Assembly: GCA_048270185.1 (NCBI GenBank)
Contig: JBLWTJ010000002.1
Coordinates: 1-64,000 of the forward strand
Direction: 5' to 3'
Length of the DNA: 64,000 nucleotides
Origin: Bacteriovoracaceae bacterium
GTDB lineage: Bacteria; Bdellovibrionota; Bacteriovoracia; Bacteriovoracales; Bacteriovoracaceae
Below, one piece after another: positions 1 through 64,000 of this stretch (positions are counted from its first letter, which is position 1; each line of letters starts with the position of its first letter). Position numbers and translations under genes: made by a program. The notes below the pieces were generated by a model. It saw nothing but the letters and a program-made list of their open reading frames with translations. It did no database searches and had not been told where the DNA came from.

Positions 1-4
1 ATAA

Positions 5-1162
5 ATGAAATTATCACAGCAAATTACTGATTTTATTAAGGACAATACAAGACTAATCAATAAAGTAGATAAAAAGTCCTTTATCGTTCTGTCTTATCTA
101 GGTTTTTATGAAAAGAAGGCTGCAACACTTGAGGATGTCGCTGAATCATTAGCAAATAAGTTTGATACTGAGCTTTTGACAAGGGAGAGGATTAGACAAA
201 TCTTTAAAACATCATTCACAGACAAGGTGAGTATATTGCCCTTGTGGGATCAGCTTCAGAAATTGGTTGATTATATAAATGAAGAAGGATTTGTTACACA
301 GGAACAGATTAGAAGTAAGTTATTAGAAGTTTATGAAGTAGAGAGCATTTCCATAAAAGGAATCTTTGATCTAATCTCACTCTTCAAAATAGATAAAAAA
401 CAAATAAAATGGGAGCTCTTTACTTCGACATTTGAAATACCAACAAGGGAATATCTAAATGATAATCTCCCCCTATATATCATTACTAAAAATAATATAA
501 AATTATATAAAAATGCATACAAGAGAGCTGTAACTGCACCAGGATTAGTGGGTATCGCGTCGATAGAAAATAGTATTAATGAAATTCAAGCTAAAAATAA
601 ACTCACAGACAGGGAAATCAGCAATATTCGCTCTCTTATTAAAAACAGTCCTGAAGTTTTACTTCTTGGCAATGATCGCTATGCAGTACCAGAAAGAGAA
701 AATACAGTAGTAAATGGATTGAAAAAGATGTTTATTGAAGGTGTTCCACTAGAGATGGATGCCATCACGTATGGAATATTGCAATACTTAAGCAAGAGAA
801 CACCTCCGAAATTTCATCCCTATCCAAATGAAGTTGAATTAAAGAGTTATCTAGAGCAGCTAAAGAGTCTTATAAAAGTTAGTGAGAATCTTCGAATCTA
901 TAAATATGAAGAAGAATTTGAACTTAAAAATTTTGATAAGTTAATTTATCAAATTATTAAAGAATCCCCTGGTTTAAACTCTGAACAATTAATGAATAAG
1001 GCCAATGAAATAATTAAAACAACAGAGCAAGAAGAACTGACTAGGATCCACCTCTATAAGTTACTCAAAAACCCATTCATCTTTGCAGACCTTAGCATCG
1101 GCCCAAGAAAGGCCAGATTCTTCCTTATTTCTCAGTATAATTCCAGTAAGTTAGAGAGCTAA
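5..1162 (+). CDS. Hypothetical protein with N-terminal sigma70 region-4-like HTH
   Basis: TLEDVAESL...LTRERIRQI matches the sigma r4 HTH signature; no sigma region 2 seen. Confidence 0.6.
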   Translation: MKLSQQITDFIKDNTRLINKVDKKSFIVLSYLGFYEKKAATLEDVAESLANKFDTELLTRERIRQIFKTSFTDKVSILPLWDQLQKLVDYINEEGFVTQEQIRSKLLEVYEVESISIKGIFDLISLFKIDKKQIKWELFTSTFEIPTREYLNDNLPLYIITKNNIKLYKNAYKRAVTAPGLVGIASIENSINEIQAKNKLTDREISNIRSLIKNSPEVLLLGNDRYAVPERENTVVNGLKKMFIEGVPLEMDAITYGILQYLSKRTPPKFHPYPNEVELKSYLEQLKSLIKVSENLRIYKYEEEFELKNFDKLIYQIIKESPGLNSEQLMNKANEIIKTTEQEELTRIHLYKLLKNPFIFADLSIGPRKARFFLISQYNSSKLES

Positions 1163-1219
1163 CACCAAAAACTCAAGAAAAATTGAATTTACTAAAAACT
1201 CAGATCCCCGAAAATATAA

Positions 1220-1648
1220 ATGAGATATTTTTGGAGAATTCCTGTGATTACAACAAATGAAAAGCTTATATATAAGAGAAAGCTGCCTATAACATTCTGG
1301 ATTGGAGAAGTTTTAAGGGGCTGTACTATTTTTGGTCTACCTTTTGCTATTGCTAATGTTAGTTCATCACTTACATCCTCAGTACAAGTAACAGATAAGA
1401 GAATATTTGGAATTTCTGGAAAATTGGGTTCTCAAAATTTTGATATTAGTTATGACAAAATTTATCAAATAGAAGTTAAAGAAAATACATATCAAAAAAT
1501 CTGGAATTATGGGGAACTCATCATTATAAGCACTAGTGGTGAAGAATTTTCAATTATCTGTGAGTCTCCAACAATTGTAAAAAAAGAGATATTCATTTTA
1601 CAAGATCAATACAAATATGAAAATGAAAGTGAGCTAGCGATAGTATGA
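1220..1648 (+). CDS. Bacterial PH (bPH_2/YdbS-like) domain membrane protein
   Basis: N-terminal hydrophobic stretch; VTDKRI...I.YDKI...KIWNYGELII pattern; ATGA-type overlap with next gene. Confidence 0.6.
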   Translation: MRYFWRIPVITTNEKLIYKRKLPITFWIGEVLRGCTIFGLPFAIANVSSSLTSSVQVTDKRIFGISGKLGSQNFDISYDKIYQIEVKENTYQKIWNYGELIIISTSGEEFSIICESPTIVKKEIFILQDQYKYENESELAIV

Positions 1649-2337
1649 GAAAGAATATCTTACTAATAGATAATGATCATGATTATATTGAGTTCTTTGA
1701 GAATTTATTAGGGAATGAATATCAAATATGTATCGCAAGAGACTTGAATGAAACAATCGAACAAATTAAAGATGAACCATTTTATTTTGAATTAGTAATT
1801 TGTGAAACACACCTTGAGAATATGAGTGGTTTTGAAATTTTCAATAAATTAAGAAATAATATTGACTTTCGACATATTCCTTTCATCTTTAAAACATCTT
1901 CAAAATGTGAAGAAATATTCTATGAAGCAATGGTTCTAAATGGTGTCGAAATTATCCACACCAATATGAAATATTTTGAAGTCATTGCACGTATAAAGCT
2001 TGCAATAAGAAGTGCACCGGTTATCAACTTAAAAGTAGATGAATCGACATTCGTTATGATTGATACTATTTCTAGAAAAGTAATTTTCCCACAAGTGAAC
2101 ATCCCTATTTTTTTAACAGAGAGTGAACTAAAAACTTTAAAAGTATTTGATTATAAAAATGATTATATTAAGAAAGAGGAAATAATCGAATACGTTTACG
2201 GGAAAGGTTACCACATCACTGACAATAACTTTAATACTGTCCTTTCAAATATAAGAAAGAAGATTGAACCATTAAATATTAAGATAGCAGCAAAAAGAAA
2301 TATTGGTTTAAGACTTGAAGCTCTACAGGTATCATAA
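1645..2337 (+). CDS. Atypical OmpR/PhoB-type response regulator (phospho-acceptor Asp replaced by Glu)
   Basis: REC (LLIDND; ELVICETHLENMSG) plus wHTH (LTESELKTL; TVLSNIRKKI; RNIG); paralogue of 14321 and 17450. Confidence 0.85.
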   Translation: MRKNILLIDNDHDYIEFFENLLGNEYQICIARDLNETIEQIKDEPFYFELVICETHLENMSGFEIFNKLRNNIDFRHIPFIFKTSSKCEEIFYEAMVLNGVEIIHTNMKYFEVIARIKLAIRSAPVINLKVDESTFVMIDTISRKVIFPQVNIPIFLTESELKTLKVFDYKNDYIKKEEIIEYVYGKGYHITDNNFNTVLSNIRKKIEPLNIKIAAKRNIGLRLEALQVS

Positions 2338-2338
2338 A

Positions 2339-2360
2339 AAAGGGCCAGTAATGGCCCTTT
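2339..2360. terminator. Bidirectional intrinsic terminator
   Basis: AAAGGGCCA-gtaa-TGGCCCTTT between convergent genes. Confidence 0.75.
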
Positions 2361-2365
2361 AATAT

Positions 2366-3289
2366 TTACTGCTTTTTCTTTTCTTTTCTCGATACTAATT
2401 TGTATTTGAAGAAGAGTGAGTCTTGCTTACCGGCAACATCATAAGTTAAAACCATTCCACTTGATTTACCAATACAGTGCTGGTCATCAATTACTTCAAC
2501 CATACCACTGATTCCTTCTGCAAATCCTTTTACATTTCCACATAGTGGGTACTTTGTTAAAACCTTAGTCGACCAATTCATTCGATATAAATCTTTTGCA
2601 TAAACAAAAACTTCGACTTCATCACCTGGCATTACTTTAGTACTAGGAGCAGGTCTATCCCAGTTTGATCTAGAATAAGTGGCCGGAGCAACTTCTAAGT
2701 TACGTCCTGAACCGTCAACAATATTCGTCTCTGCCCAATTAATTGAAACTACATTTGAAGTATTATTCTTAAGCTTTAACGACTGTCCTGGAAGTGTCAT
2801 ATTTGGAAAGTACGTAAGCTCAACTCCGCCTTTTTTCACAGTGAAATGCTTCCCTTTTAATGGGCTATATTTTCTTTCAACAGGATCGCTCCATAGCTCC
2901 TTATATTTGTAGATATCAGCGTCAATTTCAGCGTAAATAAGAGCATTATCCTTTTCTCTAAAGCACGTTAAAAACTTAGGTTCTTCATCGATATTCCCGT
3001 TTGACTTCTTTAATGCAATCATCATTTTTGACGGTGCATTCATATACCATACGTCACAATTAATTTTACCTTGGTCCTTTCCTCCATCTCTTGAAGATGA
3101 CGAATAAGGCTGGCCAGCAAATTTAATAATTTCATCTCTTTTAATTGTTCCAAGCTTATCAGAAATAAGCCCTTCTAGCTTAGCCTTCTCTAACTTTTTC
3201 CCTTCAGCAAAAGAACCTTGTAATTGTGCACATGATGTTACAAGGGCCAGTGCACTTACAGCACAAGTAAGTTTGAATGTTGATGTCAT
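2366..3289 (-). CDS. Orphan lipoprotein (possible SmpA/OmlA-like N-domain plus beta-sandwich C-domain)
   Basis: Lipobox LVTSC; start moved to ATG 3289, which has an AGGAG SD; KRDEIIKFAGQP resembles SmpA/BamE. Confidence 0.7.
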   Translation of the reverse strand: MTSTFKLTCAVSALALVTSCAQLQGSFAEGKKLEKAKLEGLISDKLGTIKRDEIIKFAGQPYSSSSRDGGKDQGKINCDVWYMNAPSKMMIALKKSNGNIDEEPKFLTCFREKDNALIYAEIDADIYKYKELWSDPVERKYSPLKGKHFTVKKGGVELTYFPNMTLPGQSLKLKNNTSNVVSINWAETNIVDGSGRNLEVAPATYSRSNWDRPAPSTKVMPGDEVEVFVYAKDLYRMNWSTKVLTKYPLCGNVKGFAEGISGMVEVIDDQHCIGKSSGMVLTYDVAGKQDSLFFKYKLVSRKEKKKQ

Positions 3290-3354
3290 ACCTATCTCCT
3301 TAAATGACAATATTTGTATAAGATGATTATAGGTCTATTCACATTTCACAAAAG

Positions 3355-3412
3355 GTAAGTTGTCTTACCTTATGAGTAAGAATTCTTACCTCTTGAAGTA
3401 AGAGATCTTACC
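3355..3412. promoter_or_regulatory. Triple palindromic operator array GTAAG-N4-CTTACC
   Basis: Exact copies start at 3355, 3376 and 3398, between divergent lipoprotein genes. Confidence 0.85.
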
Positions 3413-3439
3413 TTAAGACAAAGTGAAGTGATCCGATAA
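3413..3439 (+). promoter_or_regulatory. Putative sigma28 (FliA) promoter
   Basis: TTAA-N15-TCCGATAA upstream of 3473. Confidence 0.6.
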
Positions 3440-3472
3440 TTTAAATACTAACTTCAACAAGGGGACGTTTTT

Positions 3473-4135
3473 ATGAAGAAGTTTTTATTTTTAATTCCAG
3501 CGATTCTAATCGCACAATCTTGCTCTAGCAGTCTTTCAGAGGGTGAAGCTCTTATGCTTGAAAAAAAATTCAAACCTCAGGTGAGCTTTTATCAACTGAA
3601 GGATAACAAAGTAACAACTGACTCATTAAAAGTAGGCAGCTTTAAAATCATTGAAAAAATTTCTCTTTCAGATATTGAAGAAGAAAAAATTGAAAAGGAT
3701 GTAAAAGCAGCTCGAGCATTTGGTGCAAAAGGTTATGATCTTGAAATTAAGAAATACATTATTGGGGCACAATACCTTGCACCTGAAGACGGGATGATTG
3801 TTGCAGGAACGAGTATCTTTAAAAATAAAGCAACATTTGAAAAAGAAAAAGAGAATGCAATTAAAAATGAAACACATGAAAGAAAATGTGCTGCCCATAG
3901 TACGAGTTGGGGAAAAAGATATTGTGTTAAGTATAACTTAGTAAAAGTAGAAAACTATGATCAAAAGCTTAAAGAGCTTCAAGATCAATTTGCTAATTTT
4001 AAAGTCATGAATAAGGGCGATGTTCTTCTAACAAAGAATTATGAAGTTGGTTACAAAACAGAATCAATGGAAGGCAAAAGCCAAACATATGTACATTATA
4101 AGAAAATACCTGGAAGATCCACAGCTTCTAAGTAA
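3473..4135 (+). CDS. Orphan lipoprotein, paralogue of 13042..13668
   Basis: Lipobox IAQSC; shared motifs DG.(I/V)VA..SIF.N, a Cys pair followed by CVK, and KGD(V/I).L...YE. Confidence 0.8.
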   Translation: MKKFLFLIPAILIAQSCSSSLSEGEALMLEKKFKPQVSFYQLKDNKVTTDSLKVGSFKIIEKISLSDIEEEKIEKDVKAARAFGAKGYDLEIKKYIIGAQYLAPEDGMIVAGTSIFKNKATFEKEKENAIKNETHERKCAAHSTSWGKRYCVKYNLVKVENYDQKLKELQDQFANFKVMNKGDVLLTKNYEVGYKTESMEGKSQTYVHYKKIPGRSTASK

Positions 4136-4142
4136 TTCCTCT

Positions 4143-4171
4143 AAGAGTGTCTTAACATTTAAGACACTCTT
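4143..4171 (+). terminator. Intrinsic terminator
   Basis: AAGAGTGTCTTAA-cat-TTAAGACACTCTT followed by a T-rich tract. Confidence 0.7.
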
Positions 4172-4284
4172 CTTATTTTCAAGATTTCATTAAAACATTA
4201 ATAAACTGACTATCGTCATAGCTAAAGTATATTACTTGTGCAAGGATGTGCGTTTGTGTAAATAATTTTCATAGGAGAGAAGAC

Positions 4285-5490
4285 TTGGAGATTAAAGAAT
4301 TAAAAGAAGAAAATAGCTTTGGTTTCGACGAATTATTTTTTTCACGCACAAATAAGAAAGGAATCATTGAATCAGGAAATTCTGTTTTTCAACGAGTAAG
4401 CCAGTATGAATGGGACGAAATGCTTGGTAAGCCTCATAAAGTGGTAAGACACCCAGAAATGCCACGAGGTGTATTCTCACTTCTATGGGATACTATTGGA
4501 AAAGGTGAAATGATTGGTGCCTATGTTAACAACAAGGCCAAAGATGGAAGCAATTATTGGGTCTACGCTCTTGTTTCCCCTATCGCAGATGGTTATTTAT
4601 CTGTTCGTTTAAAGCCAAGTAGCGATTATTTTGAAATCGTAAAGCAAAAGTACAATGATCTGCTACAGCTTGAGAAGAAAGAAAGGTTAACACCAGAGCA
4701 ATCTCAAGAAAAACTATTAGAAGTTATTAATGAACTAGGCTTTCAAACCTATAAACACTTCATGATTGAGTCACTGATGAAAGAACTAGAATGCCGTCAA
4801 CAAGAACTAGGGGGAGAGCCAATCGAAGAACTCGAATTACTTCGTGGTGCTTTAAAATCGGGGACTCAATTACAAGGTAATTCAGAGTTAATTTTTGATG
4901 CCTATAAGAAGACATCCCTCGTGCCAATTAATCTTGAAGTTCAATCAGCACGCATCGGTCAGACGGCCGCTTCACTTGCAACAATTTCAACTCAATACGA
5001 TAAGCTTGCCAAAGAAATTCAAGAGCAGATTAAACTCTTTGCTGAATCAGGGAAGATGGTTCAAGAAAAAGTAAAAGACTGTCAGTTCTATGTTTGTAAT
5101 TCAATTCTTCAAAGAGAGATTTTTCAATTCTTCGAACAAGAAGTAAAAGAAACTCCTGTTCACAAAGAGGGGGAAATGACGATTCTAAATCAACTTAGAA
5201 ATCAACAAATTCACAGTGCAAGATCAAGTTTAGATGAGATTCAAAACGAATTTAGGCAGTTTAAAAAAGTATGTGACGATGTAAAGAAACTTTCAATTGG
5301 GCTTGAAATGGTAAGTATAAGTGGCAAGATTGAAGCGGCTAAGTTAACAAATGAATCGGGTGAATTAAGAGGACTTCTCGATGAACTAACAACATTTAAG
5401 GACTCATTAAAAAGCACTATCCATATAATTAATGAGTGTGGAAGTGACCTTCTTCACCAGGTTAATCATATGAGAAAAGCTCTACTTTAA
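4285..5490 (+). CDS. Soluble Aer-type PAS protein with degenerate MCP-like signalling helices
   Basis: LFFSRTN.KG; RHPEMP; NKAKDGSNYWV (Aer PAS motifs); probable TTG start at 4285 after AGGAGAG. Confidence 0.75.
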   Translation: MEIKELKEENSFGFDELFFSRTNKKGIIESGNSVFQRVSQYEWDEMLGKPHKVVRHPEMPRGVFSLLWDTIGKGEMIGAYVNNKAKDGSNYWVYALVSPIADGYLSVRLKPSSDYFEIVKQKYNDLLQLEKKERLTPEQSQEKLLEVINELGFQTYKHFMIESLMKELECRQQELGGEPIEELELLRGALKSGTQLQGNSELIFDAYKKTSLVPINLEVQSARIGQTAASLATISTQYDKLAKEIQEQIKLFAESGKMVQEKVKDCQFYVCNSILQREIFQFFEQEVKETPVHKEGEMTILNQLRNQQIHSARSSLDEIQNEFRQFKKVCDDVKKLSIGLEMVSISGKIEAAKLTNESGELRGLLDELTTFKDSLKSTIHIINECGSDLLHQVNHMRKALL

Positions 5491-5495
5491 AACTC

Positions 5496-6206
5496 TTAAA
5501 TATCCTTAAAGCCTAGTCTTCCGACAAACGGAAGCTTTATGGCCGGAGGATAAACATCAACACCAAAGCTTAAACCAAGGGCGTTGACTTCAACGCCTTC
5601 TTTTAGGCCAACAGTGACTCCTGCTACACCAAAGAGAGAAACCTGCCCTCCAGTATTTGAAGCTGTATTAGAAATGAGGCTTGTCCCAAGATAATCTTTT
5701 CCAATGGCATGAGGGGGCATCTCGACATCAATTTCTTCAATCTCTCTTGTCATATGAGCAACAAAAGTATTTGAATTCGGCCCAGGCCAGACACGGTAGA
5801 TATCTTGGTATGGATAATTTGAAATTTTCTCTTTTAATTGCTTAATAATACGATCGGCCTTATCCCCTCTGGCTTCAAACATCAGAGTCGGCATACTATC
5901 AAACCATTTACGATCAGGAAGGTCTTGTTCTACTCTTACCGCTGTTCCTTCTCGTCTTATATTCCAAGATGTCACTTGAGCGACCGTGTATTCTTTGTCC
6001 TCTTTCTGCTTCCAAGAGATCCATGGGTGAACAGCTAGGTTTCCACGCCATGAGTAGGCACGAGCATAATAAATTAGAACAATACTTTCTTTTAACTCAC
6101 TTGCAAGAGGTGCAAGACCTGCACTCTCCCTCGACATCTCACGCCAACTCTTAGAAGAGCATGAAGTTAATAGCAGTGATATTAGAATGATAATTAATTT
6201 ATTCAT
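5496..6206 (-). CDS. DUF3750-like lipoprotein
   Basis: Lipobox LLTSC; WRG.LAVHPWI, Y.VWPGPNSNTFVA and IGKDY motifs. Confidence 0.75.
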   Translation of the reverse strand: MNKLIIILISLLLTSCSSKSWREMSRESAGLAPLASELKESIVLIYYARAYSWRGNLAVHPWISWKQKEDKEYTVAQVTSWNIRREGTAVRVEQDLPDRKWFDSMPTLMFEARGDKADRIIKQLKEKISNYPYQDIYRVWPGPNSNTFVAHMTREIEEIDVEMPPHAIGKDYLGTSLISNTASNTGGQVSLFGVAGVTVGLKEGVEVNALGLSFGVDVYPPAIKLPFVGRLGFKDI

Positions 6207-6504
6207 TGATACTCGTCTTTATTGTTTCAAGAACACCTGGATAGAGTTTGCGAATATTTGGATTGAGGAAGAGGTATTTCTTAACACCCTCAACTCGCTC
6301 ACAAATAATATGGGCCTCAAGAAGAATCTTGATATGGTGAGAGAAAGTGGCCTTGTTCACACAATATTCAAAAGATCCGCAAGTCATTTCGAAGGCACCG
6401 TGCTCTTCTTCATAGGCCAAAAGCTGGCGAATGACTCCCATTCGGATAGGATCTCCTAATGATTTAAATATCTTATCTAGTGGTATGTCTTTACATTTAT
6501 TCAT
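6199..6504 (-). CDS. ArsR/SmtB family transcriptional regulator
   Basis: FKSLGDPIRM..I; KATFSHHIKILLEA. Confidence 0.85.
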   Translation of the reverse strand: MNKCKDIPLDKIFKSLGDPIRMGVIRQLLAYEEEHGAFEMTCGSFEYCVNKATFSHHIKILLEAHIICERVEGVKKYLFLNPNIRKLYPGVLETIKTSINE

Positions 6505-6513
6505 GTTTTTCCA

Positions 6514-6585
6514 TTGTTAGATAAAATTCTAACAAAAGACTTGATTTTTATCAAGAGCAGGATTATTGTTTGATAAATATCAAAC
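6514..6585. promoter_or_regulatory. Three related palindromic operators (probably ArsR sites)
   Basis: TTGTTAGA-N6-TCTAACAA (6514-6535), CTTGAT-N4-ATCAAG (6540-6555), GTTTGATA-N2-TATCAAAC (6568-6585). Confidence 0.65.
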
Positions 6586-6598
6586 TAAAGGAGTCACT

Positions 6599-7660
6599 AT
6601 GACAACTCTACTTTCACCGATAAAACTTGGAAATATAGAATTAAAAAATCGCGTTATCATGGCGCCACTAACACGCGCACGTGCAGGAGTTGAACGCATT
6701 CCAAACGATCTAATGCTTGAATACTATACACAAAGAGCAGGTGCTGGAATGATCTTAACAGAAGCTACGGCCATTACTGAAGACGCTGTTGGTTATGCCA
6801 ATACTCCTGGAATCTGGTCACAAGAGCAAGTTGCTGGTTGGAAGAAAATCACACAGGCCGTTCAAGCAAAAGGCTCAAAGATCTTTATGCAACTATGGCA
6901 CGTTGGACGAATTTCTCATTCATCTTTTCTAAAGGGAGAAAAACCTGTTGCCCCAAGTGCCATCAGGCCAGAAGGTCACGTCTCTCTTGTAAGACCAATT
7001 ACAAATTATGAAGAGCCACGTGCACTTGAAACAAATGAAGTGAAGGCCATTGTCCAAAATTATAAACAAGCGGCCATTAACGCAAAGGAAGCGGGCTTTG
7101 ATGGAGTTGAAATCCATGCGGCCAATGGTTATTTGATTGACCAATTCCTACAAGACTCAACAAATAAGAGAGATGATCAATATGGAGGGAATATTGAAAA
7201 CAGAGTGCGATTCTTGCTTGAAATTACAGACGAACTCATTGATGTATGGGGCGCAGATCGCGTTGGTGTTCATCTTGCTCCTCGTTGTGATAGCCATGAT
7301 ATGGGTGACTCAAATCCCCTGGATCTTTTTAGCTATGTGGTAGAAGAACTTAACAAGAGAAAAATTGCTTTTATCTTTACTCGTGAACATCTTGCAGAAG
7401 ATAGTATCTCGCCAAAATTAAAACAAAAATTTGATGGCGTCTTTATTGCCAATGAAAAGTACACAGGACAGACAGCACAAAGAGCATTAGACGATAAGAT
7501 AGCCGATGCTATTTCTTTTGGTGTGCCATTTATTGCCAATCCTGACTTAGTTGATCGCTTGGCCATTAATGCTCCATTAAACGAACCTGTCTTTGAAACT
7601 TTCTACGGGCCAGATCACGTTGGCTATACTGACTATCCAACACTAGAGGAAGTAAGGTAA
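6599..7660 (+). CDS. nemA: Old yellow enzyme family alkene reductase (NemA/XenB-like)
   Basis: [40 protein letters not shown] before ATG 6599. Confidence 0.9.
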
Positions 7661-8646
7661 TGCCAAAACTTTCTCTACTCGACTTAGTTTTTGTAAATGA
7701 AGGTGCTGACTTAAAATCAGCGTACGATGACTCGATAAAAACAGCACAAGCGGTTGAAGAGTTTGGCTTTAACCGAATTTGGGTAGCTGAACATCATAAT
7801 ATGCCGGCCATTGCCAGTGCTGCAACTTCAGTCGTTATTGGCTTACTTGCTAGTCAAACAAAGAAAATAAGAATTGGTGCCGGAGGTATTATGCTTCCCA
7901 ACCACTCTCCTCTTGTAATCGCAGAACAATTTGGAACATTGGAAGCACTTTATCCAGGAAGAATTGATCTTGGACTTGGGCGGGCCCCGGGAACTGACCA
8001 ACAAACTCTTCGTGCACTTCGTACCGATGCTAAGAAATCAGATAATTTTCCAAAGGATGTGGTCGAACTTCAACGCTTCCTATCTAAAGATAGCGAAGGT
8101 GATGCAATTATGGCCACTCCAGGAATGGGCTCGGAAATACCTCTATGGATTTTAGGTTCATCGACTTTTGGGGCCCAGTTGGCAGCGCACTTAGGGCTAC
8201 CTTACGCTTTTGCTTCGCACTTTGCCCCTGATGCTATCGCCGATGCTCTCGCTCATTATCACAATGACTTCACTCCATCAAAACAACAAGACAAGCCCTA
8301 TGTTATGTTAGGAGTAAATATCATTATAGCTGACAGCGATGAAGAAGCTCAGTTCCTTTCAACAAGTCAGAAGCAATCTTTTGCTAACTTGCGCCGTGGC
8401 CTGAAAAAGAAATTTCAAGCACCAATTGAAGATATGGATTCATACTGGGATGTTCATGAAAAGATGATGGCCCAACATATGCTTCACTTTTCTTTTATTG
8501 GCTCAAAGGAGGTAGTAAAGAAAGAACTTGATACATTCATTGAGCGATACAGGCCAGATGAACTAATGGTTGTGACTTCAATCTACGATGTGGAGAAGAG
8601 AATTAAATCGCTTAAGCTTTTAAGTGAACTTTACAGCGATCTATAA
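7660..8646 (+). CDS. LLM-class luciferase-like flavin monooxygenase (YhbW-like)
   Basis: [30 protein letters not shown]. Confidence 0.9.
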
Positions 8647-8664
8647 AGCTCCTATCATCTTTTT

Positions 8665-9111
8665 ATGAAGAAAAAGAATATTGCCCTTGTGGCCCACGAT
8701 CACCGAAAACAAGATTTAACCAACTGGTGCGTTGAGCATAGAAATACACTCTCAAAACATAACCTCTTTGCAACAGGTACAACTGGGCGATTATTAGAAG
8801 ATAAGCTAGAACTTAAAATTACCCGCTTTCTAAGTGGTCCAATTGGTGGAGACTTCCAAATCGGCAATGCCATTGTTGAAGGAAAAATTGATATGTTGAT
8901 CTTCTTCTGGGATCCACTTGAGTCAATGGCCCATGATCCAGATATAAAGGCACTGCTAAGAATTGCGACTCTTTATAATATCCCGATGGCCTGTAATCAA
9001 ACAAGTGCTGACTTTTTTATAAGCTCAAGCCTGATGTTCGAAGACTACCAAAAGAAGCTCACTGTTCTCAATAATTACCATGATAATCGGGCCAAATTCA
9101 ATACTGACTGA
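8665..9111 (+). CDS. mgsA: Methylglyoxal synthase
   Basis: IALVAHD, ATGTTG, SGP.GGD.QIG, FFWDPL, HDPD.KALLR. Confidence 0.95.
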   Translation: MKKKNIALVAHDHRKQDLTNWCVEHRNTLSKHNLFATGTTGRLLEDKLELKITRFLSGPIGGDFQIGNAIVEGKIDMLIFFWDPLESMAHDPDIKALLRIATLYNIPMACNQTSADFFISSSLMFEDYQKKLTVLNNYHDNRAKFNTD

Positions 9112-9226
9112 TTCTTAATCAAAACTAAGTTAAAGTTGTTTAAGTTACTGAATTCACAAAGAGAATATTTGCATAGTAAGTGTTTTTTTTCTTTGAGAAT
9201 TTCAATAATCGAAATACAATTTTCTA

Positions 9227-10585
9227 ATGCTCTTTAATACATTGAACTTCTTTTATTTCCTTGCCTTGGTCCTTGCCTTATTTTGGCTTATTGATCAAAA
9301 ATACAGGAAGGCCTTAGTTCTTATTAGTTCATATATTTATTTAGCAAGTTTCTCAATTCTGCACTGTATCCCTCTACTCATATCAACCATCGTAGATTAT
9401 TACTTTTCTCTTAAGATCGCCTCAGATCAATTACACAAGAAGAAATATCTTCTTTTAAGTATTTTCTTTAACCTTAGCCTTCTCTTTTATTTCAAATATA
9501 TCATTCTTATTAATGAAGTTCTAAATAGGTTCTTTGGACTCACAATTGACCCTGAGTCGGTTATCAATCTAAGTGGCAATGAAGAGTTAATACTTCCGAT
9601 AGCGATAAGCTTTTATACCTTCCAGACACTTAGTTATACTTTTGATGTGTATCAAAGAAAGATTAACCCAACCCGTAACTTCATTGAATATGCTCTCTAT
9701 GTTTCCTATTTCCCTCAGCTTATTGCTGGCCCAATTGAAAAAGCTGCCAATTTGATGCCCAAGCTAAACTTCAAAGAAAGCTTCAAAAAGATCGATTTTA
9801 ATATGGCCATCTACTACATTAGCCTCGGTCTATTTAAAAAAGTAGTCGTTGCCAATAACCTCAGTGTCATCACAGAATCACTTTTTACTACACATGATTC
9901 AAACTTTGTCTCTGTAACTTTATCCGGGTTTGTATACTATATAAGGCTCTATTGTGACTTTTCTGGTTATGTTGATATGGCAACAGGAATTTCTCTTCTA
10001 TTTGGAGTAAAGCTTAGTCTCAATTTTGCAACTCCATACCTTAAAACCTCTATTTCAAAATTCTGGAGATCGTGGCATATAACTCTATCCAATTGGATTA
10101 AGGACTATATTTATATTCCACTTGGAGGAGACCAGAATGGATCAATTAGAACATACTTAAACCTATTCATTGCAATTGTACTCGCTGGTATCTGGCATGG
10201 TGCATCTCTAGCATTTGTTATATTTGGTCTCTATCACTTCTTTATGGTCGCAATTAACCATTTATTTAGAAATAAAATTCCAAGTATAATCGCATATCCT
10301 CTTACCCTCATTTCTGTATCAATAGGCTTTGCAATCTTCAACTTAAAATCATATGACTGGCTCTCTGGTCTACTAAATATTGAATCTATTTCAGAACAAA
10401 CAATGGAGCTGAGTATTTACGCAAGTGCACTGAGTATTACTTACTTTTTACCAATTCTTTTATTAGAGATCAGTAAGATTAAAGAGAATTATTATTTTAA
10501 ATTTACGGCCAGCTTAGTTCTTTTATTCTTAGTTTTAATTTTTGGCAATAACGACAGTACAAGCTTTATATACTTTAGGTTTTAA
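9227..10585 (+). CDS. MBOAT family O-acyltransferase (AlgI/PatA-like)
   Basis: LP.AISFYTFQ, FPQLIAGPI, DFSGY.DMA, FWRSWHITLS, GIWHGA. Confidence 0.9.
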   Translation: MLFNTLNFFYFLALVLALFWLIDQKYRKALVLISSYIYLASFSILHCIPLLISTIVDYYFSLKIASDQLHKKKYLLLSIFFNLSLLFYFKYIILINEVLNRFFGLTIDPESVINLSGNEELILPIAISFYTFQTLSYTFDVYQRKINPTRNFIEYALYVSYFPQLIAGPIEKAANLMPKLNFKESFKKIDFNMAIYYISLGLFKKVVVANNLSVITESLFTTHDSNFVSVTLSGFVYYIRLYCDFSGYVDMATGISLLFGVKLSLNFATPYLKTSISKFWRSWHITLSNWIKDYIYIPLGGDQNGSIRTYLNLFIAIVLAGIWHGASLAFVIFGLYHFFMVAINHLFRNKIPSIIAYPLTLISVSIGFAIFNLKSYDWLSGLLNIESISEQTMELSIYASALSITYFLPILLLEISKIKENYYFKFTASLVLLFLVLIFGNNDSTSFIYFRF

Positions 10586-11457
10586 TGAAAAAAATAATCG
10601 TCTTACTATTTATCATTGAGATTCTCTTATTATTTAAGAGCGAGACAAAAGAGCATCAAATTGAAGTCACTGACCTCAAGCTTAAGCCTGAGACTATCCT
10701 CTTCTTAGGTAACTCGACACTCAATGCGGCCATTGATCGATCAATTATTAACGACGATACAAGAATAATTTGGCAACCTGATGCAACAACGAACTGGGTC
10801 TATTATGAATTCATGAACCTCTTAAAGACTAATAATATAAGAAAAATTGTCTATACGTTCAGAGAAAATGAAATCACCCAGGATGGCTGTGCTGCTTTCT
10901 GGCAACAGTATGAAAGGATAAAGAAACTCGTTTCTTTAAATGATCCCATTTTTCAAAAATATGATATTAAGAGATGCCTAAGCTTTCCAGAAAGAATAAT
11001 CTTTAAGCACTCCGCTCTCTATCGAAACCGACTCGGTTTAAGAAATAATTTTGAAGATTATTTTAAAGCAGCTTTCACTAGGACCAACAAGAATGAGAAT
11101 ATAAGATTCATTTTGAATAATGACTGTGGAAGCTTTAAAGGAATTAAACCAGAGTATGAACTTAAGTTTGAAGATACCTTTCTTGCTCTTATGCTTGATG
11201 AAGCGAAAAAGAGAAATATCAAATTTATCCTTGCAAAGGTTCCGACTATCGACAACCTAACAAATGAAGACCCAGAGGATATAAAATACTATGAAGACTT
11301 AAAGAAGTTCACCATAAGCCGTGGTGGCCACTTCTTTGACATCCCGTCAATCAAGGTCCTCTCAAGTAATATGTTCGAGGACCCCGTTCATTTCAATAGT
11401 ATTGGTGCATCTATCTATAGTAGGGAGCTAAGAAACTTCTTAGAGCTTACAAAATAA
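10585..11457 (+). CDS. SGNH-like periplasmic partner of the MBOAT (AlgJ/DltD/PatB-like)
   Basis: FLGNS block I and FEDPVHFN (DxxH) motif; translationally coupled to the MBOAT. Confidence 0.7.
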   Translation: MKKIIVLLFIIEILLLFKSETKEHQIEVTDLKLKPETILFLGNSTLNAAIDRSIINDDTRIIWQPDATTNWVYYEFMNLLKTNNIRKIVYTFRENEITQDGCAAFWQQYERIKKLVSLNDPIFQKYDIKRCLSFPERIIFKHSALYRNRLGLRNNFEDYFKAAFTRTNKNENIRFILNNDCGSFKGIKPEYELKFEDTFLALMLDEAKKRNIKFILAKVPTIDNLTNEDPEDIKYYEDLKKFTISRGGHFFDIPSIKVLSSNMFEDPVHFNSIGASIYSRELRNFLELTK

Positions 11458-11550
11458 GTTAATTTATCAGTTAAACTAACTTAAATTTGTCTATTTTATC
11501 TAGCTCTAGCTATAATAAAGAGTATATTACTTTAATCATGGATGTATTAA

Positions 11551-13011
11551 ATGCTACTCTTTCTAACTTGCCTCGCGCTGCTTGCTTTGGCCTATAAGTT
11601 CTACAGCCCCTTTGTCGAGAAACAAGCAGGTATTGACCACAACAAGTTAACACCTGTTAAACAATTTGAAGATGGGGTCGACTACGTCGAAGTAAATCCA
11701 ATCAAAGCCTTTCTCATCCAATTTCTAAATATTGCTGGTGTTGGTCCAATTTTTGGTCCAATTCTTGGCGCCATCTATGGACCAGTTGCCCTTGTATGGA
11801 TTGTTCTTGGAAATATTCTAGGAGGTTCAGTTCATGACTTCTACTCAGGTGTCTTGAGTATAAAAGAAGACGGAAAGAGTTTACCCGAAATTGCAGGACA
11901 TTATTTAAATAAATACTTTAAAGGAATCATGCTCTTCTTTACGGCCATGCTTCTCTTCTTTGTCGGTGTCGTTTTCATTATGAGTCCAGCAGGCCTTATT
12001 AGTAATCTTGATGCCTTTAAAGGTACAATATTTGCAGGAAATACTTTCTGGGTTTTAGTTATCCTTGCCTACTATCTTCTTGCGACACTTCTTCCAATCG
12101 ATAAAATCATCACAAAGTTCTATCCTGCATTTGGTCTACTCATGGTTGTTATGACTGTCTCTATTGCAATCGCACTATTAGTAAATGCTCCACATTTACC
12201 AGAATTAGGAAGTGTGTTGACAATTTTTGAACATAACCACATGGCCGAAAAATTACTACATCGCGCACCAGGAGCCCCTCCAGTATGGCCTCTTCTCTTT
12301 GTGACAATTACATGTGGAGCAATTAGTGGGTTTCACTCGACTCAAGCTCCAATCATTGCTCGTTGTCTTTCAAATGAGAAGTATGTTCGCCCTGTATACT
12401 ACGGAGCAATGTTAGCAGAAGGTGTCGTTGCATGTGTTTGGGCCTTAGCTGGTATTGCCGCATTCCCAGATGGATATGTTGAATTAAAGGCAGTTATTGC
12501 TCAAGGTGGACCAGGACTTGTGGTTAAACAAGTTGCCTCAACATATCTAGGAACTGTTGGCGGAATCATGGCGATCCTTGCTGTGGCAATCTTCCCAATC
12601 ACTTCAGGTGATACGGCATTTCGTTCACTGCGACTTACAATTATCGATGCTTTCAATATCAAACAGAGTATCAAAAATCGTCTAATGGTTTCGATTCCTA
12701 TTCTTACGATCGCCTACTTTATGACAAAAATCGATTTCTCACTAATCTGGCGCTATTTTGCTTTTTCAAATATGCTTCTTTCAACAAGCGTCTTGTGGCT
12801 TGCTGTGAAGTATCTCTTTAATCGCAAAGCATTTCACTGGATTGTTAGCCTTCCGGCCATTGTCGGAACAGCTGTGACTGTGTCTTATATTCTAACAGCA
12901 CCAATTGGTCTCAATATGGATAAGGCCCAAGCTCAACCTCTAGGAGTTGGGGTTGGTGTTCTTTGCTTAATTTCATTGATTGTCTTTCATAAGAAAAATT
13001 ATTCAAAATAA
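11551..13011 (+). CDS. cstA: Carbon starvation CstA family transporter
   Basis: DGVDYV, IAG.GPIFGP, ITCGAISGFHSTQ, ITSGDTAFR. Confidence 0.9.
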   Translation: MLLFLTCLALLALAYKFYSPFVEKQAGIDHNKLTPVKQFEDGVDYVEVNPIKAFLIQFLNIAGVGPIFGPILGAIYGPVALVWIVLGNILGGSVHDFYSGVLSIKEDGKSLPEIAGHYLNKYFKGIMLFFTAMLLFFVGVVFIMSPAGLISNLDAFKGTIFAGNTFWVLVILAYYLLATLLPIDKIITKFYPAFGLLMVVMTVSIAIALLVNAPHLPELGSVLTIFEHNHMAEKLLHRAPGAPPVWPLLFVTITCGAISGFHSTQAPIIARCLSNEKYVRPVYYGAMLAEGVVACVWALAGIAAFPDGYVELKAVIAQGGPGLVVKQVASTYLGTVGGIMAILAVAIFPITSGDTAFRSLRLTIIDAFNIKQSIKNRLMVSIPILTIAYFMTKIDFSLIWRYFAFSNMLLSTSVLWLAVKYLFNRKAFHWIVSLPAIVGTAVTVSYILTAPIGLNMDKAQAQPLGVGVGVLCLISLIVFHKKNYSK

Positions 13012-13016
13012 AAAAT

Positions 13017-13034
13017 GGGGCCAGATATGGCCCC
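13017..13034. terminator. Bidirectional intrinsic terminator
   Basis: GGGGCCA-gata-TGGCCCC flanked by A and T tracts between convergent genes. Confidence 0.75.
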
Positions 13035-13041
13035 TAACTTT

Positions 13042-13668
13042 TTAAATTTCTTTATATCCGACATTAATTTCATTCTTACCTTGCACACCAACCACTTCAG
13101 TCCAAATTTCGTAAGGTCGACTTAAAATGATATCACCTTTCTTAAACTCTTTTGAGACTGCATAGGCAGATCTTAGCTCTTTTTCTTTTGCCTCATGGTC
13201 ATCTACCTTTACACGCTTTTCTTTTACACAACGCTTATTCCAACCAATTCCATGATGCTTTACACACTTTACATAAGTTGTCTTATATTCAATGAGATTC
13301 TTTAGATGTTCATTATAAACTTCCATATTTTCAAAAATTGAACCATTTGCAACCACAAGACCGTCTTTATCGGCAGTGTACTTCAAGTGTATATTGTATC
13401 TCGCATAATCATAATCGGCATCAGGTGCCCCCATTTGTGAAAGCATGAGCTTTGATTGAACAAATTTCTCGTCATCAGCAGGTGTACGATCAAGTTTCTT
13501 CTCAATCTCAAAGTGAGAGTAACTATAATCAATATACTTATCACTTGAGTAATACCTAATAGTTGTTTTCTTTTTCATTTTCTGATCAACTTTCATAGTT
13601 ACTGCTTCATCAAGCTTAGTCGAGCAAGAAACAAAAAATAATAGCGATAAAATACTTAAAATCTTCAT
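13042..13668 (-). CDS. Orphan lipoprotein, paralogue of 3473..4135
   Basis: Lipobox FVSC; colinear similarity over the C-terminal half. Confidence 0.8.
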   Translation of the reverse strand: MKILSILSLLFFVSCSTKLDEAVTMKVDQKMKKKTTIRYYSSDKYIDYSYSHFEIEKKLDRTPADDEKFVQSKLMLSQMGAPDADYDYARYNIHLKYTADKDGLVVANGSIFENMEVYNEHLKNLIEYKTTYVKCVKHHGIGWNKRCVKEKRVKVDDHEAKEKELRSAYAVSKEFKKGDIILSRPYEIWTEVVGVQGKNEINVGYKEI

Positions 13669-13676
13669 ATAAACTC

Positions 13677-14153
13677 CTATTGTCCGTTAAATTTCTTCAT
13701 TAAAGCTTCGGCACTCATTTCTTTGAAGTTCTTTTTATTAAAGTATTCGTAACTACAGCGATTGAAATCCATTGCCACAAATTTACCGGCAACAACTTTT
13801 CTAAACTTAAAGTCAGAATCATTTCCGAAAGGTATAAAGATACATTGCTTTCTCTTATCTAGGTTAAATGAAGCACGCATTTGATTCGGCTTACGGTTAT
13901 AAACTAGAACAAACACACCCTTATTAAATTGATTTCCGTAATAAGATCTCTCTTTTGTGAACCCTTCAAAAATAGTCTCAGGGCCAAATTTTTGTTTTAC
14001 TTCAACTGGAGTCAGACCAACGATATCATCTGGGCCAATAGCACCAAGTGGCTTCCCGTAGTCATTAGTTTCAATACTCGAGGTCGTCTTTGTAAGTCCC
14101 CCACATGAAGTTAGTAGTATTCCAAATAATGTGATAGCAAATAATTTTCTCAT
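13677..14153 (-). CDS. Orphan lipoprotein (SmpA/OmlA-like motif)
   Basis: Lipobox LLTSC; VGLTPVEVKQKFGP; SD AGGAGG. Confidence 0.7.
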   Translation of the reverse strand: MRKLFAITLFGILLTSCGGLTKTTSSIETNDYGKPLGAIGPDDIVGLTPVEVKQKFGPETIFEGFTKERSYYGNQFNKGVFVLVYNRKPNQMRASFNLDKRKQCIFIPFGNDSDFKFRKVVAGKFVAMDFNRCSYEYFNKKNFKEMSAEALMKKFNGQ

Positions 14154-14196
14154 CAATCCTCCTTAAATAATTTGCGCTGCACAACAAGCTTCGTCT

Positions 14197-14251
14197 GTAA
14201 CCTCATTTTCCGAAAGGTAAAAACCTTTACCTCTCATGTAATTTCTATCAC
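14197..14251. promoter_or_regulatory. Second, degenerate triple GTAA-N6-TTAC operator array
   Basis: GTAAC-ctca-TTTTC (14197), GTAAA-aacc-TTTAC (14217), GTAAT-ttct-ATCAC (14238). Confidence 0.6.
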
Positions 14252-14268
14252 TTAGATGCCAAACTCAA

Positions 14269-14297
14269 TTGCATTTACTATAGCCTGAGTATAAAAT
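14269..14297 (+). promoter_or_regulatory. Putative sigma70 promoter of the RR/HK operon
   Basis: TTGCAT-N17-TAAAAT. Confidence 0.55.
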
Positions 14298-14320
14298 TTT
14301 TATTGAAGGAATAATAAATT

Positions 14321-15010
14321 ATGAGGAAGAATATTTTTATCATTGATGATGACAAGGATTTCATTGAGCTTTATACACAAATCTTATCGTTTGAATTTAA
14401 CGTTAGATCCGTCACAAACCTAAGAGATGCAATTGCTTATCTTGAAGAAAATCCATTTGAACCAGACTTAATCCTATGCGATATCTTTATGCCAGAGACA
14501 AACGGTTTCGAAGTTTACGACTTCTTCAAATCGCAAGAGAAGTTTGAACATCTTGATATCATTTTTAAAACTTCATCGTTGAATAAGAGCGTCTATGAAG
14601 AGTCAATTATCAATAAAGGGACTGAGTTAATTAGTACCTATATGTCTATTGAAGAAATTAGCGCCCGAGTTCGAAGAGCATTATTAAATGTGAATGTTAT
14701 CAAAGTAAAAAATAGAGAAAATCTTGTTTTCGCTATTTGCCGACAAACAAGAAAGTCACTCTATCCAAGCTTTAATATTCCAATCGAATTTAGCGAAACA
14801 GAAGTTAAGATATTAAGGATTGTATCCTCATCAAATTCTCCGATTCCAAAAGAAAAAATTCTAAAAAGTTGCTTTCCAAGCTCGACAGTGATTACGGATA
14901 ACAATCTCAACACAACTTTTTCAAATCTAAGAAAGAAGTTAGTACACCTTAATGCCAAGCTAGTCACAAGACGTAATATCGGAACTGAAATTCACTTTAT
15001 CCAAGAGTAA
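14321..15010 (+). CDS. Atypical OmpR/PhoB-type response regulator
   Basis: IIDDD; DLILCDIFMP.TNG; wHTH TTFSNLRKKL; conserved beta5 Lys absent. Confidence 0.88.
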   Translation: MRKNIFIIDDDKDFIELYTQILSFEFNVRSVTNLRDAIAYLEENPFEPDLILCDIFMPETNGFEVYDFFKSQEKFEHLDIIFKTSSLNKSVYEESIINKGTELISTYMSIEEISARVRRALLNVNVIKVKNRENLVFAICRQTRKSLYPSFNIPIEFSETEVKILRIVSSSNSPIPKEKILKSCFPSSTVITDNNLNTTFSNLRKKLVHLNAKLVTRRNIGTEIHFIQE

Positions 15011-15013
15011 TCA

Positions 15014-16252
15014 ATGACAATTATTAATAAGCTTTTAAATATATTTTCAAAATTATTAGATTTCTTTGAGCCAAAACCAATAAAGATCAATCGTGAAAGA
15101 GTGGGAGTTGTTTTAATTACAACCCTATGTTGGTATTCAGAACTTGTTGCTGCAATAGCTATTGATGTCCCTGTAACAACAATTCTTTGCTTCTCTGCAG
15201 GTATCTTTAATTTCCTCATTCTATTTACTAGAAAGTTTAATCTCATCTCAAGTACGAATATGGCAAGAGTTTACATTGTTGTTTCAACTTCAGAGCTACT
15301 TTTCACACAATATATGGGGGGATTAAGTTCCGGTACACCGACTCTTATCTGGATGGGAACAATCCCTGTTGTTTCGATTTTTATCCTAGATTTCAAAGAA
15401 GGAACAATATGGTCTGCTATTTCAATGTTGACGTCATTTTTTCTTATGTATTTTAACCATCGTTATAATTTTGCTCCTAATGAATATAGCGCAGAAGCTC
15501 AGTACCTATCTGCCATGTCAAATCAGATTTATGCACCATGCTTCTTCTACGGAACCTATGCCTTAATGCACTTCCAAAAAGAAAAGTATTTTAAAAGTCT
15601 AACAGACAAGAATGAAGAACTACTTCTATTAAAAGAAGAAAAGGATAAACTTCTAACAATCCTATTTCACGATCTAGGCCGCAACTCATCAATGCTTTCA
15701 AATTACCTCGAGTTAGATGATCGTCAAGAACTTACAGATAAGGCAAAAGAAAAAGTTTACTCATTATCAAATGAGATCAAAAGTATTTTAAAGAATGCCA
15801 AAAGTCTGGACTCTAAATTAATTGAATCAGCAAAGCAAAGTATTTCAACTATTGTGCTTTTCAAAGAACTAAAGAGCTTATTTGAGCTAACATTAAAGAA
15901 AAAAGAAATTACTTTCAAATTCGTAGGTAATGGAAATTTACTTTTAACAGCAAACAAGTCTCATCTTATAAACCATGTTCTCGGGAATCTCCTCTCTAAT
16001 GCGATAAAATTCTCTCACCGCAACGATGAAATAATTTTCAAGGCAACGGATAACGACAATAAGATTAAAATTGAAATTATCGACAACGGGACGGGTTATC
16101 AGGAAGGTATCATTAAGAAAGGAACAGAGAGCGAAGATGGTTCAGGAAATGGACTTAAAATTGTTAAGCAATTTTCTCGTTTAAATAATTTAAACTTTAT
16201 GATTGAGCCAAATCAAAATGAAGGAACAATATGTTCAGTAACTTCAAGCTAG
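15014..16252 (+). CDS. Multi-TM sensor histidine kinase (short ATP lid)
   Basis: LFHDLGRNS H-box, NLLSNAIKFS N-box, DNGTG G1, GSGNGL G2. Confidence 0.88.
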   Translation: MTIINKLLNIFSKLLDFFEPKPIKINRERVGVVLITTLCWYSELVAAIAIDVPVTTILCFSAGIFNFLILFTRKFNLISSTNMARVYIVVSTSELLFTQYMGGLSSGTPTLIWMGTIPVVSIFILDFKEGTIWSAISMLTSFFLMYFNHRYNFAPNEYSAEAQYLSAMSNQIYAPCFFYGTYALMHFQKEKYFKSLTDKNEELLLLKEEKDKLLTILFHDLGRNSSMLSNYLELDDRQELTDKAKEKVYSLSNEIKSILKNAKSLDSKLIESAKQSISTIVLFKELKSLFELTLKKKEITFKFVGNGNLLLTANKSHLINHVLGNLLSNAIKFSHRNDEIIFKATDNDNKIKIEIIDNGTGYQEGIIKKGTESEDGSGNGLKIVKQFSRLNNLNFMIEPNQNEGTICSVTSS

Positions 16253-17448
16253 TAAGTCTTCATCTCAAACTAATCGATTACTTCATTGGTGATAGTAGTG
16301 ATGAATTCATTAAGATAAAAATAGGATTTTCATTAACCTGTCTCTATATGTGGTTAATTCAAGTGGTCTATTGTGGCATAGTAGGACTCCCAAACGTCTC
16401 AATTATTTGTTCGATAGCCTCTACCCTCTATCTCATTACCTTATACATACTTAAGAAAAGTCTTATTAGTACAACTATATTCTCAAGACTAATGATCCTA
16501 ACTTCAATCATTGCTTTACACCTATGCTATCTAAATGCCGGAGCCTACCTAAATCCTACCATTATTTGGTTAATGACCATTCCTGTTTTTGCCATTACAT
16601 TATCGGGATTAAAAGAAGGAGCCGTCTGGAGTATTTTTTCCTCTGTTCTATCTATCGTTCTTATGGAAGTCTATCACCAAAGTAATTGGACTTTTAATGA
16701 GTGGAGTACAAAACATATTTACGATGTTGGACAAAGTAATCTATTTAATGGACCACTGTTATTCTTCTTAATGTTTGGTTTTTACTATTACAGTCGTAAT
16801 AAACTACAAAGAGACCTAGAAGAAGTAACTCATGAAAAAAATCGGTTATTAAATATTCTATTTCATGATATTGGAAGAAATACTAATTTATTGGCCAATT
16901 ACATGGAACTTTCAGCACAAGAAAAACCGTTGACTGGTCATCTTAAAAGATCCTATGAATTAGCAGATGAGATCAGACAAATTATTATTAATTCTCAACA
17001 ATTAAATGAATATCAATATCAAACGGACGCCAAGTCAATTGATATCCAAACGCTATACATCGACACGAGAGAAAAGTATGAATATGACTTAAAAAGAAAA
17101 GGTATTCACCTAAAACCACAGATAGCGAATGGCCTAAAAATAAAAGCAAACCCTTCACAATTTCAAAGTCATATAATTGATAATTTAATTTCAAATGCTA
17201 TTAAATTTTCTAATAGTAACTCAGAAATAATATTTAAAGCTGATAGATACAAAAACAAGACTTCAATTCATATAATCGACAACGGTATCGGGCATAACGA
17301 TGGCGAACTCAGAGAAGGTACAGCTGGAGAGAAAGGTTCAGGCAAAGGCCTTTCCATTGTAAACCAATTTGCAAAATTAAATAACTTAGAGTTTTCAATT
17401 TACCAACAAAGTAGTGGCGGCACAATTTCGTGCATCAGAGAGATGTAA
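16231..17448 (+). CDS. Multi-TM sensor histidine kinase (short ATP lid)
   Basis: LFHDIGRNT, NLISNAIKFS, DNGIG, GTAGEKGSGKGL. Confidence 0.88.
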   Translation: MFSNFKLVSLHLKLIDYFIGDSSDEFIKIKIGFSLTCLYMWLIQVVYCGIVGLPNVSIICSIASTLYLITLYILKKSLISTTIFSRLMILTSIIALHLCYLNAGAYLNPTIIWLMTIPVFAITLSGLKEGAVWSIFSSVLSIVLMEVYHQSNWTFNEWSTKHIYDVGQSNLFNGPLLFFLMFGFYYYSRNKLQRDLEEVTHEKNRLLNILFHDIGRNTNLLANYMELSAQEKPLTGHLKRSYELADEIRQIIINSQQLNEYQYQTDAKSIDIQTLYIDTREKYEYDLKRKGIHLKPQIANGLKIKANPSQFQSHIIDNLISNAIKFSNSNSEIIFKADRYKNKTSIHIIDNGIGHNDGELREGTAGEKGSGKGLSIVNQFAKLNNLEFSIYQQSSGGTISCIREM

Positions 17449-17449
17449 A

Positions 17450-18133
17450 ATGAGAGAGAAAATTTTATTAGTCGATGACGATCGCGACTTCATTAACTTT
17501 TATACAAAACTACTAGAAGAACATTATGACATTCAGTCATCAATGAATCTCAAAGATACACTTTCACTTCTCAACGAATCCCCCTATCAATACGATCTTA
17601 TTATTAGTGATATTTTCATGCCAGAGATCAATGGTTTTGAGTTACACGATTATTTAAAAGAGCAAGATCAAATCAAGTATATTCCAATTATCTTTAAAAC
17701 CTCATCTCTAAACTCTGATGTTTATACTGAGTCAATGATTAATAAACAAACAGAGTTATTAAGTACCTATATGACTAATCAAGAATTTCTTGCACGAATA
17801 AGGAGATCTCTTAACGCTAGTCCAATTTTAAAGATAAGAGTAACAGATGAGATAATGATAATAATTGACACAGATTCGAGAGAAATTATTCATCCTCAAT
17901 CCAATACATCTATTTCATTTACAACAAATGAACTAAAAACTCTTCAAGCCTTTGATACAAATACTACATATATCACAAAAGAAAGTATCATCGAATTTGT
18001 ATATGGAGAGAACTATCATATGACTGATAATAACTTTAACACGGTTCTATCAAACATCAGAAAGAAGATTGAACCTTTTGGTATTGGTATTACAAATAAG
18101 AGAAATATTGGTCTTCGTATTGAAGGAAAATAA
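17450..18133 (+). CDS. Atypical OmpR/PhoB-type response regulator
   Basis: LLVDDD; DLIISDIFMPEING; TVLSNIRKKI; start moved to ATG 17450. Confidence 0.88.
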   Translation: MREKILLVDDDRDFINFYTKLLEEHYDIQSSMNLKDTLSLLNESPYQYDLIISDIFMPEINGFELHDYLKEQDQIKYIPIIFKTSSLNSDVYTESMINKQTELLSTYMTNQEFLARIRRSLNASPILKIRVTDEIMIIIDTDSREIIHPQSNTSISFTTNELKTLQAFDTNTTYITKESIIEFVYGENYHMTDNNFNTVLSNIRKKIEPFGIGITNKRNIGLRIEGK

Positions 18134-19362
18134 TGAAAAACATATATATAAAATCCTTCAATCAACTACAAAACATCCATATAAACTTTATTAGATATAT
18201 CAATAGCAATGATGATAGTGAAACTAATATTAAAATTGGAGTTATGGTATTTATCATTTATATGATGGTGCTACAATTTATTTACTGTGCAAGCATTGGA
18301 CTCTTTGTTGAAGTCATTGTGACAGGAATTACACTTTTGGCTCACGCCATAACAATTTATCTCTATCGAAATCAAAAGATTAAGCTCGACATGGTATTTC
18401 ATGTTACTTGTTTTTGTACTTCTGGTGTAATTCTCGTTTGTAATATGGATAATAATTTTCAAGTTAATCCGACTTATATCTTTCTAATTTCAACACCATT
18501 TAGCGCCATACCAATGCTTGGAATAAAAAGGGGTATAGCTTGGTCGATCTATTCAATCTTAGTTAGTTTGGTACTAATGATTACTGGAATGTACTATGAT
18601 TATGGCTTTCATTTAAGAACCATCGAACAGAGTACAAATCTTTGGTTATCAAATGCTGTTACTGCCCCATTTATTGTTATCTGTATTTCCAGTTTTACAA
18701 TATGGCAAAAAGATATTTATACAAAGAAGCTCCTAGAACAAAAAGAAGAGCTCAAAGAAATGGCCAAGGAAAAGAAAAGAATCCTCAATATGATGTTTCA
18801 TGACCTTGGACGAAACTCATCACTCTTGTCAGGATATCTTGAAATGTCTAGTCAAGATAACTTCACAAAAGATGATCTTAATAAGCTCTCAAAGCATACA
18901 AATGAAATTAAAACAATTCTAATCAATGCAAAGTCACTTGATGAATATACTCCAGGAACGGAACAAGCAAAGATTAATATTTATGATTTATACCAGGAAC
19001 TAAAGTCCTTATATGAAGAAAGATTAAACAATAAGAAGCTTCAATTTATTTTTAGAGGACCTAAACGCCAAACTATAATTCATAATATAAATCATATAAA
19101 AACTCATATATTAAGTAACCTACTCTCCAATGCTATTAAATTCTCTACCCCTGAGAATGCAATTATATTCGAGGTTTCAAATAATACTATTTCAATTATT
19201 AACTATGGAATTCCCTTTAAAGAAGTACAGCGACCTGGGACACTAAATGAAGAAGGTAGCGGCCTTGGCCTAAAGATTGTTCGTGATTTCTGTAAGAAAA
19301 ATGATATTTCGTTTAGAATTACAAGTAATGCAGATGAGACACAGGCGATGATTACTTTCTAG
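18133..19362 (+). CDS. Multi-TM sensor histidine kinase, degenerate G1 box
   Basis: MFHDLGRNS, NLLSNAIKFS, INYGIP instead of DNGxG, GSGLGL. Confidence 0.82.
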   Translation: MKNIYIKSFNQLQNIHINFIRYINSNDDSETNIKIGVMVFIIYMMVLQFIYCASIGLFVEVIVTGITLLAHAITIYLYRNQKIKLDMVFHVTCFCTSGVILVCNMDNNFQVNPTYIFLISTPFSAIPMLGIKRGIAWSIYSILVSLVLMITGMYYDYGFHLRTIEQSTNLWLSNAVTAPFIVICISSFTIWQKDIYTKKLLEQKEELKEMAKEKKRILNMMFHDLGRNSSLLSGYLEMSSQDNFTKDDLNKLSKHTNEIKTILINAKSLDEYTPGTEQAKINIYDLYQELKSLYEERLNNKKLQFIFRGPKRQTIIHNINHIKTHILSNLLSNAIKFSTPENAIIFEVSNNTISIINYGIPFKEVQRPGTLNEEGSGLGLKIVRDFCKKNDISFRITSNADETQAMITF

Positions 19363-19394
19363 AGTTAAATTCCTACCTATGCTATAACTAGAGC

Positions 19395-20294
19395 ATGACA
19401 AAAAAACTTCACCCAAGAAATATTCACGACAAGGGCTATGACTTTAAGGCCCTTACAATTGGTCACCCACCTCTAAAAGACTTTGTTAAAGAGAATCAAT
19501 ATGGAGATTTAAGTATTAATTACTCTAGTGCAGATGCCATTCTTTGTCTTAACCAGGCATTACTTTCTCTACACTATCAAGTAACGAACTGGAGCCTTCC
19601 CAAAGGAAATCTATGTCCTCCAATACCAGGAAGAGCTGACTATATTCACTACATAGCAGATCTAATAAGTGAAAATGAAAAAACACTTGTTGGGCCAAAA
19701 GTTAAAGGTCTGGATATTGGAACTGGGGCCAGTTGCATTTATCCAATCCTTGGAAACTCGATCTATGGTTGGAAGTTTGTTGCCAGTGATATTAATTCAG
19801 ATTCTGTTAATCACGCAAATACTCTCCTACGTGGATCACCAAAACTTAAGAAAAACATTAAAGTACGTTTTCAAAAATCAACGAATCATATTTTTAAAGA
19901 TCTAATCAAATCGGATGAGAAGTTTACATTTACAATGTGTAATCCTCCATTTTATTCATCACAAGAAGAGGCCAATAAGGCCCGTGCTCAAAAGCTAAAA
20001 AACCTTAATGCTAATAAAGCTAAGAAAGGCCATAAGGCCAATGCTAAAGCTAATTTTGGAGGTCTTCAAAATGAGCTATGGTGTGAAGGTGGTGAACTTA
20101 TTTTCATCAAGAATATGATTAAAGAGAGTGTTGAATTTAAAGAGCAGTGTACTTGGTTTACAACACTAGTTTCTAATAAGGACAATATTGAAATCCTAGA
20201 GATGGAGTTGGTAAAAGCAGGAGCAGCCCAAGTTGAAATCATTGAAATGATTAATGGCAGTAAGATCGCGCATATCCTAGCGTGGAAGTTCTAG
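19395..20294 (+). CDS. rlmF: 23S rRNA m6A1618 methyltransferase
   Basis: LHPRN.H, LCPPIPGRADYIH, DIGTGASCIYP, MCNPPF, ELWCEGGE. Confidence 0.95.
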   Translation: MTKKLHPRNIHDKGYDFKALTIGHPPLKDFVKENQYGDLSINYSSADAILCLNQALLSLHYQVTNWSLPKGNLCPPIPGRADYIHYIADLISENEKTLVGPKVKGLDIGTGASCIYPILGNSIYGWKFVASDINSDSVNHANTLLRGSPKLKKNIKVRFQKSTNHIFKDLIKSDEKFTFTMCNPPFYSSQEEANKARAQKLKNLNANKAKKGHKANAKANFGGLQNELWCEGGELIFIKNMIKESVEFKEQCTWFTTLVSNKDNIEILEMELVKAGAAQVEIIEMINGSKIAHILAWKF

Positions 20295-20650
20295 TATTCA
20301 GTATATTTCTTTGCTGAACCCTTAGCTTTTTCTACAGGATATTTCTGTGCGTTCTTTTTAATTTTTCTATGAACGGCATCTTCGATATCAACGCCTGACT
20401 TAATAGCAATTCTCATAAGGTAGACAAAGATATCTGCAATCTCTTCTTCGACCTTTATTCTTAATTCAGGATTATTTGCGACGTCATTTGACTCATCTTC
20501 CTTTAACCATTGAAAGATCTCCACGAGTTCGGAAGCCTCAACACTTAGGGCCATCGATAAATTCTTAATCGAATGAAATTGATCCCAGTCACGCTCTTTT
20601 ATAAATGATTCAACTTCGTTATTTATTTTTTCAACATTAATACTATTCAT
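20291..20650 (-). CDS. MazG-like nucleotide pyrophosphohydrolase
   Basis: ERDWDQFHS.KNL.MALSVEASEL.EIFQW; EEIAD; KN..KYP. Confidence 0.9.
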   Translation of the reverse strand: MNSINVEKINNEVESFIKERDWDQFHSIKNLSMALSVEASELVEIFQWLKEDESNDVANNPELRIKVEEEIADIFVYLMRIAIKSGVDIEDAVHRKIKKNAQKYPVEKAKGSAKKYTEY

Positions 20651-20683
20651 AGATGCATCTATTATCTAATAGACTAAAATGCG

Positions 20684-21166
20684 ATGTCTAGGAGTAAATC
20701 TGCTGCATTATCAAATAAACGATCAATTGCACTTGAACAAAAGGAATCACAAAATTGCGAAGATTGGTTAGAAAAAAGTTATAAGCTTAACCGAACAAAG
20801 AAAGTGACCAGAACTAACAAAGTTTTTGATTACCCAAGTTCGTGCCAATGGAATCCAAAGGATAAATTTAAGAATGCAAGTGGGCTATTTCTAGGTAAAG
20901 TTCAAAAAGCACAGGCCCACGTTTATGGAAGGCTAAGAAAAGAGTTACAAGAAAAAGTCATTATGAACTCTAGACTCATTAAAGAAACAGAGGAATTTGA
21001 TATATATGAATTTAAGAATACAGATAAAGATGAGCTTCTAAGAGAGATGATGAAATGGACAAATCTCTTTGAGATTATATCTCCAGCTTCTCTTCTTGAC
21101 TATTATATCGATAGTCTCGAACAGACACTTGCTCTACAAAAAAAGAGAAAATTGAATATCGCCTAA
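20684..21166 (+). pseudogene. 5'-truncated WYL/WCX transcriptional regulator fragment
   Basis: YKLNR (WYL end), F.NASGLF, ELLREMMKW....EIISP..L (WCX); no HTH or N-terminal WYL. Confidence 0.55.
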
Positions 21167-22485
21167 TCTTGTGGAAGAAAATTAAATCGATCAAGGGCAC
21201 TTGGCATACGCTTAATCTTATCAAGATTAGCAACTAGATACTTAGAATCTTTGCTAATTTCAAGGTCTGCAATAGTCCCTTTAATTTGATGTATTTGATT
21301 AACTAAATTGGCAAAGCGCTCTCCTGAAAGTTTTGGAGTGGCAATCATTCTCTTATTTAATGGGTTCATCCAACGTCCGCGAGAGTCTTTAAATCCAAAA
21401 TGTAAATGTGGGCCAGTTACACGACCTGTTGCTCCAACGGTTCCAATAACTTGGTGAGATCTAACCCAAGCTCCAACCCCAACACTACGACGATTTAAGT
21501 GATAGTAAAATGACGTTGATCCATCTCTGTGTCTGATAGCAATCTTATTTCCAGCAAACTCATTATAAGTCGACATAATGACTTTCCCGGCAGCAACGGC
21601 GTGAACCTTCTCTCCACTATGACCTCTTAAATCAACACCACGGTGCATGGCACGTCTTCCTGTCACAGGGTGCATACGCCAACCATAATTTGAACGTACG
21701 TGTAATCGAGGTAATGGATATCTTAGTCCTGAATTGATTAAGGCCTGTCCATTTGGTGTATAGTGGGCCGTATAAGTCGAACTCTTTTCAGCATCTTCAT
21801 AGAAGAATGCTTCATGACTTCCCGCTCTTACGCCACTATAAGAAGTAAACATGACTTTCGTTTGAACTGTTTTCTTTGCATGCTTTCTTTCACTTAAGAG
21901 AACTTTATAGTGATCTCCTGCTCGAGCATTCATTCTGAAATTTACTTTACAAAGAAGTACATTGATAACTTCATTGACTACTGATCTTTCAAGGCCCATT
22001 GCCAGAAGATCATCTTGTAGAGTTGAACCAGACTTAAGCTGACCTTCAATCATTCGAGGCTGCCAGTAAGTTTTTAATTCTTTTAAACTATAGTCCCACT
22101 TCTTAGTATCTTCATTTAAAGAGACAATATGAGTTTCGTATTCATTCTGAGAAAAAGCGAATTTGATAAGATTATTCTTTTCGTCATAAGTCGCTTCAAG
22201 GCTGTCTCCAACTTTAAGCTTTGAAAACTCAACCTCATCGCGAAGTTGGTTAATTAGTTTAAGTGCTTGCTTATTATCAATATCAATACTCTTTAAGGCT
22301 TGATAAAGACCTTGTCCTCTTTTTACTTTTCCGGTTTTTACAATATGTGGGTGAAGTAATGGGCTATTGAAAACCATATCTGTATGCGCCTCAACATTTT
22401 GAGAACGATAGACTTGTTGGCAGCTCGAAAGGCCACTTAATAGAATTAAACTAATTAATAATTTCGACATCTTACCTTTAAGCAT
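21163..22485 (-). CDS. M23 family peptidoglycan DD-endopeptidase lipoprotein (MepM-like)
   Basis: Lipobox LSSC; RMHPVTG...HRGVD; GRVTGPHLHF. Confidence 0.9.
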   Translation of the reverse strand: MLKGKMSKLLISLILLSGLSSCQQVYRSQNVEAHTDMVFNSPLLHPHIVKTGKVKRGQGLYQALKSIDIDNKQALKLINQLRDEVEFSKLKVGDSLEATYDEKNNLIKFAFSQNEYETHIVSLNEDTKKWDYSLKELKTYWQPRMIEGQLKSGSTLQDDLLAMGLERSVVNEVINVLLCKVNFRMNARAGDHYKVLLSERKHAKKTVQTKVMFTSYSGVRAGSHEAFFYEDAEKSSTYTAHYTPNGQALINSGLRYPLPRLHVRSNYGWRMHPVTGRRAMHRGVDLRGHSGEKVHAVAAGKVIMSTYNEFAGNKIAIRHRDGSTSFYYHLNRRSVGVGAWVRSHQVIGTVGATGRVTGPHLHFGFKDSRGRWMNPLNKRMIATPKLSGERFANLVNQIHQIKGTIADLEISKDSKYLVANLDKIKRMPSALDRFNFLPQD

Positions 22486-22492
22486 AACAAAC

Positions 22493-22520
22493 TTATCGGC
22501 TTTTTAAACGAAAATCTTGA
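22493..22520 (-). promoter_or_regulatory. Putative sigma28 promoter
   Basis: TCAAG-N15-GCCGATAA on the minus strand. Confidence 0.7.
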
Positions 22521-22537
22521 AGAAAACACAACAAACT

Positions 22538-23041
22538 CTAGCTAATTTTTGATAGAACAGCTTCAATAAACTTACTCTTAGCTTCTTCGTAAATCCCGAA
22601 GTCACCAGGGTAATTCTGAACAACACCAAGTTTTGTCTTCTTATACTCCTCAGCAATGATATTTTCGGCATTCAGGTAATCTCTAAAGTCTAAGATATCA
22701 CTAATCTTATCATCACCTTTTTTAAGGATACGGACACTAGTTAGAACTCTTCCCTCTTCAGGGCCCTTGCGTTCAAAATAAAACTCATTCTCATTATTTG
22801 ATATAAGAGAGAAGCCTTTTATAGAGAATTCATTGCGAAAGAACTCAATTCCCTCAAGAGTATGAACAATACAAAGAATATCAAGTGTCGGTCTTGCTAT
22901 AGTATTTGGAATAGCGGTTGAACCAATATGTTCACAACCAAGAAGGTTACTTCTTAGAAGTGATGCTAAGGTCTCACTTTCTTTAGTAAAGACTTGTAAC
23001 CAAAATTCATTGTAAGGGACTAATTCGATCGCTTTTTTCAT
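22538..23041 (-). CDS. GrpB family protein
   Basis: EHIGSTAIP..IARP.LDI; FRDYL; Y...K..FI. Confidence 0.85.
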   Translation of the reverse strand: MKKAIELVPYNEFWLQVFTKESETLASLLRSNLLGCEHIGSTAIPNTIARPTLDILCIVHTLEGIEFFRNEFSIKGFSLISNNENEFYFERKGPEEGRVLTSVRILKKGDDKISDILDFRDYLNAENIIAEEYKKTKLGVVQNYPGDFGIYEEAKSKFIEAVLSKIS

Positions 23042-23071
23042 AGCGTTAATCTAGCATAAAAATTTTTAAAT

Positions 23072-23746
23072 TTATAGCTCATCCGTTTCAAAAAGAACGG
23101 CCGTGACAGGTGACTCAGAGGCTCCTTCAAGGTTTAGCGGAAAGCAATTAATGAAATACTCCCCTTCAGGAACTTGATTAAGATTTATATTCTCAAGAAT
23201 TAGGGCCTTCTTAAATAATTCATTATGAATTGGTCTCTCAGTTGAGCCAGGCATAAAGTCAGATGATTTCCACGATGTCCCAAAGAGATTGAATCCTTCA
23301 AGGCTTGTTAAGTACTGAGCTGCTTCAAGAGATAGCGTTAAGACTAAATCAGGATTGTGATAACCAAATTCATTTTCTTCTACATGATCAAATGAGATGA
23401 GAACTTTTGAAATATTATTATATGATGAAAGCTTGTGTTTTATTTCTTCAGCGCTAACTACTCGGTGAGCAATCTTTGTATTTTCAAATTTAATCACAAC
23501 ACATTTTCCAAAGAAGTGATTAGGGTTTGTTGCAAAGTATTCGTTAATACTTCTTCCCTCTTTTTGGGTATGCTTTGGTGTTTCGATATGACAAAGACTA
23601 TGAGGCTTTAGAATATGCTTATCGTAATTAACAGGAGGAAGCTTTCCTTCTTCGATTGAGTAGAGATTTTCTCTCTCATAAGCGCTTCCTTCAAGCCATT
23701 GGCCTGAAGTTGCGAGTTTAATTTCCGGTGAAATAATATATGGCAT
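23072..23746 (-). CDS. Cyclase / kynurenine formamidase family metallohydrolase
   Basis: HSLCHIETPKH (variant of HxxxHxDxPxH); ILEN.NL; PL.LEGASESP. Confidence 0.75.
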   Translation of the reverse strand: MPYIISPEIKLATSGQWLEGSAYERENLYSIEEGKLPPVNYDKHILKPHSLCHIETPKHTQKEGRSINEYFATNPNHFFGKCVVIKFENTKIAHRVVSAEEIKHKLSSYNNISKVLISFDHVEENEFGYHNPDLVLTLSLEAAQYLTSLEGFNLFGTSWKSSDFMPGSTERPIHNELFKKALILENINLNQVPEGEYFINCFPLNLEGASESPVTAVLFETDEL

Positions 23747-23754
23747 GGATACTC

Positions 23755-24930
23755 CTAAATTGAATCCAAGAATGGAAAGTCACTTCCCTCTTCAAGGCAG
23801 TCAATTAAATAAAGAGCAAGTCCTAACTCTCCAGTAAAAAGAGTGGAGCGTCCATTTCTTTGCCCTAGAGCATGCATGGCAAAGGAGCGAGCACGCTCAA
23901 GCCACTTCTCGTCATGTGTTCTCTTGTATAGTTGTAGGAAAGCATAACCATTTCCATCAGTTCCATGGCAAAGAGCAACTCCCTTATTAAGAGGCCCAGC
24001 TTGCCAAATAAGCTCTCCTGACTTTAAAAGACATTCATCGATGAATTCATCCTTAGGGTGCTTTGTCAAAGATGTCACAACACCAGGGGCCCCATGGCAC
24101 CACTGAGTGAGTTGTTTAACCTGTGGCAGCTTTGGCATAAGAACTTCGAAGTTCATCATGCCATCTTCTTCAATTGATAATTCTTTAATAACTCTCTTAA
24201 TATGATTTAAAAGGTAGTCACGATCTTCAGGAGATAAGAATTTGATCTCTTTAAAAATTCCATAAATATTTCCAAAATAACCATGGCCCGCTCCAACATA
24301 GCGAAGCTCTTTACCATACATATTCTGTTGCCAAATAAGCTCACCTTTGGACTCTTCTTCTTTAAGTTTATCAATAAGATATCTGGCATTTTCGAGAAAA
24401 AGCTCAGACCAATGCTCATCTTTGGTACGTCGATACATATGAGAAGCCGCAATCATTGTCCCTGGAGCCCCCCAAAGAGCTTCAAGTGTTTCGTTTTCAA
24501 TATTGGCCTTAACAAGTTCAAAGATCTTATCTTCGACTTTCTTAGATGGATTAAATTTATATTGAACAAGGAGAATTCCAACTTCTCCTAAGAAAAGAGA
24601 TGGAACGACTTCCTTGGTATCTGGCTCACGAAGATAGTCTTCATGAATTTGGTCAATTAAATCGACTTTATTAAATGGAAGGTGACGATCGAGATACTTA
24701 GCAATTTTATCTAGCGCCCAGAGAGTTCCAGTGGCCCCATAGTACATTGTCTTATTGCTTTCAATATCGGCATCTTCGTTTGCATCAGCAATCCAATATT
24801 TTTTAGCGTCAAAGCTCTTTAGTGTGTCATCGTAAATTGATTTAATCACTTTACGAACTTCATCCTTATTCCACTTTGCACTCGTCAATGTCTCATGCTT
24901 TGTTGGCTCAAATAACATCTTCTCCCCCAT
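23755..24930 (-). CDS. Stand-alone LanC-like (LanCL) protein
   Basis: GAGHG, QWCHGAPG, LCHGTDGNG; start ambiguous (24939, 24930 or 24918). Confidence 0.85.
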   Translation of the reverse strand: MGEKMLFEPTKHETLTSAKWNKDEVRKVIKSIYDDTLKSFDAKKYWIADANEDADIESNKTMYYGATGTLWALDKIAKYLDRHLPFNKVDLIDQIHEDYLREPDTKEVVPSLFLGEVGILLVQYKFNPSKKVEDKIFELVKANIENETLEALWGAPGTMIAASHMYRRTKDEHWSELFLENARYLIDKLKEEESKGELIWQQNMYGKELRYVGAGHGYFGNIYGIFKEIKFLSPEDRDYLLNHIKRVIKELSIEEDGMMNFEVLMPKLPQVKQLTQWCHGAPGVVTSLTKHPKDEFIDECLLKSGELIWQAGPLNKGVALCHGTDGNGYAFLQLYKRTHDEKWLERARSFAMHALGQRNGRSTLFTGELGLALYLIDCLEEGSDFPFLDSI

Positions 24931-25013
24931 ACCTCTCATTCTACCTCTAGGGAGGCGACATTTCGATAATTATGTCGTAAACTTCATGCAAAATTGATCA
25001 AATTGGGGCCCAT

Positions 25014-26747
25014 ATGGACAAGAATATAACAGAAAAACTAACGCAAATCGTTAATAACATGCCATCTGACTGGTTACGTCTAACGACACACCGACTTGAT
25101 ATTTATAATGAGTCACTTGCTAAAGTTGAATTCCTAGAAAAGCTTGAAGAAGGTCTTGACCTTGAAAGCCTTCCAACAGCATTTGATTATATTCGTCTTG
25201 GCCACCCACTTTCATGTGTCCTAGAGTGGGCCGTTGCTAAAAGCTCAAACTTAAATGCTGAAAGTGTTATTTCATTTTCATCTCAAGTAATGCCGATTCT
25301 TGCTATTCTTAGAGCAAATAAATTTAAAGGAGTGCGAACTCAAATTGTAAGTGACGCTCCACTATCTGATTTATTTCAATCAGTATATCAATACGACTTT
25401 GTTCAAAATCAAACAATGGTTGAAGACTTTGATGGTACAACGATTGTCATTAATGGAAGCCACAAAGCTGATATCAATGTAGCAACGTACGAAGGTCTTG
25501 GAAGTATCATTATAGTTAATGATAACAATGCTGACTTTATCAAAGAAATTCAGCACGTCAGACGTCGAGAGTCAATTGCCATGACTCCACAAGACTGTCT
25601 GACAGTTATTAACTCACTTCTTGGAAAAGAGAGTCGAGCAGAAAAACCAGCAGACCAAGCAGCTCTAACAAAAACAATTCAAGATATCACTAGTTCTAAA
25701 AGCATCGTGGCCTTAAGTAATTGTGGCCTTAGTGCACAGTACGCCATCATGATGGCCCAAGTTCACTACGCCAATGATCACTATGCTGGTAAGGATATTA
25801 AATTCATCGTTCCACCAAATTGCTATGGCGGTACAAATGATCAAGCAAGACGTGTCGCTGCTTGTATCGATAATGTTGAGATCATTGATCTTCCAGTAGA
25901 TAGTGGAAAAGATATGGTAACTGAGCTTGAGCGTATTCTAACAGATGTTGCTCATGCTGATGCTGTACCGTATATCATTGGAGAAATTCCAACTAACCCT
26001 CGTGTTGAAATCCCAGATTTAATAAAGCTTCGAGAAACACTTAAAAAGCCTCGTCAAACAAAAGATGGTGCAACAGCAGTTGAAGCAATCTTTAATCTCG
26101 ATCAAACATTTTGCCCGAACGTAAAGTTCTTTGGTGAAAATGGATACCTTAATGATGTGAAGGTTATCTCTTATGTTAGTGGTTCAAAATTCCCAAGCGG
26201 TGGACTTTGTACAGCAGGTTATGCAGTGGCCAGTGAGAGTGCTAAAGAGATAATGAGCTATGTGGAAAATCATTTAGAACTTTGTGATAACACGGCCACA
26301 AATCTTCAAATGACAATTCTTACTCGTGAAATGCCGGCCATGAATGAACGTATAGCTAAGGCCTATGCCAATACTCGTGGTTTTGTCGATTATATTCAAG
26401 AGTATCTTCCAAAAGCAAAGATCAACTTTGTCTCTCCTGAATTAGCTCAAGCAACTTTTACTCCATCAGTTTTCTCTCTGGATCTTCCAGCAGATAATGA
26501 AGAACATAAGAGAGAGCTTAATCATAAGCTAATTCGCATGATGATTGATGCTATTCCTGAAGAAAGTAAACACTGTGTAAGTTACGGGCAACTCAAAGGT
26601 TGTTACTGGACAGTGCCAGCAACTTCAACGCAGGGAACGACGAAGGAAAGTGACAAAGACTATATTGTTCGTGTCTCAGTTGCTGCTGACTTTGATCTGG
26701 CCAAACACCAAGAAGTCTTTAAGAGATTTGTGGAAGCTTCATACTAA
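25014..26747 (+). CDS. Cys/Met-metabolism PLP-dependent enzyme with N-terminal extension
   Basis: YIRLGHP, CYGGT, EIPTNP, DQTF, SGSKFPSGG, RVSV. Confidence 0.75.
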   Translation: MDKNITEKLTQIVNNMPSDWLRLTTHRLDIYNESLAKVEFLEKLEEGLDLESLPTAFDYIRLGHPLSCVLEWAVAKSSNLNAESVISFSSQVMPILAILRANKFKGVRTQIVSDAPLSDLFQSVYQYDFVQNQTMVEDFDGTTIVINGSHKADINVATYEGLGSIIIVNDNNADFIKEIQHVRRRESIAMTPQDCLTVINSLLGKESRAEKPADQAALTKTIQDITSSKSIVALSNCGLSAQYAIMMAQVHYANDHYAGKDIKFIVPPNCYGGTNDQARRVAACIDNVEIIDLPVDSGKDMVTELERILTDVAHADAVPYIIGEIPTNPRVEIPDLIKLRETLKKPRQTKDGATAVEAIFNLDQTFCPNVKFFGENGYLNDVKVISYVSGSKFPSGGLCTAGYAVASESAKEIMSYVENHLELCDNTATNLQMTILTREMPAMNERIAKAYANTRGFVDYIQEYLPKAKINFVSPELAQATFTPSVFSLDLPADNEEHKRELNHKLIRMMIDAIPEESKHCVSYGQLKGCYWTVPATSTQGTTKESDKDYIVRVSVAADFDLAKHQEVFKRFVEASY

Positions 26748-26811
26748 AGCGCCTCAATTCTCACATCAACATTAAGGAGACTATTACCTCATAAGACTTA
26801 GAATCATGAAA

Positions 26812-26836
26812 GTTAAGTTATTTTAATTAACTTAAC
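26812..26836. promoter_or_regulatory. Palindromic putative operator upstream of the cupin gene
   Basis: GTTAAGTTA-N7-TAACTTAAC. Confidence 0.4.
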
Positions 26837-26881
26837 CATAGTTAAGATTAAGGACTCAAAATATTTGCTTAATATCTTTCT

Positions 26882-27463
26882 ATGAAAAATATCATCTTAC
26901 TAATTCTTCTTATTTCTTGTGCTAGTAATTCCAGTACAGAGAACCCATCACATAAACGTTCATATGAACCCAAAATATCAATACTTGGCCAAGGAGCAAA
27001 GGTCCCCTTTTCTCCAGGTCATGAAATGATCATGCATATTAGTCGTGAAGATTTACCTTCTCACCTGACCCTAACCGAAGTCCAACTTGCACCGAAGTCA
27101 ATGGGAGCTCCGCCTCACATTCACAAAAAAGAAGATGAGATTTTTATTGTGCTAGAAGGTACGGTCCATTTTCTTAACGACGATAAAGAAGTTGTAGCAA
27201 AGAAAGGATCCGTGGCCTCTCTTCCACGTGGGCACTTTCATGGATTTTGGAATCCGACAGCAAAACCTGCTCGCCTTGCTCTCCTGATTGCTCCAGGACA
27301 TTTTGAAAAATTTTTCTATGCAGTTGAAGAAGCGCTCAAAGAGAGAGCACCCAAGAGTCCTCAAGAGTTTGGTGCCATTATTACAGAACTCGCAGGAGAT
27401 AATGAAGTCACAATAGATATGACTAAACTGCCAGACTCAGGAAAGAGATTACTCCCGAACTAG
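26882..27463 (+). CDS. Cupin domain lipoprotein (quercetinase-like)
   Basis: Lipobox LISC; PPHIH..EDE.F.VLEG; PRGHFHGF. Confidence 0.8.
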   Translation: MKNIILLILLISCASNSSTENPSHKRSYEPKISILGQGAKVPFSPGHEMIMHISREDLPSHLTLTEVQLAPKSMGAPPHIHKKEDEIFIVLEGTVHFLNDDKEVVAKKGSVASLPRGHFHGFWNPTAKPARLALLIAPGHFEKFFYAVEEALKERAPKSPQEFGAIITELAGDNEVTIDMTKLPDSGKRLLPN

Positions 27464-27538
27464 CATGATAAGTCTCTGAAATTATATTAATATTTTTCAA
27501 TTTTAGACATAATGCAATAATTGAGATACTTAGTAACC

Positions 27539-28195
27539 ATGAGACTACTTATCACTTTATTTATCCTATCTACTTCAGTCTACTCGATGAATCGCACTCA
27601 ACTTGCACAGCTTGCCAAACAAGGTCACGTTGCCCTTGAGTATAAAGAAGTAAAGAAAGTCATTTTCTCAAAAGTTGATATCATTGATGGAATGAATTGT
27701 AGTGTCTATACACCAAGCCAATGTAAAGAGCGCTATGGAAAAAAAGGTGATGGAGTAAATTTTAAAATCAATATCGAACACACTTGGCCTCAATCAAAGG
27801 GCGCTAAAGAGATGCCGGCCAACAGTGATATGCACCACCTCTTTCTAACAAGCAAGGAATCAAATAGTAAGAGAGCAAACCTTCCATTTTGTAATGCCGT
27901 CTATGACTACTGGCAAATGGATGGAAGTATCCAAGGGTTTGATGAGTACTCGCAAGATTGCTTTGAACCACAAGATGCTCATAAAGGAAATGTTGCACGT
28001 GCGATGTTCTACTTTGCCGTACGCTATGACTTCTCAATCGATAAGTACCAAGAAGCTGTCCTTAGAGCGTGGCATGAACTTGATCCAGTGGATGAGCGTG
28101 AACTTGAAAGAAATGAGATTGTTAGATCACTGCAGGGAAATATCAATCCATTCATTTTAGATCCAAACTTGATTGATCAGATAGAAAACTTCTAG
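27539..28195 (+). CDS. Secreted endonuclease I family nuclease
   Basis: NIEHTWPQS, DMHHL, NS.R.N.PF, KGNVARAMFY, QGNINPF. Confidence 0.9.
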   Translation: MRLLITLFILSTSVYSMNRTQLAQLAKQGHVALEYKEVKKVIFSKVDIIDGMNCSVYTPSQCKERYGKKGDGVNFKINIEHTWPQSKGAKEMPANSDMHHLFLTSKESNSKRANLPFCNAVYDYWQMDGSIQGFDEYSQDCFEPQDAHKGNVARAMFYFAVRYDFSIDKYQEAVLRAWHELDPVDERELERNEIVRSLQGNINPFILDPNLIDQIENF

Positions 28196-28953
28196 ACAGA
28201 AGCTTTACAAGAAAGCATTCCACCATCTTTAAAAGTTTCATGATAGAAGTCATTTGCTAACGTCATATCAACTGGTAAATCACTCCCTACTTCATTAAAG
28301 ATGATCGAGATGTCTTTAATAATTCCTTCAACTTTATCTTTATAATTTTCTTCAATATCAAGGGCCGCAATATAGCTTAACTCCTCACCTTCGGCTTTTA
28401 ATGCGAAGTAGATATCGATAATTTTATCTTCATTTTTGACTATAAATCGTCCTAACGCTTGGATTAATTCATCAGGTGTGTTTGCAGGAAGTCCTATTCT
28501 AAACTCAGATCCTTTTTCAATAACTCTCTCTTCAACATTGCTCTGATTCCCCCCCATTAGATCAACAATTTCACTAGGAGAAAATACTTTTCCAAAATCC
28601 ATATCCGCATTTAAGACCATTCCTAGCTCTGAAGCTGCCAAGATATTAAAGAATTGATGACAGTCCATTTTAAGATAAGGAAGTTCCTCACCTCTTTTGC
28701 TGACAATAGAATCAAGGGCGCTTAGAGATGTATAGGCATAAGAATAATTCTTACCATCGATTTCATTATTGAGTAGCCTTACACTTCCCTCTTCAGAACT
28801 TTTTCCTATAACAAATAGTTGAAAATGAAATAATTGACGATAGAAATCAGGTCGGTAAGCTTCATTAGTAGCCGCTGTTAGCATCAATTCTTCGAGCCTA
28901 TTTGAAGGCTTATACTCATTATTCTTTTTAAATAATTTCTTTAAAAAATTCAT
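28192..28953 (-). CDS. SseB family protein (SseB plus SseB_C)
   Basis: N.LE.LM..AA....RP.FY..L; YTS; LN...FGK.F.P.EI. Confidence 0.75.
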   Translation of the reverse strand: MNFLKKLFKKNNEYKPSNRLEELMLTAATNEAYRPDFYRQLFHFQLFVIGKSSEEGSVRLLNNEIDGKNYSYAYTSLSALDSIVSKRGEELPYLKMDCHQFFNILAASELGMVLNADMDFGKVFSPSEIVDLMGGNQSNVEERVIEKGSEFRIGLPANTPDELIQALGRFIVKNEDKIIDIYFALKAEGEELSYIAALDIEENYKDKVEGIIKDISIIFNEVGSDLPVDMTLANDFYHETFKDGGMLSCKASV

Positions 28954-28955
28954 TA

Positions 28956-29972
28956 TTACTCCAAGCTTTGAATTGATTCTTCTATTATTTTGATAGCCTC
29001 TAATGCACTTTCTGCAGTTACAGGAATTTTAGAGAAATCCTTAGTTTGAATTGCCTCAGAAAGCTTCTGATAGAAACCAAGATAATCGCCATGCACTGAC
29101 AATATTTGCTCTTCATTTTCCTCTGTATATAGGATACCTGAATTAGCAGCATCTTCAATGGCAAATCCTTCATCAAGCGGACTCATTTCTTGCGACATTC
29201 TTTCTTCTTGCGGATCAAGTCCCATTTTCTTGTAATTTCCTTTGTTACCAAGAATAGTGAAACGCTGATTTGCCAGTGCATAAGAGGAGCTATGTAGAAT
29301 AGCTCGCATTTCTTTGTATTTTAGAATGAGATGGAAATAATCGATGACACCAGCATTGCCCTTTTGTTCTCCAAGGTCAGCAATAACTTCATCTGGCTTT
29401 CCAAAGAGTTCCAGACACTGATCAATAAGATGCACTCCAATATCGTACAAAATCCCTGTTCCCTCTCCAGGCCTTTCCTTCCACTTCTTTGTTGTACTTT
29501 GATTTGGTCGCCAGCGATCAAAGTGAGATTCAAATTGCATGATCTCCCCGAGTTTCCCCTCAGTGATTAACTTCTTAACAGTTAGGAAATCACAATCCCA
29601 TCTTCGATTATGAAAGACTGTTAATAGAAGATTCTTGTCTTTTGCAAGATCAATTAACTCTTGCCCTTCTTTTGAATTCACAACAAATGGCTTTTCAACC
29701 ACCACATGTTTGCCTGCAAGTAGAGCATCCTTTGCTTGAGGATAATGGGTATCATTTGGCCCGCATAGAATGACAAGATCAATTTCGTCATCTTGATAGA
29801 TATCATTTAATTCACTTACTGCCTTAGCATTAGGAAGTGAAATACTAAGTTCATCTTTGCGAGACGTGAATACTTTTGTGACTTCATAATCAGGACAGGC
29901 CTTAATTAGTGATGTATGAAAGACTTTTCCTGATAGGCCAAAACCTACGATTGCGACATTTATTTTATTCAT
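28956..29972 (-). CDS. Gfo/Idh/MocA oxidoreductase (YdgJ/IolW-like)
   Basis: VGFGLSG..FH, HVVVEKPF, FHNRRWD.DF, LYD.G.HLIDQ. Confidence 0.9.
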   Translation of the reverse strand: MNKINVAIVGFGLSGKVFHTSLIKACPDYEVTKVFTSRKDELSISLPNAKAVSELNDIYQDDEIDLVILCGPNDTHYPQAKDALLAGKHVVVEKPFVVNSKEGQELIDLAKDKNLLLTVFHNRRWDCDFLTVKKLITEGKLGEIMQFESHFDRWRPNQSTTKKWKERPGEGTGILYDIGVHLIDQCLELFGKPDEVIADLGEQKGNAGVIDYFHLILKYKEMRAILHSSSYALANQRFTILGNKGNYKKMGLDPQEERMSQEMSPLDEGFAIEDAANSGILYTEENEEQILSVHGDYLGFYQKLSEAIQTKDFSKIPVTAESALEAIKIIEESIQSLE

Positions 29973-30034
29973 GAATAAATTTTATCACGCTATTATTTAC
30001 TAGCAAAGGTTTTGGACATCAGTTATAAAAGGCC

Positions 30035-30538
30035 ATGCCAATTCAAAAGTACTTTCGCAATTACCCTGACCATATAAAGGATCAAATCGAGGCCCTGATC
30101 GCTAGTGGAAATCTCAAGTCATACCTCTTAAAGAAGTACCCTAATCCTCATGAGATCAACTCGGATAAGTTACTATATAAGTACGCAAATGAGCTTAAAG
30201 ACATGTATATGAAGAATGTCCCACAGCTCAGTAAGGTCATCTACGAAAAACAAAAAGATCTCGTCAACGACGCTCTGGGAACACACACTTTTGTTAGTAG
30301 AAATCACGGTGGAAAACTTAAGAAAAAGCACGAAATGAGAATTTCACGAGTACTTAAAGTTGCGCCAGCTGAAATGTTAAAAATGCTCGTTGTTCATGAG
30401 CTTGCCCACTTCAAAGAAAAAGACCACAACAAGGCCTTCTATAAATTATGCGAGTATATGCAGCCTAATTATCATCAGGTTGAATTTGATCTTCGCCTCT
30501 ATCTCGTTTTACTTGATCAAGGCGAAGATCTCTATTGA
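30035..30538 (+). CDS. ygjP: YgjP-like zincin metallopeptidase-domain protein
   Basis: ALGTHT, VVHELAH.KE.DH.KAFY.LC..M.P.YHQ.EFD.RLYL. Confidence 0.85.
   Translation: MPIQKYFRNYPDHIKDQIEALIASGNLKSYLLKKYPNPHEINSDKLLYKYANELKDMYMKNVPQLSKVIYEKQKDLVNDALGTHTFVSRNHGGKLKKKHEMRISRVLKVAPAEMLKMLVVHELAHFKEKDHNKAFYKLCEYMQPNYHQVEFDLRLYLVLLDQGEDLY
30422..30536 (+). repeat. Direct repeat copy 1 (current ygjP 3' end; attL-like)
   Basis: 115 bp, 4 mismatches to 32793..32907. Confidence 0.95.
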
Positions 30539-30551
30539 GATCAATAGATGA

Positions 30552-30947
30552 CTATTTCTTAACAGACATATCCTTGTATATTTTATTTAATTCATGATTA
30601 CGGTTTTCATATACTTTAAACTTCCACTTTAAGATTACACCTGGATCTTCACTACAACTATAGCCGTATGAAGAAGGAGTTGGTGAATTACAGGCTCTTA
30701 CTGAAGACAGTAAATATATAACTGAAAGAATTGTGACATATGAAATATTTGAACGATCTTTTTTCTTGATCAAATTATAGGCACAGTAAATAAAAGCCAA
30801 AAAGCCAAAAACCATAACAAATAGCTGCAAAAACTCTTTTCCTTTGATCCCATTACCGCCTTGATCACACCACATCCAAAACAAATTAATGATTGGTATA
30901 ATTAAAGTAACACAATAAATTAATTTAGTTCTTTTTTTCAATTTCAT
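30552..30947 (-). CDS. Small 3-TM hypothetical membrane protein (islet cargo)
   Basis: Three hydrophobic segments and a Cys pair in the C-terminal tail. Confidence 0.65.
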   Translation of the reverse strand: MKLKKRTKLIYCVTLIIPIINLFWMWCDQGGNGIKGKEFLQLFVMVFGFLAFIYCAYNLIKKKDRSNISYVTILSVIYLLSSVRACNSPTPSSYGYSCSEDPGVILKWKFKVYENRNHELNKIYKDMSVKK

Positions 30948-30963
30948 AAATTTATATCCGATA

Positions 30964-32022
30964 TTAACAATTTCGATTTTTTGGTGAAAGATTTAGAATA
31001 TATTTAGGCAAAAAAGATCTAAATTTTTCATCAATTATTTTCTTATGCTTTTGATAAAGCACTCCTAAAAAGATGATACTTAAACCGAGAAAAGAAGCTA
31101 CCAATGGAAATGGTAAACTTTGACTGAATACTTTCAACACTAAATATCCAAGATAAGTTACACACCCAATCCCTCCGCAAATAATGAATATAAAGCGATC
31201 TAAGAGAAGTGATAATAGTACAAAGAAAATATTTATAAATAGGTAAAACAAAGTATTAATATCACTGGATTTAAACATTGCATTTACCGTTCCCCAAAAG
31301 AAGAACATACCGGCCAGATAGCCCCAAAATGCAAAGTCTTTCCTTGTTCTCCTATCAATCAAATATGAAACAATTAAAACAGTTAGACCATAACCAACCC
31401 CTATCATTTGATACTCGTGTATTAGAGTGCTTTCCTTTTCCGAATAAAACTTTACGACAACTTGAAGAAGGAGAACAATCGGCGGATGAATGGTCAGTGA
31501 TAATAGTGGGAATTGAATAAACTTCAGCATTGTAATTGCTGCGACTAAGGTCCCGAGGTAAACATATGACCATGACTTCAATACCCATATATCATAGTTA
31601 TCATAAATAGTACTATTTCCATCTGGCCACAAACCATTCATACGAAGATAACCATATATCGTTATCGGGACCATAAATATTGCAACAGTAGCGAGTAAAC
31701 CTCCTGGTATCTCTAATTTCATTATGTGATATAGAAGCAATGCAATGATGGAAAATACCAAGCAATAGATAAGGCCATACTTAAATATTGCTCTTCCGCC
31801 TACTTCTACCCACTTATCGGCAAAGAACCAAGTCATCGCAAAAAGTATAAGCAAACCACCAAAATAATATAGAACATTGGTCAAATTAAATTGTATCTTT
31901 TTAACTTTTGAATTATCAATAGGGCCATTTGAAAGAGATTTCCACAATGGCTCGATCTGTGATTCCGAAATTACACCTTCAGATACAGCGGTAAGCAAGT
32001 CCTCTTTAGAAATTTTAATCAT
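30964..32022 (-). CDS. DUF2157-like polytopic membrane protein (islet cargo)
   Basis: AV.EGVIS..Q...LW, LYYFGGL, DFAFW.YL.G; start moved to ATG 32022 after GAGG. Confidence 0.7.
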   Translation of the reverse strand: MIKISKEDLLTAVSEGVISESQIEPLWKSLSNGPIDNSKVKKIQFNLTNVLYYFGGLLILFAMTWFFADKWVEVGGRAIFKYGLIYCLVFSIIALLLYHIMKLEIPGGLLATVAIFMVPITIYGYLRMNGLWPDGNSTIYDNYDIWVLKSWSYVYLGTLVAAITMLKFIQFPLLSLTIHPPIVLLLQVVVKFYSEKESTLIHEYQMIGVGYGLTVLIVSYLIDRRTRKDFAFWGYLAGMFFFWGTVNAMFKSSDINTLFYLFINIFFVLLSLLLDRFIFIICGGIGCVTYLGYLVLKVFSQSLPFPLVASFLGLSIIFLGVLYQKHKKIIDEKFRSFLPKYILNLSPKNRNC

Positions 32023-32032
32023 CTCAACCTCT

Positions 32033-32644
32033 CTACTTAAAAAAGAATAACGCTGTACCAGCCGCTTTAGCACCTTTTTTGAAAAGACCGAGTCCTAATC
32101 CATGTGGTTCTGGTCTAATTTTTGTGGCAAATCCATGTTGATAACAATAGTTGTTATTAATTTTAGCCTTCACACCAATCTTTCCAATTTTCTTTTGTAG
32201 AAAGGTTTTAGAGGCGCCATTTGGATACTGAATTTGATCCCAATATTTAACAAGCGGCATGAGCTGATAAATATCTAGTTGAAATTCCTTATGTGAATAA
32301 GACAGCTCTCGGTAGAAGCATCTCATGACTTTAACTGACTCAATATTTCCATCTGCTACATCACTTGTATAAAGATTCTCTAGTGCAGGAACGACTTTAT
32401 TTAAACTTTCTTTGATTACTTTTTTTGCTTCAGGAGAAATCTGCATTGTACTAGAGACTTCAATTAGTTTATCCATTGGTTCTTTTGCGTAATCAGCAAG
32501 GCCATCGTCATTTTGATCTACAAAAATTTCTTTTGATAATAGTTGTGAATCAACATATTCTTTATATTGCCCATATCCAATTGCACCAGCTACGACAATA
32601 AAGACCAGTGCACCAAAAGTTATAAGTATATTCTTCGTATTCAT
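32033..32644 (-). CDS. Membrane-anchored hypothetical protein (islet cargo)
   Basis: N-terminal TM, DQNDDGLAD Ca-binding-like loop, SD GAGGGAG. Confidence 0.65.
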   Translation of the reverse strand: MNTKNILITFGALVFIVVAGAIGYGQYKEYVDSQLLSKEIFVDQNDDGLADYAKEPMDKLIEVSSTMQISPEAKKVIKESLNKVVPALENLYTSDVADGNIESVKVMRCFYRELSYSHKEFQLDIYQLMPLVKYWDQIQYPNGASKTFLQKKIGKIGVKAKINNNYCYQHGFATKIRPEPHGLGLGLFKKGAKAAGTALFFFK

Positions 32645-32792
32645 GAGACTCCCTCGACTATATTTGATAAAGACTATTCGACATGAGGGGCTAAAAACAT
32701 GAACAATTTCAAGAACTTAAGAATTAATGAATATTACTAATCTAAGTAGCTAAAAATAAAGGTTCCTATAATCTTTTCGGAGTGAAGAAAAC

Positions 32793-32907
32793 GACCACAA
32801 CAAAGCCTTCTATAAATTATGCGAGTATATGCAGCCAAATTATCATCAGGTTGAATTTGATCTTCGCCTCTATCTCGTTTTACTTGATCAAGGCGAAGAC
32901 CTGTATT
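32793..32907 (+). repeat. Direct repeat copy 2 (displaced ygjP 3' end; attR-like)
   Basis: Same frame reads DHNKAF...GEDLYS-stop; the stop overlaps the stop of the convergent RND gene. Confidence 0.95.
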
Positions 32908-32908
32908 C

Positions 32909-35900
32909 TTAAACTTCTTCTAAAATCTTTCTTCTTTCTCTAGCGATTAGAGAATAGAAACATGGAACAACAACTAGAGTAAAAATTGTCGAAAGGAAAA
33001 CCCCTCCAATGATGACAAGGGCCATTGGTCTTCTTGTTTCTGAACCTGCTCCAACGATAACTGCTGCCGGAACGGCCGAAGCAAGAGTCGTAAAAGTTGT
33101 CATGATAATTGGTCTAAAACGCGTTTCACAAGCCTCTAAAATTGCATCTTTCAAATCTTTACCCTCATCGCGTAATTGATTTGAAAATTCGACAATTAGA
33201 ATTGAAGTCTTCTTAACAATACCCATCGTTAAGAGAATACCAATCATTGAATAAATATTTAGGGTACTACCCGACAACCATAAAGCAATGAAAGATCCTG
33301 CAAGACCAAATGGAATAGCGAGAAAAACCGTAAATGGATCAGAGAAAGAGTTAAACTGGCTCGCTAAAACCATATAAGCAATAACAAGTCCAAGAATCAT
33401 AATGAGAAGAACACTAAAGAGTGACTCATTGAGATCTTTTGAGAACTTTAAGTAATAACCTTTTGGTAGAACTTTTGCTCCAAGATCTTTGATATAATCA
33501 ATGGCCTTACTTTGAGCAACTCCCGTATTTAAATTAGCATCGACTCGTACACCTCTTGATCTATTTTCACGGTAGATTGTTTGAGGACCAAAGGCATCTT
33601 CAATCTTTACAACTTCATCAAGAGTAACAAATTCACCACGATTATTTTGTAGAAGAAGCTCAGAGATATTCTCTCTGGTACGATCTTCCTCTGCAAGCTG
33701 GACGAAAACATCGTAACGGCGCCCGCCTTCAGTATATTTTGTTGCGCTAGAGCCAGCAACACCTACGTTTAGGGCCTCAGCAATTGTTCTTACCTCTACA
33801 CCACGTTGTTGTGCCTTAAGACGATCAGGTAGAACGTGTACTTCTGGAAGTTGTCCTATGTCATCAGAACGAATTCCAACCATTAATTTAGACTCTCGCA
33901 TCCCCTTTTCTAGCTCTTCATATAATTGAGCTTGTATAGCAGCATCAGGACCAGTAATAGTGAATTCAATCGGACTCCCTCTTCGTCCACCAATAGCAGA
34001 GCCCATACGGTCTCGAATTATGATCTTAATTCCTTTAATAACTGAAAGTTCCTTTCTGAGCTGTGCAGCAACTTGGAATTGGTCTAGCTTCCTTTCATCT
34101 CGGTCTTTAAGAATTAAAACACCAAAACCTCTATTTCCAGAAGAAGCACCACGCCCTCCACCAACTGCAACAATCATTCTTTGAATATTTTCGTTCTTAG
34201 CAACGATAGCTTCGTACTCTTTCACTTTTTCGTTAGTGTAATCTAAACTTTTTCCATCTGGAGCAATGAAGATAACAAACATGAAACTACGGTCTGATTC
34301 TGGTGCAAATTCTTTATCGATTCGATTAAGAGACAAGAAAGAAACAAAAATTAAAACAGTCGAAACAAGAAGAACCTTTAGACGATGACCTAGAGCAAAA
34401 GTCAGGATTCCCATATAAATCTTATTTCCAAAATCGACAGCACGATCAACCCAGCGATGTACGAAGATTCCCTGTGAAGTAACATTTAAAAATTGTGAAC
34501 ATCTCATTGGAGCAAGTGTCAGTGCTTCAAGTGAAGAGAGCGAAACCGCAATACAGATCGTCAGAGCAAACTCTTTAAAGAAGCGCCCTTCAATCCCAGG
34601 CATTAAAGTAATCGGCGCAAAGATCGCAATAAGAACGGCCGTCGTTGCAAGAACTGCGAAAGCAATCTCCTTACTTCCTTTAAAAGAAGCTTGGACTTTA
34701 TCGTGCCCCATCTTGGCGTAGCGGACAATATTTTCCAGCATTACAATAGCGTCATCAACAACAATCCCGATAGCAAGCGTTAGACCTAAGAGAGAGAATG
34801 TATTAAGAGAGAATCCCATTAAGTACATAAAAGAAAATGTACCGATGATTGCTGTTGGAATGGCCAAGAGAATATTAACAGTTGCTGACATCGAGTTTAG
34901 AAATAGCCAACAAACTAATGATGTTAGAACAACTGATAAGACAAGGTTTTGCAAAAGCTCATCAATTGATAAACGAATAAATGAAGTTCGATCAAAGTTT
35001 ACTGAAAGTGAAGTACCTTCAGGTAGGTTTTGTGAAATTTCTTTTACACGGGCCTTAACTCGATCAGCAACATCGACAGCATTTACTCCTCTTTGCTTAT
35101 AAATAGGCATTGAAAGAGATGGCTTTTGATTTACACGAGAAATACGAGTACGGTTTTCAACGCCAGCGTAAATATTTGCAACTTCTGATAGTCTAATTGG
35201 TACGTAATTGGCACGACCTCCACGACGACTAATAATCATGTTCTTAAAGTCTTCAACGGTGTGACCTTCACCTAGAACTCTTAAACTCTTCTCATCATTA
35301 ATTGTTTCAAACTTTCCTGCCGGAAGCTCCACACTCTCTCTTTGAAGAGTTTGTACGATATCAGAAAGAGTAAGTTGATAGGCTTCAAGCTTGTCAGCGA
35401 TAACATCAATTCTCATCATTGGGTCACGTGCTCCAAAGGCACGAACTTCAGATACTCCTTCAACAGTAGTAATCTGATCAATTACTCCATCTTTAAATAG
35501 AATATTAAGCTCTCTTTCAGAAAGAGTATCTGAAACGAGAGCAAGATATAAAATAGGATCATCTGCAGCATTAGACTTGGTAACAGTTGGTGTCTCAACA
35601 ACATCAGGTAGTTGTCTTTGAGCTCGTCCAAGTAGTGTTTGTACTTCTTGAAGAGCAAAGTCGATATCTTTATCAAGAGTGAACTCTAAGTTGATACGCC
35701 CTTGCCCACGGCCAGCAGTTGATGTCATATCTTTAATCCCTTGCATCGAAACAAGTATTGACTCTGCTGGTTCAAGAACATCTTTTTCTACAACTTCAGG
35801 TGTGGCACCCTCATATTCGTATGCGATTGATATTGACGGGTAATCAACATCAGGGTTTTCATTAATACCTAACTCTCTAAATCCAAGAATTCCAAAGAGA

Positions 35901-35965
35901 ATTAGAGAAAACATTAACATCCATGCGAAAACAGGATTCTTTATCGATAATGATGATAAACTCAT
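32909..35965 (-). CDS. AcrB/AcrD/AcrF family RND permease
   Basis: SIKNPV, P.VDYP, IGIVVDDAIV.LENI, RFRPIIMTT. Confidence 0.95.
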   Translation of the reverse strand: MSLSSLSIKNPVFAWMLMFSLILFGILGFRELGINENPDVDYPSISIAYEYEGATPEVVEKDVLEPAESILVSMQGIKDMTSTAGRGQGRINLEFTLDKDIDFALQEVQTLLGRAQRQLPDVVETPTVTKSNAADDPILYLALVSDTLSERELNILFKDGVIDQITTVEGVSEVRAFGARDPMMRIDVIADKLEAYQLTLSDIVQTLQRESVELPAGKFETINDEKSLRVLGEGHTVEDFKNMIISRRGGRANYVPIRLSEVANIYAGVENRTRISRVNQKPSLSMPIYKQRGVNAVDVADRVKARVKEISQNLPEGTSLSVNFDRTSFIRLSIDELLQNLVLSVVLTSLVCWLFLNSMSATVNILLAIPTAIIGTFSFMYLMGFSLNTFSLLGLTLAIGIVVDDAIVMLENIVRYAKMGHDKVQASFKGSKEIAFAVLATTAVLIAIFAPITLMPGIEGRFFKEFALTICIAVSLSSLEALTLAPMRCSQFLNVTSQGIFVHRWVDRAVDFGNKIYMGILTFALGHRLKVLLVSTVLIFVSFLSLNRIDKEFAPESDRSFMFVIFIAPDGKSLDYTNEKVKEYEAIVAKNENIQRMIVAVGGGRGASSGNRGFGVLILKDRDERKLDQFQVAAQLRKELSVIKGIKIIIRDRMGSAIGGRRGSPIEFTITGPDAAIQAQLYEELEKGMRESKLMVGIRSDDIGQLPEVHVLPDRLKAQQRGVEVRTIAEALNVGVAGSSATKYTEGGRRYDVFVQLAEEDRTRENISELLLQNNRGEFVTLDEVVKIEDAFGPQTIYRENRSRGVRVDANLNTGVAQSKAIDYIKDLGAKVLPKGYYLKFSKDLNESLFSVLLIMILGLVIAYMVLASQFNSFSDPFTVFLAIPFGLAGSFIALWLSGSTLNIYSMIGILLTMGIVKKTSILIVEFSNQLRDEGKDLKDAILEACETRFRPIIMTTFTTLASAVPAAVIVGAGSETRRPMALVIIGGVFLSTIFTLVVVPCFYSLIARERRKILEEV

Positions 35966-35976
35966 ATTTAACCTTC

Positions 35977-37209
35977 TTAATTTTTAGGAATATTACCTAA
36001 GTAAGCATTAGCTTGATAATATAAAGACTTAACTTCTAAGGCCGACCTAATAGCTAATTTTTCTAAATCAATTACGTCATCAAGTGATCTAATAACCTCA
36101 ATTTGTGTTACTAAGCCTTTATTTAAGTCTTTCAATTGTTCTCGATAAGATGCTCGACTACGATAAAGTGCCTTTCTAAGGGTTATTAATTCATTCTTCT
36201 TATAATCAAAGTTTTTTACAAAAGCCGCCCAGCGATTCACTGTATTTCTTCGATTGAAGTCAATCTGGGCCTTATTAATTTGAGTAACAATATTCTTACT
36301 TGCAACTCTTGATTTTCTCTCACCAAAATCGAGGAGATTCATCGTGACATTTAAACTCACACCCCAATCTCGCTCACCGATAGGATTTTTATCAATATTA
36401 TAGCTAGCGCTTAAGTCAACTTGTGGATAGTAATTAGCTTTTTCAATCTTGGCCTCTGCTATAGAAGCTTCATAATCATACTTTAGACTCTTAAGCTCTG
36501 GTGTATTTTCAAGATCAACATTCATCGACAGTCTTAACTTTAATGGATCAACGCTATCCTTAACTTCTTCAATATAATCAAGGCCAGAGAAGTTAATAAG
36601 ATCAGTCATGGCCGTTTTAACTTGGGCCTTACTCTGAACAAGACCTGCCTCGAGGCGGTGGAGTTGCGATTCGAGTGCATATAAATCAGCTTTTCGATCA
36701 CGGCCAATTTTTGTTCGACTTCTTACAATACGAACCCTCTTGCGCAGGTTTTCAAGTAAGGCTTCGACTCTTTCTTTTTCCTCAATAGCCGAAGACATTT
36801 GAAAAAAGAGTGATGTAAATTGAGAGTAATACTCTGCGAGACTCTTATCTGTTAATGCTTCTGCTTGCTTTGGTACAATCTTATTGTAATCGTATAGCGC
36901 GAACTCGGCTCCTCCTTGAAAGAGCTTTTGTCGTAATGAAAGAAAAACTTCTGAATCGACTTCTTTATTTTGATTCGTAACAGAACTTGGATACTCATCT
37001 TTATAAGTATTAGTATTCGTAATATCTAAACTTGGGTACAAAGTTGATTCAACAGTTTCAAGATCTGAGACTGTTTTCTTTTGTGTTAAATTAAAGACTT
37101 CAACTTGTTTCGATTTCTTTAAAGATTTTAAGTAAAGCTCCTCAACAGAAGCAATAGTTAAACCTGGAGTTAATATAATAAATAATAGACCTACTTTAAA
37201 ATAATTCAA
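35977..37209 (-). CDS. TolC family outer membrane efflux protein
   Basis: Signal peptide, duplicated OEP motifs (LYPSLD; YYPQVDL), position in the RND operon. Confidence 0.85.
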   Translation of the reverse strand: MNYFKVGLLFIILTPGLTIASVEELYLKSLKKSKQVEVFNLTQKKTVSDLETVESTLYPSLDITNTNTYKDEYPSSVTNQNKEVDSEVFLSLRQKLFQGGAEFALYDYNKIVPKQAEALTDKSLAEYYSQFTSLFFQMSSAIEEKERVEALLENLRKRVRIVRSRTKIGRDRKADLYALESQLHRLEAGLVQSKAQVKTAMTDLINFSGLDYIEEVKDSVDPLKLRLSMNVDLENTPELKSLKYDYEASIAEAKIEKANYYPQVDLSASYNIDKNPIGERDWGVSLNVTMNLLDFGERKSRVASKNIVTQINKAQIDFNRRNTVNRWAAFVKNFDYKKNELITLRKALYRSRASYREQLKDLNKGLVTQIEVIRSLDDVIDLEKLAIRSALEVKSLYYQANAYLGNIPKN

Positions 37210-37653
37210 GAATTGCTCTCCTGTAAGTTTTGAACAAAGTTATCTAAAGTCGAAAGAGCACTCATTAATTTCTTAACTTCACTTGAACTCAGATGCTCTA
37301 ATTTCTCTAGAAAATGAAGGCTTGCTCCTGCTTGAACTTTCTCAAACTTCTTCTTACCCTTTTGTGTAATTTTTAGATGTGTTATTCTACGATCTCTATC
37401 GCAGACCTCTCGTGTAAGATACTTATCATTAACTAATGTATCCACAAGTTTAGAAGCCGCTGGACTTGAGACACAAGTCAATTCAGCTAAGTCGCTAACA
37501 GAACATATGCCCTTACTCACCCTTGAAAGAATACGATACTTTGAAAAGCTAAGCTCTGCTTCACTTTCTTGTTTGATATAAGATCTTATGATTCCCATGG
37601 TGGCAGGAATGACTTCAATGAACTTAAGAGATAATGAATCTTTGATAATACAT
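37206..37653 (-). CDS. MarR family regulator (5' end possibly frameshifted; in-frame ATG at 37598)
   Basis: SDLAE...VSSPAASKLVD.L; DRR...LKIT.KG. Confidence 0.85.
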
Positions 37654-37679
37654 AACCTTGTTAATATTTAACTTTGTTA
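37653..37679. promoter_or_regulatory. Tandem palindromic MarR-type operators
   Basis: TAACCTTGTTA (37653-37663) and TAACTTTGTTA (37669-37679). Confidence 0.6.
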
Positions 37680-37735
37680 CATATTTTACAAATTTATTTT
37701 TACATTTCAAATCGAATTCGTATGACGCAATTGTC

Positions 37736-38629
37736 TTATTTAACTAACCTAACTAAATACTCTAGCCCACCAATAATTGCCGCAACTTGGGCCTTCACAC
37801 AATCTTCATCATTCACTTTAGGACTGTCTGGATAAACTTCCGTTGTTGTACAAAACCTTGCCTTAGAAAAAGAAGCGCATAGATTGAGTTTTTTTAATGG
37901 ATAGTTAATGACACCCTCTTGCTCGATTGGCTCGCCTATTATTTTGCTATTCTCATCGGCAGGCGCAATATATGTAACGCTTCTCACGGATTCAATAATC
38001 GCTTGTTGAAATTCAGGTGTAGGATTTTCACTATCACCCACTAAGTAGAAACCATCGGGAATATCCCAAACATCTTGAGCGATACCGTCGCGTTTTTCAA
38101 GGGCCGGTCGAAAAACCGTGTTATCTGTATCTGTCGTTTCGTGTAGATCAAAGTGTGCAAAGATATCGACGCCTATATCTGCAATGGCCTGCATAACTTG
38201 ATTACATTCTTCGGCCGGGCCATCTTGAACAAATGAACGATTTGGGTCTAAGGCCAGCGGATTCCAGCGATTAATGGTTTCATAACCCCATGGACTAATA
38301 CAAGGTGTGACGATGAAATTAAATTGCTCTGTATAATTTAGGGCCTCTATATCTAAGAAACTAAGTGCACCATGAACACCACTTATCTCATAGCCATGCA
38401 CTCCCCCTGTCACGAGAATCGTCTTCTTTGAAGAATCAAAGTTCTTAGTCTTAATAATGAAAAGAGGATATTTTTCAACATCATAAGAGAGAGCACCATA
38501 CTGAGTGACTTCAAAGCGATCTCTAAGAGCATCGATTTTTGTCACAACTTCATCTAAGTATGATCGTTTGATTTCTTGTTCGTTTCGCCAATTGACTTTA
38601 TCGGCTTCGGTCCATGGGGTCTTTTGCAT
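37736..38629 (-). CDS. M14 metallocarboxypeptidase / succinylglutamate desuccinylase family
   Basis: GGVHGYE.SG, NRWN...DPNRSF, DLHET, TTEVYPD. Confidence 0.85.
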   Translation of the reverse strand: MQKTPWTEADKVNWRNEQEIKRSYLDEVVTKIDALRDRFEVTQYGALSYDVEKYPLFIIKTKNFDSSKKTILVTGGVHGYEISGVHGALSFLDIEALNYTEQFNFIVTPCISPWGYETINRWNPLALDPNRSFVQDGPAEECNQVMQAIADIGVDIFAHFDLHETTDTDNTVFRPALEKRDGIAQDVWDIPDGFYLVGDSENPTPEFQQAIIESVRSVTYIAPADENSKIIGEPIEQEGVINYPLKKLNLCASFSKARFCTTTEVYPDSPKVNDEDCVKAQVAAIIGGLEYLVRLVK

Positions 38630-38675
38630 AGAAGTATATTAACATAAGAGAGTTTACACACAAAGTCCGTAGAGG

Positions 38676-39749
38676 TCATGAAGTGAAAATACAAAGATTC
38701 CCATTATCTATTTCAAGCGGTGCTTCCCAATCAGATGTCGCCAGCGTATCGCGGAACCACTTCTTTGCATTCCCCTTTGTCACGACAGTTACTTTCTTTC
38801 TTCTGCTTATGTTGAGAATTTGAGAAGTCATTAATTTATAAGTTGATTCATTAAATGGATCGTAGAGATAGAAGATATCGGCTTCAGGAAGAGAGAATGT
38901 CTCTTCAGATAAGTCTTGTACTTTAAATTCTAGACTATCTGATAGTTCTAAGGATTCGCATGCCTCTTGGGCGATTTCTACACGATGAGGAACAAATTCA
39001 TAGCCAACAATATTTAACCTAGGCTCTAAAATTGCACTCACTAGCCCGACACGGCCATAGCCACTGCCTAGTTCCACTAGTTGATGACCTTCTTCGATAT
39101 TTAAGTGATTAAGAGCAAGTAGAATTGTCGAATATCCCGATTGAACACCAGCGCCAGAATTACTAAAGATTCGTTCATTGTGATTTTGCGATGAAGTCAT
39201 TTTCTTATCTAAGCTATAATCGAGTTTAAAGAGTTCATCGAGGCGATCAAAAATACGATAAAGCTCGACTCCTCGGGTACTTTCAGGAGTGTGGTCTTTG
39301 CGCTTTTCTTCTTCGTAAAGATAGTGAACACTCATCTCATTTAGAGCATGATTTAAGAATTCTTTCTTAAAATCAGAATCTTTTAAACTAATATATTTTA
39401 TTAATTTCTTTTCTAATGAATGACTTTTCTTCTGTATCGACTTTAACTTTCTATCACCACTATTGATTAGTACTTCGTGTAAAAAATCAAGATGTGCAAG
39501 TTCATCAGCAAAGAAAGGATTCAGCATATCTTCATATGATAGCTTAATACCATCTTTCATCGACTGTTGTTTACTAAGCCAACATTGGTCTTGAATAAAT
39601 TCAACACTACTTTGTACCAAGGCCAAATTTAAATAGATATTGGCCAGCTGAACACTTGAGATTCCATCAAAGTCAAAATTAAACTTATCGAGAGAATAAA
39701 ATTTTATAAGTAATTCTTCTGAGATATTTACTTGTAAAGGAATAACCAT
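38676..39749 (-). CDS. Class I SAM methyltransferase, DOT1-like, with N-terminal extension
   Basis: ELGSGYGRVG, GYEFV..R, LPEADIFYLYDPF. Confidence 0.75.
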   Translation of the reverse strand: MVIPLQVNISEELLIKFYSLDKFNFDFDGISSVQLANIYLNLALVQSSVEFIQDQCWLSKQQSMKDGIKLSYEDMLNPFFADELAHLDFLHEVLINSGDRKLKSIQKKSHSLEKKLIKYISLKDSDFKKEFLNHALNEMSVHYLYEEEKRKDHTPESTRGVELYRIFDRLDELFKLDYSLDKKMTSSQNHNERIFSNSGAGVQSGYSTILLALNHLNIEEGHQLVELGSGYGRVGLVSAILEPRLNIVGYEFVPHRVEIAQEACESLELSDSLEFKVQDLSEETFSLPEADIFYLYDPFNESTYKLMTSQILNISRRKKVTVVTKGNAKKWFRDTLATSDWEAPLEIDNGNLCIFTS

Positions 39750-40219
39750 TAGATAATGTGACCATTTACAATCGCTCTGGCGTTACTCATTGATGTCTCA
39801 TACGTATTTGAAACTTCTTGAACGAGACTTTTCATACAACTTCGAAGCATGTCCTCATCTTGTGTATTCAAATCATCTCGATTAGCTAATTTTGCAATAG
39901 TATTCAGAATAAACTCTAGATCAAGCCTTGTAACTTCATGATTATGATAATCAAGATTGAAGTCAAACTCACTACAATTAATCTTTTTTTCGAGATTATA
40001 TAAAGCCTTCTTTAAGTCATCTTCACATATTCCGATACGAGTATCCTGTAGATGTGAGATTGAAATAAATTTAGTAATCCCTTGTTTTTCAAAATGAATT
40101 TCAAAGAAGTCGCTAACTCCATCATACATTTTGAAAATACTTTTGATTTCCCCTACCCCTAGATCAAGAGAGTAAACCTTTGTTTTATTTTCAATATAAT
40201 CTTTCAAGTCAATAATCAT
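39749..40219 (-). CDS. Divergent CarD-like protein
   Basis: KVYS..LGVGEI..I (RID/Tudor-like) and L...DE.ML......LVQEV (CarD C-domain pattern). Confidence 0.6.
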   Translation of the reverse strand: MIIDLKDYIENKTKVYSLDLGVGEIKSIFKMYDGVSDFFEIHFEKQGITKFISISHLQDTRIGICEDDLKKALYNLEKKINCSEFDFNLDYHNHEVTRLDLEFILNTIAKLANRDDLNTQDEDMLRSCMKSLVQEVSNTYETSMSNARAIVNGHII

Positions 40220-40248
40220 GCTTCCTCCTTTATCGAACTAATTGTAAA

Positions 40249-40273
40249 GGCGTCTATCATTAAAGAAGACGCC
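40249..40273 (-). terminator. Hairpin (weak terminator or attenuator) after the RRM gene
   Basis: GGCGTCT-N11-AGACGCC followed by TTT on the minus strand. Confidence 0.45.
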
Positions 40274-40292
40274 CGATTGTTCAGATAAAAAA

Positions 40293-40565
40293 TTAGAAAC
40301 GATTATCTCTTGTTTTCGATCTTGTTTTGGCTTGATTAACAATAAGAGCTCTTCCCATGAATTCCTTGTCATGTAATTCAGATATTGCTCTTTGAGCATC
40401 TTCGCTACTTACCATTTCGACAAATCCGAATCCTCTGGCACGGCCAGTATCATTCTCTCTGATAACATTGATACTTGCTACTTCACCGATATTTGTGAAA
40501 AGCGCTTTAAGTTCAGAATCTTCAATACTATATGAAAGGTTTCCTACGTAGATATTTGATTTCAT
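40293..40565 (-). CDS. RRM RNA-binding protein (Rbp-like)
   Basis: RNP2 IYVGNL, RNP1 RGFGFVEM; start at ATG 40565 after GGAGG. Confidence 0.95.
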   Translation of the reverse strand: MKSNIYVGNLSYSIEDSELKALFTNIGEVASINVIRENDTGRARGFGFVEMVSSEDAQRAISELHDKEFMGRALIVNQAKTRSKTRDNRF

Positions 40566-40798
40566 TTTTACCTCCACGGTAACTGATGAGACAAAAGTGC
40601 CTCGAGCTCGCGACATTCATGAACAAATGTGCGAGTGATATTTGATTTTTGGTCTGGAGATGTTTATATAAAACAGTGATGATGAGCTACTGGAGCTATA
40701 AAGACGTCTTCTGACCTTATAACTATACACTACAAAGTCATTAATAACAAATAATGTTATTTAACCTATGATTACACCTGCTTATCACAAGTTGTTTT

Positions 40799-41647
40799 TT
40801 AATGAATTTGAAGAAAACTCCCAAGTGCAGAAGGACAGCTCTCATTCACATGACCCGATCTAAATTGATGAACTCGATGAATAAGATTTTCAAGTGAGCC
40901 TTTTCGCTCCTGATCCAATTGAGTTAGTTTTTTAGATACTGATTCCACAAATGGCGCATCTTCTTCAAGAGCATATTCAATGGCCACTCCCATAAGAGCG
41001 AGCTTATTGCGATTCATCCACCAATCTTTATAAGTTGTCGGTAACCTAAATTCACCAATGTCAGCGACTGTCTTTTTGTAGTCTTCAACATCAGCATAGC
41101 TTTCAAAATTATTAAACCACTCTCCAAGCCAAGCGGTATTATTTTTTTGGCCTTGATAATAAAAGTCCTTGTGATCATCCACAAGAATAACTAAATCAAG
41201 ATCATCAGTTACTAGTGAAATATCTTTCTTCCACTTATGAACGAAGCGTGAATCTTCGGGAACATTTCTGCGGTTATCATAGAGATGTTGTCTCGATAAA
41301 ACTTTATAAGAGATGTCGTGAAAACTTCGGCCACTGCCATCTGAAAGTTTTAGAGTTTTTAGAAGTTCAATATTTCGCTCTTCTCCACCACCGCTAAAAA
41401 ATGAAATGGAGACATCTTCTCTATGTGATAATTTTGTGATGAGTTCTTCGGCATACGGTAGGATTCGATAATTGATGCCTTGGATATTGATGACTCTTTT
41501 TGGATTGAATGTTTCACCCGCTTCAATTTCGGCCACGATAGTGTGGTCGATATCAAAGACAATATGCTTCAGGTGTGCCTCAGACTCGGCAGGCATCCTA
41601 AAGACTTGAGAACACGAAATAAATAGTAAGAGAACTAGAAATCTCAT
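40799..41647 (-). CDS. HAD-superfamily (FCP1/NIF-like) lipoprotein
   Basis: Lipobox FISC; IVFDIDHT motif I, FFSGG, KKDI...LVDD. Confidence 0.7.
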   Translation of the reverse strand: MRFLVLLLFISCSQVFRMPAESEAHLKHIVFDIDHTIVAEIEAGETFNPKRVINIQGINYRILPYAEELITKLSHREDVSISFFSGGGEERNIELLKTLKLSDGSGRSFHDISYKVLSRQHLYDNRRNVPEDSRFVHKWKKDISLVTDDLDLVILVDDHKDFYYQGQKNNTAWLGEWFNNFESYADVEDYKKTVADIGEFRLPTTYKDWWMNRNKLALMGVAIEYALEEDAPFVESVSKKLTQLDQERKGSLENLIHRVHQFRSGHVNESCPSALGSFLQIH

Positions 41648-41654
41648 CACTATC

Positions 41655-41681
41655 TTATCGACCGATTTTATTTATTACTTA
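41655..41681 (-). promoter_or_regulatory. Putative sigma28 promoter
   Basis: TAAG-N15-GTCGATAA, ending 7 nt before ATG 41647. Confidence 0.6.
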
Positions 41682-42173
41682 AAAGATTTCAGACACTTCT
41701 TCTAAGAGGGCCGCATGCTTATTTCGAAGCTCAATCGGATCTTCAAAGTGCATCGAAGTCTTCTTTTCAAGTAGCACCACAACCTCATCCGAATTAGGTG
41801 GAATATATTTAATAAAGGCAGCGCACTCAACATTTTCAGGATCGAGCAATTGCGTTTCAAGCGAGAGTTTAAGCCTAATTTCCTGCGAGAGCTTGCCTGG
41901 ATACTTCTTACAAAGATCAATAAGAAGTTTTTTAAGAGTTGGATTATCCCACTTTAAGGCCACCAGAACAGATGGTTCACAAGCCTCAACTCGATAGACT
42001 CCACCGACCATTTCACACTTAATACCTTTATCAGTCGATGTCTCAAGATAGCGATACGCAAAGTTTTCAAGATTGTGAATAAAAAGAGATGCAACCCCAT
42101 CAGATTCGAGCATCCACTCGCGATTCTTAGAGTTCATTTCCTGCGTCAGTTTTTCTTTATCTATATTTGTCAT
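41679..42173 (-). CDS. Hypothetical protein
   Basis: 164-aa ORF with a -10 box 6 nt before the ATG; no family recognised. Confidence 0.7.
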   Translation of the reverse strand: MTNIDKEKLTQEMNSKNREWMLESDGVASLFIHNLENFAYRYLETSTDKGIKCEMVGGVYRVEACEPSVLVALKWDNPTLKKLLIDLCKKYPGKLSQEIRLKLSLETQLLDPENVECAAFIKYIPPNSDEVVVLLEKKTSMHFEDPIELRNKHAALLEEVSEIF

Positions 42174-42249
42174 ACATACATAATACTTGCCTAATTAGAT
42201 CAGTAAAGCGATTCTATAATTATAACTATTTATAACTAGAGGGAAGTAT

Positions 42250-44082
42250 ATGAGTAATGCTTATGAACCATCATTAAAGTCAAAGAAGGCCGGAATCGCC
42301 TTCGGTTTCGTCATCTCCATCGTACTCGGTGCAGCATTTGTTTTTTCAGCACTGAAGGCAGGAATCACTCCAGGGATTAGTCCCCTCGTGGTTTTATTCG
42401 GTTGGGTTGCTATGGGAGCTTTCTTTAAAGAAGATATGAAAGGTTTTCTAGCAATGGCACAGGTAACTGGTTCAGCAGGTGTAGCTGTAACGGCCGGTGT
42501 TGCCTTCGTTGCTCCAATCGTTCAGATATTAGCAGCAGAACTTGGTGTTGATGTTCCACCAGTGGATGTCTTTTCTCTAATCCTTGCTTCTGCATCAGGG
42601 TGTTTCTTAGGTTGGGGATTTGTTGGTCTTGCAACACAGAGATTTTTAACTGACCCAAAGCTTCCAGCTCCTGAAGCTGTTGCTTGTGACCGCCTAATTC
42701 AAACAGCGGCAGAAAATCCACAAGCTCGTCCACCACTTAAATTCTCACTTGTTCCAGGTCTACTTTTTGGATTTATCATGGCCTTCTTAAACCAAATAAA
42801 AGTTCTAAAAGCAAGTATCTATGATCTTAAGCTGACTCTTAGTGGTGTTGAAACAAAACTTCCACTACCAATTAACCCACTCTACTTTGGTATCGGTGCA
42901 CTTCTTACTGTTCCAACGGCAATTCTAATCTTCTTCGGAGGGTTACTAAACGCAGTTGTAAAAGGAATGTCTGCCGCTCAAGGAATGCCAGGGACAACTT
43001 TCCGTTGGGTTGGTGGAGCTGCAATGGTTGTTGCCGTTATCTATTCACTAATTGCCTATATCATTGAAGGACGTAAAACACGTAACGCCCTTGCCGATAA
43101 AGAAGCAGACTATAACGAAGAGCAATTAGAAATTCCTGCAGGAGTTAGAAAGCAACTTCTAGGATCTATTGGGGTTGGATCTATTCTTCTTATCGGTATG
43201 ATGATCTATTCTGGTGCAACTCTTGTTGGCCTTGTAGCACTTGGTGTTGTTGCCCTACTTCTAATCTTTTTCCTAAGTGGTCTTGGTGCTCTATTATCAC
43301 TACAAGTTGGATCATCGGCTTCACCAGTTTCAGGTACAGTATTCATGGGAATGCTTGTTCTAAGTCTTGTTGGTCTTGCAATTGGACTTGAAGGTATTGA
43401 AGGTGTTTACTTCCTTGTTCCAATTATCGTTGCCGCTTGTGTTGCCATCTGTGCATCAAATGATTCGTCACAAGATTATAAAACAATGCAATTTAATGGC
43501 CTAAAAGTTTCTAGCTCATTCATCGGACAAATCATTGGTCTTCTAGGTGGAGCAATTTCAGTTCCTCTAGCAGTATATGTTGCACACGAAACAGGAACAC
43601 TTGGTAGTGAAGCTCTTCCAGCTCCTCAAGCAGCTTTCTTTGCAACAGTTCTAAAATCACTATTTATTCAAAGTGATATTCCAATGGGACCAGTTCTTGC
43701 GGGTACAGGTCTTGGTGTAGTTGCTGTTATTGTTGAGATCATTGGTAAGCGTAAAGGAATCATCCTAAGCTCACTTGCCTTTGCTGTTGGGATCTATCTT
43801 CCATCATATATTGGTACAGGTATCCTTCTTGGTTCCCTTGCGAGACTTTCAGGAACTAAGTCACTTTCAAAAATCACTCACAGAGGGATTCTCATGGCCG
43901 CTGGTCTTATTACTGGTGACGCCCTATTCGCACTTCTATTTGGAATCCTTGCAATTGCAGGAATGGAAATCGCAAGTGTGAAAGACTTTGGATACCAAGG
44001 TACTCTAAGTGTCCTTTTCTTCGTAGGACTTCTTGTTGCCACAAGTATCAACTACGCTAGAACTTCTTCAATCGAGAAATAA
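42250..44082 (+). CDS. OPT/YSL family oligopeptide transporter
   Basis: LKAG.T, L.APEAVA, SPVSG, SQDYKT, LPAPQA, A.G.YLP, AGLI.GD. Confidence 0.85.
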   Translation: MSNAYEPSLKSKKAGIAFGFVISIVLGAAFVFSALKAGITPGISPLVVLFGWVAMGAFFKEDMKGFLAMAQVTGSAGVAVTAGVAFVAPIVQILAAELGVDVPPVDVFSLILASASGCFLGWGFVGLATQRFLTDPKLPAPEAVACDRLIQTAAENPQARPPLKFSLVPGLLFGFIMAFLNQIKVLKASIYDLKLTLSGVETKLPLPINPLYFGIGALLTVPTAILIFFGGLLNAVVKGMSAAQGMPGTTFRWVGGAAMVVAVIYSLIAYIIEGRKTRNALADKEADYNEEQLEIPAGVRKQLLGSIGVGSILLIGMMIYSGATLVGLVALGVVALLLIFFLSGLGALLSLQVGSSASPVSGTVFMGMLVLSLVGLAIGLEGIEGVYFLVPIIVAACVAICASNDSSQDYKTMQFNGLKVSSSFIGQIIGLLGGAISVPLAVYVAHETGTLGSEALPAPQAAFFATVLKSLFIQSDIPMGPVLAGTGLGVVAVIVEIIGKRKGIILSSLAFAVGIYLPSYIGTGILLGSLARLSGTKSLSKITHRGILMAAGLITGDALFALLFGILAIAGMEIASVKDFGYQGTLSVLFFVGLLVATSINYARTSSIEK

Positions 44083-44088
44083 TCATAG

Positions 44089-44140
44089 GGTGCCATGCTC
44101 CTTTGGTTTCGCAGATGCGAAACCAAAGGAGCATGGCACC
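44089..44140. repeat. Perfect 25-bp inverted repeat (REP/REPIN-like)
   Basis: GGTGCCATGCTCCTTTGGTTTCGCA-ga-TGCGAAACCAAAGGAGCATGGCACC. Confidence 0.9.
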
Positions 44141-44257
44141 TACATAAACTTTTCAAACTCCCAATAATTTTATTGAAAATATGCTACAAAGCAGTAGTTT
44201 TTAAATTCATACGTATATAAGTCATTAAAATTACATGATATGTAGTGAGAGGGATTA

Positions 44258-46966
44258 ATGAAAGTATCTAAAACACTAGCTATTTTAGCAGCTCTAACAG
44301 CAACCACAGCACAGGCCGGAATTTTTAACCATATCTTTAAGTATCGAGGTTATAAATTCGACTCTGAGAGCAAGACCTGTGTGAATAAGAAAGGTAAACG
44401 TGGCTTCAGTAAGAATTACTACGGGCAATGTGGTGACTTAACTGGATTTGATGCAAAGAAACTTGTTAAGAAAATCAACCGTAAGCATGTTGCAAAGAAT
44501 TCTCTCATCGGTTCAAAGCTCATGGGACTAGACCTTTCTGGAGCAAAGATTGAAACTGTTAATATGGCGTATACAGATCTTAGAGGTACTAATCTTAGTA
44601 AAGTAAAATTAAATTCACTAAAAGATCATCTATATATTAAAGGTGCAAAGTACGATGAAACAACTCTGCTTCCTTTCTCAGACTATACGGCCATTTCAAT
44701 TCACCAAATGGTAAAACTAGACTATAAATCGATAACGACAGTCTACCCTAACCCGATAGATATTTTTGAAGAAACAAATCTCTCAGCAGTGAGTGAAAAG
44801 CTAAAAACAATCGCTTCAATCACAAAGAGATATCATAATGAATTACTAGAGCTTGTCGAAGAAGTTGATTCTCTTTCATATGACCAACTAAGAATGATCC
44901 TTGAATCAACTTATGTAACGGCCGTTGAGTATCGAGAACTGGCCAAGCAAAGAGATATCGCTACAGGTAGTGAACTAGCAAGAGTAAATGATCTCTTAAA
45001 TGCCTATTCTGATCTTGGTGTTATCGTAAATAAAATCATTAATACTGCACTTCCTAAGTTAGAAGTTGAAGATAATATGGATCAAATTGTTGATCTTGTG
45101 CTCGATTACTTTCCAACAAAATACCACTCACAACTTCATAATGGCTTCTCTTTTATTTCTGAAAAGTTCGAGGCTCAGCTAAGTGATGGTGCATACTTGA
45201 AAGTTATTCAAATTCTCGACCATACAACTTATGGCAACACAACAGAATCGCTAAAAAATGCAGTTTCTGATTATATGAAACGTGAAGGAAAAGTTGTCTT
45301 CGCAGAGATTGCCAATGTACTTGGATTTATTGAACGTAATAATGAGCTAGTCTTTAATATTCTATTTTCAAAGTTTAATTCATTTACAACAAGTGAATAC
45401 CTATCTCTCATGAATAACTATCGATTCTTTAAATCATACTTTGAGAATCGTACAAAAATTTCTGATCTTACATTTTCAAATTCATTAGAATTATCAAGAG
45501 CATTTAGCTACTCAAGAAAAGATGTCATTTTATTTGAAGCTATCCAAAAACGTTCATTTGTTACTGTTAAAGAACTTGATTCAGTGATTAGAGAGCATGC
45601 TTATCGCCTATTTGATATTGCAGAGGCTTCATTTGATCTTATTACTGAAAACAGCGAAAGTCTTTCACATGAGCTAGCGGCAGCAAAGAAGAGTAACTTC
45701 AGTGATCTTATTCTTGCTCACTACTATGTCACAATGAAGAAGAGTATCACAATTGCAGACTACTATGCACTTAAGACAAATCTTAAGTCATTAAGTAATT
45801 TCATTAGCAACACGGCCAAAGTTGGTGTTGATTTTACAATCTTTGATATCATCGAGATTGCAGGAAAGATCAATGCTGATGCAAAGAAAGCGATTGTAAA
45901 AAGATTCTTTGAATTAGTTGGTACAATCACAACTGATGAAATTCTTCTTCTTTATGAGAAGACTGTCTTTGATCTTAAAGACCTAACAAGTAATCTTGCC
46001 AAGGTATCTGATCTTGATATTAAGAATACTGTTAAGATGGCCAGACACTTCAAGAATAATACAAGTGACGCAATCATCGATTACTTCATCAACAAATATG
46101 TTAAAACGACAGGTATTTCTGTTAGGGATCTTATTCTTCTTGCAGATGTTAGTTACAACGGGAAGAAATCAATTCTTAATGACAATCTAAAATTTGTTAA
46201 TAACTGGAGTGTTATCAACGCATCAGTTCTAATGAGTAACTCACCAAGTGAAATAAAAAATAGTATTGGTGAATACTATCTAACAAATATCGTTACTAAA
46301 GCATCATTAAGTTATCCAGAGATCTCAAAGATCATTGAATCAGGCTATAACTACTATGGTGGTGCCGATGAACTACTACTTAAGCACCTTGATAAGATTA
46401 GTGGGTTTAATTTTGAGATGATGCAAAAGGTAGCTTCAAAGTACTCAAGATCAAGTCGAGATATCGTTCTTAAGTACTACCTAGAGAATGAAGCAAAGCT
46501 TACAACAGTTAATCTAAGGGATGCGGCTTCACTTTCATATAATAATAAGTATGAGTTTATTAAAGAATATATTGGAAAAACTGTTGATCAATCAGCGGCC
46601 AACACAAAGCTTCTAGCTGATAATCTCTATCGCAGTCAAAAAGATGTCATTGTAAAAGTCTACCTTGATTCAGTTTCATCAATCTCGGCAACAGACCTAG
46701 TAACAGTTGCGACAAGTACTTATGGTGAACGTGATGCGCTTATTATTGCTAACGTATCAAAGGTATCAAACCTAAGCGTTGCCAACGCTATCTCGATTAA
46801 TACGAACTTATACAAGTACAGCAAGGATCAATTCCTATTAAATGCTGTAAGCTACTTAACTGACCTAAGTGTTAACAATATCTATGAATACGCATCAAAT
46901 GCATATTCAGGTAGCGCAAAAGATCAGATCTTAAAAACGGGATTAGAAGTTTTAGGACAAGAATAG
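44258..46966 (+). CDS. Large secreted protein: short pentapeptide repeat plus C-terminal helical repeats
   Basis: Signal AQA; LSGAKI...TDLRGTNLS; recurring KxSxLxxxNxxxL....KD.I units. Confidence 0.75.
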   Translation: MKVSKTLAILAALTATTAQAGIFNHIFKYRGYKFDSESKTCVNKKGKRGFSKNYYGQCGDLTGFDAKKLVKKINRKHVAKNSLIGSKLMGLDLSGAKIETVNMAYTDLRGTNLSKVKLNSLKDHLYIKGAKYDETTLLPFSDYTAISIHQMVKLDYKSITTVYPNPIDIFEETNLSAVSEKLKTIASITKRYHNELLELVEEVDSLSYDQLRMILESTYVTAVEYRELAKQRDIATGSELARVNDLLNAYSDLGVIVNKIINTALPKLEVEDNMDQIVDLVLDYFPTKYHSQLHNGFSFISEKFEAQLSDGAYLKVIQILDHTTYGNTTESLKNAVSDYMKREGKVVFAEIANVLGFIERNNELVFNILFSKFNSFTTSEYLSLMNNYRFFKSYFENRTKISDLTFSNSLELSRAFSYSRKDVILFEAIQKRSFVTVKELDSVIREHAYRLFDIAEASFDLITENSESLSHELAAAKKSNFSDLILAHYYVTMKKSITIADYYALKTNLKSLSNFISNTAKVGVDFTIFDIIEIAGKINADAKKAIVKRFFELVGTITTDEILLLYEKTVFDLKDLTSNLAKVSDLDIKNTVKMARHFKNNTSDAIIDYFINKYVKTTGISVRDLILLADVSYNGKKSILNDNLKFVNNWSVINASVLMSNSPSEIKNSIGEYYLTNIVTKASLSYPEISKIIESGYNYYGGADELLLKHLDKISGFNFEMMQKVASKYSRSSRDIVLKYYLENEAKLTTVNLRDAASLSYNNKYEFIKEYIGKTVDQSAANTKLLADNLYRSQKDVIVKVYLDSVSSISATDLVTVATSTYGERDALIIANVSKVSNLSVANAISINTNLYKYSKDQFLLNAVSYLTDLSVNNIYEYASNAYSGSAKDQILKTGLEVLGQE

Positions 46967-46982
46967 TCCCGAAGGAATATAT

Positions 46983-47417
46983 ATGAAATTACTTAGCATC
47001 ATTTTCTTAATAGCTATATCAACACAAGCATCGGCCCGCCCGAGAGACGGTGCACTTTATTGTGGGAAGCATGAATCTCATATTAAAATCTACTTTAAGC
47101 AAGACTCTAAGCTATATTATTATATTGATAATACTGATTTGAGAGACCTTAAAGAGTATCGATGTGTTGAGTTCACACCAGAACTCCCTTTCTACGACGA
47201 AGTTCAAAGTGCTTATCTTGAAGCACAAAGTGATGTCGAGAAATTTAGTGACGCAGCTATTGCAGTCTATCGACTTGAGCATGATAAGCGCTACTACTGT
47301 GGGAACCCACAATCAGGGGGACTCTACGTAGCACGTACAAAAAAGTATTCTGAAGCACTATATCTTTACGATATTGAATCGAAAAAATTTGATACTTACG
47401 ATTGTATTAATCTTTAG
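46983..47417 (+). CDS. Small secreted 4-Cys hypothetical protein
   Basis: Signal ASA; internal duplication LYCG / YYCG. Confidence 0.7.
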   Translation: MKLLSIIFLIAISTQASARPRDGALYCGKHESHIKIYFKQDSKLYYYIDNTDLRDLKEYRCVEFTPELPFYDEVQSAYLEAQSDVEKFSDAAIAVYRLEHDKRYYCGNPQSGGLYVARTKKYSEALYLYDIESKKFDTYDCINL

Positions 47418-47447
47418 ATTTATAGATTTTTAGATTCCTAGACACTT

Positions 47448-50400
47448 TTACCACTTACTACTTAAGTAAGTATGTACTGATTGAATCATACTAACATCTG
47501 GTGTTTCACTCGTAATGATTACTTCATTGATTTCTCCAATGAAGTAATCTCCACTACCGCCACCAGTTGTACCTGTTAAGTAATTTGTTTTACCTGAGCG
47601 GCCCCCAAGTCCAATTGCCCCAGTCTTACCATTTGAAGGAAAGACTCTTGTTGTCGTTGAGGCAGAACCAATACTATTAGAGTTAACAACACACTCTAAA
47701 GAACCATTTGCACCGTCAGGCCCGGTATAATTTGTATAATCATACAGCCAAGAGACATGGTAGACAGAATCTGCACTTACATTAGTATTAATCTGAATAA
47801 ATGGCTGTGCCCCATCTCCATCATCGACAGTATTCCAGAAAGCACAATAGAGCTTTCCTTGATCAATATAGATATTCATCCCACGAGTTGATCCACCTTC
47901 TTCATATAGGACTTGAGTTGTATTAACATTGGCCCCTGTCTTAAATGAGATGGTAATATTTTTAGAAGTCGAAACGACATCATTGATACCCGCTTGAGTT
48001 GAAAGTCGATAATTTGTATCCCCAGCAAATTCGAGAGCATTCGTTGCTAAATTGTAATTTGCCCCTAGTCCCGATTGGATACTCCAATCATAGACCGTTG
48101 AGCTGGCAGATATATCCAGAAGTGTTGAGGCCACACCGCTAAACAGTGGATCATTTGCATCGTAGCCCGAAGGATCTAAGATACTAGCTAAGTCCTGGCC
48201 ATCGTAGTGTAGAATAGTTGCTGGTAATCCTACATTGGCAATATCGTAAACCTGCCAAACATCGGATGTGGCAATTAGTGAATCGTTATTACTCGTATCC
48301 ACTCCCTTAACTGAAATATAATAGTCAATGCCTTCACTTAGAAATAAAGAAATACCTGCAACTCCATCAATGGCCTGATAACTTGTAACAGTACCAATAT
48401 TGGTCCACCCTAAAATATCACTACCTCCAGCAGTAGTACCAATAGCAAATTCATAGTGATCAAGAGTAAAGTATGATGACTGAATGGGAGACCAACTTAA
48501 GCTCGCACTTGTAGTTGAAGTTGAATTATTTGTTAGTGCTAGGTTATTTGGAGAACTAAGTTCACTACCAGACCACTTTCCTCTTAGATAATCATGGATT
48601 GCATTTACTCCAGTTGCATCAGGAGTTGAAGCGGCAATAATAAGCTCTAAGATCCTCCCCTTAAAGAAGTTCGCTCTATTACTTGTATTTGCACCATCGT
48701 GATAATAAGAACTACTCGATTGAACCCCCAGTGCGATATCCCCAGAGTGTGAGAACAAGCGTGATGTTGTCGAGACGGCCCCAATTGATGAATTATTAAT
48801 ATAACATTCTACAGATCCATCTGCCCCAGCAGCACCTGTATAATTTGAATAATCTAGCGACCAAGTAACATGATAAGTTGAGCTAACAGCGATTGGAGAG
48901 CTAACTGAGACAAATGGTTGGGCGCCATCGCCATCATTATTAATATTCCAAAATCCACAATAGAGTTTGCCACTATCGATATAAATATTCATTCCGCGCG
49001 TGTTATCACCTTCTTCATAAATGACTTGTCTTGAAGAGATGTCATTTTCGGTCTTAATAGAGACCGTTAAGTTTTTCTCACTAGCAGTACTTAGATTTAA
49101 ATCAGTATGCTGTGGAATTGTTAAATATGAAGTCGAACCATTAAATTTGATATTCCCACTGATAAAATCTGGCGCAGAAGAGGCCGTAGCAACAGCATTA
49201 TGAATATTAATACTAGCTGATTTATCTTCCCAAGAAGAAACTAAACCATTAAAAGAAGGGTCATCTGCTGAGATTGCAAGATTATCTTTTACCGTTAATA
49301 AATCGGCACTATCAAGCCAAACTAACATATTAGGAAGAGAGTCTTCCACCGGAGTAATCTGCCATGCAGCTGAAGTCATAACAGTTGAGACGTTACCAGC
49401 ATAATCAACAGCTCTTACAGATGTATAATAATCGACACCAGTGTTTAAATTAACATTCATATTATTTAGACCATTTTGGGCCTGATAAGTTGTCACATTA
49501 CCAATATACTTAAATCCTGTTGTCACATCACTAGCTCCAGGACTTGTCCCAATGGCCAGCTCATAATATCTCAGGGCACAATTATCAGTTGCAGAAGACC
49601 AAGATGAAGTCGTGGCAACCGACTGAGACGCCTCTCCAGAAACAGAGATACTAGAAGAGAATACTGGGTTTGTATTATCGTAGCGGAAACCAAGCGTATC
49701 AGTGACAACGCTACCATAAGTACCACTTAGAGACTTAACTCTAGCACTTGGAAAAATTATCGAACATTCCACAATACCAGTGAGATTTGTGAAGCTATGA
49801 CTCTGGCCTGTTCCAACATTTGTAAAACTTGCGATACTATCACTACCGGCCGCTGCACCAAGCCCCACTTCAATTGAATCAAAGCTCTCAGCTGGATTTG
49901 TCCAACTAATTACTGGACTGTTAATCGGTGTTCCGTTTATCCACACAGAAGCACTAGCTAAGTTACTTACCCCACCTGTAATTGTACTTGTAAAGTTTAC
50001 TCCATTAGAAGTCAGGCCATTAAAGTGCGCAGAGACACTCGTTGAACCAGCACTAATGGCCGTAACGCCACCTGCAGAGTCTACTGAGACAACGCCAGTT
50101 GGTGTGGCCGTATAACTTGCAAAGCTTGTGATATCAATTGTCGATGAATCACTTAAACTTAAAATTGCTGACAACTGAGTTGTTCCTGAAACATCGAGAC
50201 TTGTCTGAGTTGATGACAAACTAATTGAAGTAAATGTTGGACATGTTAAATTAACATTTGTGATATCAGCACCAGAGATAACTCCCGATGTATTAGCAAG
50301 ACTACAGTTAATTGTAGGACTGGCCGTTGGAGTAGCAATAGTAATATTATATGTGTCAGTATCAAAAAGTTCTGTAGCAAATTGATAACTTGTAGCTCCC

Positions 50401-53400
50401 GCAGGAATTACAATATTTTCAACTCCATTTAAATTTAGAGTAATTCCACTATGAGTAAGATTTGCAATTGATCCACTAATCTTTCTTGAGTTAGGAATTG
50501 ATCCCCCCATCCAAGATAGAATAGGAGCTGTAAAAGTACCATGGCCCGCTAGATTATAGCCAGTATTTGGAACTCGCCACCCAGGGTTTGAAACAAAATC
50601 AAAACTTGTATAACTTCCAGCAGAGCTTGCTGAAGCCTGCGCAATAGGGCTTCCAAGAGTATTGAAAGAAGCGTCCAGGTTTTCTTCGATATAAAATGAT
50701 TGTGTCGTTGAAAGAGAGCCAGCATTTAACTCTTCTCCAAGAATGGCCCCCATTGTCGTCGGATCAAAGCTTGAGCCAGTATTTTGAGTAACGATACCGT
50801 GAGCGTAGACATCAGAGATTGAATCAAGAACGGTTGAGTTCACATACCCAACAATTCCTCCAGCACCTCCATCGGCTTCAACATTACCAGTACTAAATGA
50901 ATCAGTGATACTTCCTTCTAATTGATAACCAATAAGAGCAGAAATATTGCGCCCACTGGCCGTAATATCACCAGTAGCAAAGCATCCTCTTGTGTCTCCA
51001 CGGTGAAGACCAACAAGTGCACCAGAAGAGTTTCTTACTCCTGAAACATTCCCGGTTGCATAAGAGTTTTCAAGGTAGCCTCCTCTAAAATATCCAATTA
51101 GGCCACCAACATAGTCAGCCGTACCATTACTAATAGTAACGTCACCTGTTGAATATAGTCTTGTATATTGAGAAGTCCAAGAGTTGGCATAACCTAAGAG
51201 TCCACCGACATAAGACTTCGGAGTTGGGTTTGTGATATTAACTGCCGAAGTTGAATAAGAATCGCGAAACTCTTGACCGAAAAAGTAACCAGCGACACCA
51301 CCGACAAAAGAAGTTCTGGCATCAATTGTCCCCGTTGAGAAAACATTGTACATCACAGAGTTTTCACCATGGAAGCGTCCTGCAATACCACCAACAAAGT
51401 TTGATGCTGCATTGATATTCATCGTTGAGCTTGAGTCATGGATCGTCGAGTCTTCATTTAGGAGACCGACAATCCCTCCAATATATGAAGTTACAGAATT
51501 ATAGCGATCATCTAAGACTGTAATTGCACCAGAACTTGTTGTGTTCGTTATCGTTGCTGTATTCCCTGATCCTAAAATTCCCCCGACATGTGAAGAGCCA
51601 GCACTAATATTTCCAGAAAAAGTACAATTATCAAAGCTGACATTTCCAACAGCACGGCCGACAAGCCCTGCTACATGGCCATCACTTGCATCTTTTGGAG
51701 AAGTAATATCGGCCGACACTGTAACATACGAAATACTACCGCCAGCAATTTCTCCAACTAGTCCACCGACATAATTATTAATCGCAGCTACATTTGAATT
51801 AGAAGTAACGTTAGTAATAATTGTATTTGGTTCTTGAATTTGAGCGGCCAAGCCTCCAACATAACCAAGGCCATTAACTGTATTATTTAATTCAAGGCCA
51901 TCAAGATTAAGTCCTCCGTCGCTTGAAGTAACAATACCAATAACACCACCAGTATAATTATTCCCTTGGACATTAACTGTACTTGTAATATTGCTCATGC
52001 TTAAATTTGCACTTGAAGTAGCGACACCAATCATCCCACCAGTATTTAAGATACCAGTGACATTACCTTCAACAGTGATATTATCAAAAGTATTTGTACC
52101 ACTAGCGCTACCGACAATTGATCCAACTTTCATATATCCATTAATAGTAAAGTTTAAGAGATCAATATTTTGAACTGTGGCCCCACTCATTGTCTGAAAA
52201 ATTCCGACATTACTAGCTGATGGCCTATTAATAACAAAGTTTTTAACAGTAAAGCCTTTACCGTCTAATACTCCAGTAAAATTACCATTTAATGGATAAA
52301 TCGTACTACCGGCAAAATCAATATCATTTGCTAGTTCAAATTTTGCACTAGGGTTGACTTCAATATTCTTGAAGTGATTAGCATTACAGATAATATATGG
52401 AATGGTGTCACCATTTCCGCCAGTACTATAATTGGCATAGAGAGACCCGCTAGCACCACTATCACTGCATGAGTCACTGCTATTAGATTTATTAAGTGTT
52501 CGAGTAATGATTGGTGAAACGATTGTTCCTGTATCATCTCTTAATTGAGCATTGACTGTAATCGTACCCGTCGCTAACTCAGTGGCATCAATGAGTGCCA
52601 CCCAGCGATTATTGCTCTGACAAATTGTCGAAAGAGTGACCGAACCAGTGATACTGATTTCTTCTCCAACAACCCCACACTCTCCGTGAATTAACTTAGT
52701 CGTTGCAATTGGTGCACCGTTTGCTTCAGGATATGTGTATGAAATTGAATAAGTTCCTACTGTCACATTTGAAACAGGGTCAGTTGAAATGATAATTCCT
52801 AACTGTTCTGTATTAGCTGCAATGGCACTTAATGTCTTCTCTGAACCTATCCCGAATAGATTAGGTGCTCCTTCGCTAATTGGATCATCACTAAAAGTTT
52901 GAACTACGTTAAAGCCATAATTTTCCTGATTCATGAAATCAAAAATAGCGAAGCTATAATCTTGCGTCTCACCAGGAAGTTTGAAACCAGCACTAGGGAT
53001 AACCCAGTCATTTGTCTCAGAAAAACTAAAGCCTGCATAATTTAAGTCAACTCCCATTTCCTCAGTCGTTAACTGACTTCCATGAGTATTGATTCTCTCC
53101 ATTGGAAGAGCTGTGGCCATATCCGTAAATGAAGTCGAATCAATAAAATAGACGTTATTAATTAAACTAGGATTTGAGCTCGTTCCAAAGATTGGCCCAA
53201 AGATACTCTCATCTAGAGTTGAATCCGTTGACTTGTTAATACTACCTACCATATAAGCATTAGTAATCGATGTTCCATTATCGAGATACCAACCAGCGAT
53301 ACCACCAATATCCCCATCACCCTCTAAGTTGGCCTTAACAAAAACATCATTAATATTATTTTGAAAAGAAAGACCAGCGATACCACCAATATAGCGAAGT

Positions 53401-55295
53401 GATCCGCTAATATTTCCGCCTGCGTAAGCATATTGAATTGGAGTTTTTAAATACCCAGCAATACCGCCAATTAATGATCTTGCTCCAGTAATATTTCCGA
53501 TATTATAAACATTGCTGATACTTTGGGCCTCTACATAACCAAAGAGTCCCCCAACATTATCAGCAATCCCATTATTAAAATTAATATTCCCTGAGTTATA
53601 TAACTTATCATAAATTACATCAGCTTTTTTTGTATAACCTGCGATACCACCAATATAGGCCTTCGGAGTTGGATTTGTGATATTGATATTTGAATGTGAG
53701 AATGAATTTGTAATGGACTTCCCACCCATGAAGCCAACAAGCCCACCTACATTTGAAGTCATGGCCTCGATTGCACCAACAGAGTATGAGTTATCAATCG
53801 TTGTATTGGCCCCACCGAGGAAACCAACGAGACCTCCAACATAGTAGGCCGTCGCATTGATATCGATATGTGAATGTGATCCTGAAATTGTTGAGTCGAG
53901 ATTAATATTCCCAACAAGTCCCCCAACAAATTTTACAACACTATTATAATAGTCTTCATTAACAACGATACTTCCTCTGACATATGAGTTAGTAATCGAA
54001 CCAGATTGTAATCGTCCGATGAGTCCACCAGTGTAACTACCACCTGAAGTAATATTTGAAACAACGTTTGAATTACTAATTACGTGGCTTCCCTTAGCAA
54101 AACCAATAAGTCCACCGACATTGACATCAACTGCATCTTTTGACGTTCCAACAGATCCAATATGAGAAACATTATCAAAGCTTCCCCCAGTACCCTCTCC
54201 AATAAGGCCACCGACATTAACACCAGTACTTGTGATATTTCCTTTATGGTGAACATTAGAAAAAGTTTGGTTAGGCTCTAGAATTAACCCTGCAAAACCA
54301 CCAACATAGTCATAACCGACAACATTTGAATAGATGTCAGTATTACTAACATTTAGAAGTCCATTGTTCGTATTGATATAACCAATAACTCCACCCGTGA
54401 AACTATTTGAGTTAACATCAACTTGAATTTGAGAATCAGAAATACTAAGCGCGCTTGAGCTATTCCCAAGGCCTATGAGACCACCGGCCATCGTAATAGC
54501 ATTTACTTTCCCTGAAACTCTAATGCTATTAATAGTTCCAGCTCCACGCCAATCTCCAGCAAGCAGTCCAACGCGACTATTTCCTGTCACCTGAGCATTT
54601 TGAATATGTAGCTCGCTAATGCTTGCACCTGAGATATATTTAAATATCCCAACACTATTATCAGCAGCGCGGTTGATAATATAATTCTTTAGCGCATACC
54701 CTCGCCCATTAAGCTCACCAGAGAAGACAGTTGCAATAGGAACAATATTTTGACCTGCAAAATCAATATCTCTTGCTAGTTGAAATTTTGCACTTGGATT
54801 ATGTGCAATATTTAGAAATTGTTGTGAAGTACAAATTTTAAAAGGTGTTGAAGATCCATCGGCACTATCAGAGTTCGCATATAATTTTGTTAGGCTTGTA
54901 GAATTCTCACAGATATTATCCTGCTTAGAAAAAGTTCTAGAAACTAATGAAGAACCTCCACTCATATTCTTATCTTTTAATTGAACATTAACTGTCACAG
55001 TTCCTACGGCTGATTCTAATGCAGAAACTGGTGCGGCCCAGTGGTAATCGCTTTGGCAAATTGAGTAGAGACTTACGGCACCAGTTACTTCAATTGGAAA
55101 ACCAGGCTTTCCACAATGACCAGAAATAACACTGTATCCTGAAATCGAACTTCCATCTGAACTTGGCCTTAGGATCGTAATCTCAAAGGCACCAGGAGTG
55201 ACGGTAATATCCACTTCAGTTTCAAGCGAGTCGTCGCACGACACCACTGTCACTGCTAAAACTAAAAGAATAAAATTTAGAAAAATCTTGTTCAT
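47448..55295 (-). CDS. Giant surface lipoprotein: 2x (Ig-like plus GLUG beta-helix), Big-2, FN3-like, 2x LamG
   Basis: Lipobox VVSC; many VGGLVG repeats; duplicated NPSAKF.LA.DIDFAG; WLD...Q.(I/L)YEEG...YL..KW LamG units. Confidence 0.85.
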   Translation of the reverse strand: MNKIFLNFILLVLAVTVVSCDDSLETEVDITVTPGAFEITILRPSSDGSSISGYSVISGHCGKPGFPIEVTGAVSLYSICQSDYHWAAPVSALESAVGTVTVNVQLKDKNMSGGSSLVSRTFSKQDNICENSTSLTKLYANSDSADGSSTPFKICTSQQFLNIAHNPSAKFQLARDIDFAGQNIVPIATVFSGELNGRGYALKNYIINRAADNSVGIFKYISGASISELHIQNAQVTGNSRVGLLAGDWRGAGTINSIRVSGKVNAITMAGGLIGLGNSSSALSISDSQIQVDVNSNSFTGGVIGYINTNNGLLNVSNTDIYSNVVGYDYVGGFAGLILEPNQTFSNVHHKGNITSTGVNVGGLIGEGTGGSFDNVSHIGSVGTSKDAVDVNVGGLIGFAKGSHVISNSNVVSNITSGGSYTGGLIGRLQSGSITNSYVRGSIVVNEDYYNSVVKFVGGLVGNINLDSTISGSHSHIDINATAYYVGGLVGFLGGANTTIDNSYSVGAIEAMTSNVGGLVGFMGGKSITNSFSHSNINITNPTPKAYIGGIAGYTKKADVIYDKLYNSGNINFNNGIADNVGGLFGYVEAQSISNVYNIGNITGARSLIGGIAGYLKTPIQYAYAGGNISGSLRYIGGIAGLSFQNNINDVFVKANLEGDGDIGGIAGWYLDNGTSITNAYMVGSINKSTDSTLDESIFGPIFGTSSNPSLINNVYFIDSTSFTDMATALPMERINTHGSQLTTEEMGVDLNYAGFSFSETNDWVIPSAGFKLPGETQDYSFAIFDFMNQENYGFNVVQTFSDDPISEGAPNLFGIGSEKTLSAIAANTEQLGIIISTDPVSNVTVGTYSISYTYPEANGAPIATTKLIHGECGVVGEEISITGSVTLSTICQSNNRWVALIDATELATGTITVNAQLRDDTGTIVSPIITRTLNKSNSSDSCSDSGASGSLYANYSTGGNGDTIPYIICNANHFKNIEVNPSAKFELANDIDFAGSTIYPLNGNFTGVLDGKGFTVKNFVINRPSASNVGIFQTMSGATVQNIDLLNFTINGYMKVGSIVGSASGTNTFDNITVEGNVTGILNTGGMIGVATSSANLSMSNITSTVNVQGNNYTGGVIGIVTSSDGGLNLDGLELNNTVNGLGYVGGLAAQIQEPNTIITNVTSNSNVAAINNYVGGLVGEIAGGSISYVTVSADITSPKDASDGHVAGLVGRAVGNVSFDNCTFSGNISAGSSHVGGILGSGNTATITNTTSSGAITVLDDRYNSVTSYIGGIVGLLNEDSTIHDSSSTMNINAASNFVGGIAGRFHGENSVMYNVFSTGTIDARTSFVGGVAGYFFGQEFRDSYSTSAVNITNPTPKSYVGGLLGYANSWTSQYTRLYSTGDVTISNGTADYVGGLIGYFRGGYLENSYATGNVSGVRNSSGALVGLHRGDTRGCFATGDITASGRNISALIGYQLEGSITDSFSTGNVEADGGAGGIVGYVNSTVLDSISDVYAHGIVTQNTGSSFDPTTMGAILGEELNAGSLSTTQSFYIEENLDASFNTLGSPIAQASASSAGSYTSFDFVSNPGWRVPNTGYNLAGHGTFTAPILSWMGGSIPNSRKISGSIANLTHSGITLNLNGVENIVIPAGATSYQFATELFDTDTYNITIATPTASPTINCSLANTSGVISGADITNVNLTCPTFTSISLSSTQTSLDVSGTTQLSAILSLSDSSTIDITSFASYTATPTGVVSVDSAGGVTAISAGSTSVSAHFNGLTSNGVNFTSTITGGVSNLASASVWINGTPINSPVISWTNPAESFDSIEVGLGAAAGSDSIASFTNVGTGQSHSFTNLTGIVECSIIFPSARVKSLSGTYGSVVTDTLGFRYDNTNPVFSSSISVSGEASQSVATTSSWSSATDNCALRYYELAIGTSPGASDVTTGFKYIGNVTTYQAQNGLNNMNVNLNTGVDYYTSVRAVDYAGNVSTVMTSAAWQITPVEDSLPNMLVWLDSADLLTVKDNLAISADDPSFNGLVSSWEDKSASINIHNAVATASSAPDFISGNIKFNGSTSYLTIPQHTDLNLSTASEKNLTVSIKTENDISSRQVIYEEGDNTRGMNIYIDSGKLYCGFWNINNDGDGAQPFVSVSSPIAVSSTYHVTWSLDYSNYTGAAGADGSVECYINNSSIGAVSTTSRLFSHSGDIALGVQSSSSYYHDGANTSNRANFFKGRILELIIAASTPDATGVNAIHDYLRGKWSGSELSSPNNLALTNNSTSTTSASLSWSPIQSSYFTLDHYEFAIGTTAGGSDILGWTNIGTVTSYQAIDGVAGISLFLSEGIDYYISVKGVDTSNNDSLIATSDVWQVYDIANVGLPATILHYDGQDLASILDPSGYDANDPLFSGVASTLLDISASSTVYDWSIQSGLGANYNLATNALEFAGDTNYRLSTQAGINDVVSTSKNITISFKTGANVNTTQVLYEEGGSTRGMNIYIDQGKLYCAFWNTVDDGDGAQPFIQINTNVSADSVYHVSWLYDYTNYTGPDGANGSLECVVNSNSIGSASTTTRVFPSNGKTGAIGLGGRSGKTNYLTGTTGGGSGDYFIGEINEVIITSETPDVSMIQSVHTYLSSKW

Positions 55296-55548
55296 CGCTT
55301 ACCGTTGTTTCCGTCTATTATTAAAGAATTATTGTTACGGATTAGATTCATACATTAGTCATTTTAGGTGATTACGCATTAACTCTAAAATATTCCTTAA
55401 TCTCTTCGTAATTCTATTTGTTTATGTTGAGTTTTTTCTGAACATCACCAATAAAAAAAATTGAAACCGGCAAAATTTGTTGGCGACAGATATCATGTTT
55501 TTGTAAAAACAGATACTTACAAAGATATTTTAAATAAATTATAATTAA

Positions 55549-56742
55549 TTAACGACGGCGTCTGCGCTTGTGATTTCTAGACTTGGACTTCGCCTTAGGT
55601 GGCGGGTATTCGTGATGAAATGGGTGGTCTTTAACGACCTCTATCTTCTTCCCAATGAGCTTTTGAATATTCCTTAGAAGTGGTAGATCCTTTTCACTAC
55701 ATAGTGAAAGTGCAATCCCTTCTCTTCCCGCTCTGGCCGTGCGACCGATACGGTGGACATAGTAAGTTGCATCTTCTGGCATATTGTAATTGATGACCAT
55801 ATCCACATCATCAATATCAATTCCACGTGAAGCAATATCTGTTGCGACAAGAACTCGCATGTCACCATTGGTGAAATCTTCAATGGCCTTATTGCGCTGG
55901 CCTTGTGTGAGGTTACTATGAATTTCACCAACGCTGATTTCACTGCGCTTAAGCAGCTCAACAATTTCGGCAACAGCGTACTTGGCCTTACAGAAGATAA
56001 TGATTCGTTTAGAGTTTTGGAATTCTGACAAAAGATTTAAAAGAAGGTAGTTCTTTGTTTCGGCCAGAGTAAAGTAGACCGCTTGTTTAACTTGATCCAC
56101 CGTTGAGGACTGAGCTGCCACTTCAACCTTGAGCGGATTTTTTAAAATCTCATGAGCGAGTTTTTCAATGGCCTCTGGCATGGTCGCAGAAAAGAGAATC
56201 GTTTGATGCTTGCGAGAGATATTGTTGGCTATCTCACATACACCATTATAGAAGCCCATATCAAGCATCATATCGGCTTCATCTAGGACAAAGACTTCAA
56301 CTTGACCAAGTTCTATAAAGTCCTCACTCATGAGATCTAAAAAGCGACCAGGTGTTGCCACGACAATATCCACACCTTTATTCATGGAAAGAATCTGAGG
56401 GTCTTTACTCACCCCTCCCATAATAACAATAGAAGTAATTTCGCTACCTTTTGCATATGAGATAATGCTCTCATTAATTTGTGACGCGAGCTCTCTTGTG
56501 GGAGCAAGGATCACAGCGCGACAATGATTAGGTAATACCTCAACCTTGTCCTTATTTCTTAAAAAGCGATCAATTATTGGTAGAGAGAAAGACGCTGTCT
56601 TTCCGGTTCCCGTTTGTGCAATCCCCAGAAGATCACGGCCTTCAATTAATGGCGGAATAGATTTTTCCTGAATTGGAGTTGGTGTCTTATAGTTAAGAGA
56701 TTCTAGATTTTTTAGAATAAGATGGTGGAGATTACTTATCAT
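55549..56742 (-). CDS. rhlE: DEAD-box RNA helicase (RhlE-like)
   Basis: AQTGTGKT, PTRELA, TPGR, DEAD, SAT, HRIGRTARAG, basic tail. Confidence 0.92.
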   Translation of the reverse strand: MISNLHHLILKNLESLNYKTPTPIQEKSIPPLIEGRDLLGIAQTGTGKTASFSLPIIDRFLRNKDKVEVLPNHCRAVILAPTRELASQINESIISYAKGSEITSIVIMGGVSKDPQILSMNKGVDIVVATPGRFLDLMSEDFIELGQVEVFVLDEADMMLDMGFYNGVCEIANNISRKHQTILFSATMPEAIEKLAHEILKNPLKVEVAAQSSTVDQVKQAVYFTLAETKNYLLLNLLSEFQNSKRIIIFCKAKYAVAEIVELLKRSEISVGEIHSNLTQGQRNKAIEDFTNGDMRVLVATDIASRGIDIDDVDMVINYNMPEDATYYVHRIGRTARAGREGIALSLCSEKDLPLLRNIQKLIGKKIEVVKDHPFHHEYPPPKAKSKSRNHKRRRRR

Positions 56743-56777
56743 TTTAAAATTTTAACAGAAATACTAGGCGGGGAAAG

Positions 56778-56810
56778 AAAAAAAATAGTGAGACACTTGT
56801 GATGCCTCAC
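56778..56810 (-). terminator. Intrinsic terminator after csp
   Basis: GTGAGGCAT-cacaa-GTGTCTCAC then TATTTTTTTT. Confidence 0.8.
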
Positions 56811-56820
56811 ATATTACGAA

Positions 56821-57015
56821 TTAAAGTGGTCTAACTTGAATAGCGCAAGGACCTTTGTTTCCTTCACCAATCTCGTATGAAACTTTTTCATCATTTGAAA
56901 GTGTTCCGTTTTCAACAGCTGAGATATGTACGAATAGATCGCTATTTCCATCATCAGGTGTAATAAATCCAAAACCTTTTTCATCATTAAAAAACTTAAC
57001 TGTACCAGTTGCCAT
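56821..57015 (-). CDS. cspA: Cold-shock domain protein
   Basis: [30 protein letters not shown]. Confidence 0.95.
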
Positions 57016-57026
57016 AATTTCTCCTT

Positions 57027-57719
57027 CTAGACATCTTTCGATGTATATATTTTCAAATCACTGGAATGCAGGTTCATACTACATTGCCAAATGTGATTAA
57101 AGTTATGTTTCATAAGATGATCAACGCGATCACCTCGCATGATTAAATAAAACTTTTTATTTAATACTTTTCTACTAAGTTGTTCTAGTATCAAGAAGAG
57201 ATCTTCTCTTTCACTGAAGTCATAGATGAAATATACATCTGCTTCAGGAAGTTGAAAGTCACTTTCTAGAACATTCCTAAGTTCTATCTCAGAGTTATGT
57301 AAACCTAACTTAGAAAAAACTCGATTTCCTTCTACTTGTCTGGGCCTTACTATCTCATAGCCAGTAAACTTAGCTTCTGGTCGCAAGACACTTAATACAA
57401 GGCCAACGCGTCCATACCCTGCTCCAATATCGACAACGTGATCAATTTGAGCATCGTCGAGCTTTTTGAGAGCGTCATATATATCACAATAAGGAGTCTG
57501 TAGGGCCTGAGGGTGCAAGCCTATCCACGTTTGTGTTCCCTTATAGTGTTGCTTCCTATTTGAAGCATCATCATCTCGATCGTAAGCACGATATTTTTGA
57601 AGTAGCTTTACTTCAATTTTCGAGATTTTATATCCTAATAGTTTATCCACTGCTTTCGCATGTAATCGTGGATGTCTTTTCTCCATATTAGAGAAAGTAT
57701 GATTAGAGATTACTTCCAA
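57027..57719 (-). CDS. Class I SAM methyltransferase, DOT1-like (paralogue of 38676..39749)
   Basis: [32 protein letters not shown] start with GAGG SD. Confidence 0.75.
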
Positions 57720-58035
57720 AACTTTCTTCCTCTTATGGTGAAAATGAATTTTTGAACTAAATTTTACGATTGGTTTGACGACTTGACTTGGTAAAGAAAA
57801 ATGAAAAAACGAAAAGAAAAATCTTACTCTCGGTGCAACATATCACTTTAACAGAAAAATAGATACAATATTTATTCCTTTTTCTGAATAACCCCTATCT
57901 AACTGAAATTATGAGAGTCTGATTGTATAAATTATTCAATTTTCAAAAGAAAATTCGCGCTATTTATCTTTTCATAAAATTTAACTTGTTAAATTTGTTC
58001 TGAAAATCTAATTTCATCAAAAAATTGGAGCCTAT

Positions 58036-58836
58036 ATGAATGGATTGAGAATACTAGTTTATGCCCTATTACTTCTTTCTACTGCTAATACTTTGGCCAA
58101 TCAAGATGATCTTGTTGGAAGGTATGCCCATTACGATGTGGTTTCATATGAAGGCAAGCTCTTTGGCCCTATCAAATTAAAGAATAGAATCATAAGCTTT
58201 GGTATCACTGAGTTCTACTACGAAGGAGACAAGCTCTTTACGAAGGACCGTTTCTGCTTCTCAGAATATAAAGCAAATATCCCATTCCAGGCCAAAACAT
58301 CTGATGAATTTACGAGAGCTATTGAACCTGAAGTTGTTGAAATGGAAATTATGACAACAAATGGAGAGCTTCTTATTCACCGTCCAGAGACACCGACTCT
58401 TCTTGGGGTGGAGCTAGGCTCTTACACAGACGACTTTCCAACTGACCCAAATGATCCTCGCTTCATTGATGCCGATGAAGATGGAAGGCCAGGTGTTACT
58501 GTTAATCTAACCTTTGGGCCTTTTCTTAATGAAGAACTCTATATCGCGCGCAAGGAAATCTTCTCTTACGATTTAAAAAGAAGAAGTAATGGCATCCTTG
58601 CAGGATTCGTCCGCGACCGTTCTCAGCAATATATCATCTCAGCATCAAAGAAAGATCTTGTAACCGAGAGTAATCCAATTCAGAATCCTGATCTTGAGAA
58701 GAGTCCAATCTATCTCATTCCTCTAAAAGATGGTGATTATAATATCGATTGTGATGAACTTAAGGCAAAACGCAGAGAATACTTCCCAAGAAAAGATCGT
58801 GCCCACAAGAGTTTTTACCGCCGCTACGGTAAGTAA
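58036..58836 (+). CDS. Secreted hypothetical protein
   Basis: Signal peptide; DADEDGRPG Ca-binding-like loop. Confidence 0.7.
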   Translation: MNGLRILVYALLLLSTANTLANQDDLVGRYAHYDVVSYEGKLFGPIKLKNRIISFGITEFYYEGDKLFTKDRFCFSEYKANIPFQAKTSDEFTRAIEPEVVEMEIMTTNGELLIHRPETPTLLGVELGSYTDDFPTDPNDPRFIDADEDGRPGVTVNLTFGPFLNEELYIARKEIFSYDLKRRSNGILAGFVRDRSQQYIISASKKDLVTESNPIQNPDLEKSPIYLIPLKDGDYNIDCDELKAKRREYFPRKDRAHKSFYRRYGK

Positions 58837-58843
58837 GAGAGAA

Positions 58844-58872
58844 AGTGGAATAATGATTTCAATTATTCCACT
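58844..58872. terminator. Hairpin between convergent genes
   Basis: AGTGGAATAAT-N7-ATTATTCCACT. Confidence 0.55.
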
Positions 58873-58891
58873 ATAAAATTTTAATTACTAT

Positions 58892-59119
58892 CTAGTGATC
58901 GTGATTATCTGACTCTTCACCGTGACCTTCACATTCACATTGTGTTTCAGGTTTCCCACATTCGTTACACATTTCAACTTTCTTACGACGTTTCTTTTTT
59001 ACTTTAGATTGTTTATCTTCTTTTTTTCCGATGATTTCATTTAAATCACTGTTAGCAAATGAACTCGATGAAAAGAAAAGAGAACTAAACGTTAGTCCTA
59101 TAATTAAAGTTAATTTCAT
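58892..59119 (-). CDS. Small secreted Cys/His-rich putative metal-binding protein
   Basis: Signal SFA; CNECGKPETQCECEGH...HDH; ATGA overlap with the czcA stop. Confidence 0.7.
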   Translation of the reverse strand: MKLTLIIGLTFSSLFFSSSSFANSDLNEIIGKKEDKQSKVKKKRRKKVEMCNECGKPETQCECEGHGEESDNHDH

Positions 59120-62100
59120 ACTTCCTCCGTATTATCAGTATTAAATTTAAGAATCCATTTCTCTAAACTAGAGTAGAAAACTGGTATTACAATTAGGGTT
59201 AAAAATGTAGATGAAATAATACCACCGATAATAACGGTAGCTAGCGGTTTTTGAACTTCAGCTCCAAGGCCTGTGGCAATTGCCATTGGTAAGAATCCGA
59301 GGATATCAGTCAATGCAGTCATCATCACCGGTCTTAGTCGTAGTAAAGAGCCTTTCTTAATAACCTCTTCACCAGTTTCTCCCTTTGCTCTTAGACGATT
59401 GAAGTTATTAACAAGAACGACACCATTTAACACTGCAATTCCTGATAGAGCGATGAAACCGACTCCGGCGGATACACTAAATGGTATACCTTTCACAATC
59501 AGAGCGACAACTCCTCCAACGAGAGCAAAAGGTACACATAAGAAGATAAGCACAGTTTCAAATATATTTCTAAAAGCAGCATAGATCATTACAAGAACGA
59601 AGATCAGTGCCAGTGGCCCTAAGATTGCTAATCTCTTCTTGGCCTCATTTAAATTTTTAAAATTCCCGCCCCATTCCATGTAGTAACCAGGAGGTAACTT
59701 AATTTTCTCTTCGACGGCCTTTTGTGCGTCTTGAATAAATGACTCAGTATCACGTCCCCTTGGGTTGATTAAGACCGCGATTCTCCTCTTAGTTTCTTCA
59801 CGACTAAATGATGAGTAATTATCGACAAAGTGAATATTGGCGACTTGATTTAAAGGGATAGTAGAGCCACCTGTAAGCCCTACTGGAAGCTTTTCTATTT
59901 CACTTATATCATTTCGCTTTTGACCACCAAGTCTGACTATGATTGGAAATCGCTTCATTCCTTCATAGAAAATACCAACCTGATCTCCACCAATTGCTAT
60001 TCCTACGGTTTCGAGAACCTCTGAAGCAGAAATACCAAGCTTCTTTAAGACTTTATACTTTGGCTTAATCTCTAAGACCGTCATCTTTCCTTTGGCCTCT
60101 AGTTCAACATCTCCTGCACCTTCGATGCCTTGAATGACGGCAACAATCTTCTGCGCTTCCTCAGTAAGAACATCTTGATTCTCTCCGAATACCTTTAGTG
60201 AAACATCGGAGCGTGTCCCTTCCATTAGTTCATTAAAACGAAGTTGAATTGGTTGGCTGACAAGTATTCTCTGGCCAGGAGTTGTGGCCTCTAGTTCTTG
60301 AACAATTTCTGCCACAATTTCATCTTTGGTTCTGAGTTTACCATTAACTAGAGGCCTATCCTTCTCAGGCTTTAGCATGATATAGCTATCTGATATATTA
60401 GGGCCCATTGGATCCATTGAAATCTCAGCCGTACCGATGCGACTGAAGATATGACTAACTTCAGGTATTGATTTAATGATATTTTGTGATTTCTCTTCAA
60501 GAGCGACAGAGTGATTAATCCCTACACTTACAGGCCTAATCATTTGCACTGCAATTGAGCCTTCATTTAATGTCGGAAGAAACTCCCCCCCAAGTCTTGT
60601 AAAGAGTATTCCTCCTAGAACAATCGATAAGATCGCTCCTGCAAAGACAAGTCGCTTTGCCTTGAGAGAGAAATTTAAAGCTGGTGCATAAATCCTCTCA
60701 AGCCAGCGCATTAAAAGAGGTTCACTGTCTTTCACATTTCCCTGTAAGAGTAATGATCCAAGAGCAGGAACAAATGTGAAGGAAAGTGCGACGGCCGCAA
60801 GAATCGCAAAGATAAAAGTAGCTGCCATTGGAATGAACATCTTCCCCTCTATTCCGACGAAGGCAAAGACTGGAAGAAAGACCACAACGATAATCAATTC
60901 ACCAAATCCTGCCGACTTTCTAATCTCCATCGTAGCATCGTGTATCGTATCTTTTATCTCACGTGAAGTTAGTTTACGGCCAAGTGATTTTGCATTCTGC
61001 TGAATATGGCGTACACAATTATCGAGAACAATTACCGCGCCATCAATGATAATCCCAAAGTCGAGAGCACCTAGACTAACTAGATTTCCAGATATTCCAT
61101 ACTTTCTCATAAGAATAAATGTTATGAGTAATGAGATAGGAATAACGATGGCCGTAATGAGTGCAGCTCTTAGGTTTCCAACGAGTAGGAAGAGAATAAT
61201 GATAACCAGTGATGCCCCCGTAATGAGGTTATGCTTTACCGTATCAAGAGTTGCATTAACGAGGTCTGAACGATTATAAAGAGTTTCGATTTTATAACCT
61301 TTTGGAAGCCCTTTCTTAATTTTTTCGACTTGTTCTGCAACCCTTAGACTTACTTCCCTTGAGTTCTCTCCAAGTAGCATAAGGACTGTTCCTAGAACAA
61401 CCTCATTACCATTATGAAGAGCTGCTCCTGTGCGAAGCTCTTTACCATGTCCAACTTTTGCAATATCTGAAATTGTGACGACCTGTAAATTCCCAAGAAT
61501 TTTAACAGGAACATCTCGAATATCTTCGAGGCTTTCAAAGAGCCCAGTCGCTTGAACGATAAATTGATCTGCAGTTTGCTCAATATAGCCACCACCAGCA
61601 TTTTGATTGACCTTAGTAATGGCCTGTTCAATATCTGCAAAGTGTAAACCGTAGCGGGCCATCAATTCGGGATCTGGCTCAATATGATATTGCTTCTCAT
61701 AACCACCAATAGTATTAACTTCGGCTACACCTTTAATTGTTAAAAGCCTCTGTTTCACATACCAGTCTTGGATTGCGCGAATTTGCGTTAACTGCTCAAG
61801 TCTCTTTTCACCCGTTGCAACTTCTTCGGCCTCAATAACATAATGAAAAATCTCACCTAAGCCAGTACTAACAGGGCCAAGAGTTGGTTCAACAAAATTT
61901 GGTAATTGATTTGATATTGACTGAAGTCGCTCTGAAACAAGTTGTCGTGCTTGATAGATATCTGTCTTCTCTTCAAATACAACAGTAACTTGAGAGAGTC
62001 CATATCGTGTGATCGAACGAACCTGAGTAACTCCAGGAACACCATTCATTGCCGATTCGACAGGATATGTGACCGTTCGTTCAATTTCATCAGGGCCTCG

Positions 62101-62265
62101 GCCATCGACTTGTGTATTAACTTGAACTTGAATATTGGTAATATCAGGAACGGCATCAATTGGAAGGTGTTTAAAGCTCTCCCAACCAGCGTATGCTATA
62201 AGTGCCGTTAGCAATATTACGATCCATCTATTATCAATGGAAAATCTAACTAATTTTGAAATCAT
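59116..62265 (-). CDS. czcA: CusA/CzcA heavy-metal RND permease
   Basis: LPIDAVPDITN.QV, GALDFGIIIDG, EGKMF.PMA, RLRPVMMTA. Confidence 0.95.
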   Translation of the reverse strand: MISKLVRFSIDNRWIVILLTALIAYAGWESFKHLPIDAVPDITNIQVQVNTQVDGRGPDEIERTVTYPVESAMNGVPGVTQVRSITRYGLSQVTVVFEEKTDIYQARQLVSERLQSISNQLPNFVEPTLGPVSTGLGEIFHYVIEAEEVATGEKRLEQLTQIRAIQDWYVKQRLLTIKGVAEVNTIGGYEKQYHIEPDPELMARYGLHFADIEQAITKVNQNAGGGYIEQTADQFIVQATGLFESLEDIRDVPVKILGNLQVVTISDIAKVGHGKELRTGAALHNGNEVVLGTVLMLLGENSREVSLRVAEQVEKIKKGLPKGYKIETLYNRSDLVNATLDTVKHNLITGASLVIIILFLLVGNLRAALITAIVIPISLLITFILMRKYGISGNLVSLGALDFGIIIDGAVIVLDNCVRHIQQNAKSLGRKLTSREIKDTIHDATMEIRKSAGFGELIIVVVFLPVFAFVGIEGKMFIPMAATFIFAILAAVALSFTFVPALGSLLLQGNVKDSEPLLMRWLERIYAPALNFSLKAKRLVFAGAILSIVLGGILFTRLGGEFLPTLNEGSIAVQMIRPVSVGINHSVALEEKSQNIIKSIPEVSHIFSRIGTAEISMDPMGPNISDSYIMLKPEKDRPLVNGKLRTKDEIVAEIVQELEATTPGQRILVSQPIQLRFNELMEGTRSDVSLKVFGENQDVLTEEAQKIVAVIQGIEGAGDVELEAKGKMTVLEIKPKYKVLKKLGISASEVLETVGIAIGGDQVGIFYEGMKRFPIIVRLGGQKRNDISEIEKLPVGLTGGSTIPLNQVANIHFVDNYSSFSREETKRRIAVLINPRGRDTESFIQDAQKAVEEKIKLPPGYYMEWGGNFKNLNEAKKRLAILGPLALIFVLVMIYAAFRNIFETVLIFLCVPFALVGGVVALIVKGIPFSVSAGVGFIALSGIAVLNGVVLVNNFNRLRAKGETGEEVIKKGSLLRLRPVMMTALTDILGFLPMAIATGLGAEVQKPLATVIIGGIISSTFLTLIVIPVFYSSLEKWILKFNTDNTEEV

Positions 62266-62285
62266 CGTTGCCTCTTCTTAATCAA

Positions 62286-62699
62286 TTAATGAGCACAAGA
62301 GTCAACTGTATCAGAGTTTAGATCTGCATCAGTCATTCTTAGAAAAGTGACACCAGTAATTGCAACTTCATCACCACTTTCAAGGTCTATCGATTTGATC
62401 GTGACAGTATCCTTAGTCTGACTTAGAACAGTAACTAAAACCATCGTGATCCAATTATCCCACTTTCGATAAACACCTGTTGAGTGCTTGATTCTAATAA
62501 GAGAAGACTTAGGAATTGTCCAAGGGCCACTTCCTTTGATCAAGCTAAAGGAAACACCTAAATTCTTTATGGCCTTATCTGATAACTTAAAGCCATCCTC
62601 TTCATTAAATGCTGTAACAGCTCCACCTTTCTTTATTTCAAAATTTGCACCTGAAGCAAGTACTGTTGCTCCGATTAAAAATGCTATTATATATTTCAT
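62286..62699 (-). CDS. Miniature CzcB-like adaptor (membrane-proximal domain only)
   Basis: LSDKAIKNLGV joined to IPKSSL...L.SGDEV.ITG.TFL; sits between tolC and czcA. Confidence 0.6.
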   Translation of the reverse strand: MKYIIAFLIGATVLASGANFEIKKGGAVTAFNEEDGFKLSDKAIKNLGVSFSLIKGSGPWTIPKSSLIRIKHSTGVYRKWDNWITMVLVTVLSQTKDTVTIKSIDLESGDEVAITGVTFLRMTDADLNSDTVDSCAH

Positions 62700-62723
62700 A
62701 ATTTCTCCTCAAAAATTCTTCCA

Positions 62724-63980
62724 TCATACATATGGGATATTCCACAGTGATTTGACTGCTGTTAGCTCTCGATGATTTCGACTACGCAAATAACTTAATT
62801 TTTGCTTAAGCGATTCAAGAAATACTGAGCTTGATACAACACCCCTTAAGTATAGTTTTTCAATTCTAGTGTGCTTTTTTTCAATTTCTCTTTGCTTCAT
62901 TGTTTTCTCAAGAATTCGAACTGCACTTTCATAAACTTTTAATTGCTCAAATCGCTCATGATTCTCTTCGGCCTGTGTTAACTCAACATTCTTTTGAGCA
63001 CGAATTAATTCACTGCGAGCATGCTCCTTTCCTCCTCCATTTACTTGAAAAAGAGGGATTGGTATTGCCACATTTAAACCGATCATTGTCGTCTCTTTGG
63101 TTCCATCTCTTTCAATATTTAAAGATGGACCAATTTGTAAATTTGGCCATGCCTGAGACTTTTGATGTTCAAGATCAATTGCCGCTAATTGTGATAATGA
63201 CTTTAAACGCTTTACCTCAGGTGATGATGTACTACTTCCAGTATCTGTCAGCTTACGCCACTTTGTTGGAGTGCTCGGTAAATAGGCTTCAATCTCAGAA
63301 AGAGAGTGTCCAGTTGCAATATGGAAGAAGTGTTCCACTTTTCTCTCTTCTTCGTAGAGCTCGGATGCATTAACTTTTGTTTCTTCATAAGCAATTTCAA
63401 ATAGAGTCAAAGAAGCTTCTTGTTCCGCCGAAAGTCTTGGTAGTTTTCTTAACTGGCCAATAACTTTCTTAAATGCAGAAAGAGCTTCTTCAAGAACTTT
63501 CTTCTCATCGAGTATTTGTCTTAGGCGGTAAAGATTTAAAATAGTCTCAATTTTTACTTCGGCCTTTGTCACCTCAGTATTGGCCATTGCTTCTTTTACA
63601 GCAGCTTTTGCATATTCTTTTCGACTACTTCGCTTTCCCCCTAATTCAATTTCAAATGTTAAATTAGTTTCTAGCTCAGAGCTATCAACACCATCTTCTT
63701 GAGCTTCAAGATAGCGTGCCGATAGTGTTGGGTTTGGAAGTTGAGACGCCTTATCTTCAAGCATCGCACTACTTTCTAGATTCAAATTGCCTTTCTTGAT
63801 CCCTGGATGAAATTCTAAGGCGCACTTAATGATATCATCTGTCTTACTAGGTAACTCGCACTCTTCATGGACACCATGAATATGCTTCTTACCTTCGGCC
63901 TCGGAATGGGCCCCTTCTCTTGCCAGTGAAACCGTTACAGTTCCAAGAAGCAACAGAATACTTACATATATATTTTTCAT
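62724..63980 (-). CDS. TolC/CzcC family outer membrane factor (3' end possibly frameshifted)
   Basis: Signal peptide plus His-rich N-terminus; LPNP.L, ELGGKR..R, WPNL, IP.PLFQ.N.G. Confidence 0.88.
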   Translation of the reverse strand: MKNIYVSILLLLGTVTVSLAREGAHSEAEGKKHIHGVHEECELPSKTDDIIKCALEFHPGIKKGNLNLESSAMLEDKASQLPNPTLSARYLEAQEDGVDSSELETNLTFEIELGGKRSSRKEYAKAAVKEAMANTEVTKAEVKIETILNLYRLRQILDEKKVLEEALSAFKKVIGQLRKLPRLSAEQEASLTLFEIAYEETKVNASELYEEERKVEHFFHIATGHSLSEIEAYLPSTPTKWRKLTDTGSSTSSPEVKRLKSLSQLAAIDLEHQKSQAWPNLQIGPSLNIERDGTKETTMIGLNVAIPIPLFQVNGGGKEHARSELIRAQKNVELTQAEENHERFEQLKVYESAVRILEKTMKQREIEKKHTRIEKLYLRGVVSSSVFLESLKQKLSYLRSRNHRELTAVKSLWNIPYV

Positions 63981-64000
63981 TTTTTAAAACTCTTAATTTA

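Follow-up and report, generated by a model that had tools for sequence, protein, structure and literature searches.

An undescribed small OmpR-type regulator variant with a predicted operator beside kinase and lipoprotein genes

Two loci of the window, by which we mean the whole stretch of 64,000 nucleotides that was analysed, each carry an OmpR-type regulator, lipoprotein genes and a row of regularly spaced palindromes, and they raise the question whether these parts form one regulatory system and how a signal would then reach the DNA through regulators with atypical receiver domains. To our knowledge, gene regulation has been little studied in predatory bacteria. The open reading frames named in an earlier note on this DNA are all present where it had placed them, and the features of loci A and B are as follows.

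1220..1648, plus strand: bPH_2 (bacterial PH-domain) gene, Pfam PF03703, E 1.4e-7
1645..2337, plus strand: RR_A, OmpR-type regulator; Glu at the phospho-Asp position, D10N, D+4 Pro lost
2339..2360, no strand: terminator-like hairpin where RR_A and the lipoprotein gene 2366 converge
2366..3289, minus strand: LP2366, lipoprotein (307 aa with the better start, ATG 3289); assigned to no family of Pfam or NCBIfam, homologue over the full length in genome G213
3326..3331, minus strand: TATAAT, candidate -10 hexamer directed towards LP2366; site A1 ends 22 nt away
3352..3414, no strand: predicted operator array A; palindromic 20-mers at 3352, 3373 and 3395, period 21-22 bp
3435..3440, plus strand: GATAAT, candidate -10 hexamer directed towards LP3473; site A3 ends 22 nt away
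3473..4135, plus strand: LP3473, lipoprotein; lipobox Cys and conserved Cys pair, unnamed family
4143..4171, plus strand: terminator-like hairpin after LP3473
13017..13034, no strand: terminator-like hairpin between cstA and LP13042
13042..13668, minus strand: LP13042, lipoprotein; paralogue of LP3473 (31%)
13677..14153, minus strand: LP13677, lipoprotein, start ATG 14153; small unnamed family, 10 clusters
14194..14254, no strand: predicted operator array B; strong site 14214-14233 and two 7/8 flanking sites, period 20-21 bp
14276..14281, plus strand: TACTAT, candidate -10 hexamer directed towards the RR-HK operon; site B3 ends 23 nt away
14321..15010, plus strand: RR_B1, OmpR-type regulator; phospho-Asp present, beta5 Lys gone, Lys at T-1
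15014..16252, plus strand: HK1, multi-pass membrane histidine kinase, PF02518 (HATPase_c)
16231..17448, plus strand: HK2, multi-pass membrane histidine kinase, PF02518 (HATPase_c)
17450..18133, plus strand: RR_B2, OmpR-type regulator (ATG 17450 being the better start); phospho-Asp present, beta5 Lys gone, Lys at T-1
18133..19362, plus strand: HK3, multi-pass membrane histidine kinase; Asn replaces the G1-box Asp

The predicted operator and its distribution

Both phased operator arrays claimed in the earlier note are present, array A with three good palindromes (GTAA at 3355, 3376 and 3398) and array B with a good site at 14217 and 7/8 sites at 14197 and 14238, and since these are the only two phased GTAA-N6-TTAC triples in the 3.35 Mb genome, they are not a product of chance. 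The fuller predicted site is AAGGTAA-N6-TTACCTT. A matrix built from five sites in three other genomes (G092, G093 and G175) ranks the window sites first (tied with a coding match), third and seventh genome-wide, and these are the only intergenic matches within the top 12; the intergenic sites scoring at least 17 number three, all of them inside arrays A and B. A genome-wide regulon was not found, the remaining strong matches in G000 being coding, and at 18 loci elsewhere in the other genomes 13 matches (score at least 14) fall at 12 loci, 12 of the 13 being coding, with 6 loci lacking a match. The motif first proposed, GTAAR-N4-YTTAC, proved too loose when scanned for, since it has 30 genome-wide matches versus 14-29 at other spacer lengths.

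The fuller site stands beside the regulator/kinase family in all five other carrier genomes (G092, G093, G175, G061 and G514), and a kinase with intact His directly follows the regulator in each, one regulator and one kinase being the arrangement in most carriers. G061 and G514 came to light only once the matrix existed, and both have the site, scoring 21.2 and 19.6 in the former and 22.8 in the latter, where it lies 59 bp ahead of the regulator start; the strict pattern has one match in the whole of G092 and one in the whole of G061, both at the module locus. None of 25 more distant kinase loci reaches a site score of 17 (best 11.0). The other genomes do not share the phasing of three sites. 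The earlier note had called the system lineage-specific; none of 12 congeners has a close member and one carrier belongs to another family, so that the module is, as judged from these genomes, patchily distributed and not lineage-wide. These family counts are lower bounds, because the regulator search scored the best 8000 candidates and a G061 fragment fell below the first threshold. Pattern-based locus scans gave no family member among the matches listed for metagenomes or for genome contigs, generic proteins dominating in both, and none in viral contigs. The contigs of run X3 miss 13014-17449 and most of 1-6100; no joint was seen, and such a hole proves nothing.

The reading that we favour, and regard as a little better than an even bet, is that of a small, patchy two-component module in which the regulators would bind AAGGTAA-N6-TTACCTT, likely as dimers on the palindrome, and after phosphorylation by the kinases would activate the lipoprotein promoters and their own operon. 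No named NCBIfam two-component system scores above its curated cut-off (best listed regulator 69.5 bits versus 270), and a literature search, outside which most subscription papers lay, found nothing on the regulator family, its site or the T-1 lysine; going by sequence comparison, we can conclude that the regulators represent a small OmpR-type variant not described before, whose operator can be predicted.

Receiver domains and kinases

All three regulators match Response_reg (PF00072) above cut-off, as OmpR/PhoB receivers do, and RR_A and RR_B2 also match Trans_reg_C (PF00486), for which RR_B1 reaches 23.6 bits versus 26.2. The claimed common recognition helix is borne out, TDNNFNTVLSNIRKKI being identical in RR_A and RR_B2 and replaced by TDNNLNTTFSNLRKKL in RR_B1. 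With the alignment register set by canonical paralogues and 5DCM, all 16 regulator relatives are seen to have lost the beta5 Lys, the Pro after it and the Tyr/Phe switch residue (the Lys position is T in 15 and S in one, P at K+1 occurs in none, and K-3 is L/I/V in all), and a new Lys directly precedes the conserved Thr (T-1) in 16/16. Thr84 is likewise found in 16/16 and the phospho-Asp, Asp54, in 15/16; the full set of acidic pair, phospho-Asp and Thr/Ser is present in RR_B1, RR_B2 and 13 relatives, while RR_A is D10N and D54E and, as the only one of 16 with Glu, is an Aspartate-less receiver. Of 11 receivers that lack the beta5 Lys, 8 have K/R at T-1, as compared to 2 of 168 that possess it, but the eight are kin (six from the regulator family and two sister proteins), so that the covariation may represent a single event; the other three Lys-less receivers lack K(T-1).

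By the definition in PMC12548384, which counts a receiver as a pseudoreceiver as soon as one of DD, D, T/S and K is missing, all 16 regulators are pseudoreceivers. It is conceivable, albeit unlikely, that they bind the palindrome independently of phosphorylation and that the kinases act by contact or not at all, a notion in agreement with the loss of three residues in 16/16, where 5DCM, the nearest relative of solved structure, has the canonical SKPF, with the Glu that one copy already has at the Asp position, and with the description of the beta5 Lys as invariant in typical receivers in PMC4395418. However, Asp54 persists in 15 of the 16 sequences, whose identity is only about 40%, together with the acidic pair, the Thr and a new invariant Lys, and the intact-His kinase directly behind the regulator in 5/5 other carriers is likewise in poor agreement with a dead receiver. 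On the favoured two-component reading, phosphorylation of Asp54 would still work because the lysine before the conserved Thr would stand in for the beta5 lysine, and RR_A would act phosphorylation-independently on the same sites. RR_A fits the Aspartate-less receivers of PMC4395418, with Glu in place of the Asp and a change in the second acidic residue, but these receivers mostly keep Lys-Pro (70% basic), whereas the family here is the reverse, with Lys-Pro lost and Asp in 15/16.

HK1, HK2 and HK3 match HATPase_c (PF02518) above cut-off with Pfam HisKA unmatched, and carry the conserved H-box FHD[LI]GRN and N[LI][LIV]SNAIKFS of sensor histidine kinases. FHD.GRN is invariant across seven kinases, and the Asn at the G1 Asp of HK3 recurs in four relatives. 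MASE6 in HK1 (17.2 bits) and MASE11 in HK2 (14.4) stay below gathering thresholds of 27.4 and 27.3, and the best score against named NCBIfam kinases is 58.4 versus a cut-off of 600. The three kinases each cluster with kinases from other genomes in the tree, and their common H-box fits shared regulators; we propose that all three can feed both RR_B1 and RR_B2 because the His helix is identical. They would have no large outside domain and would respond to a signal within or at the membrane, envelope damage being the most likely one.

Comparable arrangements are known. CmrRST of Clostridioides difficile (PMC12548384) likewise combines a kinase with more than one OmpR-type regulator, of which one has Glu at the phospho-Asp; the other, CmrR, is documented to bind an inverted repeat and autoactivate its operon, as proposed here. 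CmrR and CmrT both keep the beta5 Lys, there is one kinase and the site is ACAAT-N8-ATTGT; the comparison was made at the level of the superfamily. The best full-length match of solved structure is the PhoB-family 5DCL/5DCM (E 2.5e-19), which unlike the regulators here keeps SKPF at beta5 and which we take to be streptococcal NsrR, a BceR/GraR-like protein. BceR/GraR-type regulators have intramembrane kinases and palindromic sites, but the kinases here have more membrane segments, and no BceAB-type ABC transporter adjoins the window operon or the RR-HK pair in G092, G093, G061 or G514. In G175 an unrelated HlyB/HlyD-like exporter, labelled by eye, lies about 5 kb away.

Promoter geometry and lipoprotein cargo

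At three of the four outward promoters of the window, and at both promoters of contig C94 of G061, the outer site is separated from a -10 hexamer by 22-23 nt, as compared to a background of 6%; the fourth, the LP13677 promoter, offers only AATTAT as a candidate. This spacing constitutes a predicted activator-like geometry, in which dimers on the outer sites would contact RNA polymerase at the -35 position; in G093 and G175 a convincing -10 at 22-23 nt is absent (GATCAT being the best in G175).

That the sites instead serve autoregulation only, or repression, with the lipoproteins as passengers of variable islands, we consider distinctly unlikely, even though lipoproteins are common (152 of 3135 ORFs, 4.8%, pass the lipobox heuristic, as do all four here), the cargo varies by genome and the second site of G092 lies downstream of the candidate -10, where repression is expected. 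In G092, G175 and G514 the neighbouring lipoproteins are of different families; immediately opposite the site, G093 and G514 have another small DNA-binding-like gene instead of a lipoprotein gene; and several homologues have no upstream site (LP3473 family in G145, G034 and G093; LP13677 in G175 and G075). However, array A is flanked on either side by a lipoprotein gene and by a -10 hexamer at 22 nt, no regulator promoter being near, and C94 of G061 repeats the layout with homologues of LP3473 and LP13677, the only recurrence of this pair with the site. Of the claim that several multi-TM kinases feed a small RR family controlling a lipoprotein pair, a small regulator/kinase family with one shared predicted site beside lipoprotein genes is supported, and a fixed lipoprotein pair is not; likewise, in the linkage sought across genomes, regulator, kinase and site hold together in 5/5 and the lipoproteins do not.

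The claimed paralogy of LP3473 and LP13042 is confirmed (31% over 209 aa, E 2e-29), but the lipoproteins are not strict orphans as had been claimed, since relatives exist elsewhere: the LP3473 family has 21 representatives by HMMER, where a word-indexed protein search gave the two window copies only, and LP2366 has homologues in genomes without a core-family kinase. SmpA/OmlA-like motifs had been claimed for both LP2366 and LP13677. Pfam BamE/SmpA (PF04355) is matched neither by LP2366 (N-terminal 100 aa), nor by its G213 homologue, nor by LP13677, although the G175 homologue of the latter reaches E 0.11; in the Atlas, LP13677 has a row at 0.88 with BamE in 11% of members and LP2366 has matches below 0.9. 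The model of LP13677, for whose family the PDB has no sequence match, has among its top matches BtiO (Z 4.2), OsmE (4.0), YjgB (3.8), the BAM-complex chain 8adg_E (3.7) and BLIP (3.2), all at Z <5 and rmsd 3-5 A, which lends weak support to an SmpA/OmlA/BLIP-like fold for this protein alone. LP3473 gave a poor model (pLDDT 54.8, 3 sequences) with no structural match at Z of at least 5.

In the favoured module the lipoproteins would be interchangeable cargo, probably protein-binding envelope protectors. A bolder version, which we offer tentatively and think doubtful, would have the catalytic lysine moved from beta5 to T-1 with phosphate acceptance kept, so-called dead pseudoreceivers thus being live, module and operator being mobile among predatory bacteria, swappable inhibitor-like lipoproteins standing under stacked intramembrane sensors and a constitutive Glu-type copy tuning the response. 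The regulator family comes with a predicted operator and promoter geometry, which makes each step directly testable; its receiver pattern (Asp kept, Lys-Pro lost, T-1 Lys, kinase kept) tests whether the role of the invariant lysine is movable and bears on the pseudoreceiver definition, and three unnamed lipoprotein families become tied to a candidate inducing signal.

Another binding protein and the origin of the two loci

The 5-6-5 palindromes, lying some 22 nt from a -10, are reminiscent of class II promoters of the NtcA type, and HTH_Crp_2 proteins are encoded in 5/5 genomes tested, so an unlinked CRP/FNR-family protein would fit the architecture. We nevertheless hold this highly improbable, since none of these proteins is encoded at the module loci, high-scoring intergenic sites are confined to arrays A and B, and the site follows the regulator, the only DNA-binding family present at every locus examined, across families; furthermore, the six CRP-type helices examined are E-T-x-x-R types, which prefer other half-sites.

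The claim of a duplicated module is overstated, locus A having no kinase. Shared by both loci are a triple array, a regulator and a gene of the LP3473 family, and RR_A is a fast-evolving sister of RR_B2 (support 0.985), but that locus A arose recently as a copy of locus B and lost its kinases is scarcely credible and largely refuted, since the paralogues are old (31-44% identical only), the second lipoproteins LP2366 and LP13677 are not detectably homologous (BLAST E 6.6, profile probability 4.9%), gene order differs and congener backbone genes separate the loci. An ancient partial duplication is possible, and on the favoured reading the two loci would have been assembled from old paralogues rather than copied as a unit. 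In locus A the stop of the bPH_2 gene overlaps the start of RR_A and the site scan finds no operator upstream, and the two genes likely form one transcript.

Regulator and kinase genes

Every open reading frame of the earlier note is present as described, and most of what it observed stands, its framing as a duplicated module being the part that does not. The parts concerned are:

1645: OmpR-type regulator RR_A (locus A)
2366 and 3473: lipoproteins LP2366 and LP3473 (locus A)
3355: array A of predicted operator sites
13042 and 13677: lipoproteins LP13042 and LP13677 (locus B)
14197: array B
14321-19362: operon of regulators RR_B1 and RR_B2 and membrane histidine kinases HK1, HK2 and HK3 (locus B)

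The three OmpR-type regulators are 35-44% identical pairwise, and the three kinases (31-38%) have an FHD[LI]GRN box in common; in a hydropathy scan each kinase has 3-5 membrane segments over the strict threshold without a large outside domain, and the MASE6 and MASE11 matches among them fall under the Pfam cut-off. No NCBIfam two-component system was matched by regulators or kinases, a literature search found no description of this system, and the module is outside every named family. FastTree places RR_A, on a long branch, beside RR_B2 as its sister, and RR_B1 with the regulator of genome G175; HK3 clusters with the G092 kinase (0.99) and HK2 with the G093 kinase (0.58). The five-gene operon looks like a stack of old paralogues rather than an in-place duplication.

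The receivers, aligned against canonical paralogues and 5DCM, have Thr or Ser at the β5 Lys position in 16 of 16 family members, never the following Pro (0/16), and Leu, Ile or Val at the aromatic switch position (16/16). Asp54 is retained in 15, and Thr84 and a Lys at the preceding residue (T-1) in all 16. Among 179 distinct receivers from the host genome and the fetched loci, Lys or Arg at T-1 occurs in 8 of the 11 that lack the β5 Lys, these eight being kin, versus 2 of the 168 that have it. Going by the geometry of CheY, the T-1 side chain would share a face of the sheet with both aspartates and the lysine, and the T-1 lysine could therefore substitute for the β5 Lys. The same pattern, β5 Lys lost and Lys or Arg at T-1, is seen in sister OmpR-type regulators at L009 (G139), L010 (G025), L270 (G015) and L272 (G142); a site scoring 14.9 lies upstream of the G139 gene, and in G142 a 19.4 match falls within the gene's end. 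Glu54 is found in RR_A alone, as at the equivalent position of CmrT, and RR_A has no site upstream. On the definition quoted in PMC12548384 the receivers of this family are pseudoreceivers, but the family reverses the pattern that PMC4395418 gives for aspartate-less receivers, which mostly retain Lys-Pro.

The palindromic site

The motif of the earlier note, GTAAR-N4-YTTAC, is at background (30 matches genome-wide versus 14-29 for other spacer lengths). In the DNA ahead of the regulator gene, G175, G093 and G092 together have five palindromes that fit AAGGTAA-N6-TTAC(C/T)TT, and with a matrix built solely from these the window sites rank 1 (tied), 3 and 7 in the host genome, and are the sole intergenic matches among the top 12. 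Phased triples (three GTAA-N6-TTAC, at most one mismatch each, period 19-23 bp) occur exactly twice in the host genome, at 3355 and 14197. The strict pattern has one match in G092 and one in G061, both at the locus, two in G093, one of them at the locus, and two in G175, neither at the locus, since the sites there end TTACT. None of 25 control loci of more distant kinases scores 17 or more.

G061 and G514 furthermore provide two blind confirmations of the site. At the end of G061 contig C94 a site (21.2) has a YccF gene and an LP3473 homologue on one side and, running the other way, an LP13677 homologue (E 7e-10) on the other. Contig C25 carries a regulator that is cut off, a complete kinase and, ahead of another lipobox gene, a second site (19.6); in G514, of another family, a regulator-kinase pair has a site (22.8) 59 bp upstream. 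The predicted regulatory link is well supported computationally, and the module would work as OmpR-type systems do that regulate themselves through an inverted-repeat operator (CmrRST, BceR-like).

Outward from the outer sites, -10 hexamers stand at 22 nt on the LP2366 side (TATAAT) and the LP3473 side (GATAAT) and at 23 nt facing the regulator operon (TACTAT); the LP13677 side offers nothing better than AATTAT. On G061 C94 hexamers stand 23 nt out on both sides and in G092 one from each site, and the G093, G175 and G061 C25 sites lack a convincing one at this spacing; the background rate of hexamers scoring as well 22 or 23 nt away is 6%. Class II activators bind abutting the -35 position, and the spacing of 22-23 nt would place the site likewise.

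The spacer TTGATT is identical at the site nearest the regulator start in L015 9587 (G092), L013 3186 (G175) and L273 9168 (G514), which suggests common descent of this site. A second G061 kinase (L210 4434-5612, C25) has a cytoplasmic half nearly identical to that of the main one and a different membrane part, which suggests that the sensor was exchanged; the gene of a secreted protein runs divergently from it, with a weak site (12.8) in the intervening DNA. Genes beside the G514 module (L273 1-2734) resemble a RiPP cluster; labelled by eye, one is ThiF-like, two code for SagB-like dehydrogenases and another for a short secreted peptide.

Distribution and lipoprotein cargo

The core kinase family (E < 1e-160) occurs in 5 of 238 genomes of the order, host counted, the next matches falling to 1e-83 (the second G061 kinase) and then 1e-65. 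The regulator at E < 1e-70 is found in 4 of the 238, to which the G061 fragment adds a further case; outside the family, one of 300 sampled genomes has it, and a large protein set contains at least 16 clusters. All 12 congeners lack a close member. Among the 237 other genomes, full-length LP3473 relatives occur in four, two with the kinase (two further weak partial matches left aside), LP13677 relatives in three, two with the kinase, and LP2366 relatives in two, neither with the core kinase. Co-occurrence with the kinase has a hypergeometric p of ~1e-3 each for LP3473 and LP13677, which is overstated by kin that are not independent. Together with the site these lipoproteins are kept only in G061; G175 and G092 have a different lipoprotein opposite the site, homologous between the two (E 1e-9), and in G093 and G514 that place is taken by a small DNA-binding-like gene, past which lies a lipoprotein. 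Regulator, kinase and site are the constant part of the module and the cargo is variable.

LP3473 and LP13042 are indeed paralogues, as proposed (E 2e-29); LP2366 and LP13677 show no detectable homology. The LP3473 family is unnamed, with 21 representatives and a conserved Cys pair, and its predicted model is too poor for placement. For the LP13677 model (pLDDT 75.5) the best matches, with Z of 3.2-4.2, are BtiO, OsmE, YjgB, a BAM-complex chain and BLIP; they support, weakly yet coherently, an SmpA/OmlA/BLIP-like protein-binding fold. bPH and YccF are associated with envelope stress. From these fold matches, the bPH and YccF neighbours and the intramembrane kinases, the lipoproteins would serve envelope protection, the least certain step. 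In G145 a weakly bPH-like gene (L165 2075-2551, E 0.07) follows an LP3473 homologue, echoing the bPH gene at window position 1220.

Genomic setting

The window is the opening 64 kb of contig C2 in the 3.35 Mb host genome, and the regulator and kinase genes are GC-poor (0th-9th percentile of its genes). The order mgsA, cstA, rlmF-like methyltransferase, mazG-like gene (labels partly by eye) is conserved in four congeners, in which different genes occupy the interval from cstA to the methyltransferase, so locus B sits in a variable slot. In sequencing run X3 near-identical contigs stop at 13014 and restart at 17449, no joint between them being shown, and the LP13042-HK2 block (13014-17449) may accordingly be strain-variable.

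At the contig start (5-1162) lies a single-copy, low-GC ORF of 385 aa with a sigma-70 region-4-like N-terminus (weak RpoS matches, E 0.003), and the island may extend past the contig end beyond it. Immediately after locus A (4246-5490) is a PAS-domain protein of Aer-like look in which neither a membrane segment nor a signalling domain was recognised. Integrase-like, conjugation-like and IS-like genes (by eye) lie close to family members or LP3473 homologues at L015 746-6096 (G092), L004 (G034) and L210 5906-6679 (G061), in line with mobility. Finally, 47448-55295 encodes a surface protein of 2615 aa that, by eye, is lipobox-like, repeats GG/G-rich motifs and has lectin-like C-terminal parts.
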